DNA of 64,000 bases, from contig CACWIG010000006.1 in the NCBI GenBank assembly GCA_902760955.1, forward strand, positions 1,354 through 65,353, read 5' to 3'. Under the pieces are notes generated by a model. The model was given only the letters and a program-made list of their open reading frames with translations. It was not told the origin of the DNA and made no database searches. A program made the position numbers and the translations under genes. Origin of the DNA: an uncultured Ruminococcus sp. (GTDB lineage Bacteria > Bacillota > Clostridia > Monoglobales > Monoglobaceae). Shown here one piece after another: positions 1 through 64,000 of the stretch. The first letter of the stretch is position 1; the number at the start of each line of letters is the position of its first letter.

Positions 1-1046
1 CCATCGTCTATTACAAACAGCTCCGCTCCGATTTCCTTTGCCTTGTCAATAAAACCAAGACACTTTTCTTCATTAACGTCCATTTCATAAGGATACCAGG
101 AGTTATAGATAATAGGAAATATATTATTTATCTTTGAACGGGGAGCGAGAAAATCAAATTGATAATCATATAATGTCTCACTCATTTTCTCGTATCCGCT
201 CTTTGAATATCCGATTGTGAGTACAGGTGTTTCAAATGACTCTCCCTCATTTAAAGTGATTTCACAATCAAAGTCATTTACACCTGCCGTTACCGTAATC
301 TGTTCTGTGTACGGATGCTCTATCTCTATTTTAAAGTTACCGCTCCAGTGCAACAGTCCATACCAAACGTCACCTTGTGTTTCGGTGGCGTTGCCCTCGT
401 CTAAAGCGAAAAACGGAACAAAGTGCGGGCCTGATGATGTTCCTCTGTTGTTGTCGATAACAAATCTTCCCCGAGGCAAGTCAACATATTGCTTTTGTGC
501 CTCCTTGCCCCATCTTCCCTGCATATACATAAGACGCATATCTCTCGCCCAGGGAACATATACTGTGCCTGACTTCATTTTATCTAAGACAACAGGCTCT
601 TTACAAGAATTTTTAATAATTGCATTTTTACTTATTATATCCAGATTGTTATATGTTCGGTATACAAGCTCTACAAACAAGGAATAATATTCGTCCTTCA
701 TAATAATGCTTAGTTTTTCGCCATCTTCAAGCTGTGTTATCCTGTGAGATTGATATACCAAAATTACATCTCTTGTGCCATCTGCAAATTCAGGTAAAAG
801 ACAGGGTTCTTCGTAGCTCAATCTGCCCCTGCCTGTATATTCTTCCCTTGAGGGCGCAGGAAACCAAAATGTGCCTTTACAACCATAGCTGAGTGGCATC
901 TCGGTTTCAAGATCGTTGTAATTTTCTATTCTTTTGCCCCAATAGAGGTTTCTCAATGCTCCCCCCTCGTCAACCATCATAACATAGGAAGCAGTGTTTG
1001 TCTGTATGGCAAATGTCTTGCTATTTGCATCATAAATAATACTCAT
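1..1046 (-). CDS. Alpha-galactosidase, GH36 family (N-terminal ~348 aa; 3' end lies beyond the left window edge)
   Basis: Runs off the edge so it is absent from the ORF track. My translation from ATG (1046-1044, AAGGAG upstream) gives MSIIYDANSKTFAIQTN...DVWYGLLHWSGNF...IYNSWYPYEMDVNEEK...AELFVIDDG, typical of the GH36 melibiase N-terminal domain and start of the catalytic barrel. Confidence 0.8.
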   Translation of the reverse strand, partial: MSIIYDANSKTFAIQTNTASYVMMVDEGGALRNLYWGKRIENYNDLETEMPLSYGCKGTFWFPAPSREEYTGRGRLSYEEPCLLPEFADGTRDVILVYQSHRITQLEDGEKLSIIMKDEYYSLFVELVYRTYNNLDIISKNAIIKNSCKEPVVLDKMKSGTVYVPWARDMRLMYMQGRWGKEAQKQYVDLPRGRFVIDNNRGTSSGPHFVPFFALDEGNATETQGDVWYGLLHWSGNFKIEIEHPYTEQITVTAGVNDFDCEITLNEGESFETPVLTIGYSKSGYEKMSETLYDYQFDFLAPRSKINNIFPIIYNSWYPYEMDVNEEKCLGFIDKAKEIGAELFVIDD

Positions 1047-1154
1047 ATCAAATCTCCTTACTCACATAATTATACTATTTATCATATTATAACAATTCTT
1101 TTTTAACAATGCTATACATTTCTTTGGATAAACTATTCATTTTTTTAGATTTTA

Positions 1155-1184
1155 TTGACATTTATGTTACCAATGCTGTATACT
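1155..1184 (+). promoter_or_regulatory. Candidate sigma-A promoter of the AraC gene
   Basis: TTGACA (1155-1160), 18-nt spacer, TATACT (1179-1184), just upstream of RBS GGAGTG and ATG 1207. Confidence 0.4.
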
Positions 1185-1206
1185 TACAATATAGGAGTGA
1201 TGCCAT

Positions 1207-2034
1207 ATGAAAAAAAATTCAAATATAAAGCTTGCTACTATGTCAGCGGCAAAGGGTGACATATTTCTTGAAAAAAGAAATACGCGTTCTTCTACCCTTC
1301 ATTCGCATACATATTTTGAACTTGAGATTTATTTGTCAGGGAAGGGAGAAGTTCGCCTAAACGACAACATACTGCCTATCAAAAAGGGTGTTGCCGCTCT
1401 TATTGCCCCCACTGATATTCACGAAATCAAATCATATGACAATTCACCTATTGAACTTCTTAATTTATCATTTATGGGAAGTACAACAAATCAGGATATA
1501 ACTCGTAAAATTTTAATGAGTTCAGGGAGCGGTCTGTTCTGTTTTTGCGAAGACGATATCGAAAAAGCGTGCAGTCTTTTTAATTATGCTATGTCAGAGC
1601 AGAACATAACCACTCCAAAATCTGACGATTTTTCGGAAAAATGTATAGAGGCACTTTTAACCTTGGCACTGCGTTATACTAATATCGAAAATAATCCGCA
1701 AAAACCCTCTCATATATCAGAGGCAATCAGCTATATTCATTCACACTTAAGCGAAGAGATTACCCTTTCAAATGTCGCAGATGCTGTTGGTTTAAATGCA
1801 GCATATTTATCTATGCTTTTTTCCTCACAAATAGGACAAAGCTTTAAAGGCTACATAATAAATGCACGCATAGCCTATGCAAAAAAGCTGATGAATGTAA
1901 GAGGAATTTCTCCTACTCAATCTTGTTACGCATCAGGCTTTAACTCATATCCAAGCTTTCTCAGAGCTTTCAAAAAAGCCACAGGCATATCACCCGTTGA
2001 TTATTTTAAACAAAAAAATGACTCAACCCGTTAA
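1207..2034 (+). CDS. AraC family transcriptional regulator (cupin sensor plus C-terminal HTH)
   Basis: 275 aa. N-terminal cupin-like HSHTYFELEIYLSGKG...DIHEI. C-terminal AraC double HTH (LSNVADAVGLNAAYLSMLF...GFNSYPSFLRAFKKATGISPVDY). Divergent from the GH36 gene. Confidence 0.85.
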   Translation: MKKNSNIKLATMSAAKGDIFLEKRNTRSSTLHSHTYFELEIYLSGKGEVRLNDNILPIKKGVAALIAPTDIHEIKSYDNSPIELLNLSFMGSTTNQDITRKILMSSGSGLFCFCEDDIEKACSLFNYAMSEQNITTPKSDDFSEKCIEALLTLALRYTNIENNPQKPSHISEAISYIHSHLSEEITLSNVADAVGLNAAYLSMLFSSQIGQSFKGYIINARIAYAKKLMNVRGISPTQSCYASGFNSYPSFLRAFKKATGISPVDYFKQKNDSTR

Positions 2035-2054
2035 ATCGGTTGAGTCATTTTTAA
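2014..2054. terminator. Bidirectional hairpin terminator between convergent genes
   Basis: AAAAATGACTCAACC-cgttaaatc-GGTTGAGTCATTTTT, flanked by A- and T-runs. It overlaps the AraC stop and lies just before the SGNH gene stop at 2062. Confidence 0.6.
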
Positions 2055-2061
2055 AGCAGAT

Positions 2062-2682
2062 TTACAGTGCTTTGAAAGCCTTAATCCATTCGTTTTTAAT
2101 AAATTCGTGTCCCTTTGCAGTAGGATGAACTCCGTCAATGAGCCAATAGCTTGCCTCTCTAACCTTAGCAAGTTCATCAAAACCTTCCTGAAGCTTTATA
2201 AAAGGCAAATTATACTTATCTGCAATCATTTTAGCCTTAACACTCTTAGCCTTAACCTCTGAACTGAACTCTTCCCATCTTCCCTCAGTCGCACTTGCCT
2301 TTAAACAGAACGGCTCAAGTATCATTATTTTAACATCAGGCAGAGCCTCTTTAATTTCTTCAATCAACATATCGTATATTTTGTAATATTTTTCTGTGTC
2401 AACACCATTTGGTTGGTCTGAAAATTCGTGCCATACATCATTTACGCCTATCAAAATGCTGATAACATCAGGATTAAGGTTTATGATGTCGCGTTTAATT
2501 CTTGCATAAAGGTCAACAACTCTGTTTCCGCTTACACCTCTGTTTATAAATTCATACTTTGTCGGCTCTTCAAAGCCAAGTGTCGCCTCTACCAATCTCG
2601 GATATCCTACGCCTAACGCTGTATCATTTTCTCGGCTGCGGCCTGCATCTGTTATTGAATCCCCCTGAAATAAAATTTTCAT
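2062..2682 (-). CDS. SGNH/GDSL family hydrolase (esterase/lipase)
   Basis: 206 aa. Block I MKILFQGDSITDAGR, block III GVNDV, block V DGVHPTAKGH. Confidence 0.85.
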   Translation of the reverse strand: MKILFQGDSITDAGRSRENDTALGVGYPRLVEATLGFEEPTKYEFINRGVSGNRVVDLYARIKRDIINLNPDVISILIGVNDVWHEFSDQPNGVDTEKYYKIYDMLIEEIKEALPDVKIMILEPFCLKASATEGRWEEFSSEVKAKSVKAKMIADKYNLPFIKLQEGFDELAKVREASYWLIDGVHPTAKGHEFIKNEWIKAFKAL

Positions 2683-2750
2683 AATTTTTACCTCTCTTTA
2701 TTTGTTATATATTTTTATAAAATTAATCTTCAGTATATTGCATAATTGTT

Positions 2751-2789
2751 CGTTTGTTTTCGGAACAAAAGATGACTCCGTCCCCTACA
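2751..2789 (-). repeat. GTAG-hairpin repeat (family B), decayed copy
   Basis: Reverse strand reads CTTGTAGGGGACGGAGTCATCTTTTGTTCCGAAAACAAACG. Head and tail are intact but the 3' stem arm is mutated toward AT. Confidence 0.5.
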
Positions 2790-2790
2790 A

Positions 2791-2889
2791 GTTATAATTC
2801 AAAATAATTTTTTCTTTGCGGTTGGGCTTGGCAACCATATGGGCTTTGGGCAATTATTCATTAAAATTATTTTGGAATTTACAATTTGT
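2791..2889 (+). repeat. Family A structured intergenic element, copy 1
   Basis: AATTCAAAATAATTTTTT..GGTTG-GGCTTGG-CAACC-ATATGGGCTTTGGGCAAT..AAAATTATTTTGGAATTTACAATTTGT. Aligns along its full length with the copies at 7621, 26276 and 38398. Confidence 0.75.
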
Positions 2890-2924
2890 CATTAAACAGA
2901 TAATTTATTGCATACTCCAAGGCT

Positions 2925-2958
2925 GTTTTCGGGACGTCGGGGACGCCGTCCCCTACAA
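2925..2958 (-). repeat. GTAG-hairpin repeat (family B), canonical GGGACG type
   Basis: Reverse strand reads TTGTAGGGGACGGCGTCCCCGACGTCCCGAAAAC, identical to the copies at 52916 and 55036. Confidence 0.8.
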
Positions 2959-2972
2959 TGTGATATATCTTA

Positions 2973-3020
2973 TGTAGGTGTTTTTTCGAGACAAATGAGA
3001 ATGTCGTCCCATACAAATGT
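2973..3020 (-). repeat. GTAG-hairpin repeat (family B), decayed copy
   Basis: Reverse strand reads ACATTTGTATGGGACGACATTCTCATTTGTCTCGAAAAAACACCTACA. Head TTGTATGGGACG, tail CGAAAAAAC and CCTAC are kept but the stem is degraded. Confidence 0.5.
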
Positions 3021-3061
3021 AAAATAATTTATCTGTTTGAAGAAATACGTAACACGTCACG

Positions 3062-3095
3062 TGTAGGGTTCGGCGTCCTCGACGAACCGAAAAAT
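3062..3095 (+). repeat. GTAG-hairpin repeat (family B), GGTTCG/CGAACC stem variant
   Basis: TGTAGGGTTCGGCGTCCTCGACGAACCGAAAAAT. Same head, loop (GCGTCCTCGA) and tail as the canonical copies, with a different complementary stem. Confidence 0.75.
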
Positions 3096-3180
3096 GTCTA
3101 AAAATATACATCAAATCATCCGTTTGGCAAATATGTAACACACTCCCGACCACGTGGTATATCACACATATGTAGATATT

Positions 3181-3219
3181 GTTTTTCAGAACATCATAGA
3201 TGTCGTCCCATACAAATGT
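3181..3219 (-). repeat. GTAG-hairpin repeat (family B), AT-decayed copy
   Basis: Reverse strand reads TTGTATGGGACGACATCTATGATGTTCTGAAAAAC. It aligns base-for-base with the canonical unit, and all 9 substitutions are GC-to-AT. Confidence 0.6.
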
Positions 3220-3261
3220 ATTCAGCATTTAATCTACAAATCCAGATTTCATTGGACAATT

Positions 3262-4388
3262 TCAGGCTTTGCATTTCTTTTCTGTTTTTAAAATCATAAA
3301 TAGCAATAATACAAAAAAGAGAGCAAGATGCAATGGCATAAACCTTATACTAATATTATTGGCAATCAAGCCGAAAATCGGCGGCATAAATGTAGAGCCT
3401 ACATATGCACTTGCCATTTGAATTCCTATAATCCCTTGCGAATTTTCCGCACCAAAATTATATGGTGTGGAATGAATGATACACGGATATATCGGTGCAC
3501 ATCCAAGACCTATTATAACAAAGCCGATAACAGACGCAATTTTCAACGGCAATATAATGCATAAAACTCCAATCAAAGCTACACTTGTGCCGAGGTAAAT
3601 CATTTTATTATCGCCAAGTTTATCTGTGATAAATCCCGAAATAAATCTCCCTGCCGTAAGTCCTATAAAGAACAATGCACCAAAACCGGCTGCAGCCTCC
3701 TTGGTCAATCCTCTTGTACTTTCTAAGTAACTGCTTGCCCAAAGCATCGTTGTAGCCTCCGCCGCACAGTACGCAAAAAAACCTATCAACAAATATGGTA
3801 CTCCTTTTATTTTCAAAGCACCTCTAATTCCAAGAACTGCTGAATTTCTTTTTTCAAATATGGTGAATTTATTTATCTTCCATAATGGAATAGTAGCTAA
3901 CAACACAGCCAAAATGACAAACTGCAAACACGAAACCATACGATAACCATCTGTCCAGGAGTTGTGCATCAACGCATAACTCATTATATAAGGACTGATA
4001 ATTGTTCCCACTCCCCAAAAACAGTGCAACCAACTCATATGCTTTGATTTATAATGAAGAGCAACATAATTATTTAATGCCGCATCAATTGAACCTGCAC
4101 CCAATCCATATGGTATCCCCCATAAACACATATGATAAAATTCAGTCGATTTTGAAAATCCCCACAAAGCAACTGCCGTTAAGGCAACACTCACAAGGGT
4201 AATGGTTCTTGTACCCAACTTCTTGGTAAGTCTTTCAGCCTCTTTCTGGCTCATAAAATAAATCCCATATAAGACAGAGGAACATCAAATGCAACACGAA
4301 TTGCAGGCCAGGCCGAACCCAACAAAGAATCAGGCAATCCAAGACTTATAAAAGCCAGATATATAACAAGTAACAGTAATAAATACAT
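3262..4388 (-). pseudogene. MFS transporter, frameshifted (or assembly indel)
   Basis: The N-terminal 45 codons from ATG 4388 (MYLLLLLVIYLAFISLGLPDSLLGSAWPAIRVAFDVPLSYMGFIL) end at TGA 4253-4251. The remaining 330 codons (4254-3262, ..KHMSWLHCFWGVG..) are in another frame (offset 134 nt). Both parts read as one MFS protein. Confidence 0.6.
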
Positions 4389-4460
4389 CTTAACATATTC
4401 CTTTCCTTTCGATTACCTTTCAAAATCACGGTTCGGGTTTATAATATCAGCCTATTTTAC

Positions 4461-4505
4461 ACAAAACTAAAAACGTCATCAAAATTATGACGTTCTTAGT
4501 TTTGT
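4461..4505. terminator. Long AT-rich palindrome, possible terminator after the capD-like gene
   Basis: ACAAAACTAAAAACGTCAT-caaaatt-ATGACGTTCTTAGTTTTGT, a 19-bp stem with one mismatch. There is no clean U-tract on the minus strand. Confidence 0.4.
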
Positions 4506-4525
4506 CTATAATTCTATCATCATCT

Positions 4526-6517
4526 TTATGACAAAACAGGCTCCGGTTGATTGTTTTTTTCATTAACCTCGATTGACTTTGCGTTCACTTCATCTGACCT
4601 CTTAAACGTCGGAACCACCTCTCTCAAGGCATCTCTGACTAAATCATCATCTTCTGTTTCGCAAGCCTTTTGCAGAATTTCCATCTTTTTGTCGATTTCT
4701 TCCTTGCTCAAAGGCAAATCGTGTTCAATAAAAATCAACTTATTATCAGTTTTATCGAGTTCCGCTGTTTTAACAAGGAGTTCTTCATAGAGCTTTTCGC
4801 CAGGTCTAAGCCCTGTTTCAACAATTTCAATTCCGCTGACGCCTGACAGGCGAATCATACTCTCAGCCAAATCAAGAATTTTAACAGGCTGACCCATATC
4901 AAGAACAAACAATTCTCCGTTTTTTGCCATAGCACCGCTTTCCAGAACTAATTGACTTGCCTCAGGAATAGTCATAAAATAGCGAATTATTCTTTTATCA
5001 GTTATCGTGATGGGACCACCGTTTGCAATCTGTTTCTTAAACAATGGGATAACAGAACCGGCTGAACCCAACACATTTCCGAAACGAGTTGAACTATACT
5101 TCACTTTGCCGTGTATACTTGCACTCTGAACAAGCATTTCACACATACGCTTTGTCGCACCCATAACATTTGTCGGATTAACCGCTTTATCCGTAGATAC
5201 CATCATAAAACGCTCTGCATCGTATTTCTCACATAAATCAATTACGTTTTTTGTTCCAAACACGTTGTTGCAAACTGCCTCTACACAGTTGTTTTCCATA
5301 AGCGGAACGTGCTTATGAGCCGCAGCATTAATAACAATCTGCGGATGATATTTTTTAAATACACATTCAAGAGCCCTTTTGTTTGTAATAGAACAAATCT
5401 CTATATGTAAATTCAAGCGATTGCCGTATAATATTTTCAATTCCTGTTGAACATCATATGCGCCGTTTTCGTATATATCCAAAATAATAATCTGTTTTGG
5501 TTGCATCTTTGCCAACTGTCGACAAAGCTCTGAACCAATAGAGCCGCCGCCACCTGTTATCAATATAACTTTATCCTGATAGTATTTGCTGGTACGTTCA
5601 TTTGCGACAACCAATTGCTTTCTGAACAGCAATTCTTCAACATCAAACTCCCTGAGATGTCGTTTTCCTTCTGTCGTATACATTGTTGGGTAATCATATA
5701 CCTTAACCTTGAACCCTGCCTCCTTGTAATAATCATAGAGAGACTTTTTCTTTTCCGCATTCATTGACGGAATAGCAAAAACAATTTCCTGTACCTCAAA
5801 TGCCTCAAGCATTTTTAGGGTCACTTTATCTTCCGAGAAAACAGGAATACCGTGTATTTCGCGCCCCGCTTTTTCCTTTTTAATATCAATAAAACATCTC
5901 GGAACATATGCAGATTCTTTATTGCTTAAAAGTTCCTCCGCAAGACTGACACCCACACGTCCGGCACCGATAATTGCAATTTTGATTTTATGTGCATCCT
6001 TCCCCTTATCTGTCTCCAATCCCGCTAAAAGCCAAAGGGCAAAAGACGCAATCTTCCCTATTATATTATCTTGACCTCCGCACTTATACGCATAACGATA
6101 AAACATACGCATTGTCAATGCTCCCAACAAATTCAATGTGAACAACGACAAAGACCTGACAAACATATCTTTTTCAATGGGGAAAAGTAAATCAACGCAC
6201 AAATATATAAGAAAGGCAACAAAATCGGTGAATATCAATCTGATGTAACATTGTATTCCGCCATATCTCCATACCTGTCCGTATATATTTCCAACAATAC
6301 GGGCAGTAAAAATACAGGCAGCCGATATAACTATCTGTTGGATAATCCCATCTATAGTTAAATTCTTTGCTCCCTCATACAAAATAAACAAAACAATGGC
6401 TATGGCAACATAAATTATAGCATCGTACAAAACAAGCATCCATCTTATGTTTCTTTTGTTCCATATTGTTTTATGTTTTTTGTTTTTTGAATCAATTTTA
6501 TTGCCAGCAAAACACAT
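4526..6517 (-). CDS. Membrane-anchored NDP-sugar 4,6-dehydratase/epimerase (CapD/PglF/WbpM family polysaccharide biosynthesis protein)
   Basis: 663 aa. Four to five N-terminal TM helices, two Rossmann motifs (IIGAGRVG, ITGGGGSIG) and the CapD-type core ..STDKAVNPTNVMGATKR... Confidence 0.8.
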   Translation of the reverse strand: MCFAGNKIDSKNKKHKTIWNKRNIRWMLVLYDAIIYVAIAIVLFILYEGAKNLTIDGIIQQIVISAACIFTARIVGNIYGQVWRYGGIQCYIRLIFTDFVAFLIYLCVDLLFPIEKDMFVRSLSLFTLNLLGALTMRMFYRYAYKCGGQDNIIGKIASFALWLLAGLETDKGKDAHKIKIAIIGAGRVGVSLAEELLSNKESAYVPRCFIDIKKEKAGREIHGIPVFSEDKVTLKMLEAFEVQEIVFAIPSMNAEKKKSLYDYYKEAGFKVKVYDYPTMYTTEGKRHLREFDVEELLFRKQLVVANERTSKYYQDKVILITGGGGSIGSELCRQLAKMQPKQIIILDIYENGAYDVQQELKILYGNRLNLHIEICSITNKRALECVFKKYHPQIVINAAAHKHVPLMENNCVEAVCNNVFGTKNVIDLCEKYDAERFMMVSTDKAVNPTNVMGATKRMCEMLVQSASIHGKVKYSSTRFGNVLGSAGSVIPLFKKQIANGGPITITDKRIIRYFMTIPEASQLVLESGAMAKNGELFVLDMGQPVKILDLAESMIRLSGVSGIEIVETGLRPGEKLYEELLVKTAELDKTDNKLIFIEHDLPLSKEEIDKKMEILQKACETEDDDLVRDALREVVPTFKRSDEVNAKSIEVNEKNNQPEPVLS

Positions 6518-6848
6518 TTTTATACCCTTCCTATAATAGATAGTTTGATAGGTTCACACATAGGTCATTATACCACACACTAATAAAATAGTCAATATTT
6601 TTACTGAAATTTAGTCAAAATTCTATGTAATTTTTGTTGTATTTTCATCTATGCTGCTTATAATTAAAATAAATACAAAAGATAATGTTAAAAAAGTATG
6701 ACAAAAATGATAACTTTGCGGAAAGTTATCCACAATTTACAATTGTCTAATGTTATTTTAATTTGTAATATTGATTTTATATTTAGTGTATGCTATAATT
6801 ATATAAAAATAACTATGTAAGCTGTAATTCACGCAAGGGGTATTTAGT

Positions 6849-7592
6849 ATGAGCTTATTCTTGACATTGGCTTTTTTGTTTTTTATAGGTTCTGTATCGG
6901 GTTGGGTACTTGAACTGTTTTTCAGAAGATTTATTTCTTCAGGCAATCCCGACAGAAAATGGATTAATCCCGGTTTTTGCACAGGTCCGTACCTGCCTTT
7001 ATACGGAGTAGGACTTTGTGTTCTGTATCTTATTGCCTCAGCAGAACAGAAATTATCTTTTTCGTATGTATACTTACAAAAAATTGCATTATTTTTGATT
7101 ATGGCAATTTGTCTTACTGTGGTTGAATATATAGCAGGCATTATAAGCATAAAAATCGCAAAAGTTCGTTTATGGGATTACAGCGACGAATGGGGAAATA
7201 TACAAGGTATTATTTGTCCAAAGTTTTCTTTTTTCTGGAGTCTGCTCGGTGCACTATATGGCTTCCTTGTTCACCCATACATAAACGATGCACTCGATTG
7301 GTTTTCTAAAAACCTGGCGTTTTCTTTTGTTATCGGAATGTTTTTCGGTATATTTGTAATTGATGTTGTGCACTCGTTCCAGCTTGTTGCAAAACTAAAA
7401 AGATATGCCGAAGAAAACGACGTTATCGTACGCTATGAAGCTATTAAAAACGATATCAGAAGCAGATATGAAAAGACCAAAGAGAAATATCATTTTTTCA
7501 GACCTTTCCGTTCGGATATTCCTCTGTATGAGCATTTATCAAAGTTACATAATTCATTTGAAAAAAGAAAAAGGAAAAACAAAAGGAAATAA
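6849..7592 (+). CDS. Integral membrane protein (resembles the putative ABC-transporter type IV / CmpB-like family)
   Basis: 247 aa with several TM segments. N-terminus FFIGSVSGWVLELFFRRF..NPGFCTGPYLPLYGVG is reminiscent of that family. The assignment is from memory only. Confidence 0.5.
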   Translation: MSLFLTLAFLFFIGSVSGWVLELFFRRFISSGNPDRKWINPGFCTGPYLPLYGVGLCVLYLIASAEQKLSFSYVYLQKIALFLIMAICLTVVEYIAGIISIKIAKVRLWDYSDEWGNIQGIICPKFSFFWSLLGALYGFLVHPYINDALDWFSKNLAFSFVIGMFFGIFVIDVVHSFQLVAKLKRYAEENDVIVRYEAIKNDIRSRYEKTKEKYHFFRPFRSDIPLYEHLSKLHNSFEKRKRKNKRK

Positions 7593-7620
7593 TTATTACA
7601 CAGATTTGGTAATTATAAAA

Positions 7621-7730
7621 TGTAGAAAATCTCCGCAAAATCCGAAATAATTTTTTACATTGCAGTTTGGGCTTGGCATCTGTATGGGCAAAGGGCAATA
7701 TTCAATAAAATTATTTCGGATTTACAACTT
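7621..7730 (+). repeat. Family A structured intergenic element, copy 2 (with degenerate B-like head fused at the 5' end)
   Basis: TGTAGAAAATCTCCGCAAAATCCGAAATAATTTTTTACATTGCAGTTTGGGCTTGGCATCTGTATGGGCAAAGGGCAATATTCAATAAAATTATTTCGGATTTACAACTTG. The arms TCCGAAATAATTTT and AAAATTATTTCGGA are perfectly complementary. Confidence 0.75.
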
Positions 7731-7800
7731 GCACGTTATCTTTATTTCACGCAGTTCTCACGTTTCACAAACGACTAAATCAATATAAAGGGGAAAGACT

Positions 7801-8589
7801 ATGTTTACATTGGATAACATTTTACAAATCCTAAAACCATTAACAAAAGCTGCACTTGTTCTTCTTATCGGTCACTTTATCATTGTTTATATTATCAAAA
7901 TAATAAACCGCGGTTTTGAACGAAGCAAAGTTGATAATTCACTTGCAATTTTTTTATCAAAAGGAATTAATATTATTCTTCATATATTGATAATCCTCTC
8001 TGCATTGAATAGTCTCGGAATATCCACAGGCGGAATTATAGCCGCTTTCTCTGCCGCTGTTGTTGCTGTCGGCGTTGCTTTGAAGGATTCCCTGGGCAAT
8101 GTGGCAGGAGGTATATTACTGTTACTTTCACCTCGTTTTCACGCAGGCGATTATATTAAAACAGACACAGATGAGGGTACAGTTATAGATATCGGTATGC
8201 TTCATACCACAATACGAACATTTGATAACAAACAGATAAGCATTCCCAATGGAACTTTGATTAACAGCCACATAACAAATTATTCTGCAGAAGAAACAAG
8301 ACGAGTCGACCTAACCTTCTCCATACCTTACGAAACAGATGCTGAAACTGCGAAATCTATTATCAAAAATACGATTTTAAGCCGACCAAAAATTTTAACT
8401 CAGCCGTCAGAACCCTTTGTACGCGTTATCAGTTACGGAGAAAGCTCCGTTAACATCATTACAAGAACGTGGTGTAACACAGAAGATTATTGGGATGTTT
8501 ACTTTGACTTAAATGAGCAGATACGATATGCACTAAAAAAAGAGGGTATAGATATTCCATACAACCAACTTGATGTTCATATAAAATAA
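7801..8589 (+). CDS. Small-conductance mechanosensitive channel (MscS family)
   Basis: 262 aa. Three TM helices, then the MscS beta-domain (GDYIKTDTDEGTVIDIGMLHTTIRTFDNKQISIPNGTLINSHITNYS). Confidence 0.85.
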   Translation: MFTLDNILQILKPLTKAALVLLIGHFIIVYIIKIINRGFERSKVDNSLAIFLSKGINIILHILIILSALNSLGISTGGIIAAFSAAVVAVGVALKDSLGNVAGGILLLLSPRFHAGDYIKTDTDEGTVIDIGMLHTTIRTFDNKQISIPNGTLINSHITNYSAEETRRVDLTFSIPYETDAETAKSIIKNTILSRPKILTQPSEPFVRVISYGESSVNIITRTWCNTEDYWDVYFDLNEQIRYALKKEGIDIPYNQLDVHIK

Positions 8590-8596
8590 AATTTGC

Positions 8597-8625
8597 TTGA
8601 AAACATACAAAACATATGTTATTAT
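8597..8625 (+). promoter_or_regulatory. Candidate sigma-A promoter of the Rrf2 gene
   Basis: TTGAAA (8597-8602), 17 nt, TATTAT (8620-8625). Confidence 0.5.
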
Positions 8626-8667
8626 AGTATATTATAAATAAAAAATCAAAAGAGAGAGGCATATTTT

Positions 8668-9105
8668 ATGAAGATATCGACAAAAGGAAGATACGCTTTG
8701 CGTATGCTGATTGACCTTGCACAGCACAAAGACGAAGGTTTTATAGCCTTAAAGGATATTGCGGAAAGACAAGGTATATCCAAAAAATATTTAGAACAGA
8801 TAGTTCCCATATTAAATAAATCAGATATCCTGCAAACAAACCGCGGATATCAGGGCGGATACAGGCTTGCTCAGGAGCCGAGTAAGTATACAATAGGTAA
8901 AATACTACGTCTTACCGAAGGCAGTCTTGCTCCTGTTTCGTGCCTGGATAATACCACAAATCAGTGCGAACGCCGTGACGAATGTGTAACACTTTATATT
9001 TGGCAAGGACTTAACAAGGTTATCAACGATTATCTTGACAACATCACGCTTCAAGATGCATTAGACCACCAACAAGAGAGATATTCAAATGATTATATGA
9101 TTTAA
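8668..9105 (+). CDS. Rrf2 family transcriptional regulator (IscR/CymR-like)
   Basis: 145 aa. MKISTKGRYALRMLIDLA...wHTH, with Cys residues (C92, C100, C106) as in cluster-binding Rrf2 proteins. Confidence 0.85.
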   Translation: MKISTKGRYALRMLIDLAQHKDEGFIALKDIAERQGISKKYLEQIVPILNKSDILQTNRGYQGGYRLAQEPSKYTIGKILRLTEGSLAPVSCLDNTTNQCERRDECVTLYIWQGLNKVINDYLDNITLQDALDHQQERYSNDYMI

Positions 9106-9121
9106 ACCTTGCAATAAATTC

Positions 9122-9151
9122 TTGACAAACATACAGCTCATATGGTAAAAT
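9122..9151 (+). promoter_or_regulatory. Candidate extended -10 promoter of the preQ1-riboswitch leader
   Basis: TTGACA (9122-9127), 18 nt including TGG, TAAAAT (9146-9151). Confidence 0.55.
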
Positions 9152-9213
9152 GACATCAACAACTTAGGGTGATAGTATAAATCCGAACCGTGATTTGTAC
9201 TTTCACCCTAATC

Positions 9214-9254
9214 AGACAGTTCGTGACCATCCTGTCTATAAACAAAACTACGGG
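9214..9254 (+). promoter_or_regulatory. preQ1-I riboswitch aptamer
   Basis: AGACAG-UUCGUGACCAUC-CUGUCU-AUAAACAAAACUACGG. Compare the B. subtilis queC aptamer AGAGG-UUCUAGCUACAC-CCUCU-AUAAAAAACUAAGG. Loop CGUG can pair with tail UACG (H-type pseudoknot). The downstream gene is a YhhQ-type preQ0/preQ1 transporter. Confidence 0.75.
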
Positions 9255-9258
9255 TGAT

Positions 9259-9284
9259 GGGCGTTGTACGCCCTCTTTTCTTTT
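9259..9284 (+). terminator. Short intrinsic terminator (candidate riboswitch expression platform)
   Basis: GGGCG-TTGTA-CGCCC followed by TCTTTTCTTTT. The stem is only 5 bp. Confidence 0.45.
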
Positions 9285-9325
9285 CAGGATGGATTGCGTC
9301 ATACTATATTTAAAAGGTGATACAA

Positions 9326-10078
9326 ATGATTAAAAAAATCCGTACTGAATATCAAGAATTTCAAATTCTTATGAAATCTGTTCCATCATTAATTTTAGGG
9401 CTGTTTTTAATGTCTGTATTCTCTATGAACTTGTTAGCTAACAAAAGCATAACCCTTCCTTACGAATGGCTCGCATTAGATTGCGGAATAATTGTGTCTT
9501 GGTTTACATTCTTAACAATGGATATAATTACTACACATTTCGGTCCTAAAGCATCAACAGAACTATCAATATTTGCTATTATAATTAATTTAATTTTTTG
9601 CACCATCTTCTATATCGGCAGCTCTATCCCTGGTATGTGGGGAGAATCATTTTCTGCAATTGACGGAGCATCTGTCAATATGGCACTTGACAACACCTTT
9701 GGCGGTACTTGGTACGTAGTTGCAGGCAGTACAATTGCTTTTGTTGTATCGGCTGTAATTAATAATTTCTCTAACTTTGCAATAGGTAAATTATATAAGA
9801 AAACCCCCAACAGCTATATTGCATATATTTCAAGAACATATATTTCAACTGCAATAGGTCAGTTTGCTGATAATATGACATTTGCTCTTATCGTCAGCCA
9901 TTTCTTCTTTGGTTGGACATTAGTACAATGTATCACCTGTGCTGTTACAGGTATGTTGGTTGAACTACTCTGCGAAATCATCTTCTCCTTCTTCGGCTTT
10001 AAAATATGCAAGAAATGGAGAAAAAACAACATTGGCAAGGAGTATATAGAATATCGTAAAACTTTAAAAGAGGTGTGA
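9326..10078 (+). CDS. yhhQ: Queuosine-precursor (preQ0/preQ1) transporter, YhhQ/VUT (DUF165) family
   Basis: Multi-TM protein with YhhQ-like blocks (..FLTMDIITTHFGPKAS.., ..GQFADNMTFALIV..). Start moved to ATG 9326 (RBS AAAAGGTGA) rather than GTG 9317. Preceded by the preQ1-I riboswitch. Confidence 0.75.
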   Translation: MIKKIRTEYQEFQILMKSVPSLILGLFLMSVFSMNLLANKSITLPYEWLALDCGIIVSWFTFLTMDIITTHFGPKASTELSIFAIIINLIFCTIFYIGSSIPGMWGESFSAIDGASVNMALDNTFGGTWYVVAGSTIAFVVSAVINNFSNFAIGKLYKKTPNSYIAYISRTYISTAIGQFADNMTFALIVSHFFFGWTLVQCITCAVTGMLVELLCEIIFSFFGFKICKKWRKNNIGKEYIEYRKTLKEV

Positions 10079-10080
10079 AT

Positions 10081-10728
10081 ATGAAGATTTTAATAACAGG
10101 TACCTCAAGCGGTATCGGCAAAGGTATTGCAGAAAAATTTTTAAACAGCGGTCATAATGTTATCGGAATAGATGTTATGGACTCAGCAATCAATAACGAC
10201 AATTACACTCATTATCAAGCAGACATTTTCAGCGACACTCTGCCCGATATTAACGACATTGAGATTTTAATAAACAATGCAGGGGTTCAGAATACCAATT
10301 CTGATATAGACATAAACTTAAAAGGTACAATCAAGGTAACAGAAAAATATGCCTTTCAGGATAAAATTAAAAGTGTACTTTATGTAGCCTCCTCAAGTGC
10401 GAGTACAGGCTCTGAATTTCCAGAATATGCTGCAAGCAAGGGCGGTGTTGTTGCTTATATGAAAAATGTTGCACTGCGAATTTCAGAGTATGGCGCAACC
10501 TCTAACAGCATTTCCCCAGGCGGAGTGTTAACAGACCTCAATAATCATATAATCGACTCTCCTGATTTATGGAAAAAAGTAATGGACGAAACTCTGTTGC
10601 CTAAATGGGCGAGTGTGGAAGAAATTGCCGATTGGGCATATTTTGTAACTGTTATAAATAAATCAATGACAGCTCAAGATATATTGATTGACAACGGCGA
10701 AGCCGCAAAATCAAATTTTATATGGTAA
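10081..10728 (+). CDS. Short-chain dehydrogenase/reductase (SDR) family oxidoreductase
   Basis: TGTSSGIGKG cofactor motif, NNAG, catalytic YAASK. ATG 10081 is preferred (RBS AGAGGTG). The yhhQ stop at 10076-10078 is 2 nt upstream, so the two genes are probably co-translated. Confidence 0.8.
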   Translation: MKILITGTSSGIGKGIAEKFLNSGHNVIGIDVMDSAINNDNYTHYQADIFSDTLPDINDIEILINNAGVQNTNSDIDINLKGTIKVTEKYAFQDKIKSVLYVASSSASTGSEFPEYAASKGGVVAYMKNVALRISEYGATSNSISPGGVLTDLNNHIIDSPDLWKKVMDETLLPKWASVEEIADWAYFVTVINKSMTAQDILIDNGEAAKSNFIW

Positions 10729-10796
10729 CCCAAAACTTGACAAACCAACCCTTTTGTAGTATACTTGTAAAAGTTTTTTAACATAGGGGTGATTAT

Positions 10797-10991
10797 ATGA
10801 ATAACGAAGCTATCGAACAGCCTAACATCAAACAAGAGATTAAAGAGCTTGAAAACGTTTCCATAATAGCAATGGAAAACTTAGAGGCAGAGCTTAACAA
10901 ATATTCTGAGGAAATTCACTCTGGTGAAATAGAGCTTTTGTCTATCCACCCCGACAGACCTTTGATTTTAGATATTAAAAAAGTATATTAG
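10797..10991 (+). CDS. Hypothetical small acidic protein (64 aa)
   Basis: RBS AGGGGTGA upstream and a strong terminator immediately downstream. I recognise no family. Confidence 0.4.
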   Translation: MNNEAIEQPNIKQEIKELENVSIIAMENLEAELNKYSEEIHSGEIELLSIHPDRPLILDIKKVY

Positions 10992-10992
10992 T

Positions 10993-11027
10993 AAACAGTT
11001 TCCCATCGTAAAGGGAACTGTTTTTTA
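10993..11027 (+). terminator. Intrinsic terminator
   Basis: AAACAGTTTCCC-atcgtaaa-GGGAACTGTTT followed by TTTTTATTT. Confidence 0.7.
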
Positions 11028-11068
11028 TTTATACATAATGCAAATCAAATTCATCTTCTCTTCTGCTT

Positions 11069-11689
11069 CTATTTATATCTCTTCCTGAAGTTTTTGGGGG
11101 ATTCTCCGTACTTTTTTGAAAACTCTTCATTAAACCAACTTACATTGTTAAACCCCGACTCATAACAGATATTCAATACCTTCATATCAGTTTTGATTAA
11201 CATATTTGCCACGTATTCAAGCCTTATATTATTTATAAAAGCGGTTGATGTTGTGTTGTTATACTTTTTCATACATCTTGCTATATGTTCACGGCTTTTC
11301 CCTGAAATTTCACACATCATATCTATTCCCTGGACAAAGTTTTCCTTTTTGGTCATTTTCTTACACATATCAATAAACCATCTCGGTGCAGGCAATGCCT
11401 CTGACAAGTAATTGTCCGAAAAATAGTTATGCAGAATTTGAGAAAGGAAAAATCTCGAATGATATGCAACCTCGTCAGCAGACCTTTCTTTTGATATTTT
11501 ATAGAGAGCATCAAACTGTTCGGCAAGTTGCTTTCGTTCCATATCTCCTATATATACAATAGGTGGCATAGCGGCATTGATGACACTTTCATAGTCAAAT
11601 CCGCTACCAAACCAATTTAAAAGTCTATCAACTACATCCTGAGAGAACGCCATATTATAAAATTCACATTCTCCATTTGGATTTTTCAT
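11069..11689 (-). CDS. AraC family regulator lacking the N-terminal sensor domain (short, 206 aa)
   Basis: The C-terminal AraC HTH pair is intact (..IARCMKKYNNTTSTAFINNIRLEYVANML..GFNNVSWFNEEFSKKYGESPKNFR). The protein begins where other AraC proteins in this window are at about residue 80. Confidence 0.7.
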   Translation of the reverse strand: MKNPNGECEFYNMAFSQDVVDRLLNWFGSGFDYESVINAAMPPIVYIGDMERKQLAEQFDALYKISKERSADEVAYHSRFFLSQILHNYFSDNYLSEALPAPRWFIDMCKKMTKKENFVQGIDMMCEISGKSREHIARCMKKYNNTTSTAFINNIRLEYVANMLIKTDMKVLNICYESGFNNVSWFNEEFSKKYGESPKNFRKRYK

Positions 11690-11827
11690 ATATCCTGCTT
11701 GCTTTCATTTCATACACCACCTAAATATCACAATACCATAAAAAACTAAACATGTCAACATAAGACATTACATTTTTAGTATGGTATACTCTAAACATCA
11801 AACTTATATTATGAAAGGGGAATACTT

Positions 11828-14800
11828 ATGGATTTCTTTATTCACAAAGTAAAAAGAGCATGCGAAATGTTACACAACTACCGCATCAATCAGTTATTTG
11901 ACATTGATAATTTGGAAATAGTTGAAGCTGATTACAAGACAAACAATAACCCTCCTGCAAAGGAATGCTTCCGTCCTTATAAAAAGAACGAATATATCGG
12001 CGGAACTGACAAACACTTCTGGCTTCACACATCATTTAAGACACCAGATGCCGAAATCGGCAAATCAATATTCTTTGAATTAAAGACAGGTTTCGACGGA
12101 AAATGGCAAACAGGTTCTAACACTTAATGCCTGATATATTTAAACGGAGAAATGGCACAGGGACTTGATTTAAACCATACTGAATTACATCTTGAACCTA
12201 ACACCGAATACGATATGTACATATATATGTACATAGAAAAATTAGGTCTTACACTTTCTGCAAATCTTTACGAAATGGACGATTTAACAAACGACTATTA
12301 CTATGACATATACGTTCCGTATATGTATGTTTTAACTTCAGAAGATAAAGACTTAAATCACGAAAAAGATGAAAATCACGATATAATTATAGATGCCCTT
12401 GAAGCATCAATTAATCTTGTTGACTTCAGAAAAGTGTACAGTCCTGAATTTTATGAAAGCATCAAAAATGCACGTGAATATCTTTACGAAAATTTCTACA
12501 ATAACAAAAATATTTGCGGAAAGTCCAATGCTATTGTAAACTGTATCGGTCATACACACATTGACGTAGCCTGGCTCTGGCGTTTGAGACAGACTGTCGA
12601 AAAGGCACAACGCAGCTTTGCAACAGTTATAAAACTTATGGAGGAGTTCCCCGAATACAAATTTATGTCCTCGCAGCCTCAGTTATATAAATTTGTAAAG
12701 CAAGAGGCACCTGAGGTATATGAAAAGATTAAGGAAATGGTCAAAGAAAAGCGCTGGGAGGTAGATGGGGCAATGTGGCTTGAAGCCGACTGCAACCTCA
12801 TCAGCGGTGAAAGTATGGTAAGACAGATTATACACGGAAAACAATTTATGCAAGAGGAATTTGGCGTGGACAGCAAATGTCTGTGGCTGCCTGACGTTTT
12901 TGGCTATAGTGCCGCAATGCCTCAAATTCTCAAAAAATGCGGTGTAGATAAATTTGTTACCTCTAAAATAAGTTGGAACGAATCAAACAGAATGCCCTAT
13001 GACACATTTATGTGGGAGGGGATTGACGGAACAGAAATATTCTCATACTTCCTCACTGCGCAGCGTTATAACAAATATAATCCCGATTTCAATATTACAA
13101 CATATATCGGTCACATAAACCCAGAACACGTAAAAGGTACTTGGTACAGATATCAGCAAAAGGAATACAACAACGAAACTATAATTACATTTGGATATGG
13201 TGATGGCGGCGGCGGACCAACCCGTGATATGCTTATGCAACAAAGACGTTTAAAATACGGGCTTCCGGGACTGCCAAAAACTCAAATCAGCTTTGCAGGT
13301 GACTTCCTTAACAGAGTAGAGAAGAATTTTAATGAAAACTGTAAAAAACTGAATAACACGCCTAAATGGGTGGGCGAGTTATACCTTGAAATGCACCGCG
13401 GAACATATACTTCTATTGCAAAGAATAAACGCAATAACCGAAAGAGCGAAATAATGTATCAGAATGCAGAACAATTATCTGTTATGGATATGCTAATGCT
13501 GGGTGATGAATACCCTTATGAAGATATTAGAAATTCTTGGGAAACCATCTTGTTAAATCAATTTCACGATATTCTCCCTGGTTCTTCAATATTTGAGGTG
13601 TATGAGGACACCGATAAAGATTACAAGAGGATAATGGACCTTGGAAACAATATAATCTCTGATAAGCTGAACAAGTTGGCAAAAGGCGTACAGACAGACG
13701 GCGGAACTCTTGTATATAACCCAACAGGCTTTGAGGCAAACGGCGTTGTAAACATCAATGGCGAAAACATATATGTTGAAAATATACCGCCTATGGGATA
13801 CAAGGTTTGCAAAAATATCCCTGCAAGCAAGAACTGTGTAACCGTTTCTGAACGTAAATTAGAAAACAAATATTTTACTCTTAAATTTGATGAAAACTAT
13901 AACATAATTTCTTTGTACGACAAAATCAATGACAAGGAAGTAGTTAAAAGTAACGAAAAATTTAATCAGTTGCGCATTTTTGAGGATATACCAAAGAATT
14001 ATGATGCTTGGGAAATAACAAGCTACTACACCAGAAAATCCTGGGATATAAACGATGTATCTGCTGTTGAATTTATACAGGGCAAGACTATGGGCGGAGT
14101 AAAAATCACAAGAAAGTATTTAGACTCCTCCATTACACAATCAATTATTCTTTACAATGATATTGACAGAATTGACTTCGACACCGAAATCGATTGGAGT
14201 GAAACACATCAGTTGCTTAAGACATTCTTCCCCATAAACGTACACGCAAATGAGGCAACCTATGAAATTCAGTTCGGTAACGTAAAACGCCCAACTCATA
14301 AAAACACGTCCTGGGAACAGGCGAAATTTGAGGTTTGTGCACACAAGTGGGCTGATATTTCTGACGACGGATATGGTGTAAGTTTGATAAACGACTGCAA
14401 ATACGGTCACAGTGCATCAGGCAGCACCCTCTGCCTTACCCTGTTAAAATGTGCTACCAACCCGAACCCTGTAGCCGACCAGGGACGTCATATTTTTTCA
14501 TATTCGATATGTCCTCACGCAGGCAGCTTTAAAACAGGTGAAACAATTAAAAAGGCATATTTGTTCAATAATCCGCTTATGACTGTTCCCATTGACAAAC
14601 AAGACGGCACCTTACCTGAAAGCTTCTCGTTCGTCAACACCAACAGTAAGAATATAGTAGTAGAAACAGTAAAGAAAGCAGAAAAATCTGACGATATAAT
14701 TCTTCGTTTCTATGAAGCCTTTGACCGTAGCGGAAATGTAACCTTGAATTTCGGTATACCTGTAAAAGAAGTATACTTGTGTGATATGCTTGAAAATAAC

Positions 14801-14887
14801 ATTGAACCCATTGAGGTAAAAGGTAATTCTGTTACCTTACCTGTTTCAAACTTCGAGATTACGACATTAAAGCTATCTATAAAATAA
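11828..14887 (+). pseudogene. GH38 alpha-mannosidase interrupted by one in-frame TAA (12125-12127)
   Basis: ORFs 11828-12127 and 12152-14887 are in the same frame (starts 324 nt apart). Read-through gives ..GSNT*CLIYLNGEMAQGLDLNH... Downstream GH38 blocks: HTHIDVAWLW, WLPDVFGYS, QFHDILPGS. Confidence 0.8.
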
Positions 14888-14890
14888 GTT

Positions 14891-14935
14891 ACAAACAAGT
14901 TCCCGAAAGGTATAGCCCTTCGGGAACTTGTTTGT
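14891..14935. terminator. Hairpin terminator after the GH38 gene
   Basis: ACAAACAAGTTCCCGAAGG-tatag-CCCTTCGGGAACTTGTTTGT, a long GC-containing stem. Confidence 0.7.
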
Positions 14936-14940
14936 ATAAT

Positions 14941-14987
14941 AAAAACTGCAACATTAGTATTGAACTAACATTGCAGATTTTTTATTT
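14941..14987. terminator. Bidirectional terminator (serves lysS on the minus strand)
   Basis: CTGCAACATTAG-tattgaa-CTAACATTGCAG, flanked by AAAAA on the left and TTTTTTATTTT on the right. Confidence 0.6.
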
Positions 14988-15067
14988 TGAATATGCTCTT
15001 CCTATTTGGTCGTAAATTGGTCGTAAGTTTTATATTTCAATCCTCAAAAACCTTGATTTTACGCCAT

Positions 15068-16576
15068 TTATTTCTCCAACGGCTTCATTGTGGGGAATAA
15101 TAAAACGTCACGTATTGAAGAGCTGTCTGTCAGGAGCATAACAAGTCTGTCGATACCTATTCCCAATCCACCTGTTGGAGGTAAACCGTATTCAAGAGCG
15201 TTTACGTAATCCTCGTCCATCATTCCCGCTTCTTCGTCGCCTGCTTCACGCTTTTCAACCTGCTTAACAAATCTATCTTTCTGGTCAATTGGGTCGTTAA
15301 GCTCAGAAAAAGCGTTACCATATTCACGTCCTGTAATAAACACTTCAAATCTTTCGGTGAACTCAGGGTTTGAAGGCATACGTTTTGCAAGGGGTGAAAT
15401 TTCAACGGGATATTCTGTTATAAATGTTGGCTGAATTAAATTTTCCTCAACCTTTTCTTCAAATGCAAGGCTGATTATTTCGCCCTTACTCAAAGGTCCG
15501 TTTTCTTCATCAACCTCAATACCGATTGACTCTGCCAAAGCCTTGGCTTCTGCTGCATCTGCAACAGTTGAAAAATCTGCACCCGAATACTCTTTGATAG
15601 CGTCTATCATAGATATTCTGCGCCACGGACTTCCCAAATCAATTTCGACACCCTGATAGGTAATCTTGGTTGTTCCTAAAATCTGTTCAGCCACAGTCTT
15701 TATCATATCCTCTGTTAAATTCATCATTCCAACATAATCTGTATATGCTTCATACAGCTCAATCGTGGTGAACTCAGGGTTATGCTTTATGTCCATACCT
15801 TCGTTTCTGAACAATCTTCCCATCTCGTAAACCTTTTCAAAACCGCCTACAATCAATCTCTTTAAGTACAATTCAGGAGCAATTCTAAGGTACATATCAA
15901 TATCGAGTGTGTTGTGGTGAGTAATAAAAGGTCTTGCATTAGCACCACCAGGAATTGTATTCAAAATAGGAGTTTCAACCTCCATATAACCTCTGCTGTC
16001 AAGATAATTTCTGATAGCGGTCATTATCTTGCTGCGGATTTCAAATGTACGCTTAACCTCAGGATTCATAATCAGGTCGACATAACGCTGTCTGTATCTC
16101 AAATCAGTATTTGTAAGCCCGTGGAACTTCTCAGGCAATGGTCTTAATGACTTTGACAAAAGTGTAATACTGCTTGTCCTGATTGACATTTCACCCTTTT
16201 GAGTTTTAAAAACCTCACCTGTTACGCCAATCATATCGCCGATATCGAGTTTCTTGTACTTTTTGTACTCTTCCTCTCCCATTTCGTCACGTTTTACACA
16301 GAGCTGTATTCTGTTACTGCCGTCACGAAGGTCAGCAAATGACATTTTACCCATTACACGCTTTGACATCATTCTGCCTGCAACTGTAACAATTTTGCCT
16401 TCATATTTGTCATAATTTTCTCTGATATCGTCGATTTTGTCTGTTCTGTCAAACTTTGTAATCTTAAAAGGATCTTCTCCGTTTTCGCGAAGAACCGCAA
16501 GCTTTTCTCTGCGGACCTTAAGAACTTCTGTGAGCTCTTTTTCTTCTGCAATATTTTGTCCTATATTTTCACTCAT
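15068..16576 (-). CDS. lysS: Lysine--tRNA ligase (class II)
   Basis: 502 aa. Class II motifs (..[20 protein letters not shown].., ..[14 protein letters not shown]..) and an N-terminal OB anticodon-binding domain. Confidence 0.95.
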
Positions 16577-16606
16577 TTCACGAAATTCCTTTCCAATAAA
16601 AACTTA

Positions 16607-17092
16607 TTATTCAATAGCGAGAATTTTATATTCAATCGGACCGTCAGCACTATCGACGGTTGCAGTGTCACCCACGCTCTTACCCTTGATAGCAAGGAAA
16701 AGAGGACATTCGTTAGATATTGTCATATTATCGTCATTTGTGGGGTCAGCCTCTGTTGAACCGACAATCGTGTACCAATCCACTTCACCCAAATCAACAT
16801 CTTCTATCTGAACTTTTGTGCCGACACCAACCTTAGACCTATCGATATCTTCATCATCAATAACTTCCACGTTTTTGAGCATTGTTTCAAGCTCAACAAT
16901 ACGAAGTTCAACCTGAGCCTGCTCATTTTTAGCCTCATCATACTCAGAGTTTTCAGAGAGGTCACCGAAGCCGAGAGCAACTTTGATTTTTTCGGAAACT
17001 TCTTTACGTTTTTTTGTTTTGAGATATTCAAATTCTTCTTCTAATTTCTTTAAGCCTTCACTTGTCAAAGTAATTTTTTTACTGTTTTCCAT
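16607..17092 (-). CDS. greA: Transcription elongation factor GreA
   Basis: [25 protein letters not shown]...[16 protein letters not shown]. Start trimmed to the conserved Met (17092) rather than the extended ORF start at 17173. Confidence 0.9.
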
Positions 17093-17183
17093 TGATAAAT
17101 CAATCCTTTCGCATAATACATCAATCAGATGATGCAAAACATCTGCACATATCGTAATATTATACAATATCAAAGCACAAATG

Positions 17184-17912
17184 TCAACTTATTTTTAATA
17201 GGTTGCTTCCTGATTTCAGATATTTAATTTGTAATTTATTTAACTCTTTTATTCTTTTGGTAACATCTTCGGTATTAATTTTATAATCACCAAAATCAAT
17301 ACCATAATCAATTCCGTCGACAATCAAATCTGCCACTCTGATTATTCCTTTGTCGGCATCTATAAGCATACTTGAAGGACCTGTTTTAAAATTCCTTGAA
17401 TACTCCTCTACTTCTATCCAAACGCCAAACTCAATAAAAATCTTTTCCGCAGTTCTTTCAGCTTCTGCGATACGTTCTGTTTTCAATGAAATATTTTGGG
17501 CATATAAGCAAAGCCTTGAAAGTGCATCTGCATCGGCAAATGTAAGTTCTTTGTCAATTATTATAAGTTTACTTTTATTTGATTTGACTCCATATTTTTT
17601 CATACAGATGGCAAAGCAGTTTAAAAGCTCATCAGATGGAATACCTCTTTTACAGCAAACATCAGCATCACTCTCTCCTGTATGGGTGATGATATTCACA
17701 CCCATTTGAGCAAGAAGCCGCTCCGCCGACTTAATTCTTCTTTTCAATATCAGCTTGCCGATAGCTGATGTCTCCGAAAACACAGACCTGACTTCAACAG
17801 GAAAAAACGCAACCTCGTCGCCGAAACTTTCCTTTACCTCAAGATTTTTCGCACTTAAATCTTTTAATATTCCTTTTTTCTTTTGCACCGAAACTATGCC
17901 GACGCTAATCAT
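17184..17912 (-). CDS. Hypothetical protein (242 aa), last gene of the ftsEX-M23-ctpA cluster
   Basis: The start overlaps the ctpA-like stop by 4 nt (ATGA). I recognise no motif. Confidence 0.5.
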
Positions 17913-19093
17913 TTTGTCAGATACTTCACCGCCTCTTTAAGCTGAATATCGTTTCCAATTCCTTTATTTATATCGGTTATCATATTCTCATATGACATCT
18001 CAATAGTTCTGTCAGGCTCTATGCCTGTTCCGTGTATGCAAACTCCATTTGGAGAATAGTATCTTGAAGTCGTAACCGACAGAATATTATTGGCACCTAC
18101 GGCCATAACGCTTTGAACTATTCCCTTACCGTATGTTTTTTCGCCTATTACATATGCTTTTCCGTAATCCTTTAAAGCTCCCGTTAAAACCTCACTTGCG
18201 GAGGCACTTCCTCCGTTTACAAGAATTACGATATCCATAGCATACTTTTTTCCGGCACCTAAATAATCTGTCGATTTGAACTCGCTTCTCTTGCCGTTTT
18301 TGTCAAGGGTATACGTGACAATTTCATCGGTATCTATAAACATACTTGAAATATTAACAGCTTCATTCAATATACCGCCAGGGTTATTGCGTAAATCAAT
18401 TATTAAGGACTTCATTTCCTCATTGCTTAAGTTATCCAAATGTTCTTTGACGCTACCTGAAACATTTTCGGTAAACTGCGAAATATTCAAATACCCAATT
18501 CCGTTATCAAGCATCTTGCTTGCAACGGTTTCTATGACAATCTTTCTTCTTGTTAAGGTGAGCTCCTGTTCAGAATTATCCTTGGCTTTTCTTATAGATA
18601 AAGTCACATCTGTTCCCTCTTCGCCGCGCATATAATCGCTTGCCTCATTCAACTGCTCGCCCGTATATACCTGACCATCTATCTTTAAGATTTTATCATC
18701 TGTTGTTATCCCAGCCTCTTCAGCAGGACTTCCTGCTATTGAAGAAACAACTGTTATCAGATTTTCTTCTGTATCACATTTTATATACATTCCCACACCG
18801 CAGTAATCCCCTTGCAACTGCTCCATATATTCAATGGCAGTATCTCCCCAATAATATTGTGTGTATGGGTCGCCTGTGGATGCCGCAACACCTGCTATTG
18901 CCATTTCAGCAGACTCGGCTCTGTCGATATCGTCATAATATGCGGAATTAATTATTCTCGATATTACCGAAAACTTTAAAAATTTATCCGTATTATCTAT
19001 TCCAAATGGGTTCAATATAAGAGTAGTCAATACCGCCGTCAAAATCACAATGGCTATTACGCTTACTATAACTCTTGATTTCTTTATATACAT
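17909..19093 (-). CDS. S41 family C-terminal processing peptidase (CtpA/CtpB-like) with PDZ domain
   Basis: 394 aa. N-terminal TM anchor, PDZ (GSPAEEAGITTDDKILKIDG), S41 core (..LRNNPGG.., ..VNGGSASASEV.., ..GEKTYGKG..). Confidence 0.85.
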   Translation of the reverse strand: MYIKKSRVIVSVIAIVILTAVLTTLILNPFGIDNTDKFLKFSVISRIINSAYYDDIDRAESAEMAIAGVAASTGDPYTQYYWGDTAIEYMEQLQGDYCGVGMYIKCDTEENLITVVSSIAGSPAEEAGITTDDKILKIDGQVYTGEQLNEASDYMRGEEGTDVTLSIRKAKDNSEQELTLTRRKIVIETVASKMLDNGIGYLNISQFTENVSGSVKEHLDNLSNEEMKSLIIDLRNNPGGILNEAVNISSMFIDTDEIVTYTLDKNGKRSEFKSTDYLGAGKKYAMDIVILVNGGSASASEVLTGALKDYGKAYVIGEKTYGKGIVQSVMAVGANNILSVTTSRYYSPNGVCIHGTGIEPDRTIEMSYENMITDINKGIGNDIQLKEAVKYLTK

Positions 19094-19107
19094 TTTATCG
19101 CCTCGAC

Positions 19108-20205
19108 TTAATTAAAAAATTGCATTGGGTCTACAGGTGTTCCACCCAGCATAATTTCAAAATGCAGATGGGGACCTGTTGAATTTCCCGTTGAACCCAC
19201 TCTCCCTATCATATCGCCTTGAACCACCGAATCTCCTTTGCTTACGGAAATCGAACTCATATGAGCATATAATGTACTTATTCCGTCACCGTGATTTATT
19301 ATAACACAGTTACCATATCCACTGTTGACGCCTGCAAAGGATACAGTTCCGCTTGCCGCCGCAATAATTGGATCACCGTTGTTGGCGGCTATATCCGCAC
19401 CTGTATGGGGAAGAACCTTACCACTGACAGGATTGACGCGATTTGGCGAGAATTCACTTGTGATATTATGGCTGTTTACAGGCCATATAAACATTCCCGT
19501 TTCAACATCATTTACCGAAACCACTCCATCTGCCGAATACTGATTTCTAAGTTCAGTCTCCGCTCTGTTTTTGTCCTCAACATATTGAATATATGCCTTT
19601 TCGTCATCTTCAAGCTGTGCCAATACAGTTTTTAGCTCTGCTTTTTTATTTTCAAGTTCTGTCTTTGTGCTTTCAATTTCAGCCATTGCATTCTGCTGTT
19701 CAGATAAAAGCTCCTCTGCACTTGTTTTTTGACCTGCAATCTCATCGTTCACCGACTTGATTGCATTCATTATATCTCTATCGTATTCCGCAAGCTCCTT
19801 TGCTATGACAATCCTATCCGTAAAATCTGTCAAACTTTCGGCAGAAAAAATGATGTCAAGATACGACATCATTCCCTTTTCACACATAACTCGAAATCTT
19901 TTACCGCTTTCCTCGTTGTACTTCTTCTCAAGTTCTTGAGCAGCAGACATTTTTTTATCAATATCTTCCAACGCCTCTGCGGATTGGAAAATCTTTTCAT
20001 TTAATTCTCTTACTTTTTCCTCAGCGGCATTCAATTCCTGCTCAATCCTGCTCACATCCTCCAAGGTAATTTTCTTCTGCTCCCCAAGGGAATTACTGTC
20101 TGTCGGAACCGCAAAAACAAAGGTGTACGCCAGCGGTCCAAGCAAGCCGAGCACAAGAAGTGCAGCAATAGTTATTGCAATTATTCTAACCATTTTTTTG
20201 TTCAT
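19108..20205 (-). CDS. M23 family metallopeptidase with N-terminal coiled coil (EnvC-like)
   Basis: Long coiled coil, then a LytM domain (HTGADIAA..., GSTGNSTGPHLHFEI). Start set at ATG 20205 after RBS GGGGTGAG. Confidence 0.85.
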   Translation of the reverse strand: MNKKMVRIIAITIAALLVLGLLGPLAYTFVFAVPTDSNSLGEQKKITLEDVSRIEQELNAAEEKVRELNEKIFQSAEALEDIDKKMSAAQELEKKYNEESGKRFRVMCEKGMMSYLDIIFSAESLTDFTDRIVIAKELAEYDRDIMNAIKSVNDEIAGQKTSAEELLSEQQNAMAEIESTKTELENKKAELKTVLAQLEDDEKAYIQYVEDKNRAETELRNQYSADGVVSVNDVETGMFIWPVNSHNITSEFSPNRVNPVSGKVLPHTGADIAANNGDPIIAAASGTVSFAGVNSGYGNCVIINHGDGISTLYAHMSSISVSKGDSVVQGDMIGRVGSTGNSTGPHLHFEIMLGGTPVDPMQFFN

Positions 20206-20225
20206 ATATCTCACCCCCTAACAGA

Positions 20226-21113
20226 TTATTTGAAGTACCTTCCTGCAGCAGTATAGCTTCCGATTATACCAACGATAATTCCTACCGCAAAGAACATAGG
20301 TATAACAATCATTGCAGTATCACCAAGGCTGACAAAGCTGATTATGTTTGACGGCACCATAGCAGACACCTTATTTATAACAACGCCGTAGCAAGCACTT
20401 ACAGCAATTGATGCAGGTATCGCCCCCAATATTCCAAGGAGCATACCCTGTATAACAAAAGGCGCCCTTATAAAACCATCTGTTGCTCCTACAATTTTCA
20501 TAATCTTAATCTCCTCGCCGTGAGATACCATACCGAGTTTTATAGTGTTTGAGGTTATAAACACCGCAAGCAACAAGAATATCAACATTATCCATATACC
20601 AATATTTTTTATTGCTTTTGTCATCACATCAATACTACTGATAATATCCTGATTTTGGATAACCTCTTCAACGCCTGCAATCTCAGATGCTTCTTTGCTG
20701 ATTTTTTCGCTTTCTGATAGGTCAGATATTATAAGTATGTACGAATCTCTCAGAGGGTTTGTGTCGTTTGAAAAGGCATAACCATCTTTTCCGTACACTT
20801 CTTCAGTTACCTTATTAAGCCTGTCCTCACGGGAATAGAACCTGACCTCTGACACTCCGTCTATGTTTTTAAGATCGCCCTCTATATCACTGATTGAACG
20901 TCCTGCTGCATCTGCCTTTATATATACATTAATTTCACAGCTGTCACCCAGCTTATCCATAAACGCATTGACATTCAGTCCCACTGCGGCAAAAAGCCCC
21001 AATAGCATAAATGATGCCGCCATAATACAAACAGAGGCAAAACTCATCATTTTGTGAGACACAATATTTTTGCCGCCCTGCTTTATAAAATATTTAAGAT
21101 TAGTCAGCATCAC
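20226..21113 (-). CDS. ftsX: Cell-division ABC transporter permease FtsX
   Basis: 295 aa with four TM helices and a large extracytoplasmic loop. Overlaps ftsE by 4 nt. Confidence 0.9.
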   Translation of the reverse strand: MMLTNLKYFIKQGGKNIVSHKMMSFASVCIMAASFMLLGLFAAVGLNVNAFMDKLGDSCEINVYIKADAAGRSISDIEGDLKNIDGVSEVRFYSREDRLNKVTEEVYGKDGYAFSNDTNPLRDSYILIISDLSESEKISKEASEIAGVEEVIQNQDIISSIDVMTKAIKNIGIWIMLIFLLLAVFITSNTIKLGMVSHGEEIKIMKIVGATDGFIRAPFVIQGMLLGILGAIPASIAVSACYGVVINKVSAMVPSNIISFVSLGDTAMIVIPMFFAVGIIVGIIGSYTAAGRYFK

Positions 21114-21811
21114 TTGTCACCTCGGCTTTGTCGCAAATATCTTGCATTTCTTTCATCACGAATTAGTTTTCCGTCAGATAGTTCTATCACACGCTTTTGC
21201 ATTTTATCAACAACGTCTTTTGCGTGTGTTGCAACCAACACCGTTGTTCCCAGATTGTTAAATCTTTCTAAAATATCCATAATCTCATATGACGTAGCAG
21301 GGTCCAAGTTACCTGTCGGCTCGTCAGCTATAAGAATAGGCGGATTATTTGCCATAGCCCTTGCCAATGCAACCCTTTGCTGTTCACCGCCTGAGAGCTG
21401 TGACGGCAAGGACTCAGCCTTGTCAGACAAACCGACTATTGACAATATCTGAGGAACCATATGCTCTATATTCCGCTTTGGTGTTCCTACAACCTCCATT
21501 GCAAAAGCAACATTTTCAAAAACACTTTTATATGGCAACAGCTTATAATCCTGAAAGACTATGCCGATTTTACGTCTGTAGAAAGGTATTTGACGTTTTT
21601 TTATCTGGGACAGGTCTTCACCATCTACAATTATAGTGCCTTTTGTTGCAAGTTCTTCACGCAATATCAAACGTGTCACTGTTGTTTTACCTGCACCTGT
21701 AGACCCAATCAAAAACGCAAAATCACCCTTCGGTATATCAAAGCTGATATGTTCAAGAGCATTTTTGTTGGCTTTATCGTATACCATTGTAACATTATTG
21801 AACTTTATCAC
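21110..21811 (-). CDS. ftsE: Cell-division ABC transporter ATP-binding protein FtsE
   Basis: Walker A GSTGAGKTT, signature LSGGEQQR, Walker B ILIADEPTGNLD. Confidence 0.9.
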   Translation of the reverse strand: MIKFNNVTMVYDKANKNALEHISFDIPKGDFAFLIGSTGAGKTTVTRLILREELATKGTIIVDGEDLSQIKKRQIPFYRRKIGIVFQDYKLLPYKSVFENVAFAMEVVGTPKRNIEHMVPQILSIVGLSDKAESLPSQLSGGEQQRVALARAMANNPPILIADEPTGNLDPATSYEIMDILERFNNLGTTVLVATHAKDVVDKMQKRVIELSDGKLIRDERNARYLRQSRGDK

Positions 21812-21902
21812 GTTATTACACCTGCCAATCTGTCACAAAACGGAGCCTAAGAACGTGCAGATACGCAGAGTCCCCAAGCCCCGTTTAATATTATGTATTA
21901 CG

Positions 21903-22988
21903 TTAAATTCTTGTAGGTTCAGATCTTAAATACTTATTTACCATCATTGCAACCTTAAATATTATTGCATCATCAAATTCACGCAAATCAAGACCTGTAA
22001 GTTTCTTAATCTTGTCAAGTCTGTAAACAAGTGTGTTTCTGTGCACAAAGAGCTTTCTTGATGTTTCCGAAACATTCAGATTATTCTCAAAGAACTTCTG
22101 TATTGTATAAATCGTTTCGCTGTCAAGCACATTGATTGACTCCTTTTTAAATACTTCATCAAGGAACAGCTCACACAAGGTTGTGGGAAGTTGATAAATC
22201 AATCTGCCAATACCTAAGTTATCATAGCTTATGATTTGCTTTTCTGTATCAAATACCTTTCCGACTTCAAGAGCAATTCTCGACTCTCTGTAAGCGTGTC
22301 CCAACTCTGAAATGGTATCTACAACAGTTGAGATGCCGACAGATACGGTAACCATTTCCTCAGAACCCATAGTATCAAATATGTTTTGAGCAATCTTTAA
22401 AATATCTTCCTTGGTAACATTGTCAGAAAATTCTTTAATAACAACCACATCGTGGTCATCAATTCTTATGACAAAGTCACGTTTCTTATCAGGGAATAAA
22501 CTTTGAAGAACCTCAATTGCTGAATTTTCGATTGTACGCGAAATCCTGACAAGATATACAACACGCTTAACATCAATAGTTAAGTGAAGCTCTCTTGTTC
22601 TGAAAACCACATCACCCGGCAAAATATTATCAACGATAATATTCTTAACAAAGCTGTTGCGGTCGTACTTCTCGTCATAATACTGCTTCAACGTGAGGAA
22701 ATGAACCCCCAGCAAAGAGCAAGCATTTGAGGCAATCTCATCATCGCCCTCACAGAATACAAGATATTCCGTTTTATTGAAAGTTTCAATCTTCTTGTAA
22801 CTGAAATTTCCAATGCATTTAATCTCACCCGCAACATCGAATACTGTAAATATGTTATCAACAACATTACCAATACGCATTTCGTCACTGCATGCAATAA
22901 TTGTTTCCGACTCGTCAATCACACCGATAACACGCTTAATATCCTTTTTAAGCTGTGTCAATGTATTTTGAAAAAGTCTGTTCTGCAT
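21903..22988 (-). CDS. PucR/CdaR family transcriptional regulator
   Basis: C-terminal PucR HTH (NVSETSRKLFVHRNTLVYRLDKIKKLTGLDL). Start set at ATG 22988 after GGAGGTG. Confidence 0.8.
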   Translation of the reverse strand: MQNRLFQNTLTQLKKDIKRVIGVIDESETIIACSDEMRIGNVVDNIFTVFDVAGEIKCIGNFSYKKIETFNKTEYLVFCEGDDEIASNACSLLGVHFLTLKQYYDEKYDRNSFVKNIIVDNILPGDVVFRTRELHLTIDVKRVVYLVRISRTIENSAIEVLQSLFPDKKRDFVIRIDDHDVVVIKEFSDNVTKEDILKIAQNIFDTMGSEEMVTVSVGISTVVDTISELGHAYRESRIALEVGKVFDTEKQIISYDNLGIGRLIYQLPTTLCELFLDEVFKKESINVLDSETIYTIQKFFENNLNVSETSRKLFVHRNTLVYRLDKIKKLTGLDLREFDDAIIFKVAMMVNKYLRSEPTRI

Positions 22989-23162
22989 AACGCCACCTCC
23001 GAAAAACACAAAAACTACATTTAATTATCAAATCTTTCTTATTATATCTTATATTTTTCAAAATTGCAATATTTTTGTGAAAAATTCATAAAAATTTCTC
23101 ATTTTAATAAAATAGCGTACAAAAATTAAAAATTTCGTCACTAAAATTAGTATTAAAGTTCC

Positions 23163-23191
23163 TTGACAGTACACTTACATTAAGTTATAAT
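23163..23191 (+). promoter_or_regulatory. Consensus sigma-A promoter of apgM
   Basis: TTGACA (23163-23168), 17 nt, TATAAT (23186-23191). Confidence 0.6.
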
Positions 23192-23232
23192 ATTTCACGT
23201 ATAAATAAATAATTTGAAAGGAATTTACAATT

Positions 23233-24435
23233 ATGAAATATATTGTTGTATTAACAGACGGAGCGGCAGATACTCCCGTTAAAGAACTCGGTGGAAAGAC
23301 CCCCCTTGAAGCAGCACACAAGCCCAATATTGACGCTCTCGCATCTGTGAGCGAAGTCGGAACGGTTACAACTGTACCCGAAGGCTTTGCTCCCGGCAGC
23401 GACGTTGCAAACTTAGCTGTATTCGGTTACGATCCGCAGCAATATTACACAGGACGTTCTCCCCTTGAGGCAGAATCTATCGGTATTCCCTTAAAGCTGA
23501 CCGACATAACCTTCCGTGCAAATATTGTTACACTCTCAGATGATGAAGGCTACGAAAATAAGACAATGGTAGATTACAGCTCTGACGAGATAACAACCGA
23601 AGAGGCACATCAGCTTATTGATGCTGTGAACAAGGAGCTCGCTTGTGACGAATACGAATTCCACGGCGGTACAAGCTATCGTCATATTATGGTATGGCAC
23701 AATAAAGAAAATAATTTTTCTCTGACACCGCCTCACGATATATCAGGCAGGGTTGTCGGCGATTACTTGCCGAAAGACGATACAATCCGTACTCTTATGG
23801 AAAAGAGCTATGAAATATTAAAAGACCACCCCGTAAATCTTGACAGAATTAAGCGTGGCTTGCATCCTGCCAACTCTCTTTGGATATGGGGCAACGGCAC
23901 TAAGCCTGACCTTGATGTATATGAAAGCAAATTCGGCATACACGGAACTGTTATTTCGGCTGTTGACTTGATAAAGGGTATCGGTCATTGTGTGGGACTT
24001 AACGTCGTTGAGGTTGAGGGTGCTACGGGTACTGTCCACACAAATTACGACGGCAAGGCTGCAGCCGCAATTGATGCCATTAAAAACGGCAGTGATTTTG
24101 TATATATTCATCTTGAAGCATCTGACGAGGCAGGCCACAGACACGAGATAGATAACAAAGTAAAGGCAATTGAGCTGGCAGACGAAAAAATCGTTGCACC
24201 TGTTGTAAAATATCTGCGTGACTCAGGCGAAGACTTCCATATGCTCATTATGCCTGACCACCCGACTCCCCTTGCAATTATGACTCACACATCAGACCCC
24301 GTTCCTTATGTTCTGTATAAGAGTGAGGCAGAGAAAGAGCCAAAAGACGTTAAATATACTGAGGCAGATGCTGAAAAAACAGGTGTTTATGTTGAAAAAG
24401 GTCACACACTTATCAATAAGCTTTTTGGTAAATAA
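23233..24435 (+). CDS. apgM: Cofactor-independent phosphoglycerate mutase, archaeal-type (ApgM family)
   Basis: 400 aa. MKYIVVLTDGAADTP...GSDVANL...HLEASDEAGH...MPDHPTP, typical of the ApgM/metalloenzyme superfamily. Confidence 0.85.
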   Translation: MKYIVVLTDGAADTPVKELGGKTPLEAAHKPNIDALASVSEVGTVTTVPEGFAPGSDVANLAVFGYDPQQYYTGRSPLEAESIGIPLKLTDITFRANIVTLSDDEGYENKTMVDYSSDEITTEEAHQLIDAVNKELACDEYEFHGGTSYRHIMVWHNKENNFSLTPPHDISGRVVGDYLPKDDTIRTLMEKSYEILKDHPVNLDRIKRGLHPANSLWIWGNGTKPDLDVYESKFGIHGTVISAVDLIKGIGHCVGLNVVEVEGATGTVHTNYDGKAAAAIDAIKNGSDFVYIHLEASDEAGHRHEIDNKVKAIELADEKIVAPVVKYLRDSGEDFHMLIMPDHPTPLAIMTHTSDPVPYVLYKSEAEKEPKDVKYTEADAEKTGVYVEKGHTLINKLFGK

Positions 24436-24513
24436 CTTGTTTAGTGTGATAGTATAAACAAAATACATCTACACAATGAAATATAAAAAATATCAAAAAT
24501 TTAGCTTTTTTGC

Positions 24514-24542
24514 TTGCAATTTACTGCACTTTTTGGTATTAT
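24514..24542 (+). promoter_or_regulatory. Candidate sigma-A promoter of purA
   Basis: TTGCAA (24514-24519), 17 nt, TATTAT (24537-24542). Confidence 0.5.
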
Positions 24543-24579
24543 AAAGTTTGTGTCATTTATTATTTAGAATTCAATTTGA

Positions 24580-25866
<1,287 letters not shown>

Positions 25867-25897
25867 TACATTTTGTTGTTAAGAAAGGTGTGATTAT

Positions 25898-26200
25898 ATG
25901 GCTGACAAAAAAGTTAAAACTGCATCTGACAAAAAAATGCTGACATATAAGGGTAAACCGCTTTTAAGATGCGGAAACAAAATTTATTATGGCAATCCCG
26001 AAGATAAATATGTTGCGATATTCCGTCTTGAAGACCAAGAACCCCTCGAGGACTTGCAAATTTCAAAGCGTGTTATTATCGAGCTTAAAACAAACGAGGG
26101 CAAGCGTTCTCAGCTTATCCGTCAGGCAGAGCGTGACGGTTTATATAAGGCCCTTGATATCGGCATTTTCTGGCTTGAACAAGCACTTGAAAACGGCTGA
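25898..26200 (+). CDS. Hypothetical protein (100 aa)
   Basis: RBS AAAGGTG and a terminator directly downstream. No family recognised. Confidence 0.5.
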   Translation: MADKKVKTASDKKMLTYKGKPLLRCGNKIYYGNPEDKYVAIFRLEDQEPLEDLQISKRVIIELKTNEGKRSQLIRQAERDGLYKALDIGIFWLEQALENG

Positions 26201-26221
26201 TAACTCAATTTTTTGTACTTT

Positions 26222-26261
26222 AACTCCTCTCATTCATCTGTCAATGAGAGGAGTTTATTTT
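26222..26261 (+). terminator. Intrinsic terminator
   Basis: AACTCCTCTCATT-catctgtc-AATGAGAGGAGTT followed by TATTTTA. Confidence 0.7.
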
Positions 26262-26275
26262 AAATTTGCCCTCCT

Positions 26276-26379
26276 TGTGTAAATGGAGCCTTAAATTCAA
26301 AATAATTTTTTCATTGCATTTGGGCTTGGCAAATGTATGGGCGTAGGGCAATTGTTCAATAAAATTATTTTGAATTTAA
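26276..26379 (+). repeat. Family A structured intergenic element, copy 3
   Basis: ..AAATTCAAAATAATTTTTTCATTGCATTTG-GGCTTGG-CAAATGTATGGGCGTAGGGCAATTGTTCAATAAAATTATTTTGAATTTAA. The 17-nt arms are perfectly complementary. Confidence 0.75.
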
Positions 26380-26428
26380 TTTTCATATCATAAAAAATAT
26401 CGTTTATATTAAAGCAAAGGTGACATAA

Positions 26429-26803
26429 ATGAGTACAACAAACCTGATAAATTCAAATTTACATAACTCAAATAAAGGAATGCTTATCTGCAAAGATTGC
26501 GGACGTGTTATCTGTAACATCAGCGATAATCTCGACTGTTATAAGATTTCGTACATATGCAGATGCGGTTCTATGGGTTCGGCAGAGGTAAATTCCGTTA
26601 AACTCAATATTGCCGACTCCCCTTCCGCCGTCCTCAAGGGTAACCATATCATATGCCCTTGCTGTAACTTATCACTCTTGGCATTGATGCCTGAAAACTA
26701 CATCAATATCGCTTTCAGAATAAAATGCAAATGCGGTCACACATTTAATAAATTTAAAAATTATTCCGACATAAATAAGCGTTTATCTGAATATAATTTA
26801 TAA
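26429..26803 (+). CDS. Hypothetical Cys-rich (zinc-ribbon-like) protein, 124 aa
   Basis: Paired Cys motifs CKDC...CRC and CPCC...CKC. RBS AAAGGTGA. Confidence 0.5.
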   Translation: MSTTNLINSNLHNSNKGMLICKDCGRVICNISDNLDCYKISYICRCGSMGSAEVNSVKLNIADSPSAVLKGNHIICPCCNLSLLALMPENYINIAFRIKCKCGHTFNKFKNYSDINKRLSEYNL

Positions 26804-26998
26804 TAATCTGCTTTTTTGTATTTAAATTGGTTTACATAATTCTTTTTTTATTTTCAAGATATTCAAAACCATCGTTTTTTCGTTATTTTCTCCGAATAAT
26901 TTAATGCAGAATATTGCGGTGAATACAGGCTTGTTTCAGAGCATATTTTATGGCAAAATTAAATAGAATTAATTTGCAAACAAGGAGCTATAAGTATT

Positions 26999-27235
26999 AT
27001 GCGAGAAAACTTTAAATTCACAACGGAGTACGGTGACGAAAACACTGTCAAATTCACAATTGTCAAAGACGAGGATGCAGAGAGACCATACGGCATATCA
27101 GCAGTTATTTGTGAAACAGGCGAAAAACCGACAGTTGCATCAGAGCGATATTTTACATATGCTGAAGCAATAGCGGTAATTGATATGCTGTGCAGATATC
27201 AGGTTATGCCTTGCACACTCTGCGATATAATATAA
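26999..27235 (+). CDS. Hypothetical small protein (78 aa)
   Basis: RBS AAGGAG. The sequence ..RPYGISAVICETGE...YAEAIAVIDMLCRYQVMPCTLCDI resembles small conserved clostridial proteins of unknown function. Confidence 0.45.
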   Translation: MRENFKFTTEYGDENTVKFTIVKDEDAERPYGISAVICETGEKPTVASERYFTYAEAIAVIDMLCRYQVMPCTLCDII

Positions 27236-27344
27236 GCCTTCATACAATTTACAATACATAATTAAAATCACCTCTTAATCTCCATTTTGTTGTAGACAAT
27301 TAAGATTGTTTATGATAAAATAAAAGATATTAAGAGGTGATTTT

Positions 27345-30300
27345 ATGTCTGTGTGTTGGACACAAAAACAGCTTGAGGCAATAGATGCAAAAGGCAAAAA
27401 TATATTGGTCGCAGCAGCCGCGGGAAGTGGTAAAACGGCTGTATTAGTCGAGCGTATAATCAGAATGATATCAGATAAGGAAAATCCTGTTTCAGTTGAC
27501 AGATTGCTTGTTCTTACCTTTACCGATGCGGCCGCAACGGAAATGAAGCGCAAAATTGCCGCCGCTATCGACAAAAAACTTGAGGATTCACCAAATGATG
27601 TATGGCTCAAGGAACAAGCTATTAAAGTTAATTCCGCTTGCATCTCTACCATTCATTCGTTTTGCCGCAGAATAATAACCAATAACTCACATTTGACAAA
27701 TCTTCCGTCAGACTTTTCATTAATAGACGAAACCGAAAACAAAATTTTAGAGGAACGTGCTATAGACGCTGTTATGGAAAGCTATTACAGCAGGATAGAC
27801 AAAAAAGACGGCTTTCGCTCTCTTGTTATGGGATGGAGCGAAGTCAAAGGCGACAATAACTTAAGAGAAGTTGTGTCCGGCTTACATAACCTATCAAGGA
27901 GCTTTTCAAACCCGAGAAAATGGCTTTGTAATCTTTGCAATGACTATTATTCTTCGGTTAAAAACAATAATTCTATTGAAGACTCTGCGTGGTTCGCACA
28001 GATAAAAAATAGTATTTGTTCCTCTGCCGCTACAATATCAAACATATTAAGTTCCATCATCAGCATAGTAGATAAGGAAATACCCACAGACCACAAATAT
28101 TACGAATATTATTACAATATGTATCACAGCTTTTGCGATATATATTTAAAAATTGATACAAATACCGAAGAAGGCTTTGCTGAACTTTGTGAGCTTATCA
28201 GCAATTACACCATAGGCAGAGCACCGTCAAAAAACGGAGTTGAAGATATTGAGCCAAGGCTCTCATATCTCAGGGACAAGCATTTAAAAACAAATCTTGC
28301 ATCAGCACAATCTATGCTCACCATCTTTAATGACGAAAATGTCAAAAAGATTTCTGCCTGCCAACCTGCTGTCAAGGCACTTATCAACATTGTAAGGCTG
28401 ACAGAAAAGGTACATCAAAAATACAAAAGAGAGCGTTCTGCCATTGACTTTAATGACTTAGAGCATAATCTGTTTAACCTTCTGAGTGACAGGTATGGAG
28501 CAGAAACTCCGCTATGTTTAAAACTCCGTGACTATTATCACGAAATAATGATTGACGAATTTCAGGACACAAGCTGTCTGCAATTTGATATATTTAAACT
28601 TCTTTCCAAAAAAGAGGGCAATCTCTTTATGGTCGGTGATATAAAGCAGTCAATATATAAATTCAGAAATGCAGACCCCACTATATTTATTGACCTATAC
28701 AAAGCATACAAAAACGAAGATGGCGGACACCTTATTTGTCTTAACCAAAACTTTAGAAGCCGAAACGAAGTTATAAACAGTATAAATGATATATTTGAGT
28801 CTGTAATGAGTGAGGATTGCGGTGACGTCAACTATACAGACGAAGAAAGTCTTGTTTTAGGTGCATCATATCCTCAAAACAATAATTGCGAAACGGAGAT
28901 TATGATAACCGATACCTCTGACAGCGAAACACGGGACAAACTGCTTTTGGCACTTGAAACCGAAAGCATAGAGGCACGCGCAATAGCCAATCGAATACAC
29001 GACCTTGTTTGTAAGGAACATTTTATGGTATACGATAAAGATACCGACTCAATGCGTGAGGCAGAATACGGCGATATTGCTGTACTGTGTAAGACCAAGT
29101 ATGACAGAAACATAATCGAAAACGAACTTATAAACTTAGGAATTAACTCAATCACAGAGGGCGGTCAGCATTATTTGTCAACCATAGAGGTATCTACTAT
29201 TATTGCCTTTTTGCAGATTATCGACAATCCTATTCAGGATATACCTTTGATTGCGGTTATGCGTTCTGCAATATTCGGTTTTACGGCAGAAGAACTCGCT
29301 CAAATCAGAACCGCCGCCAAAGGCCGATTTTATACGGCACTTACCGAGGCGGCAAAAGATAATAAAAAAGCATCTGATTTTCTGGATATGCTGAATAATT
29401 TCAGGGCTTGCTCTAAATATATGCGCGTAGATGAGCTTGTACGCAAAATATGCAAGGACACAGGCTACTTTGCAATTGTCGGTGCAATGACGGGCGGCGA
29501 ACTCAGAAAGGCAAACCTAAAGCTTCTGCTTGAACGCTGTACTGATTTTGACAACGGCTCCCTCACAGGATTATTTAACTTTATTAAATATATCGAGATG
29601 CTAAAAAGCACCAACGAAGATTTAGTCCCTGCCAAAGAAACCTCCTCCGATAACAGCGCTGTCAGAATTATGACAATGCATAAATCAAAGGGACTTGAGT
29701 TTCCTGTGGTAATAATTTTTCAGCTTGAAAAATCATTTAACAGAAGCGGCTCCAACGAAAATATTATATGGGACGTAAAAAGCGGCATAGGTATGGACTA
29801 CGTGGATATAAGGCAAAGGGTACGCTTTGAGATGCCCAGCCGTGAGCTTATAAAAAACAACATACTCACCGCCTCTGCCTCAGAAGAAATGCGTCTTTTG
29901 TATGTTGCAATGACAAGGGCAAAGGAAAAACTTATTTTGTCATCATCACTGTTGCCAAAATCCTCAAGGTCAGGCAATGATTGGGTTAAAGCAGAATACG
30001 ATAGCGAGCATCACCTACTGCCGTTTATAGTAAAAAATATGAAAAATATGCGTGATTGGATATACGCATCGCTGTTAAATCATTCCGACGGCAAAATCTT
30101 GCGTGATATCGCAGACAGAGGCGATATAATTCCTCGCACCGACACAAATGGTTCGTTTAAAATATATACAGTAGATTTTAATAATAATTCAAATATCAGC
30201 GACTCTGTTACCGATGTGGATAATGAAGATATTACCAATACCGACTTTAACTCTGATGCTATAGACTATGTATATCCATACTTGCATCTGAATACGTTGC

Positions 30301-30923
30301 CCATAAAGCTGTCTGTCAGCGAATTAAAAAGACGGCGTATGCCCGAAGACAACAATGTCAGCTACTTAAACTCAGTACCGAGCACTCTTACAACCACAGA
30401 GGACTATGGTGCGGCAGAGATAGGAACCATCACACACTTTTTTTTACAGCATATTGATATTCACAAAACAGATACACTTGATGATTTAGAACAACAGCTT
30501 GACGAAATGGTGAAAAAGTCTGTATTAAACACCAGTCAGAAAAATGCTGTTGACATAGACTCTGTTTACAGATTTTTTGAAAGCGATTTGGGAAAGAGAT
30601 TAAAGTCGGCAGATAGGTTTGAAAGGGAATACGATTTTTATATGCTTGTTCCGCCTACGGAACTTGATGAGAGTATCAACACAGATATGTCAGATGACAT
30701 TATTCTTCAAGGTATAGCCGATTGCTTTTTCTTTGAAAATGACGGCATTGTACTGATAGATTACAAGACAGACCGAGTAAGCGAAAACAATGCTGTAAAA
30801 CGTGCTGAAAGCTACAAAACACAAATTGAATATTATTCAGCAGGTCTGTCAGCTATATTTGACTTACCTGTTAAGGAGCGTTATATATACTTTTTAAACT
30901 GCAAAAGAGCGGTTAAATTATAA
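27345..30923 (+). CDS. addA: ATP-dependent helicase/nuclease subunit A (AddA; UvrD-type helicase plus C-terminal PD-(D/E)XK nuclease)
   Basis: 1192 aa. Walker A AAAGSGKT, helicase motifs (MIDEFQDT, FMVGDIKQSIYKFR, TMHKSKGLEF, LLYVAMTRAKEKL) and C-terminal nuclease GIADCFFFENDGIVLIDYKTD. Confidence 0.85.
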   Translation: MSVCWTQKQLEAIDAKGKNILVAAAAGSGKTAVLVERIIRMISDKENPVSVDRLLVLTFTDAAATEMKRKIAAAIDKKLEDSPNDVWLKEQAIKVNSACISTIHSFCRRIITNNSHLTNLPSDFSLIDETENKILEERAIDAVMESYYSRIDKKDGFRSLVMGWSEVKGDNNLREVVSGLHNLSRSFSNPRKWLCNLCNDYYSSVKNNNSIEDSAWFAQIKNSICSSAATISNILSSIISIVDKEIPTDHKYYEYYYNMYHSFCDIYLKIDTNTEEGFAELCELISNYTIGRAPSKNGVEDIEPRLSYLRDKHLKTNLASAQSMLTIFNDENVKKISACQPAVKALINIVRLTEKVHQKYKRERSAIDFNDLEHNLFNLLSDRYGAETPLCLKLRDYYHEIMIDEFQDTSCLQFDIFKLLSKKEGNLFMVGDIKQSIYKFRNADPTIFIDLYKAYKNEDGGHLICLNQNFRSRNEVINSINDIFESVMSEDCGDVNYTDEESLVLGASYPQNNNCETEIMITDTSDSETRDKLLLALETESIEARAIANRIHDLVCKEHFMVYDKDTDSMREAEYGDIAVLCKTKYDRNIIENELINLGINSITEGGQHYLSTIEVSTIIAFLQIIDNPIQDIPLIAVMRSAIFGFTAEELAQIRTAAKGRFYTALTEAAKDNKKASDFLDMLNNFRACSKYMRVDELVRKICKDTGYFAIVGAMTGGELRKANLKLLLERCTDFDNGSLTGLFNFIKYIEMLKSTNEDLVPAKETSSDNSAVRIMTMHKSKGLEFPVVIIFQLEKSFNRSGSNENIIWDVKSGIGMDYVDIRQRVRFEMPSRELIKNNILTASASEEMRLLYVAMTRAKEKLILSSSLLPKSSRSGNDWVKAEYDSEHHLLPFIVKNMKNMRDWIYASLLNHSDGKILRDIADRGDIIPRTDTNGSFKIYTVDFNNNSNISDSVTDVDNEDITNTDFNSDAIDYVYPYLHLNTLPIKLSVSELKRRRMPEDNNVSYLNSVPSTLTTTEDYGAAEIGTITHFFLQHIDIHKTDTLDDLEQQLDEMVKKSVLNTSQKNAVDIDSVYRFFESDLGKRLKSADRFEREYDFYMLVPPTELDESINTDMSDDIILQGIADCFFFENDGIVLIDYKTDRVSENNAVKRAESYKTQIEYYSAGLSAIFDLPVKERYIYFLNCKRAVKL

Positions 30924-30937
30924 CAAGGGGTGAAAAA

Positions 30938-32038
30938 ATGAAAGGCTTAATATTATCCATTACAGCAGGACAAGGTCATAATCAGACAGCAAAAGTCTTA
31001 AGTGACTATTTTAATCAAAACAATGTTGAATGTTCGTATATGGATGTATATGAATACATAAACCCAATTTTATCGGATACTGTTTCAAAGCTGTACCTTA
31101 TGTCAACCAAGACGATGCCTAAAGTCTACGGCAAAATATACAGACTATGCGAGAAAAAGCCAGGTGACGAAATGCACACTCTGCCAAGGCTTACAAATCA
31201 TCTTCTCGGTAAAAAGCTAAGCAAAATGATTAATGCTGAAAACCCTGATTTTATCATATGTACTCACGTTTTTGCGGCACTTTTAATCACCTGCCTTGAA
31301 GGTGAAATCAGCAGTGACATCAAAACCTATGGTATTATTACCGATTTTACCATTCATCCGTATTGGGAAGACACCCGAATGGATTACTACGTTACCCCTA
31401 CCGAGTTGCTGACCAAGCAAGCGGAAAAAAGAGGCTTGCCTGAACGAAAATTCATACCTATCGGCATACCAATCGACACTAAATTTGAAACAAAAATGGA
31501 CCGCATTGACGCACTTAAAGCTCTGAAACTGCCAAACAAAAAGACTGTTTTAATTATGAGCGGAAGTATGGGGTTTGGCAATATATCAGAACAAATATCA
31601 GAGATTGATAAAATACCTCAGGACTTTCAGATTATCAGCGTTTGTGGAAATAATAAAAAGCTAAAAGAAAGTATTGACCGTCTTGAAACAAAAAAAGCCG
31701 TATATAACTACGGCTATGTTGATAATGTTGATGTGATGATGGACGCCTCAGATTGTATAATCACAAAGCCTGGCGGACTCACCACAAGCGAGGCGTTGGC
31801 AAAGGGACTTCCTATGATAATCAGCAATCCTGTACCAGGACAAGAGGATAGAAATGTTGAGTTTTTGCTAAACGCAGGTGCAGCTATCAAAGTAAGCGAA
31901 ACTTATCCCATTGACGAAGCAATCCATCAGATGTTTATGAGTGACAGAATGTCTCTTATACGCGAAACCATAAGCGTCCTGGGCAAGCCTCACTCAACAC
32001 GTGACCTTGCCAATTTTATAATAGGTTCTCTTGAGTAA
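30938..32038 (+). CDS. Diacylglycerol glycosyltransferase (MGDG synthase/UgtP-like, GT28)
   Basis: 366 aa. N-terminal ILSITAGQGHNQTAKVL and C-terminal KPGGLTTSEALAKGLPMI, typical of the MGDG-synthase family. Confidence 0.8.
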   Translation: MKGLILSITAGQGHNQTAKVLSDYFNQNNVECSYMDVYEYINPILSDTVSKLYLMSTKTMPKVYGKIYRLCEKKPGDEMHTLPRLTNHLLGKKLSKMINAENPDFIICTHVFAALLITCLEGEISSDIKTYGIITDFTIHPYWEDTRMDYYVTPTELLTKQAEKRGLPERKFIPIGIPIDTKFETKMDRIDALKALKLPNKKTVLIMSGSMGFGNISEQISEIDKIPQDFQIISVCGNNKKLKESIDRLETKKAVYNYGYVDNVDVMMDASDCIITKPGGLTTSEALAKGLPMIISNPVPGQEDRNVEFLLNAGAAIKVSETYPIDEAIHQMFMSDRMSLIRETISVLGKPHSTRDLANFIIGSLE

Positions 32039-32066
32039 CCCATTGGTTTACCTGCCTATCCCTCAT

Positions 32067-32097
32067 AAACGGGCGATTCGTGAATCGCCCCTACAAA
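32067..32097 (-). repeat. GTAG-hairpin repeat (family B), GGGCGATTC/GAATCGCCC stem variant
   Basis: Reverse strand reads TTTGTAGGGGCGATTCACGAATCGCCCGTTTAT. It has the GTAGG head, a 9-bp perfect stem and a divergent tail. Confidence 0.65.
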
Positions 32098-32113
32098 CAC
32101 ACAAGAAAGTCAT

Positions 32114-32145
32114 AAATTCACAATAATTTTATTGAATGATTGCCC
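32114..32145 (-). repeat. Isolated right arm of family A (inverted)
   Basis: AAATTCACAATAATTTTATTGAATGATTGCCC is the reverse complement of GGGCAATCATTCAATAAAATTATTGTGAATTT, the A right half. It abuts the B copy at 32155. Confidence 0.6.
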
Positions 32146-32154
32146 TGTGCCATA

Positions 32155-32186
32155 TGTAGGGGACGGCGTCCCCGACGTCCCGTAAA
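32155..32186 (+). repeat. GTAG-hairpin repeat (family B), canonical
   Basis: TGTAGGGGACGGCGTCCCCGACGTCCCGTAAA. Confidence 0.8.
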
Positions 32187-32223
32187 ATCTACTACAAAAA
32201 TAAAAATATTTTAAATTACTAAC

Positions 32224-33021
32224 TTATTCGTTCTCATTTTCTGCAGGCTGAGGCAAATAATTATGGGGATTTGCTGTTTCCTCATTTAAACTTATCTCAA
32301 AATGTAAATGTGGTTTTTCAAGTGCCTCAGCAGTTGCAGTACTTCCTACTCTTCCTATGGGCGTACCTTTGGTAACATTGTCACCAATTGCAACCTCTGT
32401 TCCCTCAGCAAGATTTGAATATATACTTCTTACTCCTCCATTATGCAAAATAATAACAGTCCTGCCAAACATACCATTGTCTGTAATCGCCTCCACAGTT
32501 CCGTCGGCAACCGCCAACACATCTGTGCCTTCCTCCGCATAAAAGTCAATTCCGTTATGAGTTCTCCAATCCTTCAGGGTTTCAGAATATACCAGATTAT
32601 CACCTGAATAATCTTTCACCACCGCTCCGCTCACAGGAAAAATAAATGCATCAGATGAACTTTGTGTTGTATTCTGTTCAGGCTTATCCGAATTATCTTC
32701 TGCACTTTGCACATTTTCCCTGTTATCCGTATCAGACTTTATTTCACTGTCCTCTTGTTGTTTTGCGGCAGTAACTGCCTCCTCGTTATAAACAGCATTT
32801 AAACCGCTGTCTGCCGCACTCGTCTTTTCGTCTTTTTCTATAGCAGAACTTTCTATTGCCGATTTGTCAAAGGGTTTATCTTCATCATTTGCAACATCGT
32901 TAGGCACAAATGCCGTCATTATAATTGCAAAAAGTGCTATTACCGCTGTTGATATTCCAAGTACAATCAAATTCTTTGCATCAAATAAAGAACCTTTCTT
33001 TTTATTATTTTTTGTGTTCAC
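32224..33021 (-). CDS. Membrane-anchored M23 family metallopeptidase
   Basis: N-terminal TM anchor, low-complexity linker and LytM domain (HNGIDFYA..., GSTATAEALEKPHLHFEI). Confidence 0.8.
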   Translation of the reverse strand: MNTKNNKKKGSLFDAKNLIVLGISTAVIALFAIIMTAFVPNDVANDEDKPFDKSAIESSAIEKDEKTSAADSGLNAVYNEEAVTAAKQQEDSEIKSDTDNRENVQSAEDNSDKPEQNTTQSSSDAFIFPVSGAVVKDYSGDNLVYSETLKDWRTHNGIDFYAEEGTDVLAVADGTVEAITDNGMFGRTVIILHNGGVRSIYSNLAEGTEVAIGDNVTKGTPIGRVGSTATAEALEKPHLHFEISLNEETANPHNYLPQPAENENE

Positions 33022-33090
33022 TTATATCACCTCAAAGGTAGTATGAGCAAACAAATGGCATTTTATAACTATATTTTCATAATTTATTTA

Positions 33091-33861
33091 TTATAATTTA
33101 TCAGCTATGTTGGGCAACAGCTTCCTTTCAAGTATTTCAGCAGTCACAAAAGTCACAGCAATCACCAATATCAGATAAACAAATTTATTAGGCTCCATAA
33201 ATTTTCCAAACAACAATGTACTTCTGTATCCCTCCGCCATCAATGCAACAGGGTTTAACTCCACTATCCTTTTAATACCTGTGTCAAGCATATCTACATT
33301 CCAGAAAATCGGTGTCACCCAAAAGCCTATATTTAATATTACATTTAAAATGTTTTGAATATCCTTATAATATCCGCATAATAAAGACAGTATCTTTCCA
33401 AGTGACAGAACATATGCATAACATATTATCACCATAACAGCTAAACCCAAAATTCCTGATATACAAATGTTATTTAATGCAGAAACAACAACCACAATAC
33501 TCAAAAAAAGAAGATGGGAAAAAAGAGAGGACACACAACGTACATCAGGCAAAATCTTTTTGTTAAATCGCATTTTCTTAACAAGAAAAGAATAATCTCT
33601 GTAAGATGCACAAACGCTTCTCAACCCATCTGCTACATACAGCCAGATGGCAAGCCCCACCGACAGCCATAAGTAATATGGTATACCGCAAACATCACCG
33701 CCGCCAAAGGCAAATGTATACACAAACCTATAAACAGCAACCGTAACTAAAGGCTCGGCTATTGCCCATAGGACACCTAATGCCGAGCCTGCGTATTTAG
33801 ATTTAAAATCATTAACTGCAAGCTTGAATATCTCAAGCAAGCCAACAACTATAGTTTTCAT
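33091..33861 (-). CDS. ABC-2 type transporter permease (TagG/Wzm-like polysaccharide or teichoic-acid exporter)
   Basis: 256 aa with six TM helices. The N-terminus ..FKSKYAGSALGVLWAIAEPL.. is typical of ABC-2 exporters. There is no adjacent ATPase. Confidence 0.75.
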   Translation of the reverse strand: MKTIVVGLLEIFKLAVNDFKSKYAGSALGVLWAIAEPLVTVAVYRFVYTFAFGGGDVCGIPYYLWLSVGLAIWLYVADGLRSVCASYRDYSFLVKKMRFNKKILPDVRCVSSLFSHLLFLSIVVVVSALNNICISGILGLAVMVIICYAYVLSLGKILSLLCGYYKDIQNILNVILNIGFWVTPIFWNVDMLDTGIKRIVELNPVALMAEGYRSTLLFGKFMEPNKFVYLILVIAVTFVTAEILERKLLPNIADKL

Positions 33862-33864
33862 AAC

Positions 33865-34590
33865 TCAATCACTAAATTTCCAGGCAGGAAGTCCCGTTTG
33901 AATTGCGTGCATAATCTTTGTTTTAAAGAACTTGTCCTCTCTGTTATGCTCTGCAATATATTCCTTCATATCCTGACGCTTGGAATATCCGTCCATAGGA
34001 CAGGGATTATGCACAATCGGCAACTCCACTTCCTTTGCAAAACCTTTTATCTCACTTTCAGGCAAGTATATCATAGGACGGATAACATATATATCCTTTC
34101 TTGAAAGATATGTAACAGGCGAAAAACAGTTCAGTCGTCCCTCATAGAAAAGCGAAAGAAAAAACGTCTCTAAAACATCATCATTGTGATGTCCCAATGC
34201 GACCTTATTACAGCCAAGCTCTACTGCCAAGCTGTTCACACCGCCTCTGCGCATTTTAGCACAGAGAGAACAAGGATTTTTTTCCTTTCTTACATCAAAT
34301 ATGATTTCAGCAATATCGGTTTTTTCCACAACGTACTTAACATTTAGTTTTTTACACAGTTCCTCAACACCTGCAAAGCTGACGTCGGGATATCCCATAT
34401 CAAGAGAAACACCGACAACCTCAAAATTTTTAGGATAAAATCTTCGCAATTCCGCAAGGGCAACCAGAAGGGTAAGGCTGTCCTTACCCCCTGATACACC
34501 AACGGCAATGCGGTCGCCGTCCTCAATCATATGATATTCGTCAACCGCACGTCTTACCTTACTTAAAATCTTCTGCAATCTGTTTTCCAT
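33865..34590 (-). CDS. PP-loop ATPase, tRNA 2-thiocytidine biosynthesis TtcA-like
   Basis: SGGKDS PP-loop, CSLCAKMRRG and NPCP Cys motifs. Confidence 0.8.
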   Translation of the reverse strand: MENRLQKILSKVRRAVDEYHMIEDGDRIAVGVSGGKDSLTLLVALAELRRFYPKNFEVVGVSLDMGYPDVSFAGVEELCKKLNVKYVVEKTDIAEIIFDVRKEKNPCSLCAKMRRGGVNSLAVELGCNKVALGHHNDDVLETFFLSLFYEGRLNCFSPVTYLSRKDIYVIRPMIYLPESEIKGFAKEVELPIVHNPCPMDGYSKRQDMKEYIAEHNREDKFFKTKIMHAIQTGLPAWKFSD

Positions 34591-34596
34591 ATGTCA

Positions 34597-37104
34597 CTAT
34601 TCTTCTATACTGTCTGCTGTATCGTTATTTTCTGCGTTGCTGTCAACCTCTGATGTTTCTTCGGGCTCTTCATCTTTTTTGACGCTTTCAACCGTCAAAA
34701 TCTTAACTCCGTCCGCAAGTCTCATCAAGCGTACACCCTTGGTAACTCTGCCGTATGTGCTGATTTCTTCGCTTTCCATACGTATGATAACACCCTCTGA
34801 TGTGATAAGCATAATATCGTCGTCAGCATCAACTATCTTCATACCTGCAATATTACCTGTTTCATCACTGACACGATAGGTCATCATACCCTTACCGCCT
34901 CTGTTCTGACGCTTGTATTCAGAAAGTTCAGAACGCTTGCCATAGCCGTTTTCACTGACAGTCAACAACTTGCCGTTTTCGGTTCCGATACACATTCCGA
35001 TAATATAGTCTTCATCATCAAGTGACATAGCTTTTACGCCTCTTGAAACACGTCCCATATTGCGGACGTCTTCTTCATTAAATCTTATTATCTTACCAAA
35101 GTGCGAACCCACAAAAACGTCAGTAGTTCCATCTGTAAGGGCAACACCGATAAGCTCATCATTGTCGTCAAGTTTAATAGCAATCTTACCTGCCTTTGGT
35201 GCATTCTTATACTCATCAAGGTCAGTTTTCTTAATTATGCCTGCACGAGTGCACATAATAAGACTCTTATCGTCCTCGTACTCTCTGATGGGTATAACCG
35301 CAGAAATGGTCTCATCAGGCTCTATCGCAATAATGTTCACAATAGGCGTACCCTTAGCCTGTCTGCTTGCTTCAGGAATTTCATAGGCTTTTACTCTATA
35401 CATACGTCCTTTATTGGTAAAGAACAGTATATGGGCGTGAGTTGAGGATACAAACATAGTGCTGACAAAGTCCTCTTCCTTTGTTGAAAGTCCGATAACG
35501 CCTTTACCTCCACGCTTTTGAGCCTTATACACGTCAACCGCCATACGCTTAACATATCCCTTATGGGTTAAAGTGATAACATTATTTTCTTCTTCAATCA
35601 AGTCCTCAATATCAATATCGTCAGTAACAGCCTCAATACCTGTTCTTCTTGAGTCGCCGAACTTATCTTTGATTTCTGTGAGTTCTGTCTTGATTATTTC
35701 AAGAACAAGCTTTTCGTCCGCCAAAATATCACTCAAATGCTTGATAAGAGCAATCAAATCGTTATATTCTTTGTCGATTTTCTCTCGCTCCATTCCCGCA
35801 AGTCTTGCAAGACGCATATCAAGAATTGCCTGAGCCTGTATTTCGGTGAGATTAAATCTGTCAATCAACTTTTCTTTAGCATCATTATAACTGCTTCTGA
35901 TTGTATTTATAACCTCATCAATATTGTCAAGTGCAATTCTCAAACCCTCTAAAATATGAACTCTCGCCTCAGCCTTTTTCTTGTCAAACTTTGTACGTCT
36001 TGTTATAACCTCTTTTTGGAAATCAAGATAATTAACAAGAATTTCTTTAAGGTTTAAAACCTTAGGGTCTGTTTGATTGACAAGGGCGAGCATAATAACG
36101 CCAAAGCTGTCCTCAAGCTGAGTGTACTTATACAGCTGATTTAAAACAATTTGAGCATTAACACCTGTTTTAAGCTCAACAACAATTCTCATTCCGTCAC
36201 GGTCAGACTCATCTCTAAGGTCAGAAATTCCTTCTACACGCTTGTCGTGTACAAGTTCTGCTATCTTTTCGATAAGACGCGATTTGTTGACCATATACGG
36301 AATTTCGGTAATCACAATACGCTGTCTGTTTTCCTTCCAATCCTGTATTTCGGCTCTTGCACGCACACGAAGCTTACCTCTGCCCGTATGATACGCCGCA
36401 CGAATACCCGACTTGCCCATAATAAGTCCGCCTGTCGGGAAGTCAGGTCCTGGAATGTGGTCCATAAGTTCATCAATAGAAATATCAGGATTGTCGATAA
36501 GGGCAATTATACCATCAATAACCTCGCCTAAATTATGGGGAGGAATATTGGTAGCCATACCGACAGCAATACCATTTGAGCCGTTTACCAAAAGATGCGG
36601 TATTCTTGACGGCAATACAAGAGGTTCTTTTCTTGTTTCGTCAAAGTTAGGCATAAAGTCAACTGTCTCTTTTTCAATATCAGTCAGCATATTAAGGGAC
36701 AGCTTAGACATACGAGCCTCAGTATAACGATAAGCAGCAGGGGGATCGCCGTCAACAGAACCAAAGTTACCGTGGCCGTCAACAGTCGGATACCTCATTG
36801 CAAAATCCTGTGCCATACGAACAAGTGCATCATATACAGATGCATCACCGTGAGGATGGTATCTACCCAGAACATTACCTACGGTAGTAGCACATTTACG
36901 ATATTCCTTGTCGGGTGTAAATCCGTCTTCATACATAGCATACAAAATACGTCTGTGAACAGGCTTTAAGCCGTCACGGACATCAGGCAATGCACGTCCG
37001 ACAATAACGGACATTGCATAGTCAATGTATGACTTTTTCATTTCGCTGTTTAACTCGACAGGAATAATATTAAGTTTACTTTCATCAAAAATTCCTTCAG
37101 GCAT
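34597..37104 (-). CDS. gyrA: DNA gyrase subunit A
   Basis: 835 aa. [16 protein letters not shown], active-site [14 protein letters not shown]-like [18 protein letters not shown]-terminal beta-pinwheel and acidic tail. Confidence 0.95.
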
Positions 37105-37316
37105 AATATTATCTCCTTAATTTAAAAAATACGCTAAATTTAATTTTTACATTTTTTATATATTTCGCCAAAAATATTGAATTTCCTTTTTTTAGGCTCA
37201 AATTTGCTTTAATTTTTTATTTTTGCATCCTTTTTTTATTCTGCTTTATCCTTTTTGTGTGTCGAAATGTTGATATTCTTAAATATATATTGAAATTTTA
37301 ATATTGACTACTTCTA

Positions 37317-37363
37317 TCTATGTGATAAACTAAATATGTAAAAAGATACATATAACACATAGA
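37317..37363. promoter_or_regulatory. Nested inverted repeat directly upstream of the galT RBS (candidate operator or 5'UTR hairpin)
   Basis: TCTATGTG..ATATGTA-aaaaga-TACATAT..CACATAGA, ending 10 nt before the RBS. Confidence 0.3.
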
Positions 37364-37378
37364 AAGGTAGTTTTAACA

Positions 37379-38359
37379 ATGGCTGAATTAAGATACAACC
37401 CACTTACAAAGGATTGGGTAATGATTGCCTCTCACCGTCAAAACAGACCTCAGATGCCAAAAGATTGGTGTCCGTTCTGCCCAGGTTCAGGCAAGGTTCC
37501 CGATAATTTTACTGTTTATAAGTACGATAACGACTTTCCTGCTTTGTCACAAAATCCTCCCGTCCCTGATGATGTTGCAACAGACCTCTATAAAACACGT
37601 GAGGCATATGGCAAATGCGAGGTAATTTTATATTCACCAAATCACACAATCACTCTGCCTGAGCTTCCTGTTGAACATATCAGAGAGCTTGTTGATTTAT
37701 GGACAGATAGATTTATTGATATTTCAAAGGACGAAAAGATTAAATATGTATTCATATTTGAAAACAGAGGTGACGTTGTAGGTGTTACAATGCCTCACCC
37801 TCACGGACAGATTTATGGTTACAGCTACGTTCCCAAAAAGCTTGAGGTTGAGCTCGACTCCTCAAAGGAGCACTTCAAGGAAACAGGCAACTGTCTTTTT
37901 TGCGATATTTTGAAAACTGAAAAGGAAGTAGGTCAGAGAGTTATTTTCGAGAACGAAGATTTTATTACGTTCCTTCCGTTCTTCACTGATTATCCTTACG
38001 GCGTATATATTGCGGCAAAATCACACATTCAGAATTTGGCACAATTCAATGACAGACAAAAGGATAATCTTGCCGCAATCCTTAAAGAAACAGCAGGAAT
38101 GCTTGATTGTCTTTTCGACTATTCCTTCCCTTATATGATGTGTATGCATCAGGGTCCTGTAAACACAGAGGACTGCAGTGACTACTTCCACTTCCATATT
38201 GAGTTCTTCCCGCCAATGCGTGCCGCAGATAAGCAAAAGTTCAACGCATCAAGCGAAACAGGTGCCTGGGCGGCTTGCAATCCAACAGCACCTGAAGAAA
38301 AGGCTGAAGAATTGAGACAAGCTCATAAGAAGTTTCTTGACAAAATCGCAAACATATAG
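37379..38359 (+). CDS. galT: Galactose-1-phosphate uridylyltransferase (HIT-type GalT)
   Basis: CPFCPG zinc motif and HPHGQ active-site His-x-His. Confidence 0.9.
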   Translation: MAELRYNPLTKDWVMIASHRQNRPQMPKDWCPFCPGSGKVPDNFTVYKYDNDFPALSQNPPVPDDVATDLYKTREAYGKCEVILYSPNHTITLPELPVEHIRELVDLWTDRFIDISKDEKIKYVFIFENRGDVVGVTMPHPHGQIYGYSYVPKKLEVELDSSKEHFKETGNCLFCDILKTEKEVGQRVIFENEDFITFLPFFTDYPYGVYIAAKSHIQNLAQFNDRQKDNLAAILKETAGMLDCLFDYSFPYMMCMHQGPVNTEDCSDYFHFHIEFFPPMRAADKQKFNASSETGAWAACNPTAPEEKAEELRQAHKKFLDKIANI

Positions 38360-38397
38360 TATAACTGATATATAAATAAAGGGTAAAAATATAAGGC

Positions 38398-38510
38398 TGT
38401 GAAAAAATCTCCGCATAATCCGAAATAATTTTTTCATTGCAGTTGGGCTTGGCAACTGTATGGGCTTCGGGCAATTGTTTAATAAAATTATTTTGGATTT
38501 ATAATTTGTG
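38398..38510 (+). repeat. Family A structured intergenic element, copy 4 (between galT and galK)
   Basis: TGTGAAAAAATCTCCGCATAATCCGAAATAATTTTTTCATTGCAGTTG-GGCTTGG-CAACTGTATGGGCTTCGGGCAATTGTTTAATAAAATTATTTTGGATTTATAATTTGTG. Confidence 0.75.
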
Positions 38511-38590
38511 CAATACTGCTATGGAGAACAATCGGAGAAAATAAACGATAGAAAATGGCTAATAAATATAATATATAAGGAGTACAAATA

Positions 38591-39760
38591 ATGATATCTG
38601 AACTTAAGAAACAGTTTTTAGACCTTTTCGGCGGAAGTGATGAAGGAATACGTGTTTTCTCGTCACCTGGCAGAGTAAACTTAATCGGCGAACATACCGA
38701 CTACAACGGCGGATATGTTTTCCCTGCCGCTTTAACAATGGCAACCACAATAATTGCACGTCCGAGAGAGGACAGCATTGTTCGTATGGCTGCAACAGAC
38801 CTTGATGGTATTGTTGAAGGAAATCTTGACACAATTGATAATTACAAAGACTTAAGCTGGGGTAATTATCAGTTCGGCGTATTTGATGAATTGAGAAAGG
38901 CGGGCTACAACATCTGCGGTGCAGATATGCTCTATCACGATACTACACCTCACGGCGGCGGTCTTTCTTCTTCTGCTGCTATCGAGATATCTGCCGCAAT
39001 CGCTATGGCAGCTCTCGGCGGTGCAACTGACATAGACAATATCGAAATGGCAAAAATCAGTCAGCTTGCAGAGCATAATTACATAGGCGTAAACTGCGGA
39101 ATTATGGATCAATTTGCTTCCGCTATGGGTAAGAAAAACCACCTTATCTTCTTGGATTGCAAAACTCTTGATTATCAGCTTGTTCCCATTCAGCTTGACG
39201 GCTATAAGCTCGTAATTTCAAACACCAACAAAAAGCGTTCACTTGCAGCCTCAAAGTATAACGAAAGACGTTCAGAATGTGAAAAGGGTCTTGAAATACT
39301 GAAATCAGCAATGCCTGAAAAAACTTGTCTCGGCGAAATTACCGCTGAAGAACTTGAACAGCACAAAGGTCTTATCACAGATGAAATCATTTTAAACAGA
39401 GTAACTCACGTTATCTCCGAGGACGACCGCGTTTTAAAGGCAATTGACGCCTTAAAGAATGGTAATCTTGTAGAATTCGGTCAGTTGATGAATGCTTCAC
39501 ACGTTTCATTGCGTGACCTTTACGAAGTTTCTTGCGAGGAGCTTGATACACTTGTTGACAGTGCATTATCTATTGATGGTGTGTTAGGTTCAAGAATGAC
39601 AGGTGCAGGCTTTGGCGGCTGTACTGTCAGCCTTGTAAAAGACGAAAGTGTTGACACATTTATCGAAAAGGTCGGCAAAGAATATCTTGATAAAATCGGC
39701 TATGCCGCATCATTCTATATCACCGAAATCGGTGACGGCGGCCGCGAGATCTTAGACTAA
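38591..39760 (+). CDS. galK: Galactokinase
   Basis: GRVNLIGEHTDYNGG signature and GHMP motif PHGGGLSSSAA. Confidence 0.95.
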   Translation: MISELKKQFLDLFGGSDEGIRVFSSPGRVNLIGEHTDYNGGYVFPAALTMATTIIARPREDSIVRMAATDLDGIVEGNLDTIDNYKDLSWGNYQFGVFDELRKAGYNICGADMLYHDTTPHGGGLSSSAAIEISAAIAMAALGGATDIDNIEMAKISQLAEHNYIGVNCGIMDQFASAMGKKNHLIFLDCKTLDYQLVPIQLDGYKLVISNTNKKRSLAASKYNERRSECEKGLEILKSAMPEKTCLGEITAEELEQHKGLITDEIILNRVTHVISEDDRVLKAIDALKNGNLVEFGQLMNASHVSLRDLYEVSCEELDTLVDSALSIDGVLGSRMTGAGFGGCTVSLVKDESVDTFIEKVGKEYLDKIGYAASFYITEIGDGGREILD

Positions 39761-39798
39761 TAAATTATATGCCATATTTGGCATACCATTCAAAAAAG

Positions 39799-39832
39799 GA
39801 GATGAATGATATCAACCATTAATCTCATTTTT
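39799..39832 (+). terminator. Candidate intrinsic terminator after galK
   Basis: GAGATGAATG-atatcaac-CATTAATCTC (one mismatch) followed by ATTTTT. Confidence 0.5.
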
Positions 39833-39849
39833 AGCGTAATTCATAATAA

Positions 39850-39889
39850 TGTAGGGTTCAGTGTCCTCGACGAGCCGAAATCACCTACA
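39850..39889 (+). repeat. GTAG-hairpin repeat (family B), GGTTCA/CGAGCC imperfect-stem variant
   Basis: TGTAGGGTTCAGTGTCCTCGACGAGCCGAAATCACCTACA. Loop GTGTCCTCGA, tail with CCTAC. Confidence 0.7.
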
Positions 39890-39912
39890 AATACATAATT
39901 AATTATACCATC

Positions 39913-39943
39913 ACGGGACGTCGAGGACGCCGTCCCCTACGAA
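39913..39943 (-). repeat. GTAG-hairpin repeat (family B), canonical stem with the CCTC loop variant
   Basis: Reverse strand reads TTCGTAGGGGACGGCGTCCTCGACGTCCCGTG. It forms an inverted pair with the 39850 copy. Confidence 0.8.
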
Positions 39944-39997
39944 TATGCAAAATTTGTACCATACTCAAGGGAGCGAAACATAATTAAAAATTACTTA

Positions 39998-41173
39998 TCA
40001 ATGATGGAACAATCTAATTCCTGTAAACGCCATTGCAATACCGAACTTATTACAGGTTTCAATTACATTATCGTCACGGATGGAACCGCCCGGCTGAGCG
40101 ATAACGGTTACTCCTGATTTTCTTGCCCTTTCTATGTTATCACCAAATGGGAAGAAAGCGTCTGAACCTAAAGCCACATCAGTATTCTTCTTTATCCATT
40201 CAAGTTTTTCTTCCTTTGTGAATACAGGCGGTTTAACCTTGAAGATTTTTTCCCAAGCACCATCCTGAAGAACATCCATATACTCATCAGAAATATAGAC
40301 ATCTATGGCATTATCTCTGTCGGCACGCTTTATGCCATCAACAAACTCAAGATTTAAAACCTGAGGAGCCTGCCTGAGCCACCAAATATCTGCCTTATTA
40401 CCTGCAAGTCTGGTACAATGTATTCTCGACTGCTGACCTGCGCCTATACCGATCGCCTGACCGTCCTTTACATAGCAAACACTATTTGACTGTGTATACT
40501 TAAGTGTAATCAAAGATATAACAAGGTCACGTTTTTGCTCGTCAGTCAGGCTCTTGTTTTCGGTAACAATGTTACAGAGCATATCATTGTCAATCTTCAA
40601 CTCGTTTCTGCCTTGTTCAAAAGTAATGCCGAACACCTGTTTTCTCTCTATTGGCTCGGGAACATAATTCTCATCAATCTTTATTATGTTATAACTACCC
40701 TTACGCTTAGCCTTAAGAATTTCAAGAGCCTCATCAGTATAACCTGGTGCAATAACGCCGTCAGATACCTCTTTTGCGATAAGCTGAGCTGTCGCCTTGT
40801 CGCACACATCAGAGAGAGATATAAAATCGCCGAATGATGACATTCTGTCTGCTCCCCTCGCCCTTGCATATGCATTTGCAAGAGGTGTCATTTCTATACT
40901 TTCATCCACAAAATATATCTTTTTAAGTGTGTCAGAAAGCGGAACGCCAACTGCAGCACCTGCAGGTGACACGTGTTTAAAAGAAGTTGCCGCAGGAAGT
41001 CCTGTTGCCGCTTTAAGTTCACGCACAAGCTGCCAACCATTCAACGCGTCAAGCAAATTGATATACCCCGGTTTTCCGCACAAAACCTCAAAGGGAAGCT
41101 CTCCCTCATTTACAAAAACCTTTGACGGCTTTTGATTAGGGTTACAGCCGTACTTAAGTTCCATTTCTTTCAT
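39998..41173 (-). CDS. purH: AICAR formyltransferase (PurH-type transformylase domain only, no MGS/IMPCH domain)
   Basis: MKEMELKYGCNPNQKP..., typical of stand-alone AICARFT. Start set at ATG 41173 after GAAGGGAG rather than TTG 41191. Confidence 0.85.
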   Translation of the reverse strand: MKEMELKYGCNPNQKPSKVFVNEGELPFEVLCGKPGYINLLDALNGWQLVRELKAATGLPAATSFKHVSPAGAAVGVPLSDTLKKIYFVDESIEMTPLANAYARARGADRMSSFGDFISLSDVCDKATAQLIAKEVSDGVIAPGYTDEALEILKAKRKGSYNIIKIDENYVPEPIERKQVFGITFEQGRNELKIDNDMLCNIVTENKSLTDEQKRDLVISLITLKYTQSNSVCYVKDGQAIGIGAGQQSRIHCTRLAGNKADIWWLRQAPQVLNLEFVDGIKRADRDNAIDVYISDEYMDVLQDGAWEKIFKVKPPVFTKEEKLEWIKKNTDVALGSDAFFPFGDNIERARKSGVTVIAQPGGSIRDDNVIETCNKFGIAMAFTGIRLFHH

Positions 41174-41194
41174 TTGAATATCTCCCTTCAAATA

Positions 41195-41902
41195 CTATTT
41201 ATTTTTGTTTACTATTCTTGTTTCGTATTTGCCTGACTCTATATCTATGTATCTGACAAATAAAGAAACCTTGTTATCCTCGTTAAGACTATCCCAAAGC
41301 ATATGGCAGTATTCGTCTATATCGTCACTTACATCAACAGTTTTTGGCTCGCCCTTAAAACTCGGCAAAGGACTTCCGTCGCCCATATATGTATGTATGA
41401 AGTGACCCTCGCCGTTCTTAGGATTATAAAAACCAAATGTATTTCTTCTGCAGGATGACGGGTCGCCGTCCGCACTCTTTAAAATAGACATTGCATAGTT
41501 ATATGTTCCGTTTTCGATATGCATAATGCCCGAAATTCTCGGTGTGTAGTTCGGTGCATCGTCCTCAAACTCTCTTGTTCTCAATGCCTGTTCAAATGTC
41601 ATCTGCTTGTCCATCAATTCATATATTGTATCGGTCTGATCGCCGTTTGTAACTATTGTCTTATTGCCAAGGACACGAACAGGAGCATAAATAATAAGAT
41701 GCGGGTCTTCAAGCTTTGACTCGTCAAAGGCCTGAGTGCGTATTCCTTCCCCGTCTTCAACAAAAACTCTGTTACGGCTGTTTACACTTCTGCCCATTAT
41801 AAAATATGCTGTTACGGCATACTTGCCGTTAGGTGACTTTCCTATTATTATCCCCCTGCCGGGATATGAGTTATTCTTAAGCTCTTCTGAAACATTTATC
41901 AT
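41195..41902 (-). CDS. purO: IMP cyclohydrolase, archaeal PurO-like type
   Basis: 235 aa. NSYPGRGIIIGKSPNGKYAVTAYFIMGRSVNSRNRVF resembles the PurO-type IMP cyclohydrolase family. It sits between purN and the AICARFT gene. Confidence 0.75.
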   Translation of the reverse strand: MINVSEELKNNSYPGRGIIIGKSPNGKYAVTAYFIMGRSVNSRNRVFVEDGEGIRTQAFDESKLEDPHLIIYAPVRVLGNKTIVTNGDQTDTIYELMDKQMTFEQALRTREFEDDAPNYTPRISGIMHIENGTYNYAMSILKSADGDPSSCRRNTFGFYNPKNGEGHFIHTYMGDGSPLPSFKGEPKTVDVSDDIDEYCHMLWDSLNEDNKVSLFVRYIDIESGKYETRIVNKNK

Positions 41903-41928
41903 TTTAATCTCCTTCTCTGTTATAAAAA

Positions 41929-42522
41929 CTATTTAAGTGTTGAACACAGCTTTTCAACGGCTTCGGGTAAAATCTTCCATTCAGCCTCTTCCATTACTCT
42001 TCTCTGTAAGGTTTCGGCTGTGTCATCTTCGTTTATGTATACAGCCTTCTGCATAAGAATTTTACCGCCGTCGGTAATCTCATTTACAAGGTGAACAGTA
42101 GCACCCGTAACCTTAACACCATAATCAAGTGCCGCCTGGTGAACCTTTAATCCATAAAATCCATCACCGCAGAATGATGGTATCAGCGACGGATGAATAT
42201 TTACTATTCTGTCGCGATATGCGTCTATAAACTGCTTTCCGAGAATTGCGAGAAAACCTGCAAGCACGACAATATCAACATTCTTATTCTGCATATAATC
42301 TCTAAGAGCAACATCAAAAGCCTCAGAACTTCCGCACTCACGCTTTAAAATAACATTTGTATTTATACCTGCATTTTTTGCACGTTCAAGGGCATAGACA
42401 CCCTCTTTGTTTGATACAACTGTCACGATTTTACCGCTCTTTAAAATTCCGTTATTTTGCGCATCAATCAACGCTTGAAGGTTAGTTCCTCCGCCCGATA
42501 CGAGAACACCAATATTTAGCAT
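41929..42522 (-). CDS. purN: Phosphoribosylglycinamide formyltransferase
   Basis: [36 protein letters not shown] motifs. Confidence 0.9.
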
Positions 42523-43553
42523 ATGTCCACGCCTTTCTCACCATTTACAATTTCGCCTACAACGGTGGCAGTTTCACCGCAAGCATTTATTGCCTCGATT
42601 GCTTTGTCAGCATCATTTTTAGGAACCGCAAGCATAAGACCGATACCCATATTATAGGTATTGAACATATCTCTTTCAGAAACATCGCCAAGTTTTTTAA
42701 TCATATCAAATATGGGCAATACCTCAAAGCTGTTCTTGTCTATTTTAGCTCTTGTACCTTCCTTTAACATTCTGGGAATATTCTCAATAAAGCCGCCACC
42801 TGTAATATGCGAAACAGCACGCACATCTGCCACATCTATTGCAGACAGCAATGGCTTAACATATATTTTGGTAGGTGTCAAAAGTGCCTCACCAATAGTT
42901 GAACCAAGCTCGTCACTATATGTATTAAGGCTTTTTTTACATTCAGCACTGTCATTGATGTTAAATACCTTTCTAACAAGTGAATATCCGTTTGAGTGAA
43001 CACCTGATGACTTTACACCGATAATCACATTACCTGCTTCAAGACGGCTGCCGTCAATTATCTTGTCCTTGTCGACAATACCGACAGAAAAACCTGCCAA
43101 ATCGTATTCGTCCTCAGGGTAGAAGCCGGGCATCTCAGCAGTTTCTCCGCCGATTAAAGCACAGCCTGCGGCAACACAGCCGTCAGCTACACCCTTAACA
43201 ATATCTGCAACCTTTTCGGGAATATTCTTACCAACTGCAATATAGTCAAGGAAGAACAATGGCTTTGCACCACCACACGCAATGTCATTTACACACATTG
43301 CAACACAGTCCTGACCGACTGTATCGTGCTTATCCATTAAGAAAGCAATTTTAAGTTTAGTTCCTACACCATCTGTTCCTGATACCAATACAGGATTTTT
43401 ATAACCTGTTCCGATTTCAAACAAGCCACCAAAACCGCCTATGCCCGAAATAACACCTGGGATATTTGTGCGTTTAACGTGCTCCTTCATAAGCTCAACC
43501 GCTTTATATCCTGCCTCTACATCTACGCCTGCATTTTTATATGCCTGACTCAT
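42516..43553 (-). CDS. purM: Phosphoribosylformylglycinamidine cyclo-ligase (AIR synthase)
   Basis: [29 protein letters not shown]. Confidence 0.95.
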
Positions 43554-43581
43554 AATTATCCTCCGTTCTTCTTTTCTGATT

Positions 43582-44079
43582 TTATAAAGATTTTAATTCT
43601 TCCTGAAGAGCCGCATCCTTTTTGGCAACGGCATCTGCCATATCCTTTTTAAATTCTTCAAGCTTATTTGCCAAACTCTCATCAGATATTGCCAACATCT
43701 GTACTGCAAGTATACCTGCATTGTCAGCACCATTTACGCCAACAGTTGCAACAGGAATACCTGACGGCATCTGAACCATTGAAAGCAGAGAGTCCAATCC
43801 GTCCATAAATGATGATTTTATAGGGAGTGCAATAACAGGAACAGTTGTATACGCCGCAATAACACCGCCTAAGTGAGCCGCCTTGCCTGCCGCCGCAATG
43901 ATAACTGATATTCCGTTCTGCTTAGCCTTTTTTGCAAATTCTTCTGCGGCATACGGCGTTCTGTGTGCCGAAATAACTCTCGCCTCATAATCCACACCAA
44001 AATCTTTAAGAACCTCTATTGCACCCTTTACAACAGGAAGGTCTGAGTTACTTCCCATTATTATTGCAACCTTTGCCAT
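43582..44079 (-). CDS. purE: N5-carboxyaminoimidazole ribonucleotide mutase
   Basis: [27 protein letters not shown]. Confidence 0.95.
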
Positions 44080-44106
44080 TTTATCACATTCCTTTCAATA
44101 CTTTTC

Positions 44107-44562
44107 TTACTTATAATATAAATCCTTTTCTGTCAAATCTGCGACAGCCTCTAAATACATTTTTGCCTCTGCCTTAGCGTTTTCCATACTCAAGCTCTTG
44201 TAGTTTCCACATTCAACCTCACTGTTTCCGGGCATCTCACCGTCATAATCTATTATCTTCGCAAGGGAGTTCTTTATCAACTCTAAATTTTCTGCGTGGT
44301 TGTCAGACCTCATAAGCAAGTAAAAGCCTGTCTGACAACCCATAGGTCCGAAATAGATTACCTTATCCGCAAGCTCAGAATTTCTGACAACGGTTGCGAA
44401 CATATGTTCAAGAGAATGCATAGCGGAATTGGAAATCAAATCATCTGTATTCGGCTTTCTCATTCTCAGGTCATATGTGGTAATATCCCCGTCTATGCGT
44501 GATATATATACGCCTCTGTCAAGTTTTGTATGGTCAACTGTAAAACTCGCTATTTTCTTCAT
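44107..44562 (-). CDS. luxS: S-ribosylhomocysteine lyase
   Basis: SFTVDHTKL, metal motif HSLEHMFA, GPMGCQTGFY. Confidence 0.95.
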   Translation of the reverse strand: MKKIASFTVDHTKLDRGVYISRIDGDITTYDLRMRKPNTDDLISNSAMHSLEHMFATVVRNSELADKVIYFGPMGCQTGFYLLMRSDNHAENLELIKNSLAKIIDYDGEMPGNSEVECGNYKSLSMENAKAEAKMYLEAVADLTEKDLYYK

Positions 44563-44587
44563 ATATCAACATTTTCCTCCGAAAATT

Positions 44588-47500
44588 CTATTTGAAGTAT
44601 TTAACACCGCTTTCAAAAATCTTCTGATCCTTGTTACCAGGTATATTCTTAAATACGTTGTTCTTAAATCTCTCGGAATGTCCCATCTTACCTAAAACTC
44701 TGCCGTCAGGACTTGTTATACCCTCTATGGCATAGTACGAGCCGTTAGGATTGTAGGGCATCTCATAAGTTGGGTCACCGCAAGTGTCTACGTACTGCGT
44801 AGCAATCTGTCCGTTTTTCTCCATTTCAGCAATAACTTCAGGACTTGCAACAAATCTGCCCTCACCGTGAGATACTGCAATCTGATGAATGTCGCCAACC
44901 TCAACACCTGCAAACCAAGGTGATTTAACTGACGCAACCCTTGTTGATACAATACGTGATACGTGTCTGCCCAAGGTGTTAAATGTAAGTGTAGGACAGG
45001 AGCTGTCTGTCTGTCTTATTTCGCCGTAAGGCACAAGTCCCAATTTGATAAGTGCCTGGAAGCCGTTACAAATACCAAGCATCAAACCATCACGCTTGTT
45101 AAGCAGTGTCATAACAGCCTCTTTAATTCTCTCGTTCTCAAATGCCGCTTTGATAAACTTTCCTGACCCGTCAGGTTCGTCACCGCCGCTAAAGCCACCA
45201 GGCAACATAACTATTTGCGCATTGTTTATCTTTTCAACAAAGCTGTTGATTGATTGTTCAATATGTTCAGTCTTTAGATTTCTGAATATTTCAACATCTG
45301 CCACACCGCCCGCACGTTCAAAGGCACGCATTGAATCGTATTCGCAGTTGGTACCAGGGAATGCAGGAATAAATATTCTCGGTTTAGCGAATTTATCGTT
45401 TGGTACAATGTTTACTCTCTTTGTGTACTCAAACTTCTTCATTCCAACATCATCAAAGTCAGCCTTTGTTGCAAATACGCTCTCCAGTGGCTTTGTCCAC
45501 GCTGTTTCAATATCGTCAAGTGAGATTTCCTCACCAGCTATCTCAATCACAGACTCAATCATTGTATGACCTAATTTTACCACATCAATATTTTCGTTCA
45601 TAAAGCCTGTTGCACCCAAGCCTTTTACCTCTACGATAACGCTTCCGTATTTAGCTTTGAACAAGTCAGCTTTGTTACAACAATCAGTAAATTCAAAACC
45701 AATCTTGTTACCGAGAGCCATCTTACAGATACCCTCCATAGCACCGCCGTAGCCAACTGCCCAAGCAGATTGAATTAAACCGATTTTGTCATCACTAATC
45801 ATCATATAAAGCATATCATACAACTGCTTAAGACTATCAAAATCAGGCATATTATTTTCGTCATACTTAGGGCTTAACATAAACACAAGATTATTTGCAC
45901 CCTTGAACTCGTTAGACACAGCCTTTGATGCTGTAAGGGGTGCAACCGCAAATGACACAAGCGTTGGCGGAACATCTATATCATTGAATGAACCTGACAT
46001 ACTGTCCTTACCACCTATTGCACCAAGGCACAGCTTTTCTTGTGCGGTATAGGCACCAAGCAAAGATGCAAGAGGCTTACCCCAACGATTTTCGTCATTG
46101 CCCAATCTTTCAAAGTATTCCTGGAATGTCAGATAAATATCACTGTAATCCGCACCTGCAACAACCGCTCTTGTAACAGAGTCAACAACTGCATACATAG
46201 CACCGAGATATGGGTTTTTAGCGGATAGCTTAGGATTATATCCGTAAGCCATAACTGTTGCAGTATTTGTCTCCTTATGTATTGTAGGTATTTTGGCAAC
46301 CATATTCTGCTGAGGCGTCAACTGATGAATACCGCCGTATGGCATAAATACAGAACCTGCACCGATTGTACTGTCAAATCTCTCAACCAAGCCGTGCTGA
46401 GATGCTATATTCAAGTCGCCCATCATATTTATGATTTTCTCTTTATATGTGTCGCCTTCAGTTGCGAAATCAAACAAATCAGCCGAGAAATCACCCTTTG
46501 CAATATGAGCCTTGCTATGCTTCTCTGCGCCGTTTGTATTCAAAAAGTCACGGCTTATGTCGCATATGGTATTGCCTCTCCAACTCATTCTCAAACGATT
46601 TGTGTCTGTAACATTTGCAACGCATACCGCATCTAAATTCTCTTTGTCGGCCTCTGCAATAAACTTTTCTGCATCAGCAGCTCTTACAACGACTGCCATT
46701 CTTTCCTGTGACTCAGAAATTGCAAGTTCTGTGCCGTCAAGTCCGTCATACTTCTTAGGCACTTTGTCAAGGTTAATATCCAAGCCGTCAGCCAACTCAC
46801 CAACAGCAACGGAAACACCGCCTGCACCAAAGTCGTTACATCTTCTGATCATAGATGTAACTTCCTTCTTTCTGAATAATCTCTGGAGCTTTCTCTCTAC
46901 AGGCGGGTTACCCTTTTGAACCTCTGCACCGCAGGTTTCCAAAGACTCAGTATTATGCGCTTTTGAAGAACCTGTCGCACCGCCGCAGCCATCACGGCCT
47001 GTCATACCGCCAAGTAATATAACAACATCACCGCTCTCGGGTACTTCACGGATAACATTCTCCTTTGGAGCGGCAGCGATTACCGCACCTATCTCCATAC
47101 GCTTTGCAATGTAGCCCTCATCATAAATCTCGTTTACATTACCTGTTGCAAGTCCGATTTGGTTACCATATGAGCTATATCCCTGTGCGGCACCAACTGT
47201 AATCTTTCTCTGAGGAAGCTTGCCGTTTAATGTTTCCTTAAGGCTCTTTCTCGGGTCGCCGCTACCTGTAACTCTCATAGCCTGATATACATAGGAACGT
47301 CCTGACAACGGGTCGCGGATAGCACCGCCTAAACAGGTTGCCGCACCGCCGAATGGTTCAATTTCGGTTGGATGGTTGTGAGTTTCATTCTTGAACATAA
47401 CAAGCCAATCCTCTTGGGTTCCGTCCTCCATATCTACCTTTACATTTATACTGCAAGCATTGATTTCCTCGGACTCGTCAAGGGCTTTAAGATAACCCTT

Positions 47501-48346
47501 CTTTTTAAGTTCCTTAACAGCAATCGTTGCAAGGTCCATCAAGCACAGATTTTTCATTTTTCTGCCCTGGTATACATATTCACGTGATTTCTGATATTCT
47601 GCAAAAGCCTTGTCTATAATTTCATCATCAATTTTAACCTCATCTAAAATAGTGGAGAAGGTTGTGTGTCTGCAATGGTCAGACCAATATGTGTCAATCA
47701 TTCTTATCTCAGTAACGGTCGGATTTCTCTTCTCTGTATCTTTAAAATAAGTACGGCAGAAGCATATGTCGTCATAATCCATTGCAAGTCCCATATCGGC
47801 AATCATAGCTTTAAGCTCAGACTCACCCATATCAATAAAGCCATCAATGGTTTTAACATCATCAGGCATTTCAATCTTATCATTAAGTGTATCGGGAAGT
47901 TCAAAGCTTGCACGTCTTGACTCAACGGGGTTTATGGTATAATCTGCGGCAGCTTCCAAATCTGCATCGCTTACCTCACCAATCAGAACAATTATTTTAG
48001 CCGTTCTTACAAGGGGCTTGTCCGCACCTGTCATAATCTGCACACATTGTGCGGCACTGTCGGCTCTCTGGTCGTACTGACCGGGCAGATATTCCATTGC
48101 AAAATACTTACCCTCCTGTATAGTGATTTCATCAAATACAACATTGTCCACCTGAGGTTCAGCAAAAACTGTATCACAGGTCAATTCAATATCCGCATCA
48201 GACATACCCTCTATGTCATAGCGGTTAATAACACGCACCCCTTTAATACCGCTAAGTCCCAAATTTTCTCTCAGGTCACGGCACATAGCACCTGCTTCAA
48301 TATCAAAGCCTTTTTTCTTCTCTACAAAAAGTCTTTTTACTGCCAT
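44588..48346 (-). CDS. purL: Phosphoribosylformylglycinamidine synthase, single-chain large form
   Basis: 1252 aa. Fused PurS-like N-terminus, FGAM synthase core (NHPTEIEPFGGAATCLGGAIRD) and C-terminal glutaminase (GICNGFQ..., SHGEGRF). Confidence 0.95.
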   Translation of the reverse strand: MAVKRLFVEKKKGFDIEAGAMCRDLRENLGLSGIKGVRVINRYDIEGMSDADIELTCDTVFAEPQVDNVVFDEITIQEGKYFAMEYLPGQYDQRADSAAQCVQIMTGADKPLVRTAKIIVLIGEVSDADLEAAADYTINPVESRRASFELPDTLNDKIEMPDDVKTIDGFIDMGESELKAMIADMGLAMDYDDICFCRTYFKDTEKRNPTVTEIRMIDTYWSDHCRHTTFSTILDEVKIDDEIIDKAFAEYQKSREYVYQGRKMKNLCLMDLATIAVKELKKKGYLKALDESEEINACSINVKVDMEDGTQEDWLVMFKNETHNHPTEIEPFGGAATCLGGAIRDPLSGRSYVYQAMRVTGSGDPRKSLKETLNGKLPQRKITVGAAQGYSSYGNQIGLATGNVNEIYDEGYIAKRMEIGAVIAAAPKENVIREVPESGDVVILLGGMTGRDGCGGATGSSKAHNTESLETCGAEVQKGNPPVERKLQRLFRKKEVTSMIRRCNDFGAGGVSVAVGELADGLDINLDKVPKKYDGLDGTELAISESQERMAVVVRAADAEKFIAEADKENLDAVCVANVTDTNRLRMSWRGNTICDISRDFLNTNGAEKHSKAHIAKGDFSADLFDFATEGDTYKEKIINMMGDLNIASQHGLVERFDSTIGAGSVFMPYGGIHQLTPQQNMVAKIPTIHKETNTATVMAYGYNPKLSAKNPYLGAMYAVVDSVTRAVVAGADYSDIYLTFQEYFERLGNDENRWGKPLASLLGAYTAQEKLCLGAIGGKDSMSGSFNDIDVPPTLVSFAVAPLTASKAVSNEFKGANNLVFMLSPKYDENNMPDFDSLKQLYDMLYMMISDDKIGLIQSAWAVGYGGAMEGICKMALGNKIGFEFTDCCNKADLFKAKYGSVIVEVKGLGATGFMNENIDVVKLGHTMIESVIEIAGEEISLDDIETAWTKPLESVFATKADFDDVGMKKFEYTKRVNIVPNDKFAKPRIFIPAFPGTNCEYDSMRAFERAGGVADVEIFRNLKTEHIEQSINSFVEKINNAQIVMLPGGFSGGDEPDGSGKFIKAAFENERIKEAVMTLLNKRDGLMLGICNGFQALIKLGLVPYGEIRQTDSSCPTLTFNTLGRHVSRIVSTRVASVKSPWFAGVEVGDIHQIAVSHGEGRFVASPEVIAEMEKNGQIATQYVDTCGDPTYEMPYNPNGSYYAIEGITSPDGRVLGKMGHSERFKNNVFKNIPGNKDQKIFESGVKYFK

Positions 48347-48373
48347 ATAAATTCATCCTTCCATTACATATAA

Positions 48374-48408
48374 CTAAAACAGGGAGTCGGTATACACCAA
48401 CTCCCCGC
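48374..48408 (-). terminator. Intrinsic terminator inside the purL leader (attenuator)
   Basis: Minus strand reads GGGAGUUGG-UGUAUA-CCGACUCCC-UGUUUUAG. It ends about 27 nt upstream of the purL ATG. Confidence 0.6.
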
Positions 48409-48596
48409 AAAAATTTACAATAATTCTCTGCACTTTGCCTCAAAAGACGCAATATTAGCGTCGCACAGATAAACGTATTTAAAAGATATCATATTATTGT
48501 TTTTCATCACATTGTAATTTACAAATCTCATCTTAAAAAATCCGTCCTCTCTGTATTTATTCATTACCTTTGCACCATATAAAAGTAACCTTAATT

Positions 48597-48625
48597 AGTA
48601 TAACACAAGGATTGCATAAATGCAA
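48597..48625 (-). promoter_or_regulatory. Candidate sigma-A promoter of the pur operon
   Basis: Minus strand reads TTGCAT (48625-48620), 17 nt, TATACT (48602-48597). Confidence 0.5.
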
Positions 48626-48711
48626 ATATAATATTAAAGATTTTGTAAATTTGTGCATTTTTTATGTATTAATACACATAAGTTACAATTCGTTGTATAA
48701 ATATATATGTC

Positions 48712-48742
48712 AAAAAAAACAGCGGAGCAATAACTCCGCCGT
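48712..48742 (-). terminator. Intrinsic terminator of abrB
   Basis: Minus strand reads ACGGCGGAG-UUAUUG-CUCCGCUGU followed by UUUUUUUU. Confidence 0.7.
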
Positions 48743-48751
48743 TTTTAAGTA

Positions 48752-48994
48752 CTATTCGTTTTTGAGCTTTTCTATGCACTCGCGACATATACGCTTGTCC
48801 ATATAGTTTACAACCTCGTTAGCACTTCCGCAGAAAATGCAGGCAGGCTCATACTTTCTCAGTATGATGCTATCACCATCTACATAAATTTCCAAAGGGT
48901 CTTTGCGATCAATTTTAAATATCTCTCTTAACTCCTTTGGTAAAACAATCCTTCCCAGTTCGTCAACCTTCCTTACTATTCCGGTACTCTTCAT
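48752..48994 (-). CDS. abrB: Transition-state regulator AbrB (SpoVT/AbrB swapped-hairpin domain)
   Basis: MKSTGIVRKVDELGRIVLPKELR.., with a C-terminal Cys pair (CIFCGS...CRECIEKL) as in clostridial AbrB. Confidence 0.85.
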   Translation of the reverse strand: MKSTGIVRKVDELGRIVLPKELREIFKIDRKDPLEIYVDGDSIILRKYEPACIFCGSANEVVNYMDKRICRECIEKLKNE

Positions 48995-49060
48995 ACAATT
49001 TACCTCCTTTCTATGAATTTTACTTTATTTGTTAAGTATTAACAAATATTTACATTTCAG

Positions 49061-49089
49061 ATTATAATCCTTAATATTTCATTTGTCAA
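49061..49089 (-). promoter_or_regulatory. Consensus sigma-A promoter of abrB
   Basis: Minus strand reads TTGACA (49089-49084), 17 nt, TATAAT (49066-49061). Confidence 0.6.
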
Positions 49090-49125
49090 CCCTTTTTTTG
49101 ATATTTTTTCTATTTTTTGTAAATT

Positions 49126-51081
49126 TTAATTATTTTTTCCATTTTTAGCTATAACGTTGACCGAAAATACAGAATTATTGTATAAAATATTCCAATTATA
49201 AGATTCCCATTCGGATTGTGTCACAAAATCGGACTTTACTTTTCTGCCTAAACCAAGTATATCACAACCAATGGTTGATGTTTTATACAAAAAAGTTTCG
49301 ATTTGGCTTTTAAGCATTCGTGCAACCTTATCTAAATCGGCACCTTCCGACACAGTAACCTCTATTTCTAACGTAATGTATGGATTAACATTGTCAGTAG
49401 ATACCTCAACATCAGGCTTACATACACTTGATAACACACACTCACCCGTACCGTAGTTAAACCCTGCCTCCTCTGTGTTTCCAATCAACACATTATAGAT
49501 AAGTGCTTCATCAGCATCTGCGACGCCACACATCTTTCCCGACAGAAAAAGAGCCATACCCGACAGACCATTTTCGTTCACAAGAGGCACAACGGCATCA
49601 TATGCCTTGTCAACACTTCTGCTGACAAAATCCCGCAGAGTCGTTACAGTTGCATATGGCACATCTCTGTTTTTAAAGAATAACTCATAGTACCTGATAG
49701 TGTTTTCTTCAAGGGTTGGGTTTACGCTTTTTAAAAATTCCACAGCAGAGTCTGCCACACAAAGATTAGCCGATTGTCTGACCTCTCTATCCTTCATTAA
49801 TACCACGCAATGACTCAGAGCATCCTCTTTAGCCACCTGTTCCGATAGTGCCACAACCTTTACATTGCTGAAATCTGTTTTTTTGCTCATTACACTTTTA
49901 AGCTTATTTTTCGCCGTAAAGAAGTCCTCCGCCTCCACACAGATATTATCTACTGTTTTGTTGCCATCAGACTGTTTTTCATCGGCTTTTTCTTCTGTTC
50001 CAATACTTCCGCCCGACTCTAAGGGATTGGATAATTGAAAGGTATACTTAAATTCAGAGTTATCTCCCTTATCTATTCCCATGGCAATTACATATCCCTT
50101 TTCCTCCACCTCGCTGCTGTCATAGCAGCCACACAACATCAGGCACATTATTAACGACATAACCGCCGCTCCTGCTCTCTTAATGTTAAAGCTGATTTTT
50201 CTGACCTCGTTGACTATAATACTAAGCGAGAGAGAGGAATAGAGAATTGCAGATGTGATTAATGCCAACAAATACGCAAAATCAATGCGTATGGGAAACT
50301 TACCAACGCTTGCACCTTTAGTCAGTGCATAGGTAATATGCTCTACACCCTCTGCATATTCGTATGGGAAGTTAAGCGAGAATATAAGAATAATCAAGAC
50401 ATTTGCAACAACGGCTAAAACAGCAGAGAACATAGCTGTTTTCTTATACGAATATTTACCGCTGTTTCTCGGCAAGAAAAATATTGCAATAATATCGGAA
50501 TACATCAATAAAGACGACAATCCCTTAAAAAGCACATTGCTTGCACCCTTGCCAAGCACAGGTGCAAGATTGTATATATCAGCATTTTTTAATCCGAATA
50601 CAAATATGGCGGCAACTGTAAGACCAATACCTAAAGACGATAAGGAATGCATACGTCTGACCGCCTGATTACCGCACAGCATCGTTACAAGTGCCGCCAA
50701 AACTATAAAAACACCTGTATACCAAAGAGGTGAGGTAGGGAAAACAGTTTTTCTCAACGCACAGCATACATAAAACACAACCGCACAGAATGAAACAATA
50801 AAGTATATGACACCAATTAACGATACGGCATTGCTTGCCTTTGTTCCGAATTTTCTTTTAACAGCCTCGACAATTCCAATATCGGCATACTTATCGTAAA
50901 GCATCATAATAAGCCAAAAAATTGCTAAGAATACCGCTCCCGAAAAAAAAGCCGTAAGCCAAGCGGCACTTCCGCCAAAATGAAGATATATTTTGGGATA
51001 AAACAAAAACAGTTTAAATACAAGCGAATTAAATATTATACAACCAAGCTCCCATTTTCCAATGTTATTGTTATCATTCAT
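49126..51081 (-). CDS. Spore germination receptor, fused GerAB-like permease and GerAC-like lipoprotein
   Basis: 651 aa. The N-terminal ~300 aa form a multi-TM GerAB/APC-like permease. An internal signal peptide plus lipobox follows (AAVMSLIMCLMLCGC), then a Ger(x)C-type domain (YDSSEVEEKGYVIAMGIDKG...). It is one uninterrupted ORF. Confidence 0.75.
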   Translation of the reverse strand: MNDNNNIGKWELGCIIFNSLVFKLFLFYPKIYLHFGGSAAWLTAFFSGAVFLAIFWLIMMLYDKYADIGIVEAVKRKFGTKASNAVSLIGVIYFIVSFCAVVFYVCCALRKTVFPTSPLWYTGVFIVLAALVTMLCGNQAVRRMHSLSSLGIGLTVAAIFVFGLKNADIYNLAPVLGKGASNVLFKGLSSLLMYSDIIAIFFLPRNSGKYSYKKTAMFSAVLAVVANVLIILIFSLNFPYEYAEGVEHITYALTKGASVGKFPIRIDFAYLLALITSAILYSSLSLSIIVNEVRKISFNIKRAGAAVMSLIMCLMLCGCYDSSEVEEKGYVIAMGIDKGDNSEFKYTFQLSNPLESGGSIGTEEKADEKQSDGNKTVDNICVEAEDFFTAKNKLKSVMSKKTDFSNVKVVALSEQVAKEDALSHCVVLMKDREVRQSANLCVADSAVEFLKSVNPTLEENTIRYYELFFKNRDVPYATVTTLRDFVSRSVDKAYDAVVPLVNENGLSGMALFLSGKMCGVADADEALIYNVLIGNTEEAGFNYGTGECVLSSVCKPDVEVSTDNVNPYITLEIEVTVSEGADLDKVARMLKSQIETFLYKTSTIGCDILGLGRKVKSDFVTQSEWESYNWNILYNNSVFSVNVIAKNGKNN

Positions 51082-51100
51082 ATAAGATCTCCATTCTTAT

Positions 51101-52612
51101 TTACTTTTCCATCCATTTTCTACTGATATGAGGTTGACGAACAGGCTGTTGAGTTTTTAAATTCTTCGGTCTGCGTTCCTTTTTCCATATGGGCTTGACT
51201 AAAACAGCATCTACGGTTGAAGTTCCGTTTTTTGGTGTAATTGGTGACAAAAATGGTACATTATATGTCATAGACGAAGCCAGGAACGACACGCCGATAA
51301 AATACGCACAGACTATGCCAAGCATACCTGCAACCCCACCGAATACAATAAACACAAACCTTGTCAACGCAAGGGATCTGGAAAGCTCCACAGAAGGCGA
51401 TGCAAAAGTCCCAAGCCCTGCAATAGATACTATAATTATCAGTATGGGACTTACTATATTTGCATCAACCGCTGCCTGTCCCAAGATAAGACCGCCTATT
51501 ATACCTATCGTTGACCCAACGGGACTTGGAACTCTGACAGACGCCTCTTTTATCAGTTCAAATGCAAGCTCCATCAATACAAGTTCAACAACTAACGGAA
51601 ACGGCACAACCTCACGTGTTGCCTCAATTGCCAATAGCAAATCTGCAGGTAATATTTCTTGATGATAGAGCATAACAGCCACAAATACACCCGGCAACAA
51701 AACAGAAATTCCCAAGCCAAGCAATCTGACAATCTTCATAAAATTGGCTTCAGGCACTCTGACGTAATTATCCTCTGATGCCTCTATCAAATCAACTGCT
51801 GTTGTGGGTAATACAAGGACGAAGGGACTTCCCTGAACAATCACCACTACCTTTCCCTCAGCTAACATTGACGCAGCTCTGTCGGGACGTTCTGTCTTTA
51901 ATGTTCTTGTTATGGGAAAGAAGGTCTTAGTTTCAATCAACATTTCTATATCGCTTGACGAAAATATATATTCTGTTTCAATCAAGTTTAATCTGCGTCT
52001 GACCTCTGCCACAAGCTTTTTATTCGTTATCCCGTCAATATACAGCAATGCACAGGGCGTATTGCTCTTTGTTCCCACCTTGATATTCTCTGCAATCAGG
52101 TTAGGGTCTTTAAGAATTTTTCTAATCAGGGCAAGGTTATTCATAATAACCTCATTAAATCCCTCTTGAGGTCCCGAAAGGCTCGCCTCGCGTACAGGCT
52201 GTTCAACACCTCTGTTTCCCCAACCCTTTACATCTGCCGCAAAGCAACAATCACAGCCGTCAACAAATATTAAACAATGACCAAATGTCAGCTTCTCGAT
52301 TATCTTGTCAATTTTTGTTTCTTTGGTGAGCGGTGCAAGGGTTATCAATCGCTTGAATATAAAATCGGATAAGTTATCATTCTTTGGAATTTCTCCTTTG
52401 TTTTGAATAAGTCCTCGCATAATATCCCTGTTGATGTAGGTTTGGTTCACCAATCCATCATAAAAAGCCGCAAAACCTGATACCTTGCCGTTATCAAATC
52501 CTATCTCAAAATCTCTTATAATAAAGTCAAAATTGTCGGGCAATCCAAATATGTCCTCCATATTTTTGCGGTTTATTTCTAAATTAATATCCACAAGCAT
52601 TGTTTCATTCAT
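51101..52612 (-). CDS. gerAA: Spore germination receptor subunit A (GerAA/GerKA family)
   Basis: GerA-family core with a C-terminal TM bundle. Start set at ATG 52612 (RBS GAGGTGA) rather than the extended ORF start at 52669. Confidence 0.85.
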   Translation of the reverse strand: MNETMLVDINLEINRKNMEDIFGLPDNFDFIIRDFEIGFDNGKVSGFAAFYDGLVNQTYINRDIMRGLIQNKGEIPKNDNLSDFIFKRLITLAPLTKETKIDKIIEKLTFGHCLIFVDGCDCCFAADVKGWGNRGVEQPVREASLSGPQEGFNEVIMNNLALIRKILKDPNLIAENIKVGTKSNTPCALLYIDGITNKKLVAEVRRRLNLIETEYIFSSSDIEMLIETKTFFPITRTLKTERPDRAASMLAEGKVVVIVQGSPFVLVLPTTAVDLIEASEDNYVRVPEANFMKIVRLLGLGISVLLPGVFVAVMLYHQEILPADLLLAIEATREVVPFPLVVELVLMELAFELIKEASVRVPSPVGSTIGIIGGLILGQAAVDANIVSPILIIIVSIAGLGTFASPSVELSRSLALTRFVFIVFGGVAGMLGIVCAYFIGVSFLASSMTYNVPFLSPITPKNGTSTVDAVLVKPIWKKERRPKNLKTQQPVRQPHISRKWMEK

Positions 52613-52707
52613 CGAAAATTCACCTCTGTTCGAGATGTATTTTCTCCGTAAATTAAAAATATATTCCATTGATTTACTTTACTTACCGCAAACAAACCTA
52701 CGATAAC

Positions 52708-52737
52708 AAATTCAAAATAATTTTAATGAATAATTGC
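52708..52737 (-). repeat. Isolated right arm of family A (inverted), abutting the tandem array
   Basis: AAATTCAAAATAATTTTAATGAATAATTGC is the reverse complement of the copy-1 right arm GCAATTATTCATTAAAATTATTTTG(G)AATTT. Confidence 0.6.
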
Positions 52738-52741
52738 ATAA

Positions 52742-52962
52742 TTGTATGGCAGGGGCTCGCTCCTGCCGAATATCAACCGAAAAATAAAATTGTAGGGCAG
52801 GGGCTCGCTCCTGCCAAAAATCAACCGAAAAATAAAATTGTAGGGCAGGGACTTGCTCCTGCCGAATATCAACCGAAAAATAAATTTGTAGGACAAAGGC
52901 TTGCTCCTGCCGAATTTGTAGGGGACGGCGTCCCCGACGTCCCGAAAACAAACCTACGATAA
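52742..52962 (+). repeat. Tandem array of family B hairpin units (48-nt period: 3 full units, 1 truncated, 1 canonical GGGACG unit)
   Basis: Unit starts at 52742, 52790, 52838, 52886 and 52916. Unit sequence: TTGTAGGGCAGGGGCTCGCTCCTGCCGAATATCAACCGAAAAATAAAA, with hairpin GGCAGG-ggctcgct-CCTGCC. Confidence 0.85.
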
Positions 52963-52973
52963 AAATTTCTAAT

Positions 52974-53729
52974 TTATATTTTATAAATTCTGTACTGCTT
53001 CCTATATTCACTGGGGGTTATGCCCTCTTTAATTTTAAATTCGCGGCTAAAATGATACACACTTGAAAAGCCGCACATTTCCGCAATATTACTGATTTTA
53101 TTCACGCCCTCACTCAACAGCAATTTCGCCTTTGAAATGCGAAGATTTAAAACAAACTGCTTAGGCGATATTTTGTACTGCTTTATAAACTGTTTTCTGA
53201 AGTATACCTCACTTATCTTACATTGCTTGGCAAGTACCTCATTAGTCAGAGAAGAATCAGAATAATTGTCTTTTATATACGTCATTGCAGGTGCAAGAAG
53301 TATATTTATAGTTTTATTTGAATATACATTATGAATTATATTGTAAAACAAACTCATAATTTTGGCTCTGTTGCCATCGAATAGATGTAGGTTATATAAA
53401 GTGTTAAAATCTCTTATACATTCGTCAGGATTGTCCAACGGAAACAAAAGAATAGTGTCGCACAATTTCTCTGCACAGGTAAAATCAATTACGTAGAACT
53501 GTCCTGTCTTGTCTCCGTATATGCTGTAGCTCTGCCCCTGAGGAAGAATTACAGCGTTTCCCTTATCAGATACAAATTTTTTACCATTATGCATATATGT
53601 TATCTGTCCGCTCAAACAAAATGACAAGCCGTAAGTTTCACGTTCAACGATTTCTTCGTGTCTGCCTTTTTCGGAAAACACCGTGAACACCAATGGTATA
53701 CTCGTTACCGTTATATCAGTAAGTTCCAC
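52974..53729 (-). CDS. AraC family transcriptional regulator
   Basis: 251 aa. N-terminal cupin-like domain and C-terminal HTH pair (..LAKQCKISEVYFRKQF...GFSSVYHFSREFKIKEGITPSEYR). Confidence 0.85.
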   Translation of the reverse strand: MELTDITVTSIPLVFTVFSEKGRHEEIVERETYGLSFCLSGQITYMHNGKKFVSDKGNAVILPQGQSYSIYGDKTGQFYVIDFTCAEKLCDTILLFPLDNPDECIRDFNTLYNLHLFDGNRAKIMSLFYNIIHNVYSNKTINILLAPAMTYIKDNYSDSSLTNEVLAKQCKISEVYFRKQFIKQYKISPKQFVLNLRISKAKLLLSEGVNKISNIAEMCGFSSVYHFSREFKIKEGITPSEYRKQYRIYKI

Positions 53730-53942
53730 AATTCTCGCCTCCTGTATAGTATAATACCATATTATATAAAGTAAAGCAACATATTATTTGGCAATTGTAT
53801 CAAAAGTGTTAAATTTATATCGTTTTTGGCATTGAATATTAATAGATAGTCGGTTATAATTTTATAAGATTGACAGACAATCGCACAACAGCGTGTCTAT
53901 AATAATTAAATTTTCATTGCAACCACGAAAGGAGAAAAAAAC

Positions 53943-54926
53943 ATGAAAGCAATGCTTGTAAACGCAGATCAGTCATTGTCTTGGAGTGACGTTCCTGATC
54001 CCGTTATCAAATCAGAAGAGGTACTTGTTGAAATTCACGCAGCTGCACTTAACCGCGCTGACTTAATGCAGAGAGAGGGTGACTATCCTCCTCCCCCCGG
54101 ATGCCCTGATTGGATGGGACTTGAAATTGCAGGTGTTATCGTTGAAATGGGTGATGAAGCTAAGGCTAAATCAAATTGGAAAATAGGCGACAAGGTATGT
54201 GCACTTCTTGGCGGCGGCGGTTATGCCGAATACGTTTCAGTTAAATATGATATGCTTATGCCTGTACCGAAAAACTGTTCTATGGAAGAGGCTGCAGCTA
54301 TTCCCGAGGCATTTGCAACAGCATACTTAAACCTCTTTATCGAGGGTAAAATTCAGCCAGGTAACACATTACTTATGAACGCAGGGGCATCAGGACTTGC
54401 AAGTGTTATTATTCCTATGGCAAAGGCTTTTGGCGTAAGAGTTATTACAACTGTTTTAACTGATGAAATCGCAGAATCTATAAAGCATTTGAATGCTGAC
54501 AGAGTTGTTGTTACAACAAAAGAAGATATTTCTGAAGTATTAAAAGAGGAGCTCGAAAAGGGTACATCTGTTGACGTTGCAATCGACTGTCTCGGCGGCG
54601 AGATTATGGGTAAGTGTATACACTACTTAACTCACGGTGCAAGATGGATTATGATTGCGGCTCTCGCAGGTCAGAAAACAGAGATTGACCTCAAAAATAT
54701 CTATGTAAGAAATGTCAGAATTGTGGGCAGCACCCTCCGTTCAAGAACTCCTGAGGTTAAGGCAGAAATTTTGGCATCATTGGTTCGTGACGTATTCCCT
54801 AAAATCGAAACAGGCGAAGTTAAGCCTACTATTTATAAGATATTGCCTATAACTGAGGCTGAGGCAGCACACGACATTCTCTACAGAGGCGAAAATGTCG
54901 GAAAGGTTGTTCTTACAGTAAAATAA
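53943..54926 (+). CDS. NAD(P)H:quinone oxidoreductase (MDR/zeta-crystallin family)
   Basis: 327 aa. AAALNRADLMQREGDYPPPPG.. and the nucleotide fold NAGASGLAS. Confidence 0.85.
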   Translation: MKAMLVNADQSLSWSDVPDPVIKSEEVLVEIHAAALNRADLMQREGDYPPPPGCPDWMGLEIAGVIVEMGDEAKAKSNWKIGDKVCALLGGGGYAEYVSVKYDMLMPVPKNCSMEEAAAIPEAFATAYLNLFIEGKIQPGNTLLMNAGASGLASVIIPMAKAFGVRVITTVLTDEIAESIKHLNADRVVVTTKEDISEVLKEELEKGTSVDVAIDCLGGEIMGKCIHYLTHGARWIMIAALAGQKTEIDLKNIYVRNVRIVGSTLRSRTPEVKAEILASLVRDVFPKIETGEVKPTIYKILPITEAEAAHDILYRGENVGKVVLTVK

Positions 54927-54969
54927 TGCTGTGGATATGATAAAACGGTGTTGTTAAAAAAGGATGAAA

Positions 54970-55004
54970 CAGCGGTTTGTCGGAAATCGCCAAACCCTAC
55001 ATTT
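54970..55004 (-). repeat. GTAG-hairpin repeat (family B), GGTTTG/CAAACC stem variant
   Basis: Reverse strand reads AAAATGTAGGGTTTGGCGATTTCCGACAAACCGCT. Loop GCGATTTCCGA. Confidence 0.65.
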
Positions 55005-55035
55005 TGTGTGAAATCTAATCATCATACAAAATAAA

Positions 55036-55069
55036 TTGTAGGGGACGGCGTCCCCGACGTCCCGAAAAT
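55036..55069 (+). repeat. GTAG-hairpin repeat (family B), canonical
   Basis: TTGTAGGGGACGGCGTCCCCGACGTCCCGAAAAT. Confidence 0.8.
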
Positions 55070-55101
55070 CACTTTTTTAACAGCACCGTTTTTTTATGTT
55101 C

Positions 55102-56241
55102 TTATTTTTCAAGGCAAGCATATAATACATTCTTAGTTTCATATTGTATTTTCATACACTCGCTATTATGAACGTGCTGAAAATATGAAAAAGATATATT
55201 ATTTTTAGGGTCAACCAACGAAAAAGCACTTGCCGCACCATCCCATCCGAATTCACCGATAGGTGTAAGTGAATTGCTCTCTGATTTATCAATGTGAGTG
55301 CGGACACCCAAACCATAGCCATAGCCTGGTCTACCAATTTCAAATTCCGCAAGTTGTTTACCTTTCAGATGGTTCATTCCCATAAGTTCAACTGTAGCTG
55401 GTGATAATATTCTGTTGCCGTTTTTAGCTACACCGCCACAGGCGATTGCATCAAGAAATAAAGAATAATCCTCCGCACAGGAGACAAGCCCCGCTCCGCC
55501 GCTTTGGTACTCATCAGATAAATTGTATAAGCACAAAAGCTGCAAACGCAATGGCAGGTCACTTTTATTTCTGTCAAAGGTATATCTTGCCGCCATTTTA
55601 GAAAGCTGTTCCTCATTTTTGGGAAGTCCAAAAAACGTTTCCTTCATTCCAAGAGGTTCAAAAAGATTTTCTTTCATATATTCGCCAAGTTTTATTCCTG
55701 ACCAAATCTCAATCAATGCACCAAGCACATCATGACATAAACTGTATCTAAAATTTGTTCCCGGCTCAAAACCTAAAACCGCCTCAGACAACGCACCGAC
55801 AAGTTCCCTTGTGCTTGTTTTGTTTTCAGCTATTGCTTTTTTGAAATAAGGAGCATTTAAGTCATAATCAAAACCTGCACTCATTGTAAACAAATCTTTA
55901 ACAGTGATTGGGTTTTTAGCAGTAACATATCCTGTATCGGAATCATCTGACTTAACCTTCATTGTTTCAAATTCAGGCATATATTTAGAAATTGGGTCCG
56001 TCATTAAAAACTTGCCCTTTTCATATAACTGAAGTGCAGAAGTACAGGTAAGCATTTTTGTCATAGAGAATATAAAATACAACTCATTGCCGTTCATTTT
56101 TTTGTTATTCTCTATATCACTCATACCCGTATAGTATCTGAATAGCATCTCGTGGTCTTTGTATAAAATACAATCTATACCAGGAACCTTGTATTCGTTT
56201 ACAATTTTGTCCATCTGATTTTTTAAGTCTGTGAAATCCAT
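55102..56241 (-). CDS. Serine hydrolase, beta-lactamase (class C)/esterase family
   Basis: SxxK motif FSMTK and a YSxxH-like motif. Start set at ATG 56241 (RBS GAGGTGA) rather than the extended start at 56304. Confidence 0.8.
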   Translation of the reverse strand: MDFTDLKNQMDKIVNEYKVPGIDCILYKDHEMLFRYYTGMSDIENNKKMNGNELYFIFSMTKMLTCTSALQLYEKGKFLMTDPISKYMPEFETMKVKSDDSDTGYVTAKNPITVKDLFTMSAGFDYDLNAPYFKKAIAENKTSTRELVGALSEAVLGFEPGTNFRYSLCHDVLGALIEIWSGIKLGEYMKENLFEPLGMKETFFGLPKNEEQLSKMAARYTFDRNKSDLPLRLQLLCLYNLSDEYQSGGAGLVSCAEDYSLFLDAIACGGVAKNGNRILSPATVELMGMNHLKGKQLAEFEIGRPGYGYGLGVRTHIDKSESNSLTPIGEFGWDGAASAFSLVDPKNNISFSYFQHVHNSECMKIQYETKNVLYACLEK

Positions 56242-56275
56242 TACATTCACCTCAAATTTTTTACTAATTTGGGTT

Positions 56276-56304
56276 ATTATAGAACAATCAATTATAATTG
56301 TCAA
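56276..56304 (-). promoter_or_regulatory. Consensus sigma-A promoter of the serine hydrolase gene
   Basis: Minus strand reads TTGACA (56304-56299), 17 nt, TATAAT (56281-56276). Confidence 0.55.
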
Positions 56305-56345
56305 TACACATCCTGGATAAAATCATTAATTTTCTGTAACAGATT

Positions 56346-57167
56346 TTACTGTACTACGGCATTTTTAAAATATTTGGTAAAGTCCTCTTCTCTGTTTTCT
56401 CTATTGTCAAGAGTATATTCCATACCAAGCATTTTATATTTTGCACCTGCAAATTGATTATACTTCAAAAGGACAACAGGATAATCACCTGCAATTTCAG
56501 CAATGCCTTTCAGGTTTTCGGCTGTATCTGTTATAGACGGGATAAGCGGAATTCTGAAAACAAATTCCTTGCCGCTTTTCTTTAAATATTCGATATTTTG
56601 TATAATCCTTTTATTTGATACACCTGTATATTTTATGTGCAAATCATCATCCGCCAATTTTATATCCTGCATAATATAATCAAATTTATCAATTACCCTT
56701 TTGTAAACTTCAAAGTCTGCATATCCGCTTGTCTGAATTGCTTTGTGTATACCCCATAGCTTATCTGCCAAATCAGATACAAAATCAGGCTGCATCAAAG
56801 GCTCTCCGCCCGATATAGTCACACCACCTCCGCTTATAGCGAAAAAATCTGCATTTTTCATCAATCTTTCCGCAAGTTCGTCAGAGCTTATCTCTGTACC
56901 TGCAACGCTTAATGCATCATTTGCACAGGCGTATATGCATCTGCCGTAGGCTTTACATTCCTCGTGATTACAAGGCTGAAAACACTTTCCGCAATGCACA
57001 CAAAGATTTTCTTTATACATAAGCTGTTTTTGAACACTCAAGCCCTCAGGGTTGTGACACCACCGACAACGCAGAGGACACCCCTTTAAAAAAACTGTTA
57101 TTCTTCCTCCTGGTCCGTCGTGGATGGTAAATTCCTTTATATCAAATATAGTTCCCTGCATAATCAC
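56346..57167 (-). CDS. Glycyl-radical enzyme activating protein (radical SAM)
   Basis: CPLRCRWCHNPE radical-SAM cluster, two ferredoxin-like Cys clusters (CVHCGKCFQPC, CIYAC) and GGGVTISGGEPL. Overlaps the GRE stop by 4 nt. Confidence 0.9.
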   Translation of the reverse strand: MIMQGTIFDIKEFTIHDGPGGRITVFLKGCPLRCRWCHNPEGLSVQKQLMYKENLCVHCGKCFQPCNHEECKAYGRCIYACANDALSVAGTEISSDELAERLMKNADFFAISGGGVTISGGEPLMQPDFVSDLADKLWGIHKAIQTSGYADFEVYKRVIDKFDYIMQDIKLADDDLHIKYTGVSNKRIIQNIEYLKKSGKEFVFRIPLIPSITDTAENLKGIAEIAGDYPVVLLKYNQFAGAKYKMLGMEYTLDNRENREEDFTKYFKNAVVQ

Positions 57168-59155
57168 ACCACATATTGCTGGCGTCTGAGTACGTGATCC
57201 TGATATTCCTTGTCAAGTTCCACAAAGTAAGCACTCCAACCCCATATTCTGACAACAAGCTGTTTGTGGTTTTCAGGGTGTAGCTGTGCGTCTTTAAGCA
57301 GCTTTGAATTCACCGCATTTAACTGCATCTGATGTCCGCCCATATCTACATAGGCTTTAACTAAAGTCGCGACCTTCTTTATTGCATCCTCGCCCTCAAA
57401 CATAGAGCTTGCAAATTCCATTGTCAAAGGCCCGCCGTTTATCGCCCTTGAAAAGTCAGGCTTGGTAAAGGATTTGATAACAGAAATCGGACCATTTATT
57501 TTGGCGAACAAACTTGCAGAGAAGTTTGTTCCAAATGGCTCTCCCTTGCGTCTGCCGTCAGGTGATGCACCGATTTCGTTTGCGTGCCACAGATAGAACA
57601 TTGCAGACCCCGTTCCTGCGCGGAACTTTCCACCGCGACAGTTCACCTTTTCCTCTAAGCTGTCAGAAAATGCCTTCAAAAGCTCTGTTGCCAAGCCATC
57701 AGGTAAATCTTCATTATTTCCTAATTTCGGAGCCTCATTACGCAAAATCGGCAAAATCTCGCTGTGCTTTTCAAAATCGCTGTCAACTGCCTCAATCAGT
57801 TCTTGCTTGCTGAATTTATGCTCATCATATACATACTTCTTTATTACCGCAAGAGAGTCAGCCGCCGTTGCAATTCCCGTACCGTGAACACCAAAATTAT
57901 TATATTTTCCGCCATCGTAAATTCCGCCGTCAAACATTACATTCATAAAGGGCGAGGGAACAAACCACAAATCCTTTATTCCATCTGCAATTTGGTCGCA
58001 CTCAGATTGAATTTCACTCTTTACAGACATCATAAAGTCATCAAAGGTTTCGCTTTTTTCTAAGCTATTGTGCAGACAACTGTCAATCACCTTAGGAAAT
58101 GACAATGCCGCAATGTTTGCAACATCTGCACCGCATTTGGGAATAATGAACTCCCAACAAGCCGCCGTAACATAATTTCTTGCATCACTTAAATCATAGC
58201 CAAGCCTTGTAAGACCATCTATTACCACATCATCATTTGAGTATTGGGGAAAACCAAGTCCTGCCTTTGTCAGCTTTGAACCAAGTTCATACACCTCAAT
58301 AGGTGTATTCTTATTTACACGCAGATTTATCTTAGGGTCAATCATCAAAAGATTTCCGCTTGCAACAAGGCACAATTCTGATAATGTATTAAAGACCTCA
58401 CAACCATTTTCATCAACGCCGCCGAGAACCATACTCTGTCCATTGTCCCCCTGTTGAACACCCGGGTACAAATCGCTATCCTTGTTAAAGGAAATAAAGA
58501 AATCTTCAAGAAGCTCAAGAGCAGTTTCTTTTGTATACAACCCCTTTTCCATATCAGCTTTTAAATATGGATACATATATTTGTCAAATCTGCCTACTGT
58601 ATTGTGATAGTTCCCTTCAAGCCAAAGGCTGAAATGAATTATTCTAAAAAACTGCAATGCCTCATAAAAACTTGTTGCACCATAGCGAGGCACACGCTCT
58701 AAAACCTTGGCAAGCTCTGTCTTACCCTGCTTTTCTGCCTCTGCCTTATATCTGTCAGATAGGTCAATTATCGCATCAATAACACGCTGTCCATATTCGT
58801 CTGCGTTTTTTCTTCTTTCAAGCAGACCGCATTTTATAACATCTTCGTAGTTTGGTGAGAGGTTTGACATATATCCAAGCTCGTGTATGTAATGCTCAGA
58901 CTTAATCTCTGCCCACTCCTCCTCGGTGAAACAATCGGGGATATTTTTAACAGTCCTCATAAACGCAATTTTCTCGTCAGGGAGCAATACAGGCTCTTCA
59001 AGGCCTGCCAAAAGCTCAAACCTTTTAGTCATACGTTCCTTGGGTGAATACTTATTTTTCTTAAAATCATCACACAATCTGTCATACTGCGGATAATCCT
59101 TTCTAAACTGATGATGTTTTTTAGAAACAATATAATCATATAATACTTTACTCAT
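57164..59155 (-). CDS. Glycyl radical enzyme of the PFL2/dehydratase-like class, unusually short (663 aa), substrate unknown
   Basis: C-terminal Gly-radical motif VVRIWGWSAYFVEL, thiyl loop NYVTAACWEF (Cys-x-Glu) and a PFL-like barrel. Start set at ATG 59155 after AAGGTGG. Confidence 0.85.
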   Translation of the reverse strand: MSKVLYDYIVSKKHHQFRKDYPQYDRLCDDFKKNKYSPKERMTKRFELLAGLEEPVLLPDEKIAFMRTVKNIPDCFTEEEWAEIKSEHYIHELGYMSNLSPNYEDVIKCGLLERRKNADEYGQRVIDAIIDLSDRYKAEAEKQGKTELAKVLERVPRYGATSFYEALQFFRIIHFSLWLEGNYHNTVGRFDKYMYPYLKADMEKGLYTKETALELLEDFFISFNKDSDLYPGVQQGDNGQSMVLGGVDENGCEVFNTLSELCLVASGNLLMIDPKINLRVNKNTPIEVYELGSKLTKAGLGFPQYSNDDVVIDGLTRLGYDLSDARNYVTAACWEFIIPKCGADVANIAALSFPKVIDSCLHNSLEKSETFDDFMMSVKSEIQSECDQIADGIKDLWFVPSPFMNVMFDGGIYDGGKYNNFGVHGTGIATAADSLAVIKKYVYDEHKFSKQELIEAVDSDFEKHSEILPILRNEAPKLGNNEDLPDGLATELLKAFSDSLEEKVNCRGGKFRAGTGSAMFYLWHANEIGASPDGRRKGEPFGTNFSASLFAKINGPISVIKSFTKPDFSRAINGGPLTMEFASSMFEGEDAIKKVATLVKAYVDMGGHQMQLNAVNSKLLKDAQLHPENHKQLVVRIWGWSAYFVELDKEYQDHVLRRQQYVV

Positions 59156-59172
59156 AACAAATACCACCTTCC

Positions 59173-59188
59173 ATTATCGTTAATGTAA
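59173..59188. promoter_or_regulatory. Candidate LacI-family operator (site 1, at the GRE operon promoter)
   Basis: ATTATCGTTAATGTAA is identical to 60318-60333. The core ATTATCGTTAAT is 10/12 self-complementary around a central CG. It abuts the -10 box of the GRE promoter. Confidence 0.5.
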
Positions 59189-59216
59189 TTATAGCACAGC
59201 ACTATTCTCTTGTCAA
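59188..59216 (-). promoter_or_regulatory. Consensus sigma-A promoter of the GRE-activase operon
   Basis: Minus strand reads TTGACA (59216-59211), 17 nt, TATAAT (59193-59188). Confidence 0.6.
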
Positions 59217-59221
59217 GTATA

Positions 59222-60223
59222 TTATTTTGGAGTACAACTGCTTTCTCTCTCAATAAGTTTTGTGGGCAGAATATATTGACATATCTCTTTTCTGCTTCCA
59301 TCAATTTTTCCCATAAGAGCTTCAACCGCCTTAACTGACATCTTAGTTTTTGAGGATGTCACAGACGTCAGCATCAACGGAAAATAAAATTTTGAACCGA
59401 TATTATCAAAGCCTACCACAGAAACATCATTTGGAATTTCTCTGTGCTGTTTCTTTAAAAAGTGACATACCTGCATTGCAACAAGGTCACTAAAGCATAT
59501 TATTCCTGTACATTCAACATTGTTTTCAAGAATATTTTCAATCTCATTTTCATCACCTGATACCGAAACTTCTACAGTTTTAAGTTGGCAATCCTCAGAG
59601 CCATATATACCGAAAGCTCTCTTGATACCATCTAATCTATCACGGGCACTGGATATATGGAGGGGTGCATTAATGAAAAGTATATTCTTGTGATTATTGC
59701 TCAGCAAATGCTCTGCGGCTACAAAACCGCCGTTTAGGTCATCACAAATAACATAGCTTGACTCAACGCCCTCAAATCGTCTGCCAAACAAGATATATGG
59801 TATTCCCGTTTTTTCCATAAATTCTATATTGTTCCGCGTCTTCTGAACAGGACAGATAATTATTCCGTCAACATTTTTACTGACAGCAGATACAATTGCA
59901 GTATACTCTATTTTCTCATCCTCGTCAGTATTTATTATTATGGCGTTATAACCATACTCACGCAAACGGCTTTCCATCTCTTTTATCATTATGGAAAAGT
60001 GTGGGTTGGATATATCTCCAACAATAATGGCGATACTCTTGCTTTTGCCCGAACGCAATGCACCTGCGGAAGCATTTGCGATATATCCCATTCTTTTGGC
60101 GGTTTCCGATATAATCTTTTTGGTTTTTTCAGATATGTCTGGCTTATCGTTCAAGGCGTGTGATACTGTGTTGACAGAATATCCCGTCTCTCTTGCGATA
60201 TCAGCCATTGTAATATTTCTCAT
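59222..60223 (-). CDS. LacI family transcriptional regulator
   Basis: N-terminal HTH MADIARETGYSVNTVSHALN plus a periplasmic-binding-protein-like sugar sensor fold. Confidence 0.9.
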   Translation of the reverse strand: MRNITMADIARETGYSVNTVSHALNDKPDISEKTKKIISETAKRMGYIANASAGALRSGKSKSIAIIVGDISNPHFSIMIKEMESRLREYGYNAIIINTDEDEKIEYTAIVSAVSKNVDGIIICPVQKTRNNIEFMEKTGIPYILFGRRFEGVESSYVICDDLNGGFVAAEHLLSNNHKNILFINAPLHISSARDRLDGIKRAFGIYGSEDCQLKTVEVSVSGDENEIENILENNVECTGIICFSDLVAMQVCHFLKKQHREIPNDVSVVGFDNIGSKFYFPLMLTSVTSSKTKMSVKAVEALMGKIDGSRKEICQYILPTKLIERESSCTPK

Positions 60224-60246
60224 AGCTTTTTCCTCTCTTTTTTACT

Positions 60247-60275
60247 ATTATATTAAAAATGTAAATTATAGTCAA
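60247..60275 (-). promoter_or_regulatory. Candidate promoter of the LacI-family gene
   Basis: Minus strand reads TTGACT (60275-60270), 17 nt, TATAAT (60252-60247). Confidence 0.5.
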
Positions 60276-60281
60276 TACACC

Positions 60282-60310
60282 TTGACAAAAATTATATTAT
60301 AATATATAAT
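60282..60310 (+). promoter_or_regulatory. Consensus sigma-A promoter of the GH36/Sip1-like gene
   Basis: TTGACA (60282-60287), 17 nt, TATAAT (60305-60310). Confidence 0.6.
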
Positions 60311-60317
60311 AATTTAT

Positions 60318-60333
60318 ATTATCGTTAATGTAA
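60318..60333. promoter_or_regulatory. Candidate LacI-family operator (site 2)
   Basis: ATTATCGTTAATGTAA is identical to 59173-59188. It starts 7 nt after the -10 box. Confidence 0.5.
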
Positions 60334-60348
60334 ATTAGGAGAGCGAAA

Positions 60349-62274
60349 ATGGAAATTAAAAATTGTTACTTAAATCTTGCAAACGGAGATATACAGGATA
60401 TTCTTGTCAGCACCTCTGTTCTGACAAGCAGTTCAAACAAACATAACACAACTGTTTCCGCTGTGTATATCGACGGTATTTCAAAATTTCCGATTGATAG
60501 TGAATTTGGTGCAGGTATCGATATATTGATTGATGATGCTGTTTCCTATATGGCAGACTATCGATACTGCGAATTTTGGTGCGAGCCAAACTTTGGTGAC
60601 ACTCTCGATACTGTTCCCGATGAAACACAAGGCTTTGTTTACCAAAAAGCAAACGGTCAATTTGGTGTAATTCTTCCCGTTGTATCTGAAAAATACAAGT
60701 GTGTCCTTTGCGGAAAAGACGAAAGTCAGATTACTGCAAAACTTTTCAGTTGGTTCAATGACTTGAACACCTGCAAAGCACTTGCGTTTGTGTATGCTGA
60801 GGGCAGTAACCCATATGAACTTTTAGAAAGCTGTACTGCATATGCACTTGAGCTTCTGGGCACAGGTTGCAGAACACGTAAGGAGCGTCGCTATCCCGAA
60901 ATTTTTGAATATCTCGGATGGTGCAGTTGGGATGCAATGGAAATTCGTGTCAACGAAGATGACTTATTGAGAAAATGTGAGGAGTTTAACAACAAAAACA
61001 TTCCTATTAAATGGGCGATTATTGATGATATGTGGGGCGAAGTCAGAGATTTCTATGATCGAAAATATAATGACAGAAAAGAGATGTTTGCCCTTATGCA
61101 CTCATCAAAGCTGTATTCCTTTAAGGCAGATCCCAAAAGATTTCCTAAGGGATTGAAACACACAATAGAAAAAATGAACGAACGTGGAGTAAAGGTCGGT
61201 ATATGGCATCCAACCACAGGCTATTGGAGGGGTATCGATCCCGAAGGTGAAATCGCACAGGAATATATGGACTGCTTTATTCAAGGAGAAAACGGCACCT
61301 ACGTACACAGCTATGAACAAAATAAGGCATTTACCTATTATAACGCTTTCCACCATTACCTCAGAAGTTGCGGTACGGAATTTATAAAAATAGATAATCA
61401 AAGTATGTCACGCAGATTTTTCAAAGGTCTTGCACCTGTGGGAGAGGCATCTCGCAGTTATCATAACGCAATGGAAGCCTCTGTTGGCTGTCACTTTGAC
61501 AACAGTATGATAAACTGTATGGGAATGGCAAGCGAGGATATGTTCAATCGTTCGGTAAGCCCTATCTCACGTTGCAGCAACGACTTTTTACCTGAGGATA
61601 GTGCGTGGTTCCGCAAACATATTCTTCAATGCTCATATAACTGCCTTATTCAAGGACAATTCTATTATTGTGATTGGGATATGTGGTGGACTGATGACGG
61701 TCAGGCAGTAAAGAACAGTATTTTACGTGCAATAAGCGGTGGTCCTATATATGTCAGCGATAAGCTCGACAGAAGTGTAAGGGATGTCATTATGCCTCTT
61801 GTTTTAAGCGACGGAAAAATATTGAGATGTGACAGACCTGCAATGCCTACCGCTGATTGTATAACTCATAATCCAACATCATCAGGCAAAATCTTTAAGC
61901 TTCAAAATATTTGCAATGACAGCGGAGTTATAGCGGCATTTAATCTTGACGAAAGCGGTTCATCTGTAAAGGGTACAATTTTCCCTGCTGATGTAGACGG
62001 ACTCAATGGTGAGGAGTTTGCTGTATATGAGCATTTTTCAAAAGATCTGAAAATATTGAAGGCTGACGAGTCCTTGAATATAGAACTTAAAAATATAGAC
62101 GATTACAAGCTCTACATTATCGCTCCTCTTAAAGACGGCTTTGCCGCAATAGGCAGAACAGATAAATTTATCTCTCCAAAGACGATTAAGAGCATTCACG
62201 GAACTGAGGTCGACCTCATTGAAGACGGCGAGTATGCCGTTGTTATAGACGGAAAGCTGATTATCAAAAAATAA
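60349..62274 (+). CDS. GH36-clan glycoside hydrolase/transglycosidase, raffinose-synthase (Sip1)-like
   Basis: 641 aa. YLGWCSWDAMEIRV...IKWAIIDDMWGEV...FIKIDNQS resemble the raffinose synthase/seed-imbibition family blocks (GWCTWDAF, IIDDGWQ). Confidence 0.7.
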   Translation: MEIKNCYLNLANGDIQDILVSTSVLTSSSNKHNTTVSAVYIDGISKFPIDSEFGAGIDILIDDAVSYMADYRYCEFWCEPNFGDTLDTVPDETQGFVYQKANGQFGVILPVVSEKYKCVLCGKDESQITAKLFSWFNDLNTCKALAFVYAEGSNPYELLESCTAYALELLGTGCRTRKERRYPEIFEYLGWCSWDAMEIRVNEDDLLRKCEEFNNKNIPIKWAIIDDMWGEVRDFYDRKYNDRKEMFALMHSSKLYSFKADPKRFPKGLKHTIEKMNERGVKVGIWHPTTGYWRGIDPEGEIAQEYMDCFIQGENGTYVHSYEQNKAFTYYNAFHHYLRSCGTEFIKIDNQSMSRRFFKGLAPVGEASRSYHNAMEASVGCHFDNSMINCMGMASEDMFNRSVSPISRCSNDFLPEDSAWFRKHILQCSYNCLIQGQFYYCDWDMWWTDDGQAVKNSILRAISGGPIYVSDKLDRSVRDVIMPLVLSDGKILRCDRPAMPTADCITHNPTSSGKIFKLQNICNDSGVIAAFNLDESGSSVKGTIFPADVDGLNGEEFAVYEHFSKDLKILKADESLNIELKNIDDYKLYIIAPLKDGFAAIGRTDKFISPKTIKSIHGTEVDLIEDGEYAVVIDGKLIIKK

Positions 62275-62287
62275 TTTTGCAGATTAA

Positions 62288-62325
62288 AACGGATTGCCAC
62301 AAAATGTGACAATCCGTTAATTTTG
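62288..62325. terminator. Bidirectional terminator between convergent genes
   Basis: AACGGATTGCCAC-aaaat-GTGACAATCCGTT (one mismatch) followed by AATTTTG. Confidence 0.65.
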
Positions 62326-62331
62326 CTTGAT

Positions 62332-63132
62332 TTACAAATCATTCATTTCTGACTCGTACGCTTTTCTGTATTGAGCAGGAGTCATATTCATAATCTGTTC
62401 AAAGGCTCTGTTAAAAGAGCGTATCGAACCAAAGCCCGACTCATTTGCAATGTACGAAATCTTTTCATCTGATTGTTTAAGTAAGTCACAAGCCTTTTTA
62501 ATTCTCAGAGTATTAATATACATCTTAAAGCTAATCATAATCTTTTTGTTAAACAACCGAGAAATATAATATTTACTGAAATGCAAAGCTTTTGCGATAT
62601 CATCAATGGTGATATCATCTGTGTAATTATCTTCACAAAAGTTTAAAATATTATGAAGTGTAGTATTGTTTGATGCAATGCGAGGCACAAGATTAAAATC
62701 AGACATCAGCATAGCCATCAACTGATTAATATATCCTGCTTTATAAGTATACGCATACTCACCTTCAGTGTTATAAATCTTATCAAAAAGCTCTACTATA
62801 TCCGCCCTTACTCCGCTTATCACATTACTTTCAGGTTCCTTATCACGAAGCAACTCACCCATTCCGTAAATGGTATCCGACGAAAAAATAAATACATAGT
62901 ATTCACCATACTCAGAATTCAAGTAATAATGAATTTGATTTGGAAAAGCTATAAATATATCTCCCGTAGAAATCTTAAAAGCATTAATATCATTATAGCA
63001 AATCGCAGAACCGCTTTTTACATAAATCAACTCAATATTGCTATGTATATGCGGAACAGGCGAAAGTCTCCTTTGAACAGCATATGTATTCTTATGTCTT
63101 ATTTCAATACTTACATTATCGCTATTTTTCAT
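62332..63132 (-). CDS. AraC family transcriptional regulator
   Basis: 266 aa. Cupin-like N-terminus (HIHSNIELIYVKSGSA) and C-terminal HTH pair (..IAKALHFSKYYISRLF...GFGSIRSFNRAFEQIMNMTPAQYR). Confidence 0.85.
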   Translation of the reverse strand: MKNSDNVSIEIRHKNTYAVQRRLSPVPHIHSNIELIYVKSGSAICYNDINAFKISTGDIFIAFPNQIHYYLNSEYGEYYVFIFSSDTIYGMGELLRDKEPESNVISGVRADIVELFDKIYNTEGEYAYTYKAGYINQLMAMLMSDFNLVPRIASNNTTLHNILNFCEDNYTDDITIDDIAKALHFSKYYISRLFNKKIMISFKMYINTLRIKKACDLLKQSDEKISYIANESGFGSIRSFNRAFEQIMNMTPAQYRKAYESEMNDL

Positions 63133-63178
63133 AATCCTTATAAACTATGTAATTAAATAATTACTTATGAGTGTAAAA

Positions 63179-64000
63179 TTAAACCTCAGGAATTTCGATT
63201 TCGATTTCCTTGCCAAGCTCAGCAGAAGTAATAATACCATTGATAATAGCCTGGTTGTAGATAATCTCGCTTGAAGGAACAGTTGCCTTGCCGCCTTCTT
63301 TGATTGCATCAACAAATGAACGAATTTTCTTGTAGAAGAAGTCCCCATCATCCTTTATCATAGGAATTGTGTACTCAACTTCGCGGTCACCGCCAACAGT
63401 CTTATAAACAGTGAGAGGCTTGTCAAATGAACCATTCCAACAATTTGTTGAAGGAATTTTCAATCCGCCTTCTGTACCAAGAATAAGAGCGTCACCGCTT
63501 GTATCCATATTCATAGCCCAAGAAATACGGAAGTCAAGAATGATATCATTTTCAAGACGAACAAATGCTGCTGCAAAATCGTCAACGCCAAACTTCTCTG
63601 CGTATTCAGGATGTGTAGGATAATATCCTGGGTTTGTACCAAAGAAAGCAGATGTATAACCCGAAACTGTGAGAGGCTTAGGATATCCAACAGCGTTTAA
63701 AAGCATATCAAGTGAGTATGCACCGATATCACCTACTGCACCGATAACACCTGTTTCCTTTTCGATAAATGTTGTACCGAAAGGTGTAGGAATACCACGT
63801 CTGCGACCGCCGCCTGCCTGTAAGTAATAAATCTTACCAAGCTCGCCTGATTCAACGATTTTCTTAATCATCTGCATATTTGCACTCATTCTTGGCTGGA
63901 AGCCGATTGTCAAAATCTTACCGCTTCTCTTTTCAGCCTTCATTGTTTCAATAGCCTCTTCAAGAGTACCTGTAAACGGTTTTTCAAGCATAACATTTAC
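63179..64000 (-). CDS. Gfo/Idh/MocA family oxidoreductase (C-terminal ~273 aa; 5' end beyond the right window edge)
   Basis: The frame stays open to position 64000 (..VNVMLEKPFTG contains the family EKP motif), followed by the C-terminal alpha/beta dimerisation domain. Confidence 0.8.
   Translation of the reverse strand, partial: VNVMLEKPFTGTLEEAIETMKAEKRSGKILTIGFQPRMSANMQMIKKIVESGELGKIYYLQAGGGRRRGIPTPFGTTFIEKETGVIGAVGDIGAYSLDMLLNAVGYPKPLTVSGYTSAFFGTNPGYYPTHPEYAEKFGVDDFAAAFVRLENDIILDFRISWAMNMDTSGDALILGTEGGLKIPSTNCWNGSFDKPLTVYKTVGGDREVEYTIPMIKDDGDFFYKKIRSFVDAIKEGGKATVPSSEIIYNQAIINGIITSAELGKEIEIEIPEV

Follow-up and report, generated by a model that had tools for sequence, protein, structure and literature searches.

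GTAG-type REP hairpins in the intergenic DNA of a rumen Clostridia (Monoglobaceae) genome, and their probable relation to RAYT transposases

The window examined here, a 64,000-nucleotide stretch from an uncultured Ruminococcus sp. of the Monoglobaceae, is 12% intergenic, and all of the GC-rich hairpins described below lie in that fraction, within five intergenic gaps. A preceding sequence-only reading had counted at least 15 copies; about 12 of these stand as units that can be scored by a covariance model, and the remainder are 3–4 decayed remnants. REP elements are short palindromic repeats that are spread through bacterial genomes by a domesticated "RAYT" transposase, and it is to this class that the hairpins are compared.

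Toward the left end of the window, a decayed minus-strand unit (2757..2790) matches the search pattern, having retained the GTAGGGGACGG head and 5' arm and lost the 3' arm, and scores 13.2 bits (E 0.13) over 2762-2788. It is followed by a canonical unit (2926..2958, -; TTGTAGGGGACGGCGTCCCCGACGTCCCGAAAA) with a TCCC loop and TT...GAAAA flanks, which scores 44.8 bits (E 1.5e-10) and is 100% complementary over 35 nt to 52916-52950. Two decayed remnants at 2974..3014, identified by reading the sequence and carrying no covariance-model score, comprise a GTAGG head at 2974-2978(+) and GTCGTCCCATAC at 3003-3014, the head end of a minus-strand unit. A variant at 3063..3088(+) with the compensatory lower stem GGTTCG/CGAACC (42.5 bits, E 6.9e-10; DNA fold -9.1 kcal/mol, z -3.5) stands head to head with the 2926-2958 unit, and beyond it lies a decayed remnant of repeat-search family D4 (3187..3213, -; …GATGTCGTCCCATAC), 67% identical to the canonical unit. 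At 32071..32094(-) we find a second stem type, GTAG-GGGCGATT-cacg-AATCGCCC (DNA fold -8.7 kcal/mol, z -3.7), which occurs three times in other genomes and also inside the RAYT gene of L030; a canonical TCCC-loop unit (32156..32181, +; core 26-mer, 44.8 bits) stands head to head with it, 61 nt away, and the two make a dimer.

The unit at 39851..39889(+) has an imperfect GGTTCA/CGAGCC stem (hairpin 39851-39876; 35.9 bits, E 5e-8) and a 'double foot', GTAGG at its 5' end and CCTAC at its 3' end. Together with a canonical TCCT-loop unit (39915..39940, -; core 26-mer, 46 bits) it makes a REPIN-like doublet with the GTAG heads outside and 27-nt arms that are 78% complementary, and the whole of 39845-39946 folds as a single long hairpin (-18.2 kcal/mol, z -4.3). 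Further along, a tandem array (52740..52914, +; repeat-search family D3) holds 3.6 copies of a 48-nt unit composed of a GTAGG-GCAGG..CCTGC (GGCAGG/CCTGCC) hairpin and a AACCGAAAA tail; two units score 13.3 bits each, the first head reads GTATGG, and the fourth and last unit is decayed to a remnant at 52888-52911. It is adjoined by a canonical TCCC-loop, double-foot unit (52918..52957, +), detected by both pattern and covariance model, with TTGTAGGGGACGGCGTCCCCGACGTCCCGAAAA at 52916-52948 and a tail, GAAAACAAACCTAC, that terminates in CCTAC and is duplicated at 52681-52724 (repeat family D5). Last, a variant with a GGTTTG/CAAACC lower stem and a 5-nt loop (54974..55000, -; 25.6 bits, E 4e-5; DNA fold -7.8 kcal/mol, z -3.9) faces a canonical TCCC-loop unit (55036..55068, +; TTGTAGGGGACGGCGTCCCCGACGTCCCGAAAA, pattern and covariance model) head to head to make a dimer, and three short metagenome contigs have ends at 55042-55074. 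A terminator-like 26-nt inverted repeat, ATGATAAAACGGTGTTGTTAAAAAAG / CTTTTTTAACAGCACCGTTTTTTTAT (54937..55097; 88% complementary, 109 nt between arms), is the context of this dimer, which it holds in its loop, and is not itself a REP. As a separate observation, an AT-rich repeat, 'family B', has a full copy between two REP units (2796-2880) and partial copies abutting REP heads at 32107-32154 and 52703-52737; it is an insertion/deletion polymorphism relative to L137, and was not found in any of 115 REP-bearing loci of other species.

The anatomy of the unit is that of an unpaired GTAG head leading into a GC-rich stem of 9 bp, which contains a conserved G·A mismatch, and a TCCY tetraloop. In the minimum-free-energy fold a 6-bp stem, the mismatch, a 2-bp stem and the tetraloop follow one another, the base being three G-C pairs, the middle variable, and the top formed by mismatch and loop; the loop formerly proposed, GCGTCCYCGA, is thus mostly stem. 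The canonical core 26-mer is GTAGGGGACGGCGTCCYCGACGTCCC, and the canonical 33-mer, TTGTAGGGGACGGCGTCCCCGACGTCCCGAAAA, is present in three identical copies. Only part of the family carries the CGAAAA tail. All positions previously given for the hairpins were confirmed, and the family is well in excess of chance: TTGTAGG-N15-35-CGAAAA is matched 6 times in the window against 0.12 expected, and a neutral 'GTAGG + hairpin' descriptor 10 times against a mean of 0.42 (maximum 3) in 50 Markov-1 controls. A covariance-model scan of the whole window, run with filters off, returned 8 matches at E<=4e-5 and 4 at E~0.12, with none in coding DNA, in agreement with the claim that all copies are intergenic.

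That the stems covary, as had been suggested, is statistically supported. Circularity was avoided by choosing units solely by GTAG-N6-GCGTCCYCGA and not by pairing; 13 of the 20 non-canonical arm combinations were perfectly complementary, and 18 had at most one mismatch. Across alignment A2, 94.9% of cells were paired, one stem pair appeared as four Watson-Crick types, and 25 double-sided changes were counted against 7.6±2.3 after shuffling, a number reached in 0/500 shuffles. The units, which occur in both orientations relative to neighbouring genes, occupy 3/7 convergent, 2/31 tandem and 0/6 divergent gaps, and therefore always lie 3' of at least one gene.

Within the window there is no RAYT gene or other transposase, as the sequence-only reading had noted, and a RAYT HMM found nothing; a cognate RAYT in this organism is for this reason putative. 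In other Clostridia, the link between REP and RAYT, previously a matter of inference, is a physical one, the 26-mer lying inside, and sometimes beside, RAYT-like genes. The exact 26-mer GTAGGGGACGGCGTCCYCGACGTCCC recurs order-wide, in more than 115 stretches that represent at least 86 other species-level Clostridia assemblies, with flanks that are unrelated across 134 copies, and the loci bearing it contain 374 GTAGG-headed hairpins of 186 types. RAYT-like ORFs are present at 8 of 115 loci, and in L146. Within these small HUH/Y1 genes the 26-mer occurs in frame, twice and inverted, at fixed positions: a sense copy before the HUH motif encodes VGDGVLDVP, and an antisense copy after it GTSRTPSPT. 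When RAYT genes were chosen solely for their protein similarity, in genomes whose GC content spans 46-63%, the in-gene REP nucleotides were kept at synonymous sites, the sole exception being one change in the L149 sense copy, GTC to GTT, and this across homologues only about 55-60% identical. Several such genes are also flanked by REPs of the same type as those within, and one with a different in-gene type has the identical type directly downstream. The RAYT appears to be single-copy and to reside among housekeeping genes. Its protein matches NCBIfam NF047646 'REP-associated tyrosine transposase' (E 5e-19) with 68.8 bits against a curated cut-off of 80, scoring about at the Pfam cut-off; 4ER8, the E. 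coli RAYT–REP complex, was the only match in a PDB sequence search and the best fold match (E 1.3e-7, TM 0.60). A related genome, L139, keeps the galT-galK-purH synteny (GalK 92% identical) with a galK-purH spacer of 57 nt holding a plain terminator, versus 237 nt with the REP doublet (39851-39940) in the window; it is an orthologous empty site, though a deletion in the L139 lineage could account for it instead of an insertion here. The ends of six short metagenome contigs fall at REPs, a pattern to be anticipated for a repeat with many copies.

Every testable sequence-level feature that defines a GTAG-type REP/BIME was found here (the GTAG foot left unpaired, the imperfect palindrome rich in GC, placement outside genes, inverted dimers with 30-100 nt between them and complementary-stem subfamilies), and because of this the earlier REP/BIME reading, and with it a real REP family in this rumen Clostridia genome, is supported. 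We put at roughly 0.8 the probability that the hairpins are GTAG-type REPs, the non-autonomous cognate substrate of a RAYT/TnpA-REP (HUH/Y1) enzyme, in a system resembling TnpA-Y1 subclass 2.4 (Quentin et al. 2018, PMC6006769), that is, RAYT group 4 of Bertels et al. 2017. That subclass, described as abundant among Cyanobacteria and Bacteroidetes with scattered occurrence in other groups (PMC6006769), shares the canonical REP, which is long, has its GTAG foot on the 5' side and starts its stem with three G-C pairs in a row, the 'double foot' variants (GTAG...CTAC), frame-preserving REP copies within the tnpA-REP gene, and the protein motifs HUH NH[IVL]H, WQ and Y-x-x-x-NP. The likeness is one of traits, and the present system differs in its rumen/gut Clostridia hosts (Monoglobaceae, Oscillospiraceae, Ruminococcus, Acutalibacteraceae), in having nucleotide-conserved in-gene REPs at two fixed positions, and in a Y motif that is mostly YIDTNP, not YIxNNP. 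With the E. coli REP/BIME and its RAYT (4ER8; subclass 2.2) it has in common the GTAG foot, imperfect GC-rich palindrome, inverted dimers and location 3' of genes, as well as an HUH/Y1 enzyme of the same fold whose GTAG-contacting positions align with conserved W/F-Q, D/E-H and R residues. However, neither stem nor loop has the same sequence, protein identity is only about 25%, the E. coli RAYT has no in-gene REPs, and E. coli REPs are species- or genus-specific, unlike a 26-mer identical in at least 86 species. The GTAG-tagged superfamily of Di Nocera et al. 2013 (PMC3733652) likewise has an unpaired tag, stems of 6-13 bp, complementary stem substitutions between subfamilies, head-to-head and tail-to-tail dimers 20-100 bp apart, tandem-reiteration clusters, a bias toward intergenic regions between convergent or unidirectional genes and, in the P. 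aeruginosa GTAG-24 family, a G·A mismatch in the stem. REPINs (Bertels & Rainey 2011) are similar in their inverted doublets foldable into one long hairpin, as at 39845-39946, and in their apparently single-copy RAYT amid housekeeping genes, but the Clostridia doublet spacers are not conserved between loci, and singlets and mixed-type dimers are common.

It is conceivable, if rather unlikely, that the units are fossils, spread by the RAYT of an ancestor in a lineage that has since lost the enzyme, and persisting as immobile relics or kept for a host function. The lack of a RAYT in the window would fit, as would the several decayed units (2757-2790, 2974-3014, 3187-3213, 52888-52911) and the 518-kb record of Monoglobus pectinilyticus, whose only Y1 gene is a truncated, distant homologue in a restriction-modification context; this record was not among the plasmid-search matches to the canonical 33-mer. 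Comparison of related strains, proposed earlier as a check, uncovered no REP presence/absence differences among those >99% identical, and any recent mobility is therefore conjectural. Against this, the three identical 33-mers and the 35-nt perfect match between distant loci argue for recent copying or strong constraint, and the TCCC loop, dominant in the window (4/5 canonical units) and rare elsewhere (13/134 copies), suggests lineage-specific amplification.

The hairpins might instead have nothing to do with any transposase and be structural or regulatory elements of the host (terminators, binding sites for proteins, or stabilisers of mRNA 3' ends) that look like REPs by convergence. Such elements would share the location 3' of genes, the one doublet within a terminator-like inverted repeat and, as RNA elements, the stem covariation. 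We regard this as improbable: in intrinsic-terminator scoring none of the units qualified, their tail being GAAAA and not a T tract, they lie in both orientations, divergent (promoter) gaps contain none, no Rfam family matches them at the gathering threshold (sub-threshold matches being chance-level only), and many genomes carry the identical 26-mer within their RAYT genes. It is very improbable that the units are fragments or passengers of some other mobile element, whether a decayed IS, a prophage, a RAYT pseudogene or family B, whose polymorphic copies abut or separate REP units, as the flanks of 134 copies are unrelated, the RAYT HMM was negative across the window, family B is missing from the 115 loci of other species, and in a phage collection the 33-mer is confined to a few short faecal contigs that lack annotation. 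An array with regular spacing, CRISPR-like or otherwise, to which the 48-nt period at 52740-52914 and the 36- and 63-nt periods in L048 and L005 might point, is scarcely credible, since the 'spacers' are themselves repeated at 89-92% identity and are therefore tandem duplications, most units are solitary or inverted pairs, and the L048 array sits within a RAYT reading frame.

Returning to REPs served by a RAYT, it is reasonable to postulate that a single-copy gene elsewhere in this chromosome encodes the enzyme, which would recognise, on single-stranded DNA, the unpaired GTAG foot and a GC-rich stem of three G-C base pairs, variable middle, G·A mismatch and TCCY loop. Presumed cleavage of the single strand and rejoining beside the hairpin may then have seeded single units, inverted doublets (REPIN/BIME-like) and local tandem arrays in intergenic DNA, with insertion chiefly on the 3' side of genes and within the loops of terminators, and the inserted hairpins may secondarily stabilise mRNA 3' ends.

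In the survey of Di Nocera et al. 2013 (PMC3733652) the GTAG repeats were confined to Proteobacteria, Cyanobacteria, Chloroflexi and the PVC superphylum, with 0/24 families from Firmicutes, and none of the published surveys consulted reports GTAG REPs in Firmicutes/Clostridia. This accords with the earlier remark that no characterised Clostridia equivalent was known, yet automated annotation already names some homologues 'REP element-mobilizing transposase RayT'. The hairpins described here thus extend a known kind of element to the Clostridia, a group for which we found no description in the surveys consulted.

The GC-rich hairpin units listed by a sequence-only reading of the window lie where that reading had placed them, as read directly from the window sequence, and are more frequent than chance would predict. 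The motif TTGTAGG-N15-35-CGAAAA occurs six times in the window against 0.12 expected, and a neutral descriptor of GTAGG plus a GC-rich hairpin matched 10 units, where 50 Markov-1 randomisations averaged 0.42 and reached at most 3. A covariance model built on 27 distinct unit types, and scanned over the whole window with filters off, gave eight matches at E<=4e-5 and four at E~0.12. All 12 fall in five intergenic gaps (2683-3261, 32039-32223, 39761-39997, 52670-52973 and 54927-55101) and none in coding DNA, which bears out the intergenic placement first claimed; intergenic DNA makes up 12% of the window. By gap orientation, units occupy three of seven convergent gaps, two of 31 tandem gaps and none of six divergent ones. 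The core of the unit is 26 nt long and 62-77% GC, relative to ~38% GC for the window.

The GGGACG/CGTCCC stem proposed for the canonical unit stands, while GCGTCCYCGA, proposed as its loop, is not all loop: the minimum-free-energy DNA fold has a 9-bp stem and a TCCY tetraloop. The layout is thus an unpaired GTAG foot, the stem GGGACGGCG/CGACGTCCC, in which position 7 is a conserved G·A mismatch, and the tetraloop, with a folding energy of -9.6 kcal/mol (z -3.0) for the canonical unit. The foot is invariant in 27/27 distinct unit types of the alignment and unpaired in the minimum-free-energy DNA folds, and the stem base is GGG/CCC, i.e. three G-C pairs, in the canonical type and most others. 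Three window units carry a second, 3' foot (CTAC or CCTAC), with such double-foot variants at 39851-39889 and 52918-52957. The inverted-pair arrangement is likewise upheld, with four pairs in the window spaced 33-105 nt apart, head-to-head or tail-to-tail; there is also one tandem array with a 48-nt period. The doublet at 39845-39946 can form a single long hairpin in the DNA fold (-18.2 kcal/mol, z -4.3).

An exact-match scan with GTAGGGGACGGCGTCCYCGACGTCCC, using one genome per species, found at least 115 stretches in at least 86 species-level assemblies. Among the matches listed, nearly all carriers are rumen or gut Clostridia, including cultured Ruminococcus flavefaciens strains, Oscillospiraceae, Acutalibacteraceae, Ructibacterium and Faecousia, and the flanks of 134 listed copies are unrelated, so that the unit of ~26-33 nt is itself the conserved or copied entity. 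Over the 115 listed loci, GTAGG-headed hairpins number 374 and fall into 186 types, forming a superfamily rich in stem variants, among them the GGGCGATT type of the window. With the window-specific 33-mer, a scan of JGI metagenomes gave four matches, one of which (L146) has a REP-associated tyrosine transposase (RAYT) but a different REP type, and a plasmid collection gave near-matches, mainly to a Vescimonas chromid. In three loci the canonical REP apparently lies within ordinary coding sequence, as judged by coding-like flanks (L146 5817-5849, L040 about 7391, L061 about 4085); intragenic REPs have been reported by Di Nocera et al. (PMC3733652).

These loci also allowed the claim of covarying stems to be examined. 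As circularity was to be avoided, units of the window and of the 115 loci of other genomes were chosen without regard to pairing, on GTAG-N6-GCGTCCYCGA only, and the next six bases were then compared with N6. The alignment contains 25 double-sided changes, against 7.6±2.3 after shuffling, and the observed value is reached in 0/500 shuffles. Non-canonical arm combinations are perfect complements in 13/20 cases and have at most one mismatch in 18/20; paired cells make up 94.9% of the alignment count, and shifting the partner column by 1-3 positions lowers pairing to 24-56%. Most of the variation is at stem positions 4 and 5, and one pair occurs as CG, AU, UA and GC.

The window itself holds no transposase, as the sequence-only reading had stated; this was established by a search for the HUH...Y-x-x-x-NP motif and then by a family-specific HMM, which also detects no RAYT fragment there. 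The same two steps found a RAYT-like ORF of 165-200 aa in 8/115 listed loci, whereas a phmmer search of 3,454 ORFs with an IS608 TnpA query gave no match. All the RAYT-like ORFs have NH[IVL]H followed by Y[I]xxNP, and N83, H84, H86, Y149 and N153 are invariant over 50 homologues. They match the NCBIfam model NF047646, 'REP-associated tyrosine transposase', at E 5e-19 and 68.8-69.6 bits, under its 80-bit cut-off, and their Pfam Y1_Tnp scores, 19-25 bits, straddle the cut-off of 23. Their sole PDB sequence match is 4ER8, the E. coli TnpA-REP, and an AlphaFold2 model (mean pLDDT 82) has as its best PDB fold match the same entry, a REP-associated tyrosine transposase with a REP hairpin bound (E 1.3e-7, TM 0.60), followed by IS200/IS605 TnpA structures. 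Clustering of the family's proteins at 90% identity gives at least 7,966 groups (E<=1e-10), with homologues named 'REP element-mobilizing transposase RayT' in JGI and UniRef. In five loci (L080, L096, L103, L030 and L146) the RAYT gene is flanked by a REP of the same type, an arrangement known as a REPtron. In one Clostridia MAG the gene (L152 10001-10531, also L153-L155) sits within the replication-origin gene cluster, dnaA-dnaN-S4-recF-remA-RAYT-gyrB-...-gyrA, with neighbours 1-3 nt away, and at L149 a RAYT lies 3.4 kb from gyrB; for a transposase homologue this is a housekeeping-like location, and apparently one passed on vertically.

Within RAYT genes of the related loci, the canonical 26-mer is itself present in frame. 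A sense copy encodes VGDGVLDVP after the first strand of the protein and an antisense copy encodes GTSRTPSPT after the HUH motif; both peptides are found in 80 of the best 120 homologues, and both are loops in the structural model, the second with a pLDDT <50. Four RAYT genes were chosen solely for protein similarity (about 56-64% identity to the queries used), and the genomes that carry them have 46-63% GC. In these genes the nucleotides encoding the peptides are the same as the REP, save for a single synonymous substitution in L149, where the sense copy has GTT for GTC, and the synonymous sites are therefore essentially frozen. Compensated stems (GGGGCG/CGCCCC) match variant peptides such as VGGGVLDAP, and where a RAYT has another REP type at both in-gene positions, that type is also found directly downstream of the gene. 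Tandem growth of in-frame REPs is seen at L096 1259-1960 (GPSRTPAPTRETGTGPSGTPAPTREAGTGPSGTPAPT), L048 3578-4087 (36-nt repeats) and L103 636-1229 (GVLDVPP doubled), and the gene-internal REPs thus appear dynamic with the reading frame unbroken.

The REP/BIME reading originally proposed is well founded, in that the features seen all match known GTAG-type REP/RAYT biology. Among known systems, TnpA-Y1 subclass 2.4 of Quentin et al. (PMC6006769) is a close likeness: a stem base of three G-C pairs, double-foot variants and REPs in frame within the gene are described for it, and all of these are seen here. In a comparison by motif, the subclass signature NH[IFV]H / WQ / YIxNNP is represented by NHIH and WQ, while the Y motif is mostly YIDTNP, with YIDNNP in L021. 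In a survey by Di Nocera et al. (PMC3733652), GTAG repeats were confined to Proteobacteria, Cyanobacteria, Chloroflexi and the PVC superphylum, with no Firmicutes. Our full-text literature searches found no paper describing REP/RAYT in Clostridia. To our knowledge, the system has been characterised almost entirely in Proteobacteria. What is new here appears to be the taxon, Clostridia, in whose rumen and gut members the REP/RAYT system is large.

The main alternative, itself a variant of the REP/RAYT reading, is that the REPs are relics of an enzyme that the window's genome no longer has. When that genome's own RAYT was sought by a protein search, with the query edited to the TCCC-loop peptides, the search reached a different organism, of 48% GC. 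A plasmid collection queried with the RAYT protein gave distant matches only, including a truncated Y1 gene, in a restriction-modification context, of a Monoglobus pectinilyticus record. On the reading of a REP/RAYT system with its enzyme still resident, we infer a cognate RAYT in the window's own genome, for which the REP sequence GTAGGGGACGGCGTCCCCGACGTCCC, linked with the in-gene peptides VGDGVPDVP and/or GTSGTPSPT, is predicted. The remaining explanations fare less well. Prophage origin is rejected because the phage collection gives only short unannotated faecal contigs, and the plasmid and phage collections together lend no support to an origin from a prophage or plasmid element. A known Rfam RNA would be expected to match, and there were no matches at the gathering threshold over the whole window and only chance-level ones (E >= 0.055) in the REP regions. 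A CRISPR array is rejected in that the units are irregularly spaced and the 'spacers' of the single tandem array are themselves repeated, which identifies that array as a duplication. Intrinsic terminators are dismissed in that no REP unit was called as one in the five gaps and the tails are GAAAA, not a T tract, and a RAYT pseudogene in that the family HMM finds nothing in the window.

The window is 99.99% identical to a rumen metagenome contig, and a galactokinase labelled Monoglobaceae shares 98% identity with that of the window. Presence/absence polymorphism between strains, proposed at the outset as a check, was not found, as every REP is common to contigs >99% identical. At a greater distance, locus L139, with a GalK 92% identical, preserves the synteny of galT, galK and purH. 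Between its galK and purH lie 57 nt made up of an ordinary terminator hairpin, where the window has 237 nt with the REP doublet; this is one orthologous empty site. It would lend indirect support to the proposed cleavage or mobilisation of the REPs by RAYT on single-stranded DNA. In L137, a 93% identical relative (3171-3320 against window 39761-39997), synteny is lost downstream of galK shortly before the doublet position, and another gene replaces purH. Elsewhere in the window, between convergent genes, an inverted repeat with 26-nt arms (54937-54962 / 55072-55097) has the look of a bidirectional terminator; its arms are 88% complementary and end in an A run and a T run. A REP dimer (54974-55063) lies within its loop, which suggests insertion into a pre-existing terminator.

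The window also contains a second repeat, 'family B', in four full copies, all on the + strand (2796-2880, 7640-7724, 26294-26378 and 38417-38501), and two partial reverse copies (32107-32154 and 52703-52737); partial copies adjoin REP heads. This AT-rich repeat spans about 85-180 nt. Its termini are inverted repeats of 16 nt (AATTCAAAATAATTTT / AAAATTATTTTGAATT), and inside it lies a hairpin with a covarying stem (CATTTG/CAAATG, GGTTG/CAACC, CAGTTG/CAACTG). Its RNA folds have z of -1.1 to -4.7, it matches no Rfam family, and three of the four full copies lie upstream of genes on the + strand. L137 lacks the copy at 38381-38561, which is therefore an insertion/deletion polymorphism. None of the 115 listed loci of other species has the family; candidates for its nature are a species-specific MITE and a structured RNA. 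Contigs L125-L127 start within it, at window 38438-38482. A further inverted repeat, with 32-nt arms that are 91% complementary (AAATCACGGTTCGGGTTTATAATATCAGCCTA / TAGGGTGATAGTATAAATCCGAACCGTGATTT; window 4423-4454 and 9165-9196), has no relation to the REP family. It encloses a 4.7-kb segment of about five genes, and could either bound a segment that is mobile or invertible or represent a regulatory site in two copies.

REPs and family B are assembly break points. Six short contigs from independent metagenome assemblies stop at REPs (the ends of L117, L119, L120, L125, L135 and L136), with end points at window 32087-32096, 39943 and 55042-55074. In a public assembly, a 99-aa 'gene' with no Pfam match is called over a REP cluster (L116 8770-9069, window about 52712-53011), and is probably a spurious ORF from GC-rich repeats. 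In practical terms, these hairpins break metagenome assemblies, generate spurious gene calls and put short peptides into reading frames, and they might be of use for typing strains or marking lineages of gut Clostridia.

Proteobacterial REPs are species-specific, unlike the 26-mer of Clostridia. Nucleotide identity of one REP over dozens of species is unusual, and is plausibly linked to its fixed double presence in the RAYT frame. It is possible, though at roughly one chance in five we consider it unlikely, that the REP has been frozen clade-wide in Clostridia by membership in the RAYT reading frame, and that the RAYT gene, as it holds its own cognate REP twice, inverted and at fixed positions bracketing the HUH-coding segment, is itself a REPIN-like doublet. 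If so, the RAYT could act on its own gene, with autoregulation, excision or phase variation as outcomes, and the tie between REP identity and transposase would explain the identity of one 26-mer across at least 86 species. The current understanding of REPs themselves is unchanged by the finding; what it offers is an evolutionary case of physical coupling between REP identity and transposase sequence.

Follow-up and report, generated by a model that had tools for sequence, protein, structure and literature searches.

Correia/NEMIS in Neisseria and RUP in Streptococcus pneumoniae are non-coding, multi-copy elements of about 100-250 bp, intergenic or intra-operonic, with terminal inverted repeats, target-site duplication and presence/absence polymorphism, and the whole unit gives a long hairpin when transcribed. 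In Correia and RUP the target duplication is TA. REP, ERIC and Correia repeats have been described as altering the processing, stability or translational coupling of host mRNAs. The family A repeats which we analysed in a 64-kb window (the whole stretch of DNA under study, from an uncultured Ruminococcus sp.) share the general features first listed for Correia/NEMIS and RUP, and they are genuine copies of a miniature inverted-repeat transposable element (MITE) not described before, which belongs to uncultured Clostridia of rumen and gut. However, their duplications are of 9-13 bp and not TA, conservation is highest at an asymmetric centre, invertible within its frame, and not at the termini, and they have no known parent IS.

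The ERIC/IRU elements of Enterobacteriaceae are also similar: they are imperfect palindromes of about 100-130 bp found in either orientation in transcribed intergenic DNA, conserved across species, with no known transposase and a conservation pattern which suggests constraint on a folded form. Nevertheless, ERIC has no clear target-site duplications or terminal repeats of the family A kind, no sequence similarity to it and a host phylum of its own. REP/BIME mosaics and REPINs share with family A clusters palindromic units in mosaic, fixed relative orientation and a location at operon junctions, but the GTAG-plus-palindrome unit is missing from the A module, which in addition bears target duplications not expected from RAYT-type insertion. 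Some Rfam multi-copy RNA motifs of unknown function are likewise about 90 nt long, with covarying helices, invariant loop and junction nucleotides and many copies per genome in gut Clostridia; by contrast, family A travels on a DNA transposon and, in line with the earlier note, which could name no Rfam family for it, a scan with the Rfam 15 covariance models gave no match.

Target duplications of 10-13 bp for the IS4 subgroup and of 10-12 bp for IS231 have been tabulated (Table 1, PMC2266710). The family A MITE, like IS4-family elements and cassettes (IS231/MIC231), duplicates about one helical turn of its target, but its termini do not fit the published end signatures (CAT... or nAATR...). 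A search of 0.9 Mb of related DNA revealed no transposase that carries matching ends, which counts against the explanation favoured below; the IS4 family is therefore a lead and not an assignment, and we can only infer both enzyme and family.

Copies of family A in the window

Four full copies on the + strand had been claimed in the earlier note, and all four were recovered. When 3 mismatches at most were allowed, the core pattern GGGCTTGGCANNTGTATGGGC matched at precisely the 4 copy sites and nowhere in 100 shuffles (chance expectation 0), and a covariance model built from family A gave 4 full matches only in a scan of the window, at 89-106 bits. Their anatomy is as follows, copy 4 being the reference:

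2796..2880, + strand, copy 1, A module, short form (covariance model 96.7 bits)
2798-2811 with 2863-2877, + strand, copy 1 P1 arms
2820-2836, + strand, copy 1 P3 hairpin, loop GGCTTGG
2837-2854, + strand, copy 1 junction ATATGGGC-TTT-GGGCAAT
7602..7780, + strand, copy 2, whole MITE insertion block (alignment of relatives' spacers)
7602..7631, + strand, copy 2 left terminal inverted repeat of the MITE, degenerate (..GGTAATTATAAAATGTAGAAAATC), the former "B-type head"
7638..7723, + strand, copy 2, A module (covariance model 88.8 bits)
7638-7654 with 7707-7723, + strand, copy 2 P1 arms
7663-7682, + strand, copy 2 P3, with bulge and mismatch
7683-7699, + strand, copy 2 junction TATGGGC-AAA-GGGCAAT
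7757..7780, + strand, copy 2 right terminal inverted repeat of the MITE, CTCACGTTTCACAAACGACTAAAT, which fits the family consensus TTTTCACGTTTTACAAACGGCTA
26291..26379, + strand, copy 3, A module (covariance model 105.5 bits)
26291-26309 with 26361-26379, + strand, copy 3 P1 arms
26317-26335, + strand, copy 3 P3
26336-26352, + strand, copy 3 junction TATGGGC-GTA-GGGCAAT
38392..38551, + strand, copy 4, probable MITE frame with degenerate ends TAAGGCTGTGAAAAAATC ... AAAATAAACGATAG, placed by similarity to copies delimited by target-site duplications (TSDs)
38417..38499, + strand, copy 4, A module (covariance model 106.2 bits)
38417-38432 with 38484-38499, + strand, copy 4 P1, one G-U pair
38436-38439 with 38472-38475, + strand, copy 4 P2 (ATTG/CAAT)
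38440-38445 with 38453-38458, + strand, copy 4 P3 (CAGTTG/CAACTG)
38446-38452, + strand, copy 4 loop GGCTTGG
38459-38471, + strand, copy 4 junction TATGGGC-TTC-GGG

The stems had been described correctly overall, with three amendments: the right arm of copy 1 is AAAATTATTTTGGAA, with an added G, and complements the left arm imperfectly; a C-A mismatch comes after the inner stem of copy 1, which has 5 bp (GGTTG/CAACC); and copy 2 has a bulged T besides its mismatch. The 3-nt site (TTT, AAA, GTA and TTC in copies 1-4) is indeed the most variable position across the family, while the GGCTTGG loop and the GTATGGGC-NNN-GGGCAAT junction are near-fixed family-wide. The loop, said to be invariant, does not vary among the window copies and is almost invariant across the family: of 14 copies from a metagenome scan whose anchor lay outside the loop, 11 had it, and the variants were GGTTTGG, GGCGCGG and GTGGCTTGGAA. 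As for the "B-type head", copies 2 and 4 do share a sequence upstream, but its alignment is with the MITE terminal inverted repeat and not with REP family B, and the version of copy 3 is weak.

Copy 1 lies antisense between a GDSL lipase gene and an MFS transporter gene, both on the - strand, with REP(-) copies on both sides, and the frame of copy 4 occupies part of the 232-nt galT-galK spacer. The two isolated right arms reported on the - strand are also real (32107-32154 and 52703-52737) and were found in hybrids:

32113..32189, - strand, A right half TATGGCACAGGGCAAT...AAAATTATTGTGAATTTA (32113-32154) fused to a family B REP (32155-32186), which stands in place of the A 5' half (covariance model 43.5 bits)
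52708..52767, - strand, A right arm GCAATTATTCATTAAAATTATTTTGAATTT fused to the first unit of a family C REP-like tandem array

Families B and C are genuine GTAG-headed palindromes adjoining A, and of 71 copies, 14 have a REP(-) end (CYCTACA) no more than 50 nt 5' of A(+), where chance would give 0.3. The modular A/B relation proposed earlier holds as a physical association; homology between the two is putative. The proximity of REP ends, the hybrids of the window and the mosaic, BIME-like clusters would suit an element of REP/REPIN type that a RAYT (HUH tyrosine transposase) mobilises in single-stranded form, like families B and C, and TGTATGGGC vaguely recalls the REP head TGTAGGG. IS200/IS605-type HUH enzymes, however, insert without target duplication, unlike the present units with their 9-13 bp; the GGGC-NNN-GGGC of the A core is a direct repeat and not a GTAG-plus-palindrome unit; and no RAYT was seen in the related DNA searched, which is a weak test. 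We consider such an origin highly improbable.

The mobile unit and its insertion sites

The MITE carries family A as its central module. The mobile unit measures 108-250 bp, the shortest TSD-delimited units being of 108-110 bp, and its ends are inverted repeats with the consensus TAGCCGTTTGTAAAA(CGTGAAAA); pairs of terminal inverted repeats are spaced 200-290 bp apart. The TSDs, which the earlier note had proposed to look for, directly abut the inverted termini of several family copies and are of 9-13 bp:

13 bp, loci L012, L034, L067 and L022
11 bp, locus L089
10 bp, loci L017, L031, L057, L075, L016 and L054
9 bp, loci L058 and L048

Flanking direct repeats of at least 10 nt were observed in 30% of copies, compared with 6.6% in a control in which flanks were paired from different copies. 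No clean TSD was found at window copies 1, 3 and 4, the termini of several copies are poorly conserved, and duplications differ in length between copies (8-13 bp), all of which counts against the explanation that we favour below.

Empty sites were also observed. For copy 2, the strains compared have MscS proteins that belong to a single 90% cluster: its block is missing from the same CmpB-MscS spacer in two close relatives, L123 and L125, while L120, L121 and L124 have it. In a more distant relative, RUG11189 (L039), galT and galK overlap (TAAATG) with no element between them. The insertion of copy 3 recurs in L020 and L082, with a tandem duplication in L082; tandem copy number differs among relatives. 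Taken together, the TSDs, terminal inverted repeats and empty sites show that the element arrives by insertion. A DDE-type transposase encoded elsewhere in the genome would move it in trans, probably making staggered cuts in the target, about one helical turn apart.

Homologues, also to be sought in other Clostridia according to the earlier note, are numerous: at least 100 further copies are present in at least 14 uncultured Clostridia MAGs or MAG species (Monoglobaceae-like, rumen and gut), and three rumen MAGs carry at least 23, 20 and 13 loci among the matches listed. Insertion sites are short intergenic spacers, some inside operons, next to functionally unrelated genes (MscS, galK, GDSL lipase, ruvAB, metG).

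The earlier note leaned towards an independent, non-mobile structured RNA, either a small RNA or a cis-regulatory leader. Two strongly covarying helices, conserved loops and a mild + strand and sense bias would agree with it, and such an RNA, matching nothing in Rfam, would be new. But the element arrives by insertion, its neighbours have no common function, some 30% of copies run antisense to the genes on both sides (which also counts against our favoured explanation), no consistent promoter or terminator was found across the copies examined, and in the ruvAB neighbourhood each of three MAGs has it at a position of its own. Insertion polymorphism largely refutes a riboswitch or a free-standing RNA gene, and we regard this reading as very unlikely. 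The note had named a MITE matching an autonomous IS as the outcome opposed to its own; a MITE is essentially what was found, except that no autonomous IS was seen in the related DNA searched.

Fold and conservation of the core

The nested fold was borne out. Both of its main helices, the outer P1 stem and the inner P3 hairpin, show the compensatory changes described earlier; they covary strongly across family copies, and RNAalifold finds them independently. In the MAFFT alignment 93.9% of cells are paired, double changes occur at 19 of 26 pairs, and covariation scores 0.241, compared with 0.101 for shuffled alignments (0/500 reach 0.241) and 0.03-0.07 for slid structures. In the model-fitted alignment 96.2% of cells are paired, with double changes at all P1 pairs (16/16) and all P3 pairs (6/6). 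P2 has no covariation support in either alignment. In DNA inverted repeats, template switching at quasi-palindromes can give compensatory-looking changes without RNA selection.

The family A MITE is unusual because its folded central core is conserved better than its ends. Within composites, column identity reaches 0.92-0.96 in A, while the right terminal repeat has 0.89 and the linkers have 0.6-0.76, and the core is identical between MAGs whose P1 arms are of wholly different sequence. Between orthologues, differences were counted at 14 of 570 sites within the copies and at 201 of 3645 sites in the flanks (Fisher p = 0.0014); resident copies thus change about 2.2 times more slowly than their own flanks. 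Gene conversion among copies could mimic such purifying selection.

Strand bias and the level of action

The + strand preference noted earlier is present, although mild: of the copies that lie between co-directional genes, 31 are in sense and 13 in antisense. As copies have this sense bias, the next start codon typically lies 50-90 nt from the copy and promoter-like matches overlap the core on both strands, a portable promoter or double-stranded operator could be imagined, e.g. TTGGCA-N18-AATTAT or a sigma-54-like TTGGCA..TGGGC. It is extremely improbable, however: the putative -10 hexamer varies in the family (AATAAG, AATCAA, AACCAT, AAAAAT and others), the GG-to-GC spacing exceeds the sigma-54 length by 1 base, and the covarying P1 and P3 stems are left unexplained.

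Our preferred explanation, to which we give somewhat better than even chances, is that a non-autonomous MITE, which has spread through a clade of uncultured Clostridia of rumen and gut, has family A as its central module, conserved and constrained by its fold, with the + strand transcript as the favoured level of action among those possible. The A module (P1, P2, P3, the GGCTTGG loop and GTATGGGC-NNN-GGGCAAT) would be kept by selection on the fold and its unpaired G-rich motifs, and not by youth alone. Inside a transcription unit, a sense element would form a long stem capped by a three-helix tip recognisable by a protein, and stem and tip could change host mRNA processing, stability or translational coupling.

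That the same fold acts in transposition, as single-stranded or cruciform DNA, is nearly as likely. A stricter version, possible though clearly less probable, is that the core of this same MITE works in DNA only: the nested palindrome, as a hairpin, cruciform or single-stranded fold, would join the termini, its G-rich tip would bind the transposase or a host architectural protein, and transcription would be incidental. The shortest units are too short for easy DNA bending, so that a fold juxtaposing the ends would help synapsis; the core is conserved along with the right terminal repeat; and in class II composites it is inverted relative to the frame, both classes having amplified nonetheless, which fits a symmetric DNA role. 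Copy 3 has an intrinsic terminator (26222-26255) on one side and a promoter-like site (26382-26410) on the other and therefore may be untranscribed, yet it is intact. DNA hairpins, too, tolerate G-T wobbles.

A role in DNA only, however, would put selection for transposition competence on source copies alone, leaving the slower change of resident orthologues unexplained unless gene conversion operates, and it predicts neither the sense bias nor an excess of G-U over A-C cells. This excess is 30:11 in P1 and 14:4 in P3; it is modest on the unfitted alignment (46:30), and the aligned sequences are not mutually independent. The three stem changes observed between orthologues are all wobble-compatible on the + strand.

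Family A copies in the window and in other genomes

The earlier note had described four full copies, all on the + strand, of a repeat that we call family A, or the A module, made of an outer stem P1, a stem P2, an inner hairpin P3 with a GGCTTGG loop, and a junction. These four copies were recovered:

2796-2880, + strand, copy 1
7638-7723, + strand, copy 2
26291-26379, + strand, copy 3
38417-38499, + strand, copy 4

When three mismatches at most were allowed, a 21-nt core pattern matched these four copies alone and had no match in 100 shuffles of the window, and a covariance model built later gave exactly four full matches in the window, with 89-106 bits. On the - strand, the two right-arm fragments were likewise confirmed, but they are not isolated arms: they are hybrids in which a REP unit stands in place of the 5' half of A. 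Copy 1 is to be described with an extra G in its right arm and an inner stem of 5 bp only, and the inner stem of copy 2 has a bulge in addition to the mismatch already noticed. The GGCTTGG loop indeed shows no change within the window, but a scan anchored at another part of the element found it in only 11 of 14 copies. As had been proposed, the two GGGC are separated by a 3-nt spacer that is free to vary.

Outside the window, species-representative genomes were scanned with GGGCTTGG-N4-9-TATGGGC-N2-5-GGGCAA, which gave at least 96 loci. Homologues in other Clostridia, which were worth looking for according to the earlier note, do exist: among the 96 matches listed, about 80 are true copies, from at least 14 uncultured Clostridia MAGs (RUG11189, RUG12270, RUG13671 and RUG14314 from the rumen, UMGS821 from the human gut, and several SGB bins including a Ructibacterium), and the remaining 16 are chance matches in coding DNA of unrelated phyla. 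Three rumen MAGs yield at least 23, at least 20 and at least 13 loci. The window shares 94.6% identity with a RUG12270 contig, and cluster mates of two window proteins carry a Monoglobaceae label.

Comparison with Rfam, another check suggested from the start, matched no family: Rfam 15 had no match to the whole window at gathering thresholds, and a permissive scan around copy 4 gave one noise match (E = 0.56). The core sequence strings retrieved only irrelevant matches from the searchable literature, plasmid and phage collections showed no similarity to the element, and the MITE terminal repeat (see below) was absent from viral contigs. A single IMG/VR match was rejected as a viral carrier, its DNA being that of a bacterial MAG contig: over 1 kb, L097 (IMGVR_UViG_3300039331_000182), the sole 'viral' contig in which the element occurs, shows 100% identity to L052 from UMGS821. 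L097 represents either a prophage region or bacterial DNA classified as viral. As far as could be checked, the repeat family is apparently undescribed.

The mobile unit around family A

Prokaryotic MITEs are non-coding elements of 50-800 bp with terminal inverted repeats of at least 10-15 bp, and their target-site duplications are typically 2-10 bp long (PMC11602168). The units that carry family A, when delimited by their target-site duplications, are non-coding and 108-250 bp long, within the MITE size range. Their terminal inverted repeats, TAGCCGTTTGTAAAA(CGTGAAAA) / (TTTTCACG)TTTTACAAACGGCTA, lie 0-8 nt from the duplications and are degenerate in several copies. The insertion-site duplications that the earlier note had advised to look for were found by a direct-repeat search around all copies: direct repeats of 9-13 bp abut the inverted termini at at least 13 copies, and exceed the length typical of MITEs.

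Target-site duplications of family A units, by length (L-numbers are loci from related MAGs or metagenome contigs)
13 bp: L012 (239-bp unit), L034 (238 bp), L067 (216 bp), L022 (110 bp)
11 bp: L089
10 bp: L017, L031, L057, L075, L016 (108-bp short form), L054 (REP plus A unit)
9 bp: L058, L048

Flanking direct repeats of 10 nt or longer were present at 30% of the copies, versus 6.6% in a control where left and right flanks from different copies were paired. Empty sites were also observed. Among strains whose MscS proteins share the window's 90% cluster, the window, L120, L121 and L124 have copy 2 at its site, whereas L123 and L125 lack it; the CmpB-MscS spacer measures 208-226 nt in the former and 33 or 23 nt in the latter, and the inserted block, window 7602-7780, comprises a 'head', the A module and a 'tail'. 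The site of copy 4 is empty in RUG11189 (L039), where galT and galK overlap (TAAATG); the 232-nt galT-galK spacer of the window contains copy 4, and the same spacer is found in six metagenome contigs with identical GalK. Since target-site duplications, inverted termini, a small non-coding unit and presence or absence are found together, the unit is a MITE, larger than A, and family A travels as its central part. We consider that the element is best classified as a new family of MITEs whose central module is structured and conserved, and not as a new kind of system. It adds a new, still mobile family to a little-studied clade of rumen and gut Clostridia (Monoglobaceae-like MAGs), where its insertions offer a ready marker of strain-level polymorphism.

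We regard as established that the non-coding unit inserts with a staggered target cut of 9-13 bp, that it has inverted termini and depends on functions supplied in trans, and that its nested fold is under strong constraint. The window encodes no transposase gene, and an autonomous parent was sought without success among the related loci, no ORF being bracketed by a pair of termini or of P1 arms in 0.9 Mb. The IS4 family duplicates about one helical turn of target, 8-13 bp (Table 1 in PMC2266710), which is like the 9-13 bp observed here, but its subgroup ends (CAT..., CA..., nAATR...) are unlike the MITE termini TAGYC.../...GGCTA with their variable extra bases. Because no IS4 end signature fits and the related loci hold no autonomous element, the moving enzyme can only be inferred: a DDE-type transposase encoded elsewhere would act on the element in trans. 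Its gene would be expected in a 1-2 kb segment with inverted TAGCCGTTTGTAAAACGTGAAAA ends and duplications of 10-13 bp.

Fold, conservation and possible action of the A module

Compensatory changes in the outer stem and in the inner hairpin, initially claimed from the window alone, were borne out across the aligned copies, with covariation above that of shuffles. We used a MAFFT alignment of 80 distinct copies, with the structure written from copy 4 (P1 16 bp, P2 4 bp, P3 6 bp), and a model-fitted alignment of 103 distinct sequences, which leans towards the model. Standard pairs fill 93.9% of the cells in the former (86.1% when shuffled) and 96.2% in the latter, and double-sided changes are seen at 19/26 and 23/26 pairs, respectively. 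The covariation score, over copies that are not phylogenetically independent, is 0.241 versus 0.101 for the shuffled MAFFT alignment and 0.353 versus 0.104 for the model-fitted one, the observed value being reached in 0/500 shuffles in both cases; slid structures score 0.03-0.07 and 0.03-0.09. Compensatory changes affect every pair of P1 (16) and of P3 (6) in the model-fitted, model-leaning alignment, and RNAalifold finds P1 and P3 unprompted. The putative helix P2 (ATTG/CAAT) shows almost no variation among copies.

In some MAGs the P1 arms are unrelated in sequence to those of the window, yet form perfect complements of 12-19 bp around an identical core (L006, L043, L044, L073, L095, L114 and the second copy in L087). 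The invariance of the core across MAGs is partly built in, because the genome scan demanded the exact core; the presence of four exact cores with three unrelated P1 arms in one MAG cannot be explained by chance survival. The P1 arms correspond to an inner inverted repeat of 14-22 bp, and P1 is the inner layer of the same long imperfect palindrome as the termini. Template switching at quasi-palindromes can yield compensatory-looking changes without selection on RNA.

Several other readings of the core were discarded. The - strand has CCAAGCCC as in the twister ribozyme, with neither G-rich pseudoknot partners nor an Rfam match. A sigma-70, sigma-54 or sporulation-sigma promoter is contradicted by an unconserved -10 hexamer and a sigma-54 spacing that is off by one, and would leave the covarying stems unexplained. 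The variable triplet would be in frame in a mini-ORF ATG-GGC-NNN-GGG-CAA... (MGxGQLFNKII...), but the frame is not maintained through junction indels and a 2-nt variant. A T-box-like specifier triplet or an integron attC would not fit the gene context and spacing, and a G-quadruplex would have only three G3 tracts, partly used by the covarying P3 stem.

Column identity in the composites reaches 0.92-0.96 in A, 0.89 in the right terminal repeat and 0.6-0.76 in the linkers. The asymmetric centre is conserved above the ends and, across MAGs, P1 is replaced around an unchanged core. Seven orthologous comparisons show differences at 14/570 aligned sites in A versus 201/3645 in partly coding 300-nt flanks (odds ratio 0.43, p = 0.0014), that is, A changes 2.2-fold more slowly. 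Gene conversion can mimic purifying selection. G-U cells outnumber A-C cells by 46:30 in the MAFFT alignment and by 30:11 in P1 and 14:4 in P3 in the model-fitted one, and all three stem substitutions between orthologues are wobble-compatible on the + strand. Two subfamilies of RUG11189, both amplified, differ by inversion of the P1-bounded core relative to the outer frame: the left frame of class I matches the reverse complement of the right frame of class II and vice versa, and the cores, in the same orientation, agree at 72/77 positions. A centre kept above the ends, constrained resident copies and an invertible core are the reverse of the usual MITE conservation pattern.

The neighbouring genes are unrelated (MscS channel, galT/galK, GDSL lipase, ruvA/ruvB, metG, AraC regulators and others), and no protein recurs beside the element. 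Between co-directional genes, 31 copies are sense and 13 antisense (44 informative), a bias and not a rule; few copies are classifiable for this bias when outer frame and core are compared. Intrinsic terminators are not consistent (9/74 copies upstream, 6/74 downstream); copy 3 has a terminator on one side and a promoter-like site on the other. A riboswitch-type leader would hold a fixed sense position in the 5' UTR near related genes, and is ruled out by the unrelated neighbours, the 13/44 antisense copies and the lack of consistent terminators. The independent RNA locus that the earlier note also had in view is likewise at odds with these neighbours, the target-site duplications and the empty sites. 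Strict orientation along the replication strand was rejected, as copies on the same contig can oppose each other (L034, L061, L087, L067/L089).

The core may be retained because its fold and its unpaired G-rich motifs are recognised. We favour action in a + strand transcript, since copies tend to lie in sense, G-U cells exceed A-C cells and resident copies are constrained; insertions within operons, which necessarily imply co-transcription of the element, point the same way. Such a role would resemble that of REP, ERIC and Correia repeats, which affect mRNA processing and stability. Close behind comes a role at the DNA level, as a hairpin or cruciform that unites the ends of a very short element, or as a site bound by the transposase or by a host factor. 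The transcript reading has a stronger form, which we think unlikely: the A module would be a new functional class of structured RNA that binds a protein or is active in some other way, with three helices, an invariant GGCUUGG loop and a GUAUGGGC-NNN-GGGCAAU junction, and the MITE its vehicle, so that transposition would supply dozens of unrelated operons with one and the same element of post-transcriptional control, with residents under purifying selection. If the core is an RNA-level module, a transposon would be spreading a regulatory RNA structure over operons; the family is in any case a tractable one for asking whether bacterial MITEs are retained for action in transcripts or as folded DNA.

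REP-like families B and C and minor observations

Two families of REP-like palindromic units, B (TGTAGGGGACGGCGTCCCCGACGTCCCG) and C, occur in the window:

2924-2958, - strand, family B
32155-32186, + strand, family B
39914-39944, - strand, family B
52914-52950, + strand, family B
55038-55064, + strand, family B
3059-3110, diverged family B copy
39847-39898, diverged family B copy
52740-52914, family C tandem array, 48-nt period (AATTGTAGGGCAGGGGCTCGCTCCTGCC...), last unit of family B

Both have a genuine GTAG head followed by a palindrome, which in family B can pair in two registers. Such an architecture is typical of REPs associated with RAYTs, and family B shows it in a Clostridia genome. 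The first unit of the family C array has the head TGTATGG and is fused to a family A right arm.

A and B had been thought to be modularly related, and their physical association is real: a REP(-) ends at most 50 nt 5' of A(+) in 14/71 copies versus 0.3 expected, and hybrids exist. The 'B-type head' itself did not stand as a REP, since this sequence at the 5' side of copies 2 and 4, TGTAGAAAATCTCCGC, aligns with the MITE left terminal repeat ATTGTAAAATGTGAAAAC and not with family B. We also rejected A as a REP or REPIN: its core is TGTATGGGC followed by the direct repeat GGGC-NNN-GGGC, it lacks a GTAG/GGAG tetranucleotide with palindrome, and 9-13 bp duplications flank its units. HUH single-strand insertion leaves no target duplication. 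RAYT-type mobilisation of A-bearing units is unlikely because they carry such duplications; as a weak test, tblastn with an approximate E. coli RAYT query gave no match in a small sample of each genome. An ORF of 91 aa at 2953-3228 (- strand), with no Pfam match, overlaps the family B copies at 2924-2958 and 3059-3110 and is probably not a gene.

The ruvA-ruvB-metG neighbourhood has an A copy in three MAGs (L065 5280-5377, L024 4425-4521, L044 6062-6159), at three positions, one per MAG: upstream of ruvA, between ruvA and ruvB, and antisense after ruvB. Separate insertion events or a hot spot for insertion could account for this. Head-to-tail tandem duplicates of A with a period of about 94 nt occur at L066 7159-7350, at L082 2713-2903 and in L036 versus L046; their copy number varies between related MAGs, and the upstream copy has a diverged right arm (AAATTTATTTTGCGATAAAA...). 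In the window, a 32-nt inverted repeat pair, 91% complementary (4423-4454 and 9165-9196), encloses 4.7 kb with copy 2 and four genes, and may represent a further repeat family or the two termini of a larger mobile segment. Directly 3' of copy 3, a cysteine-rich ORF of 124 aa (26429-26803), with no Pfam match, is kept in L020 and L082. Finally, the outer frame of many MITE copies contains a perfect DnaA-box-like 9-mer (TTGTGGATAAC / GTTATCCACAA), at most 60 nt from the A module in L012, L034, L017, L004, L031, L089 and L057 (RUG11189); dozens of such boxes per genome could affect DnaA titration, or be a coincidence.
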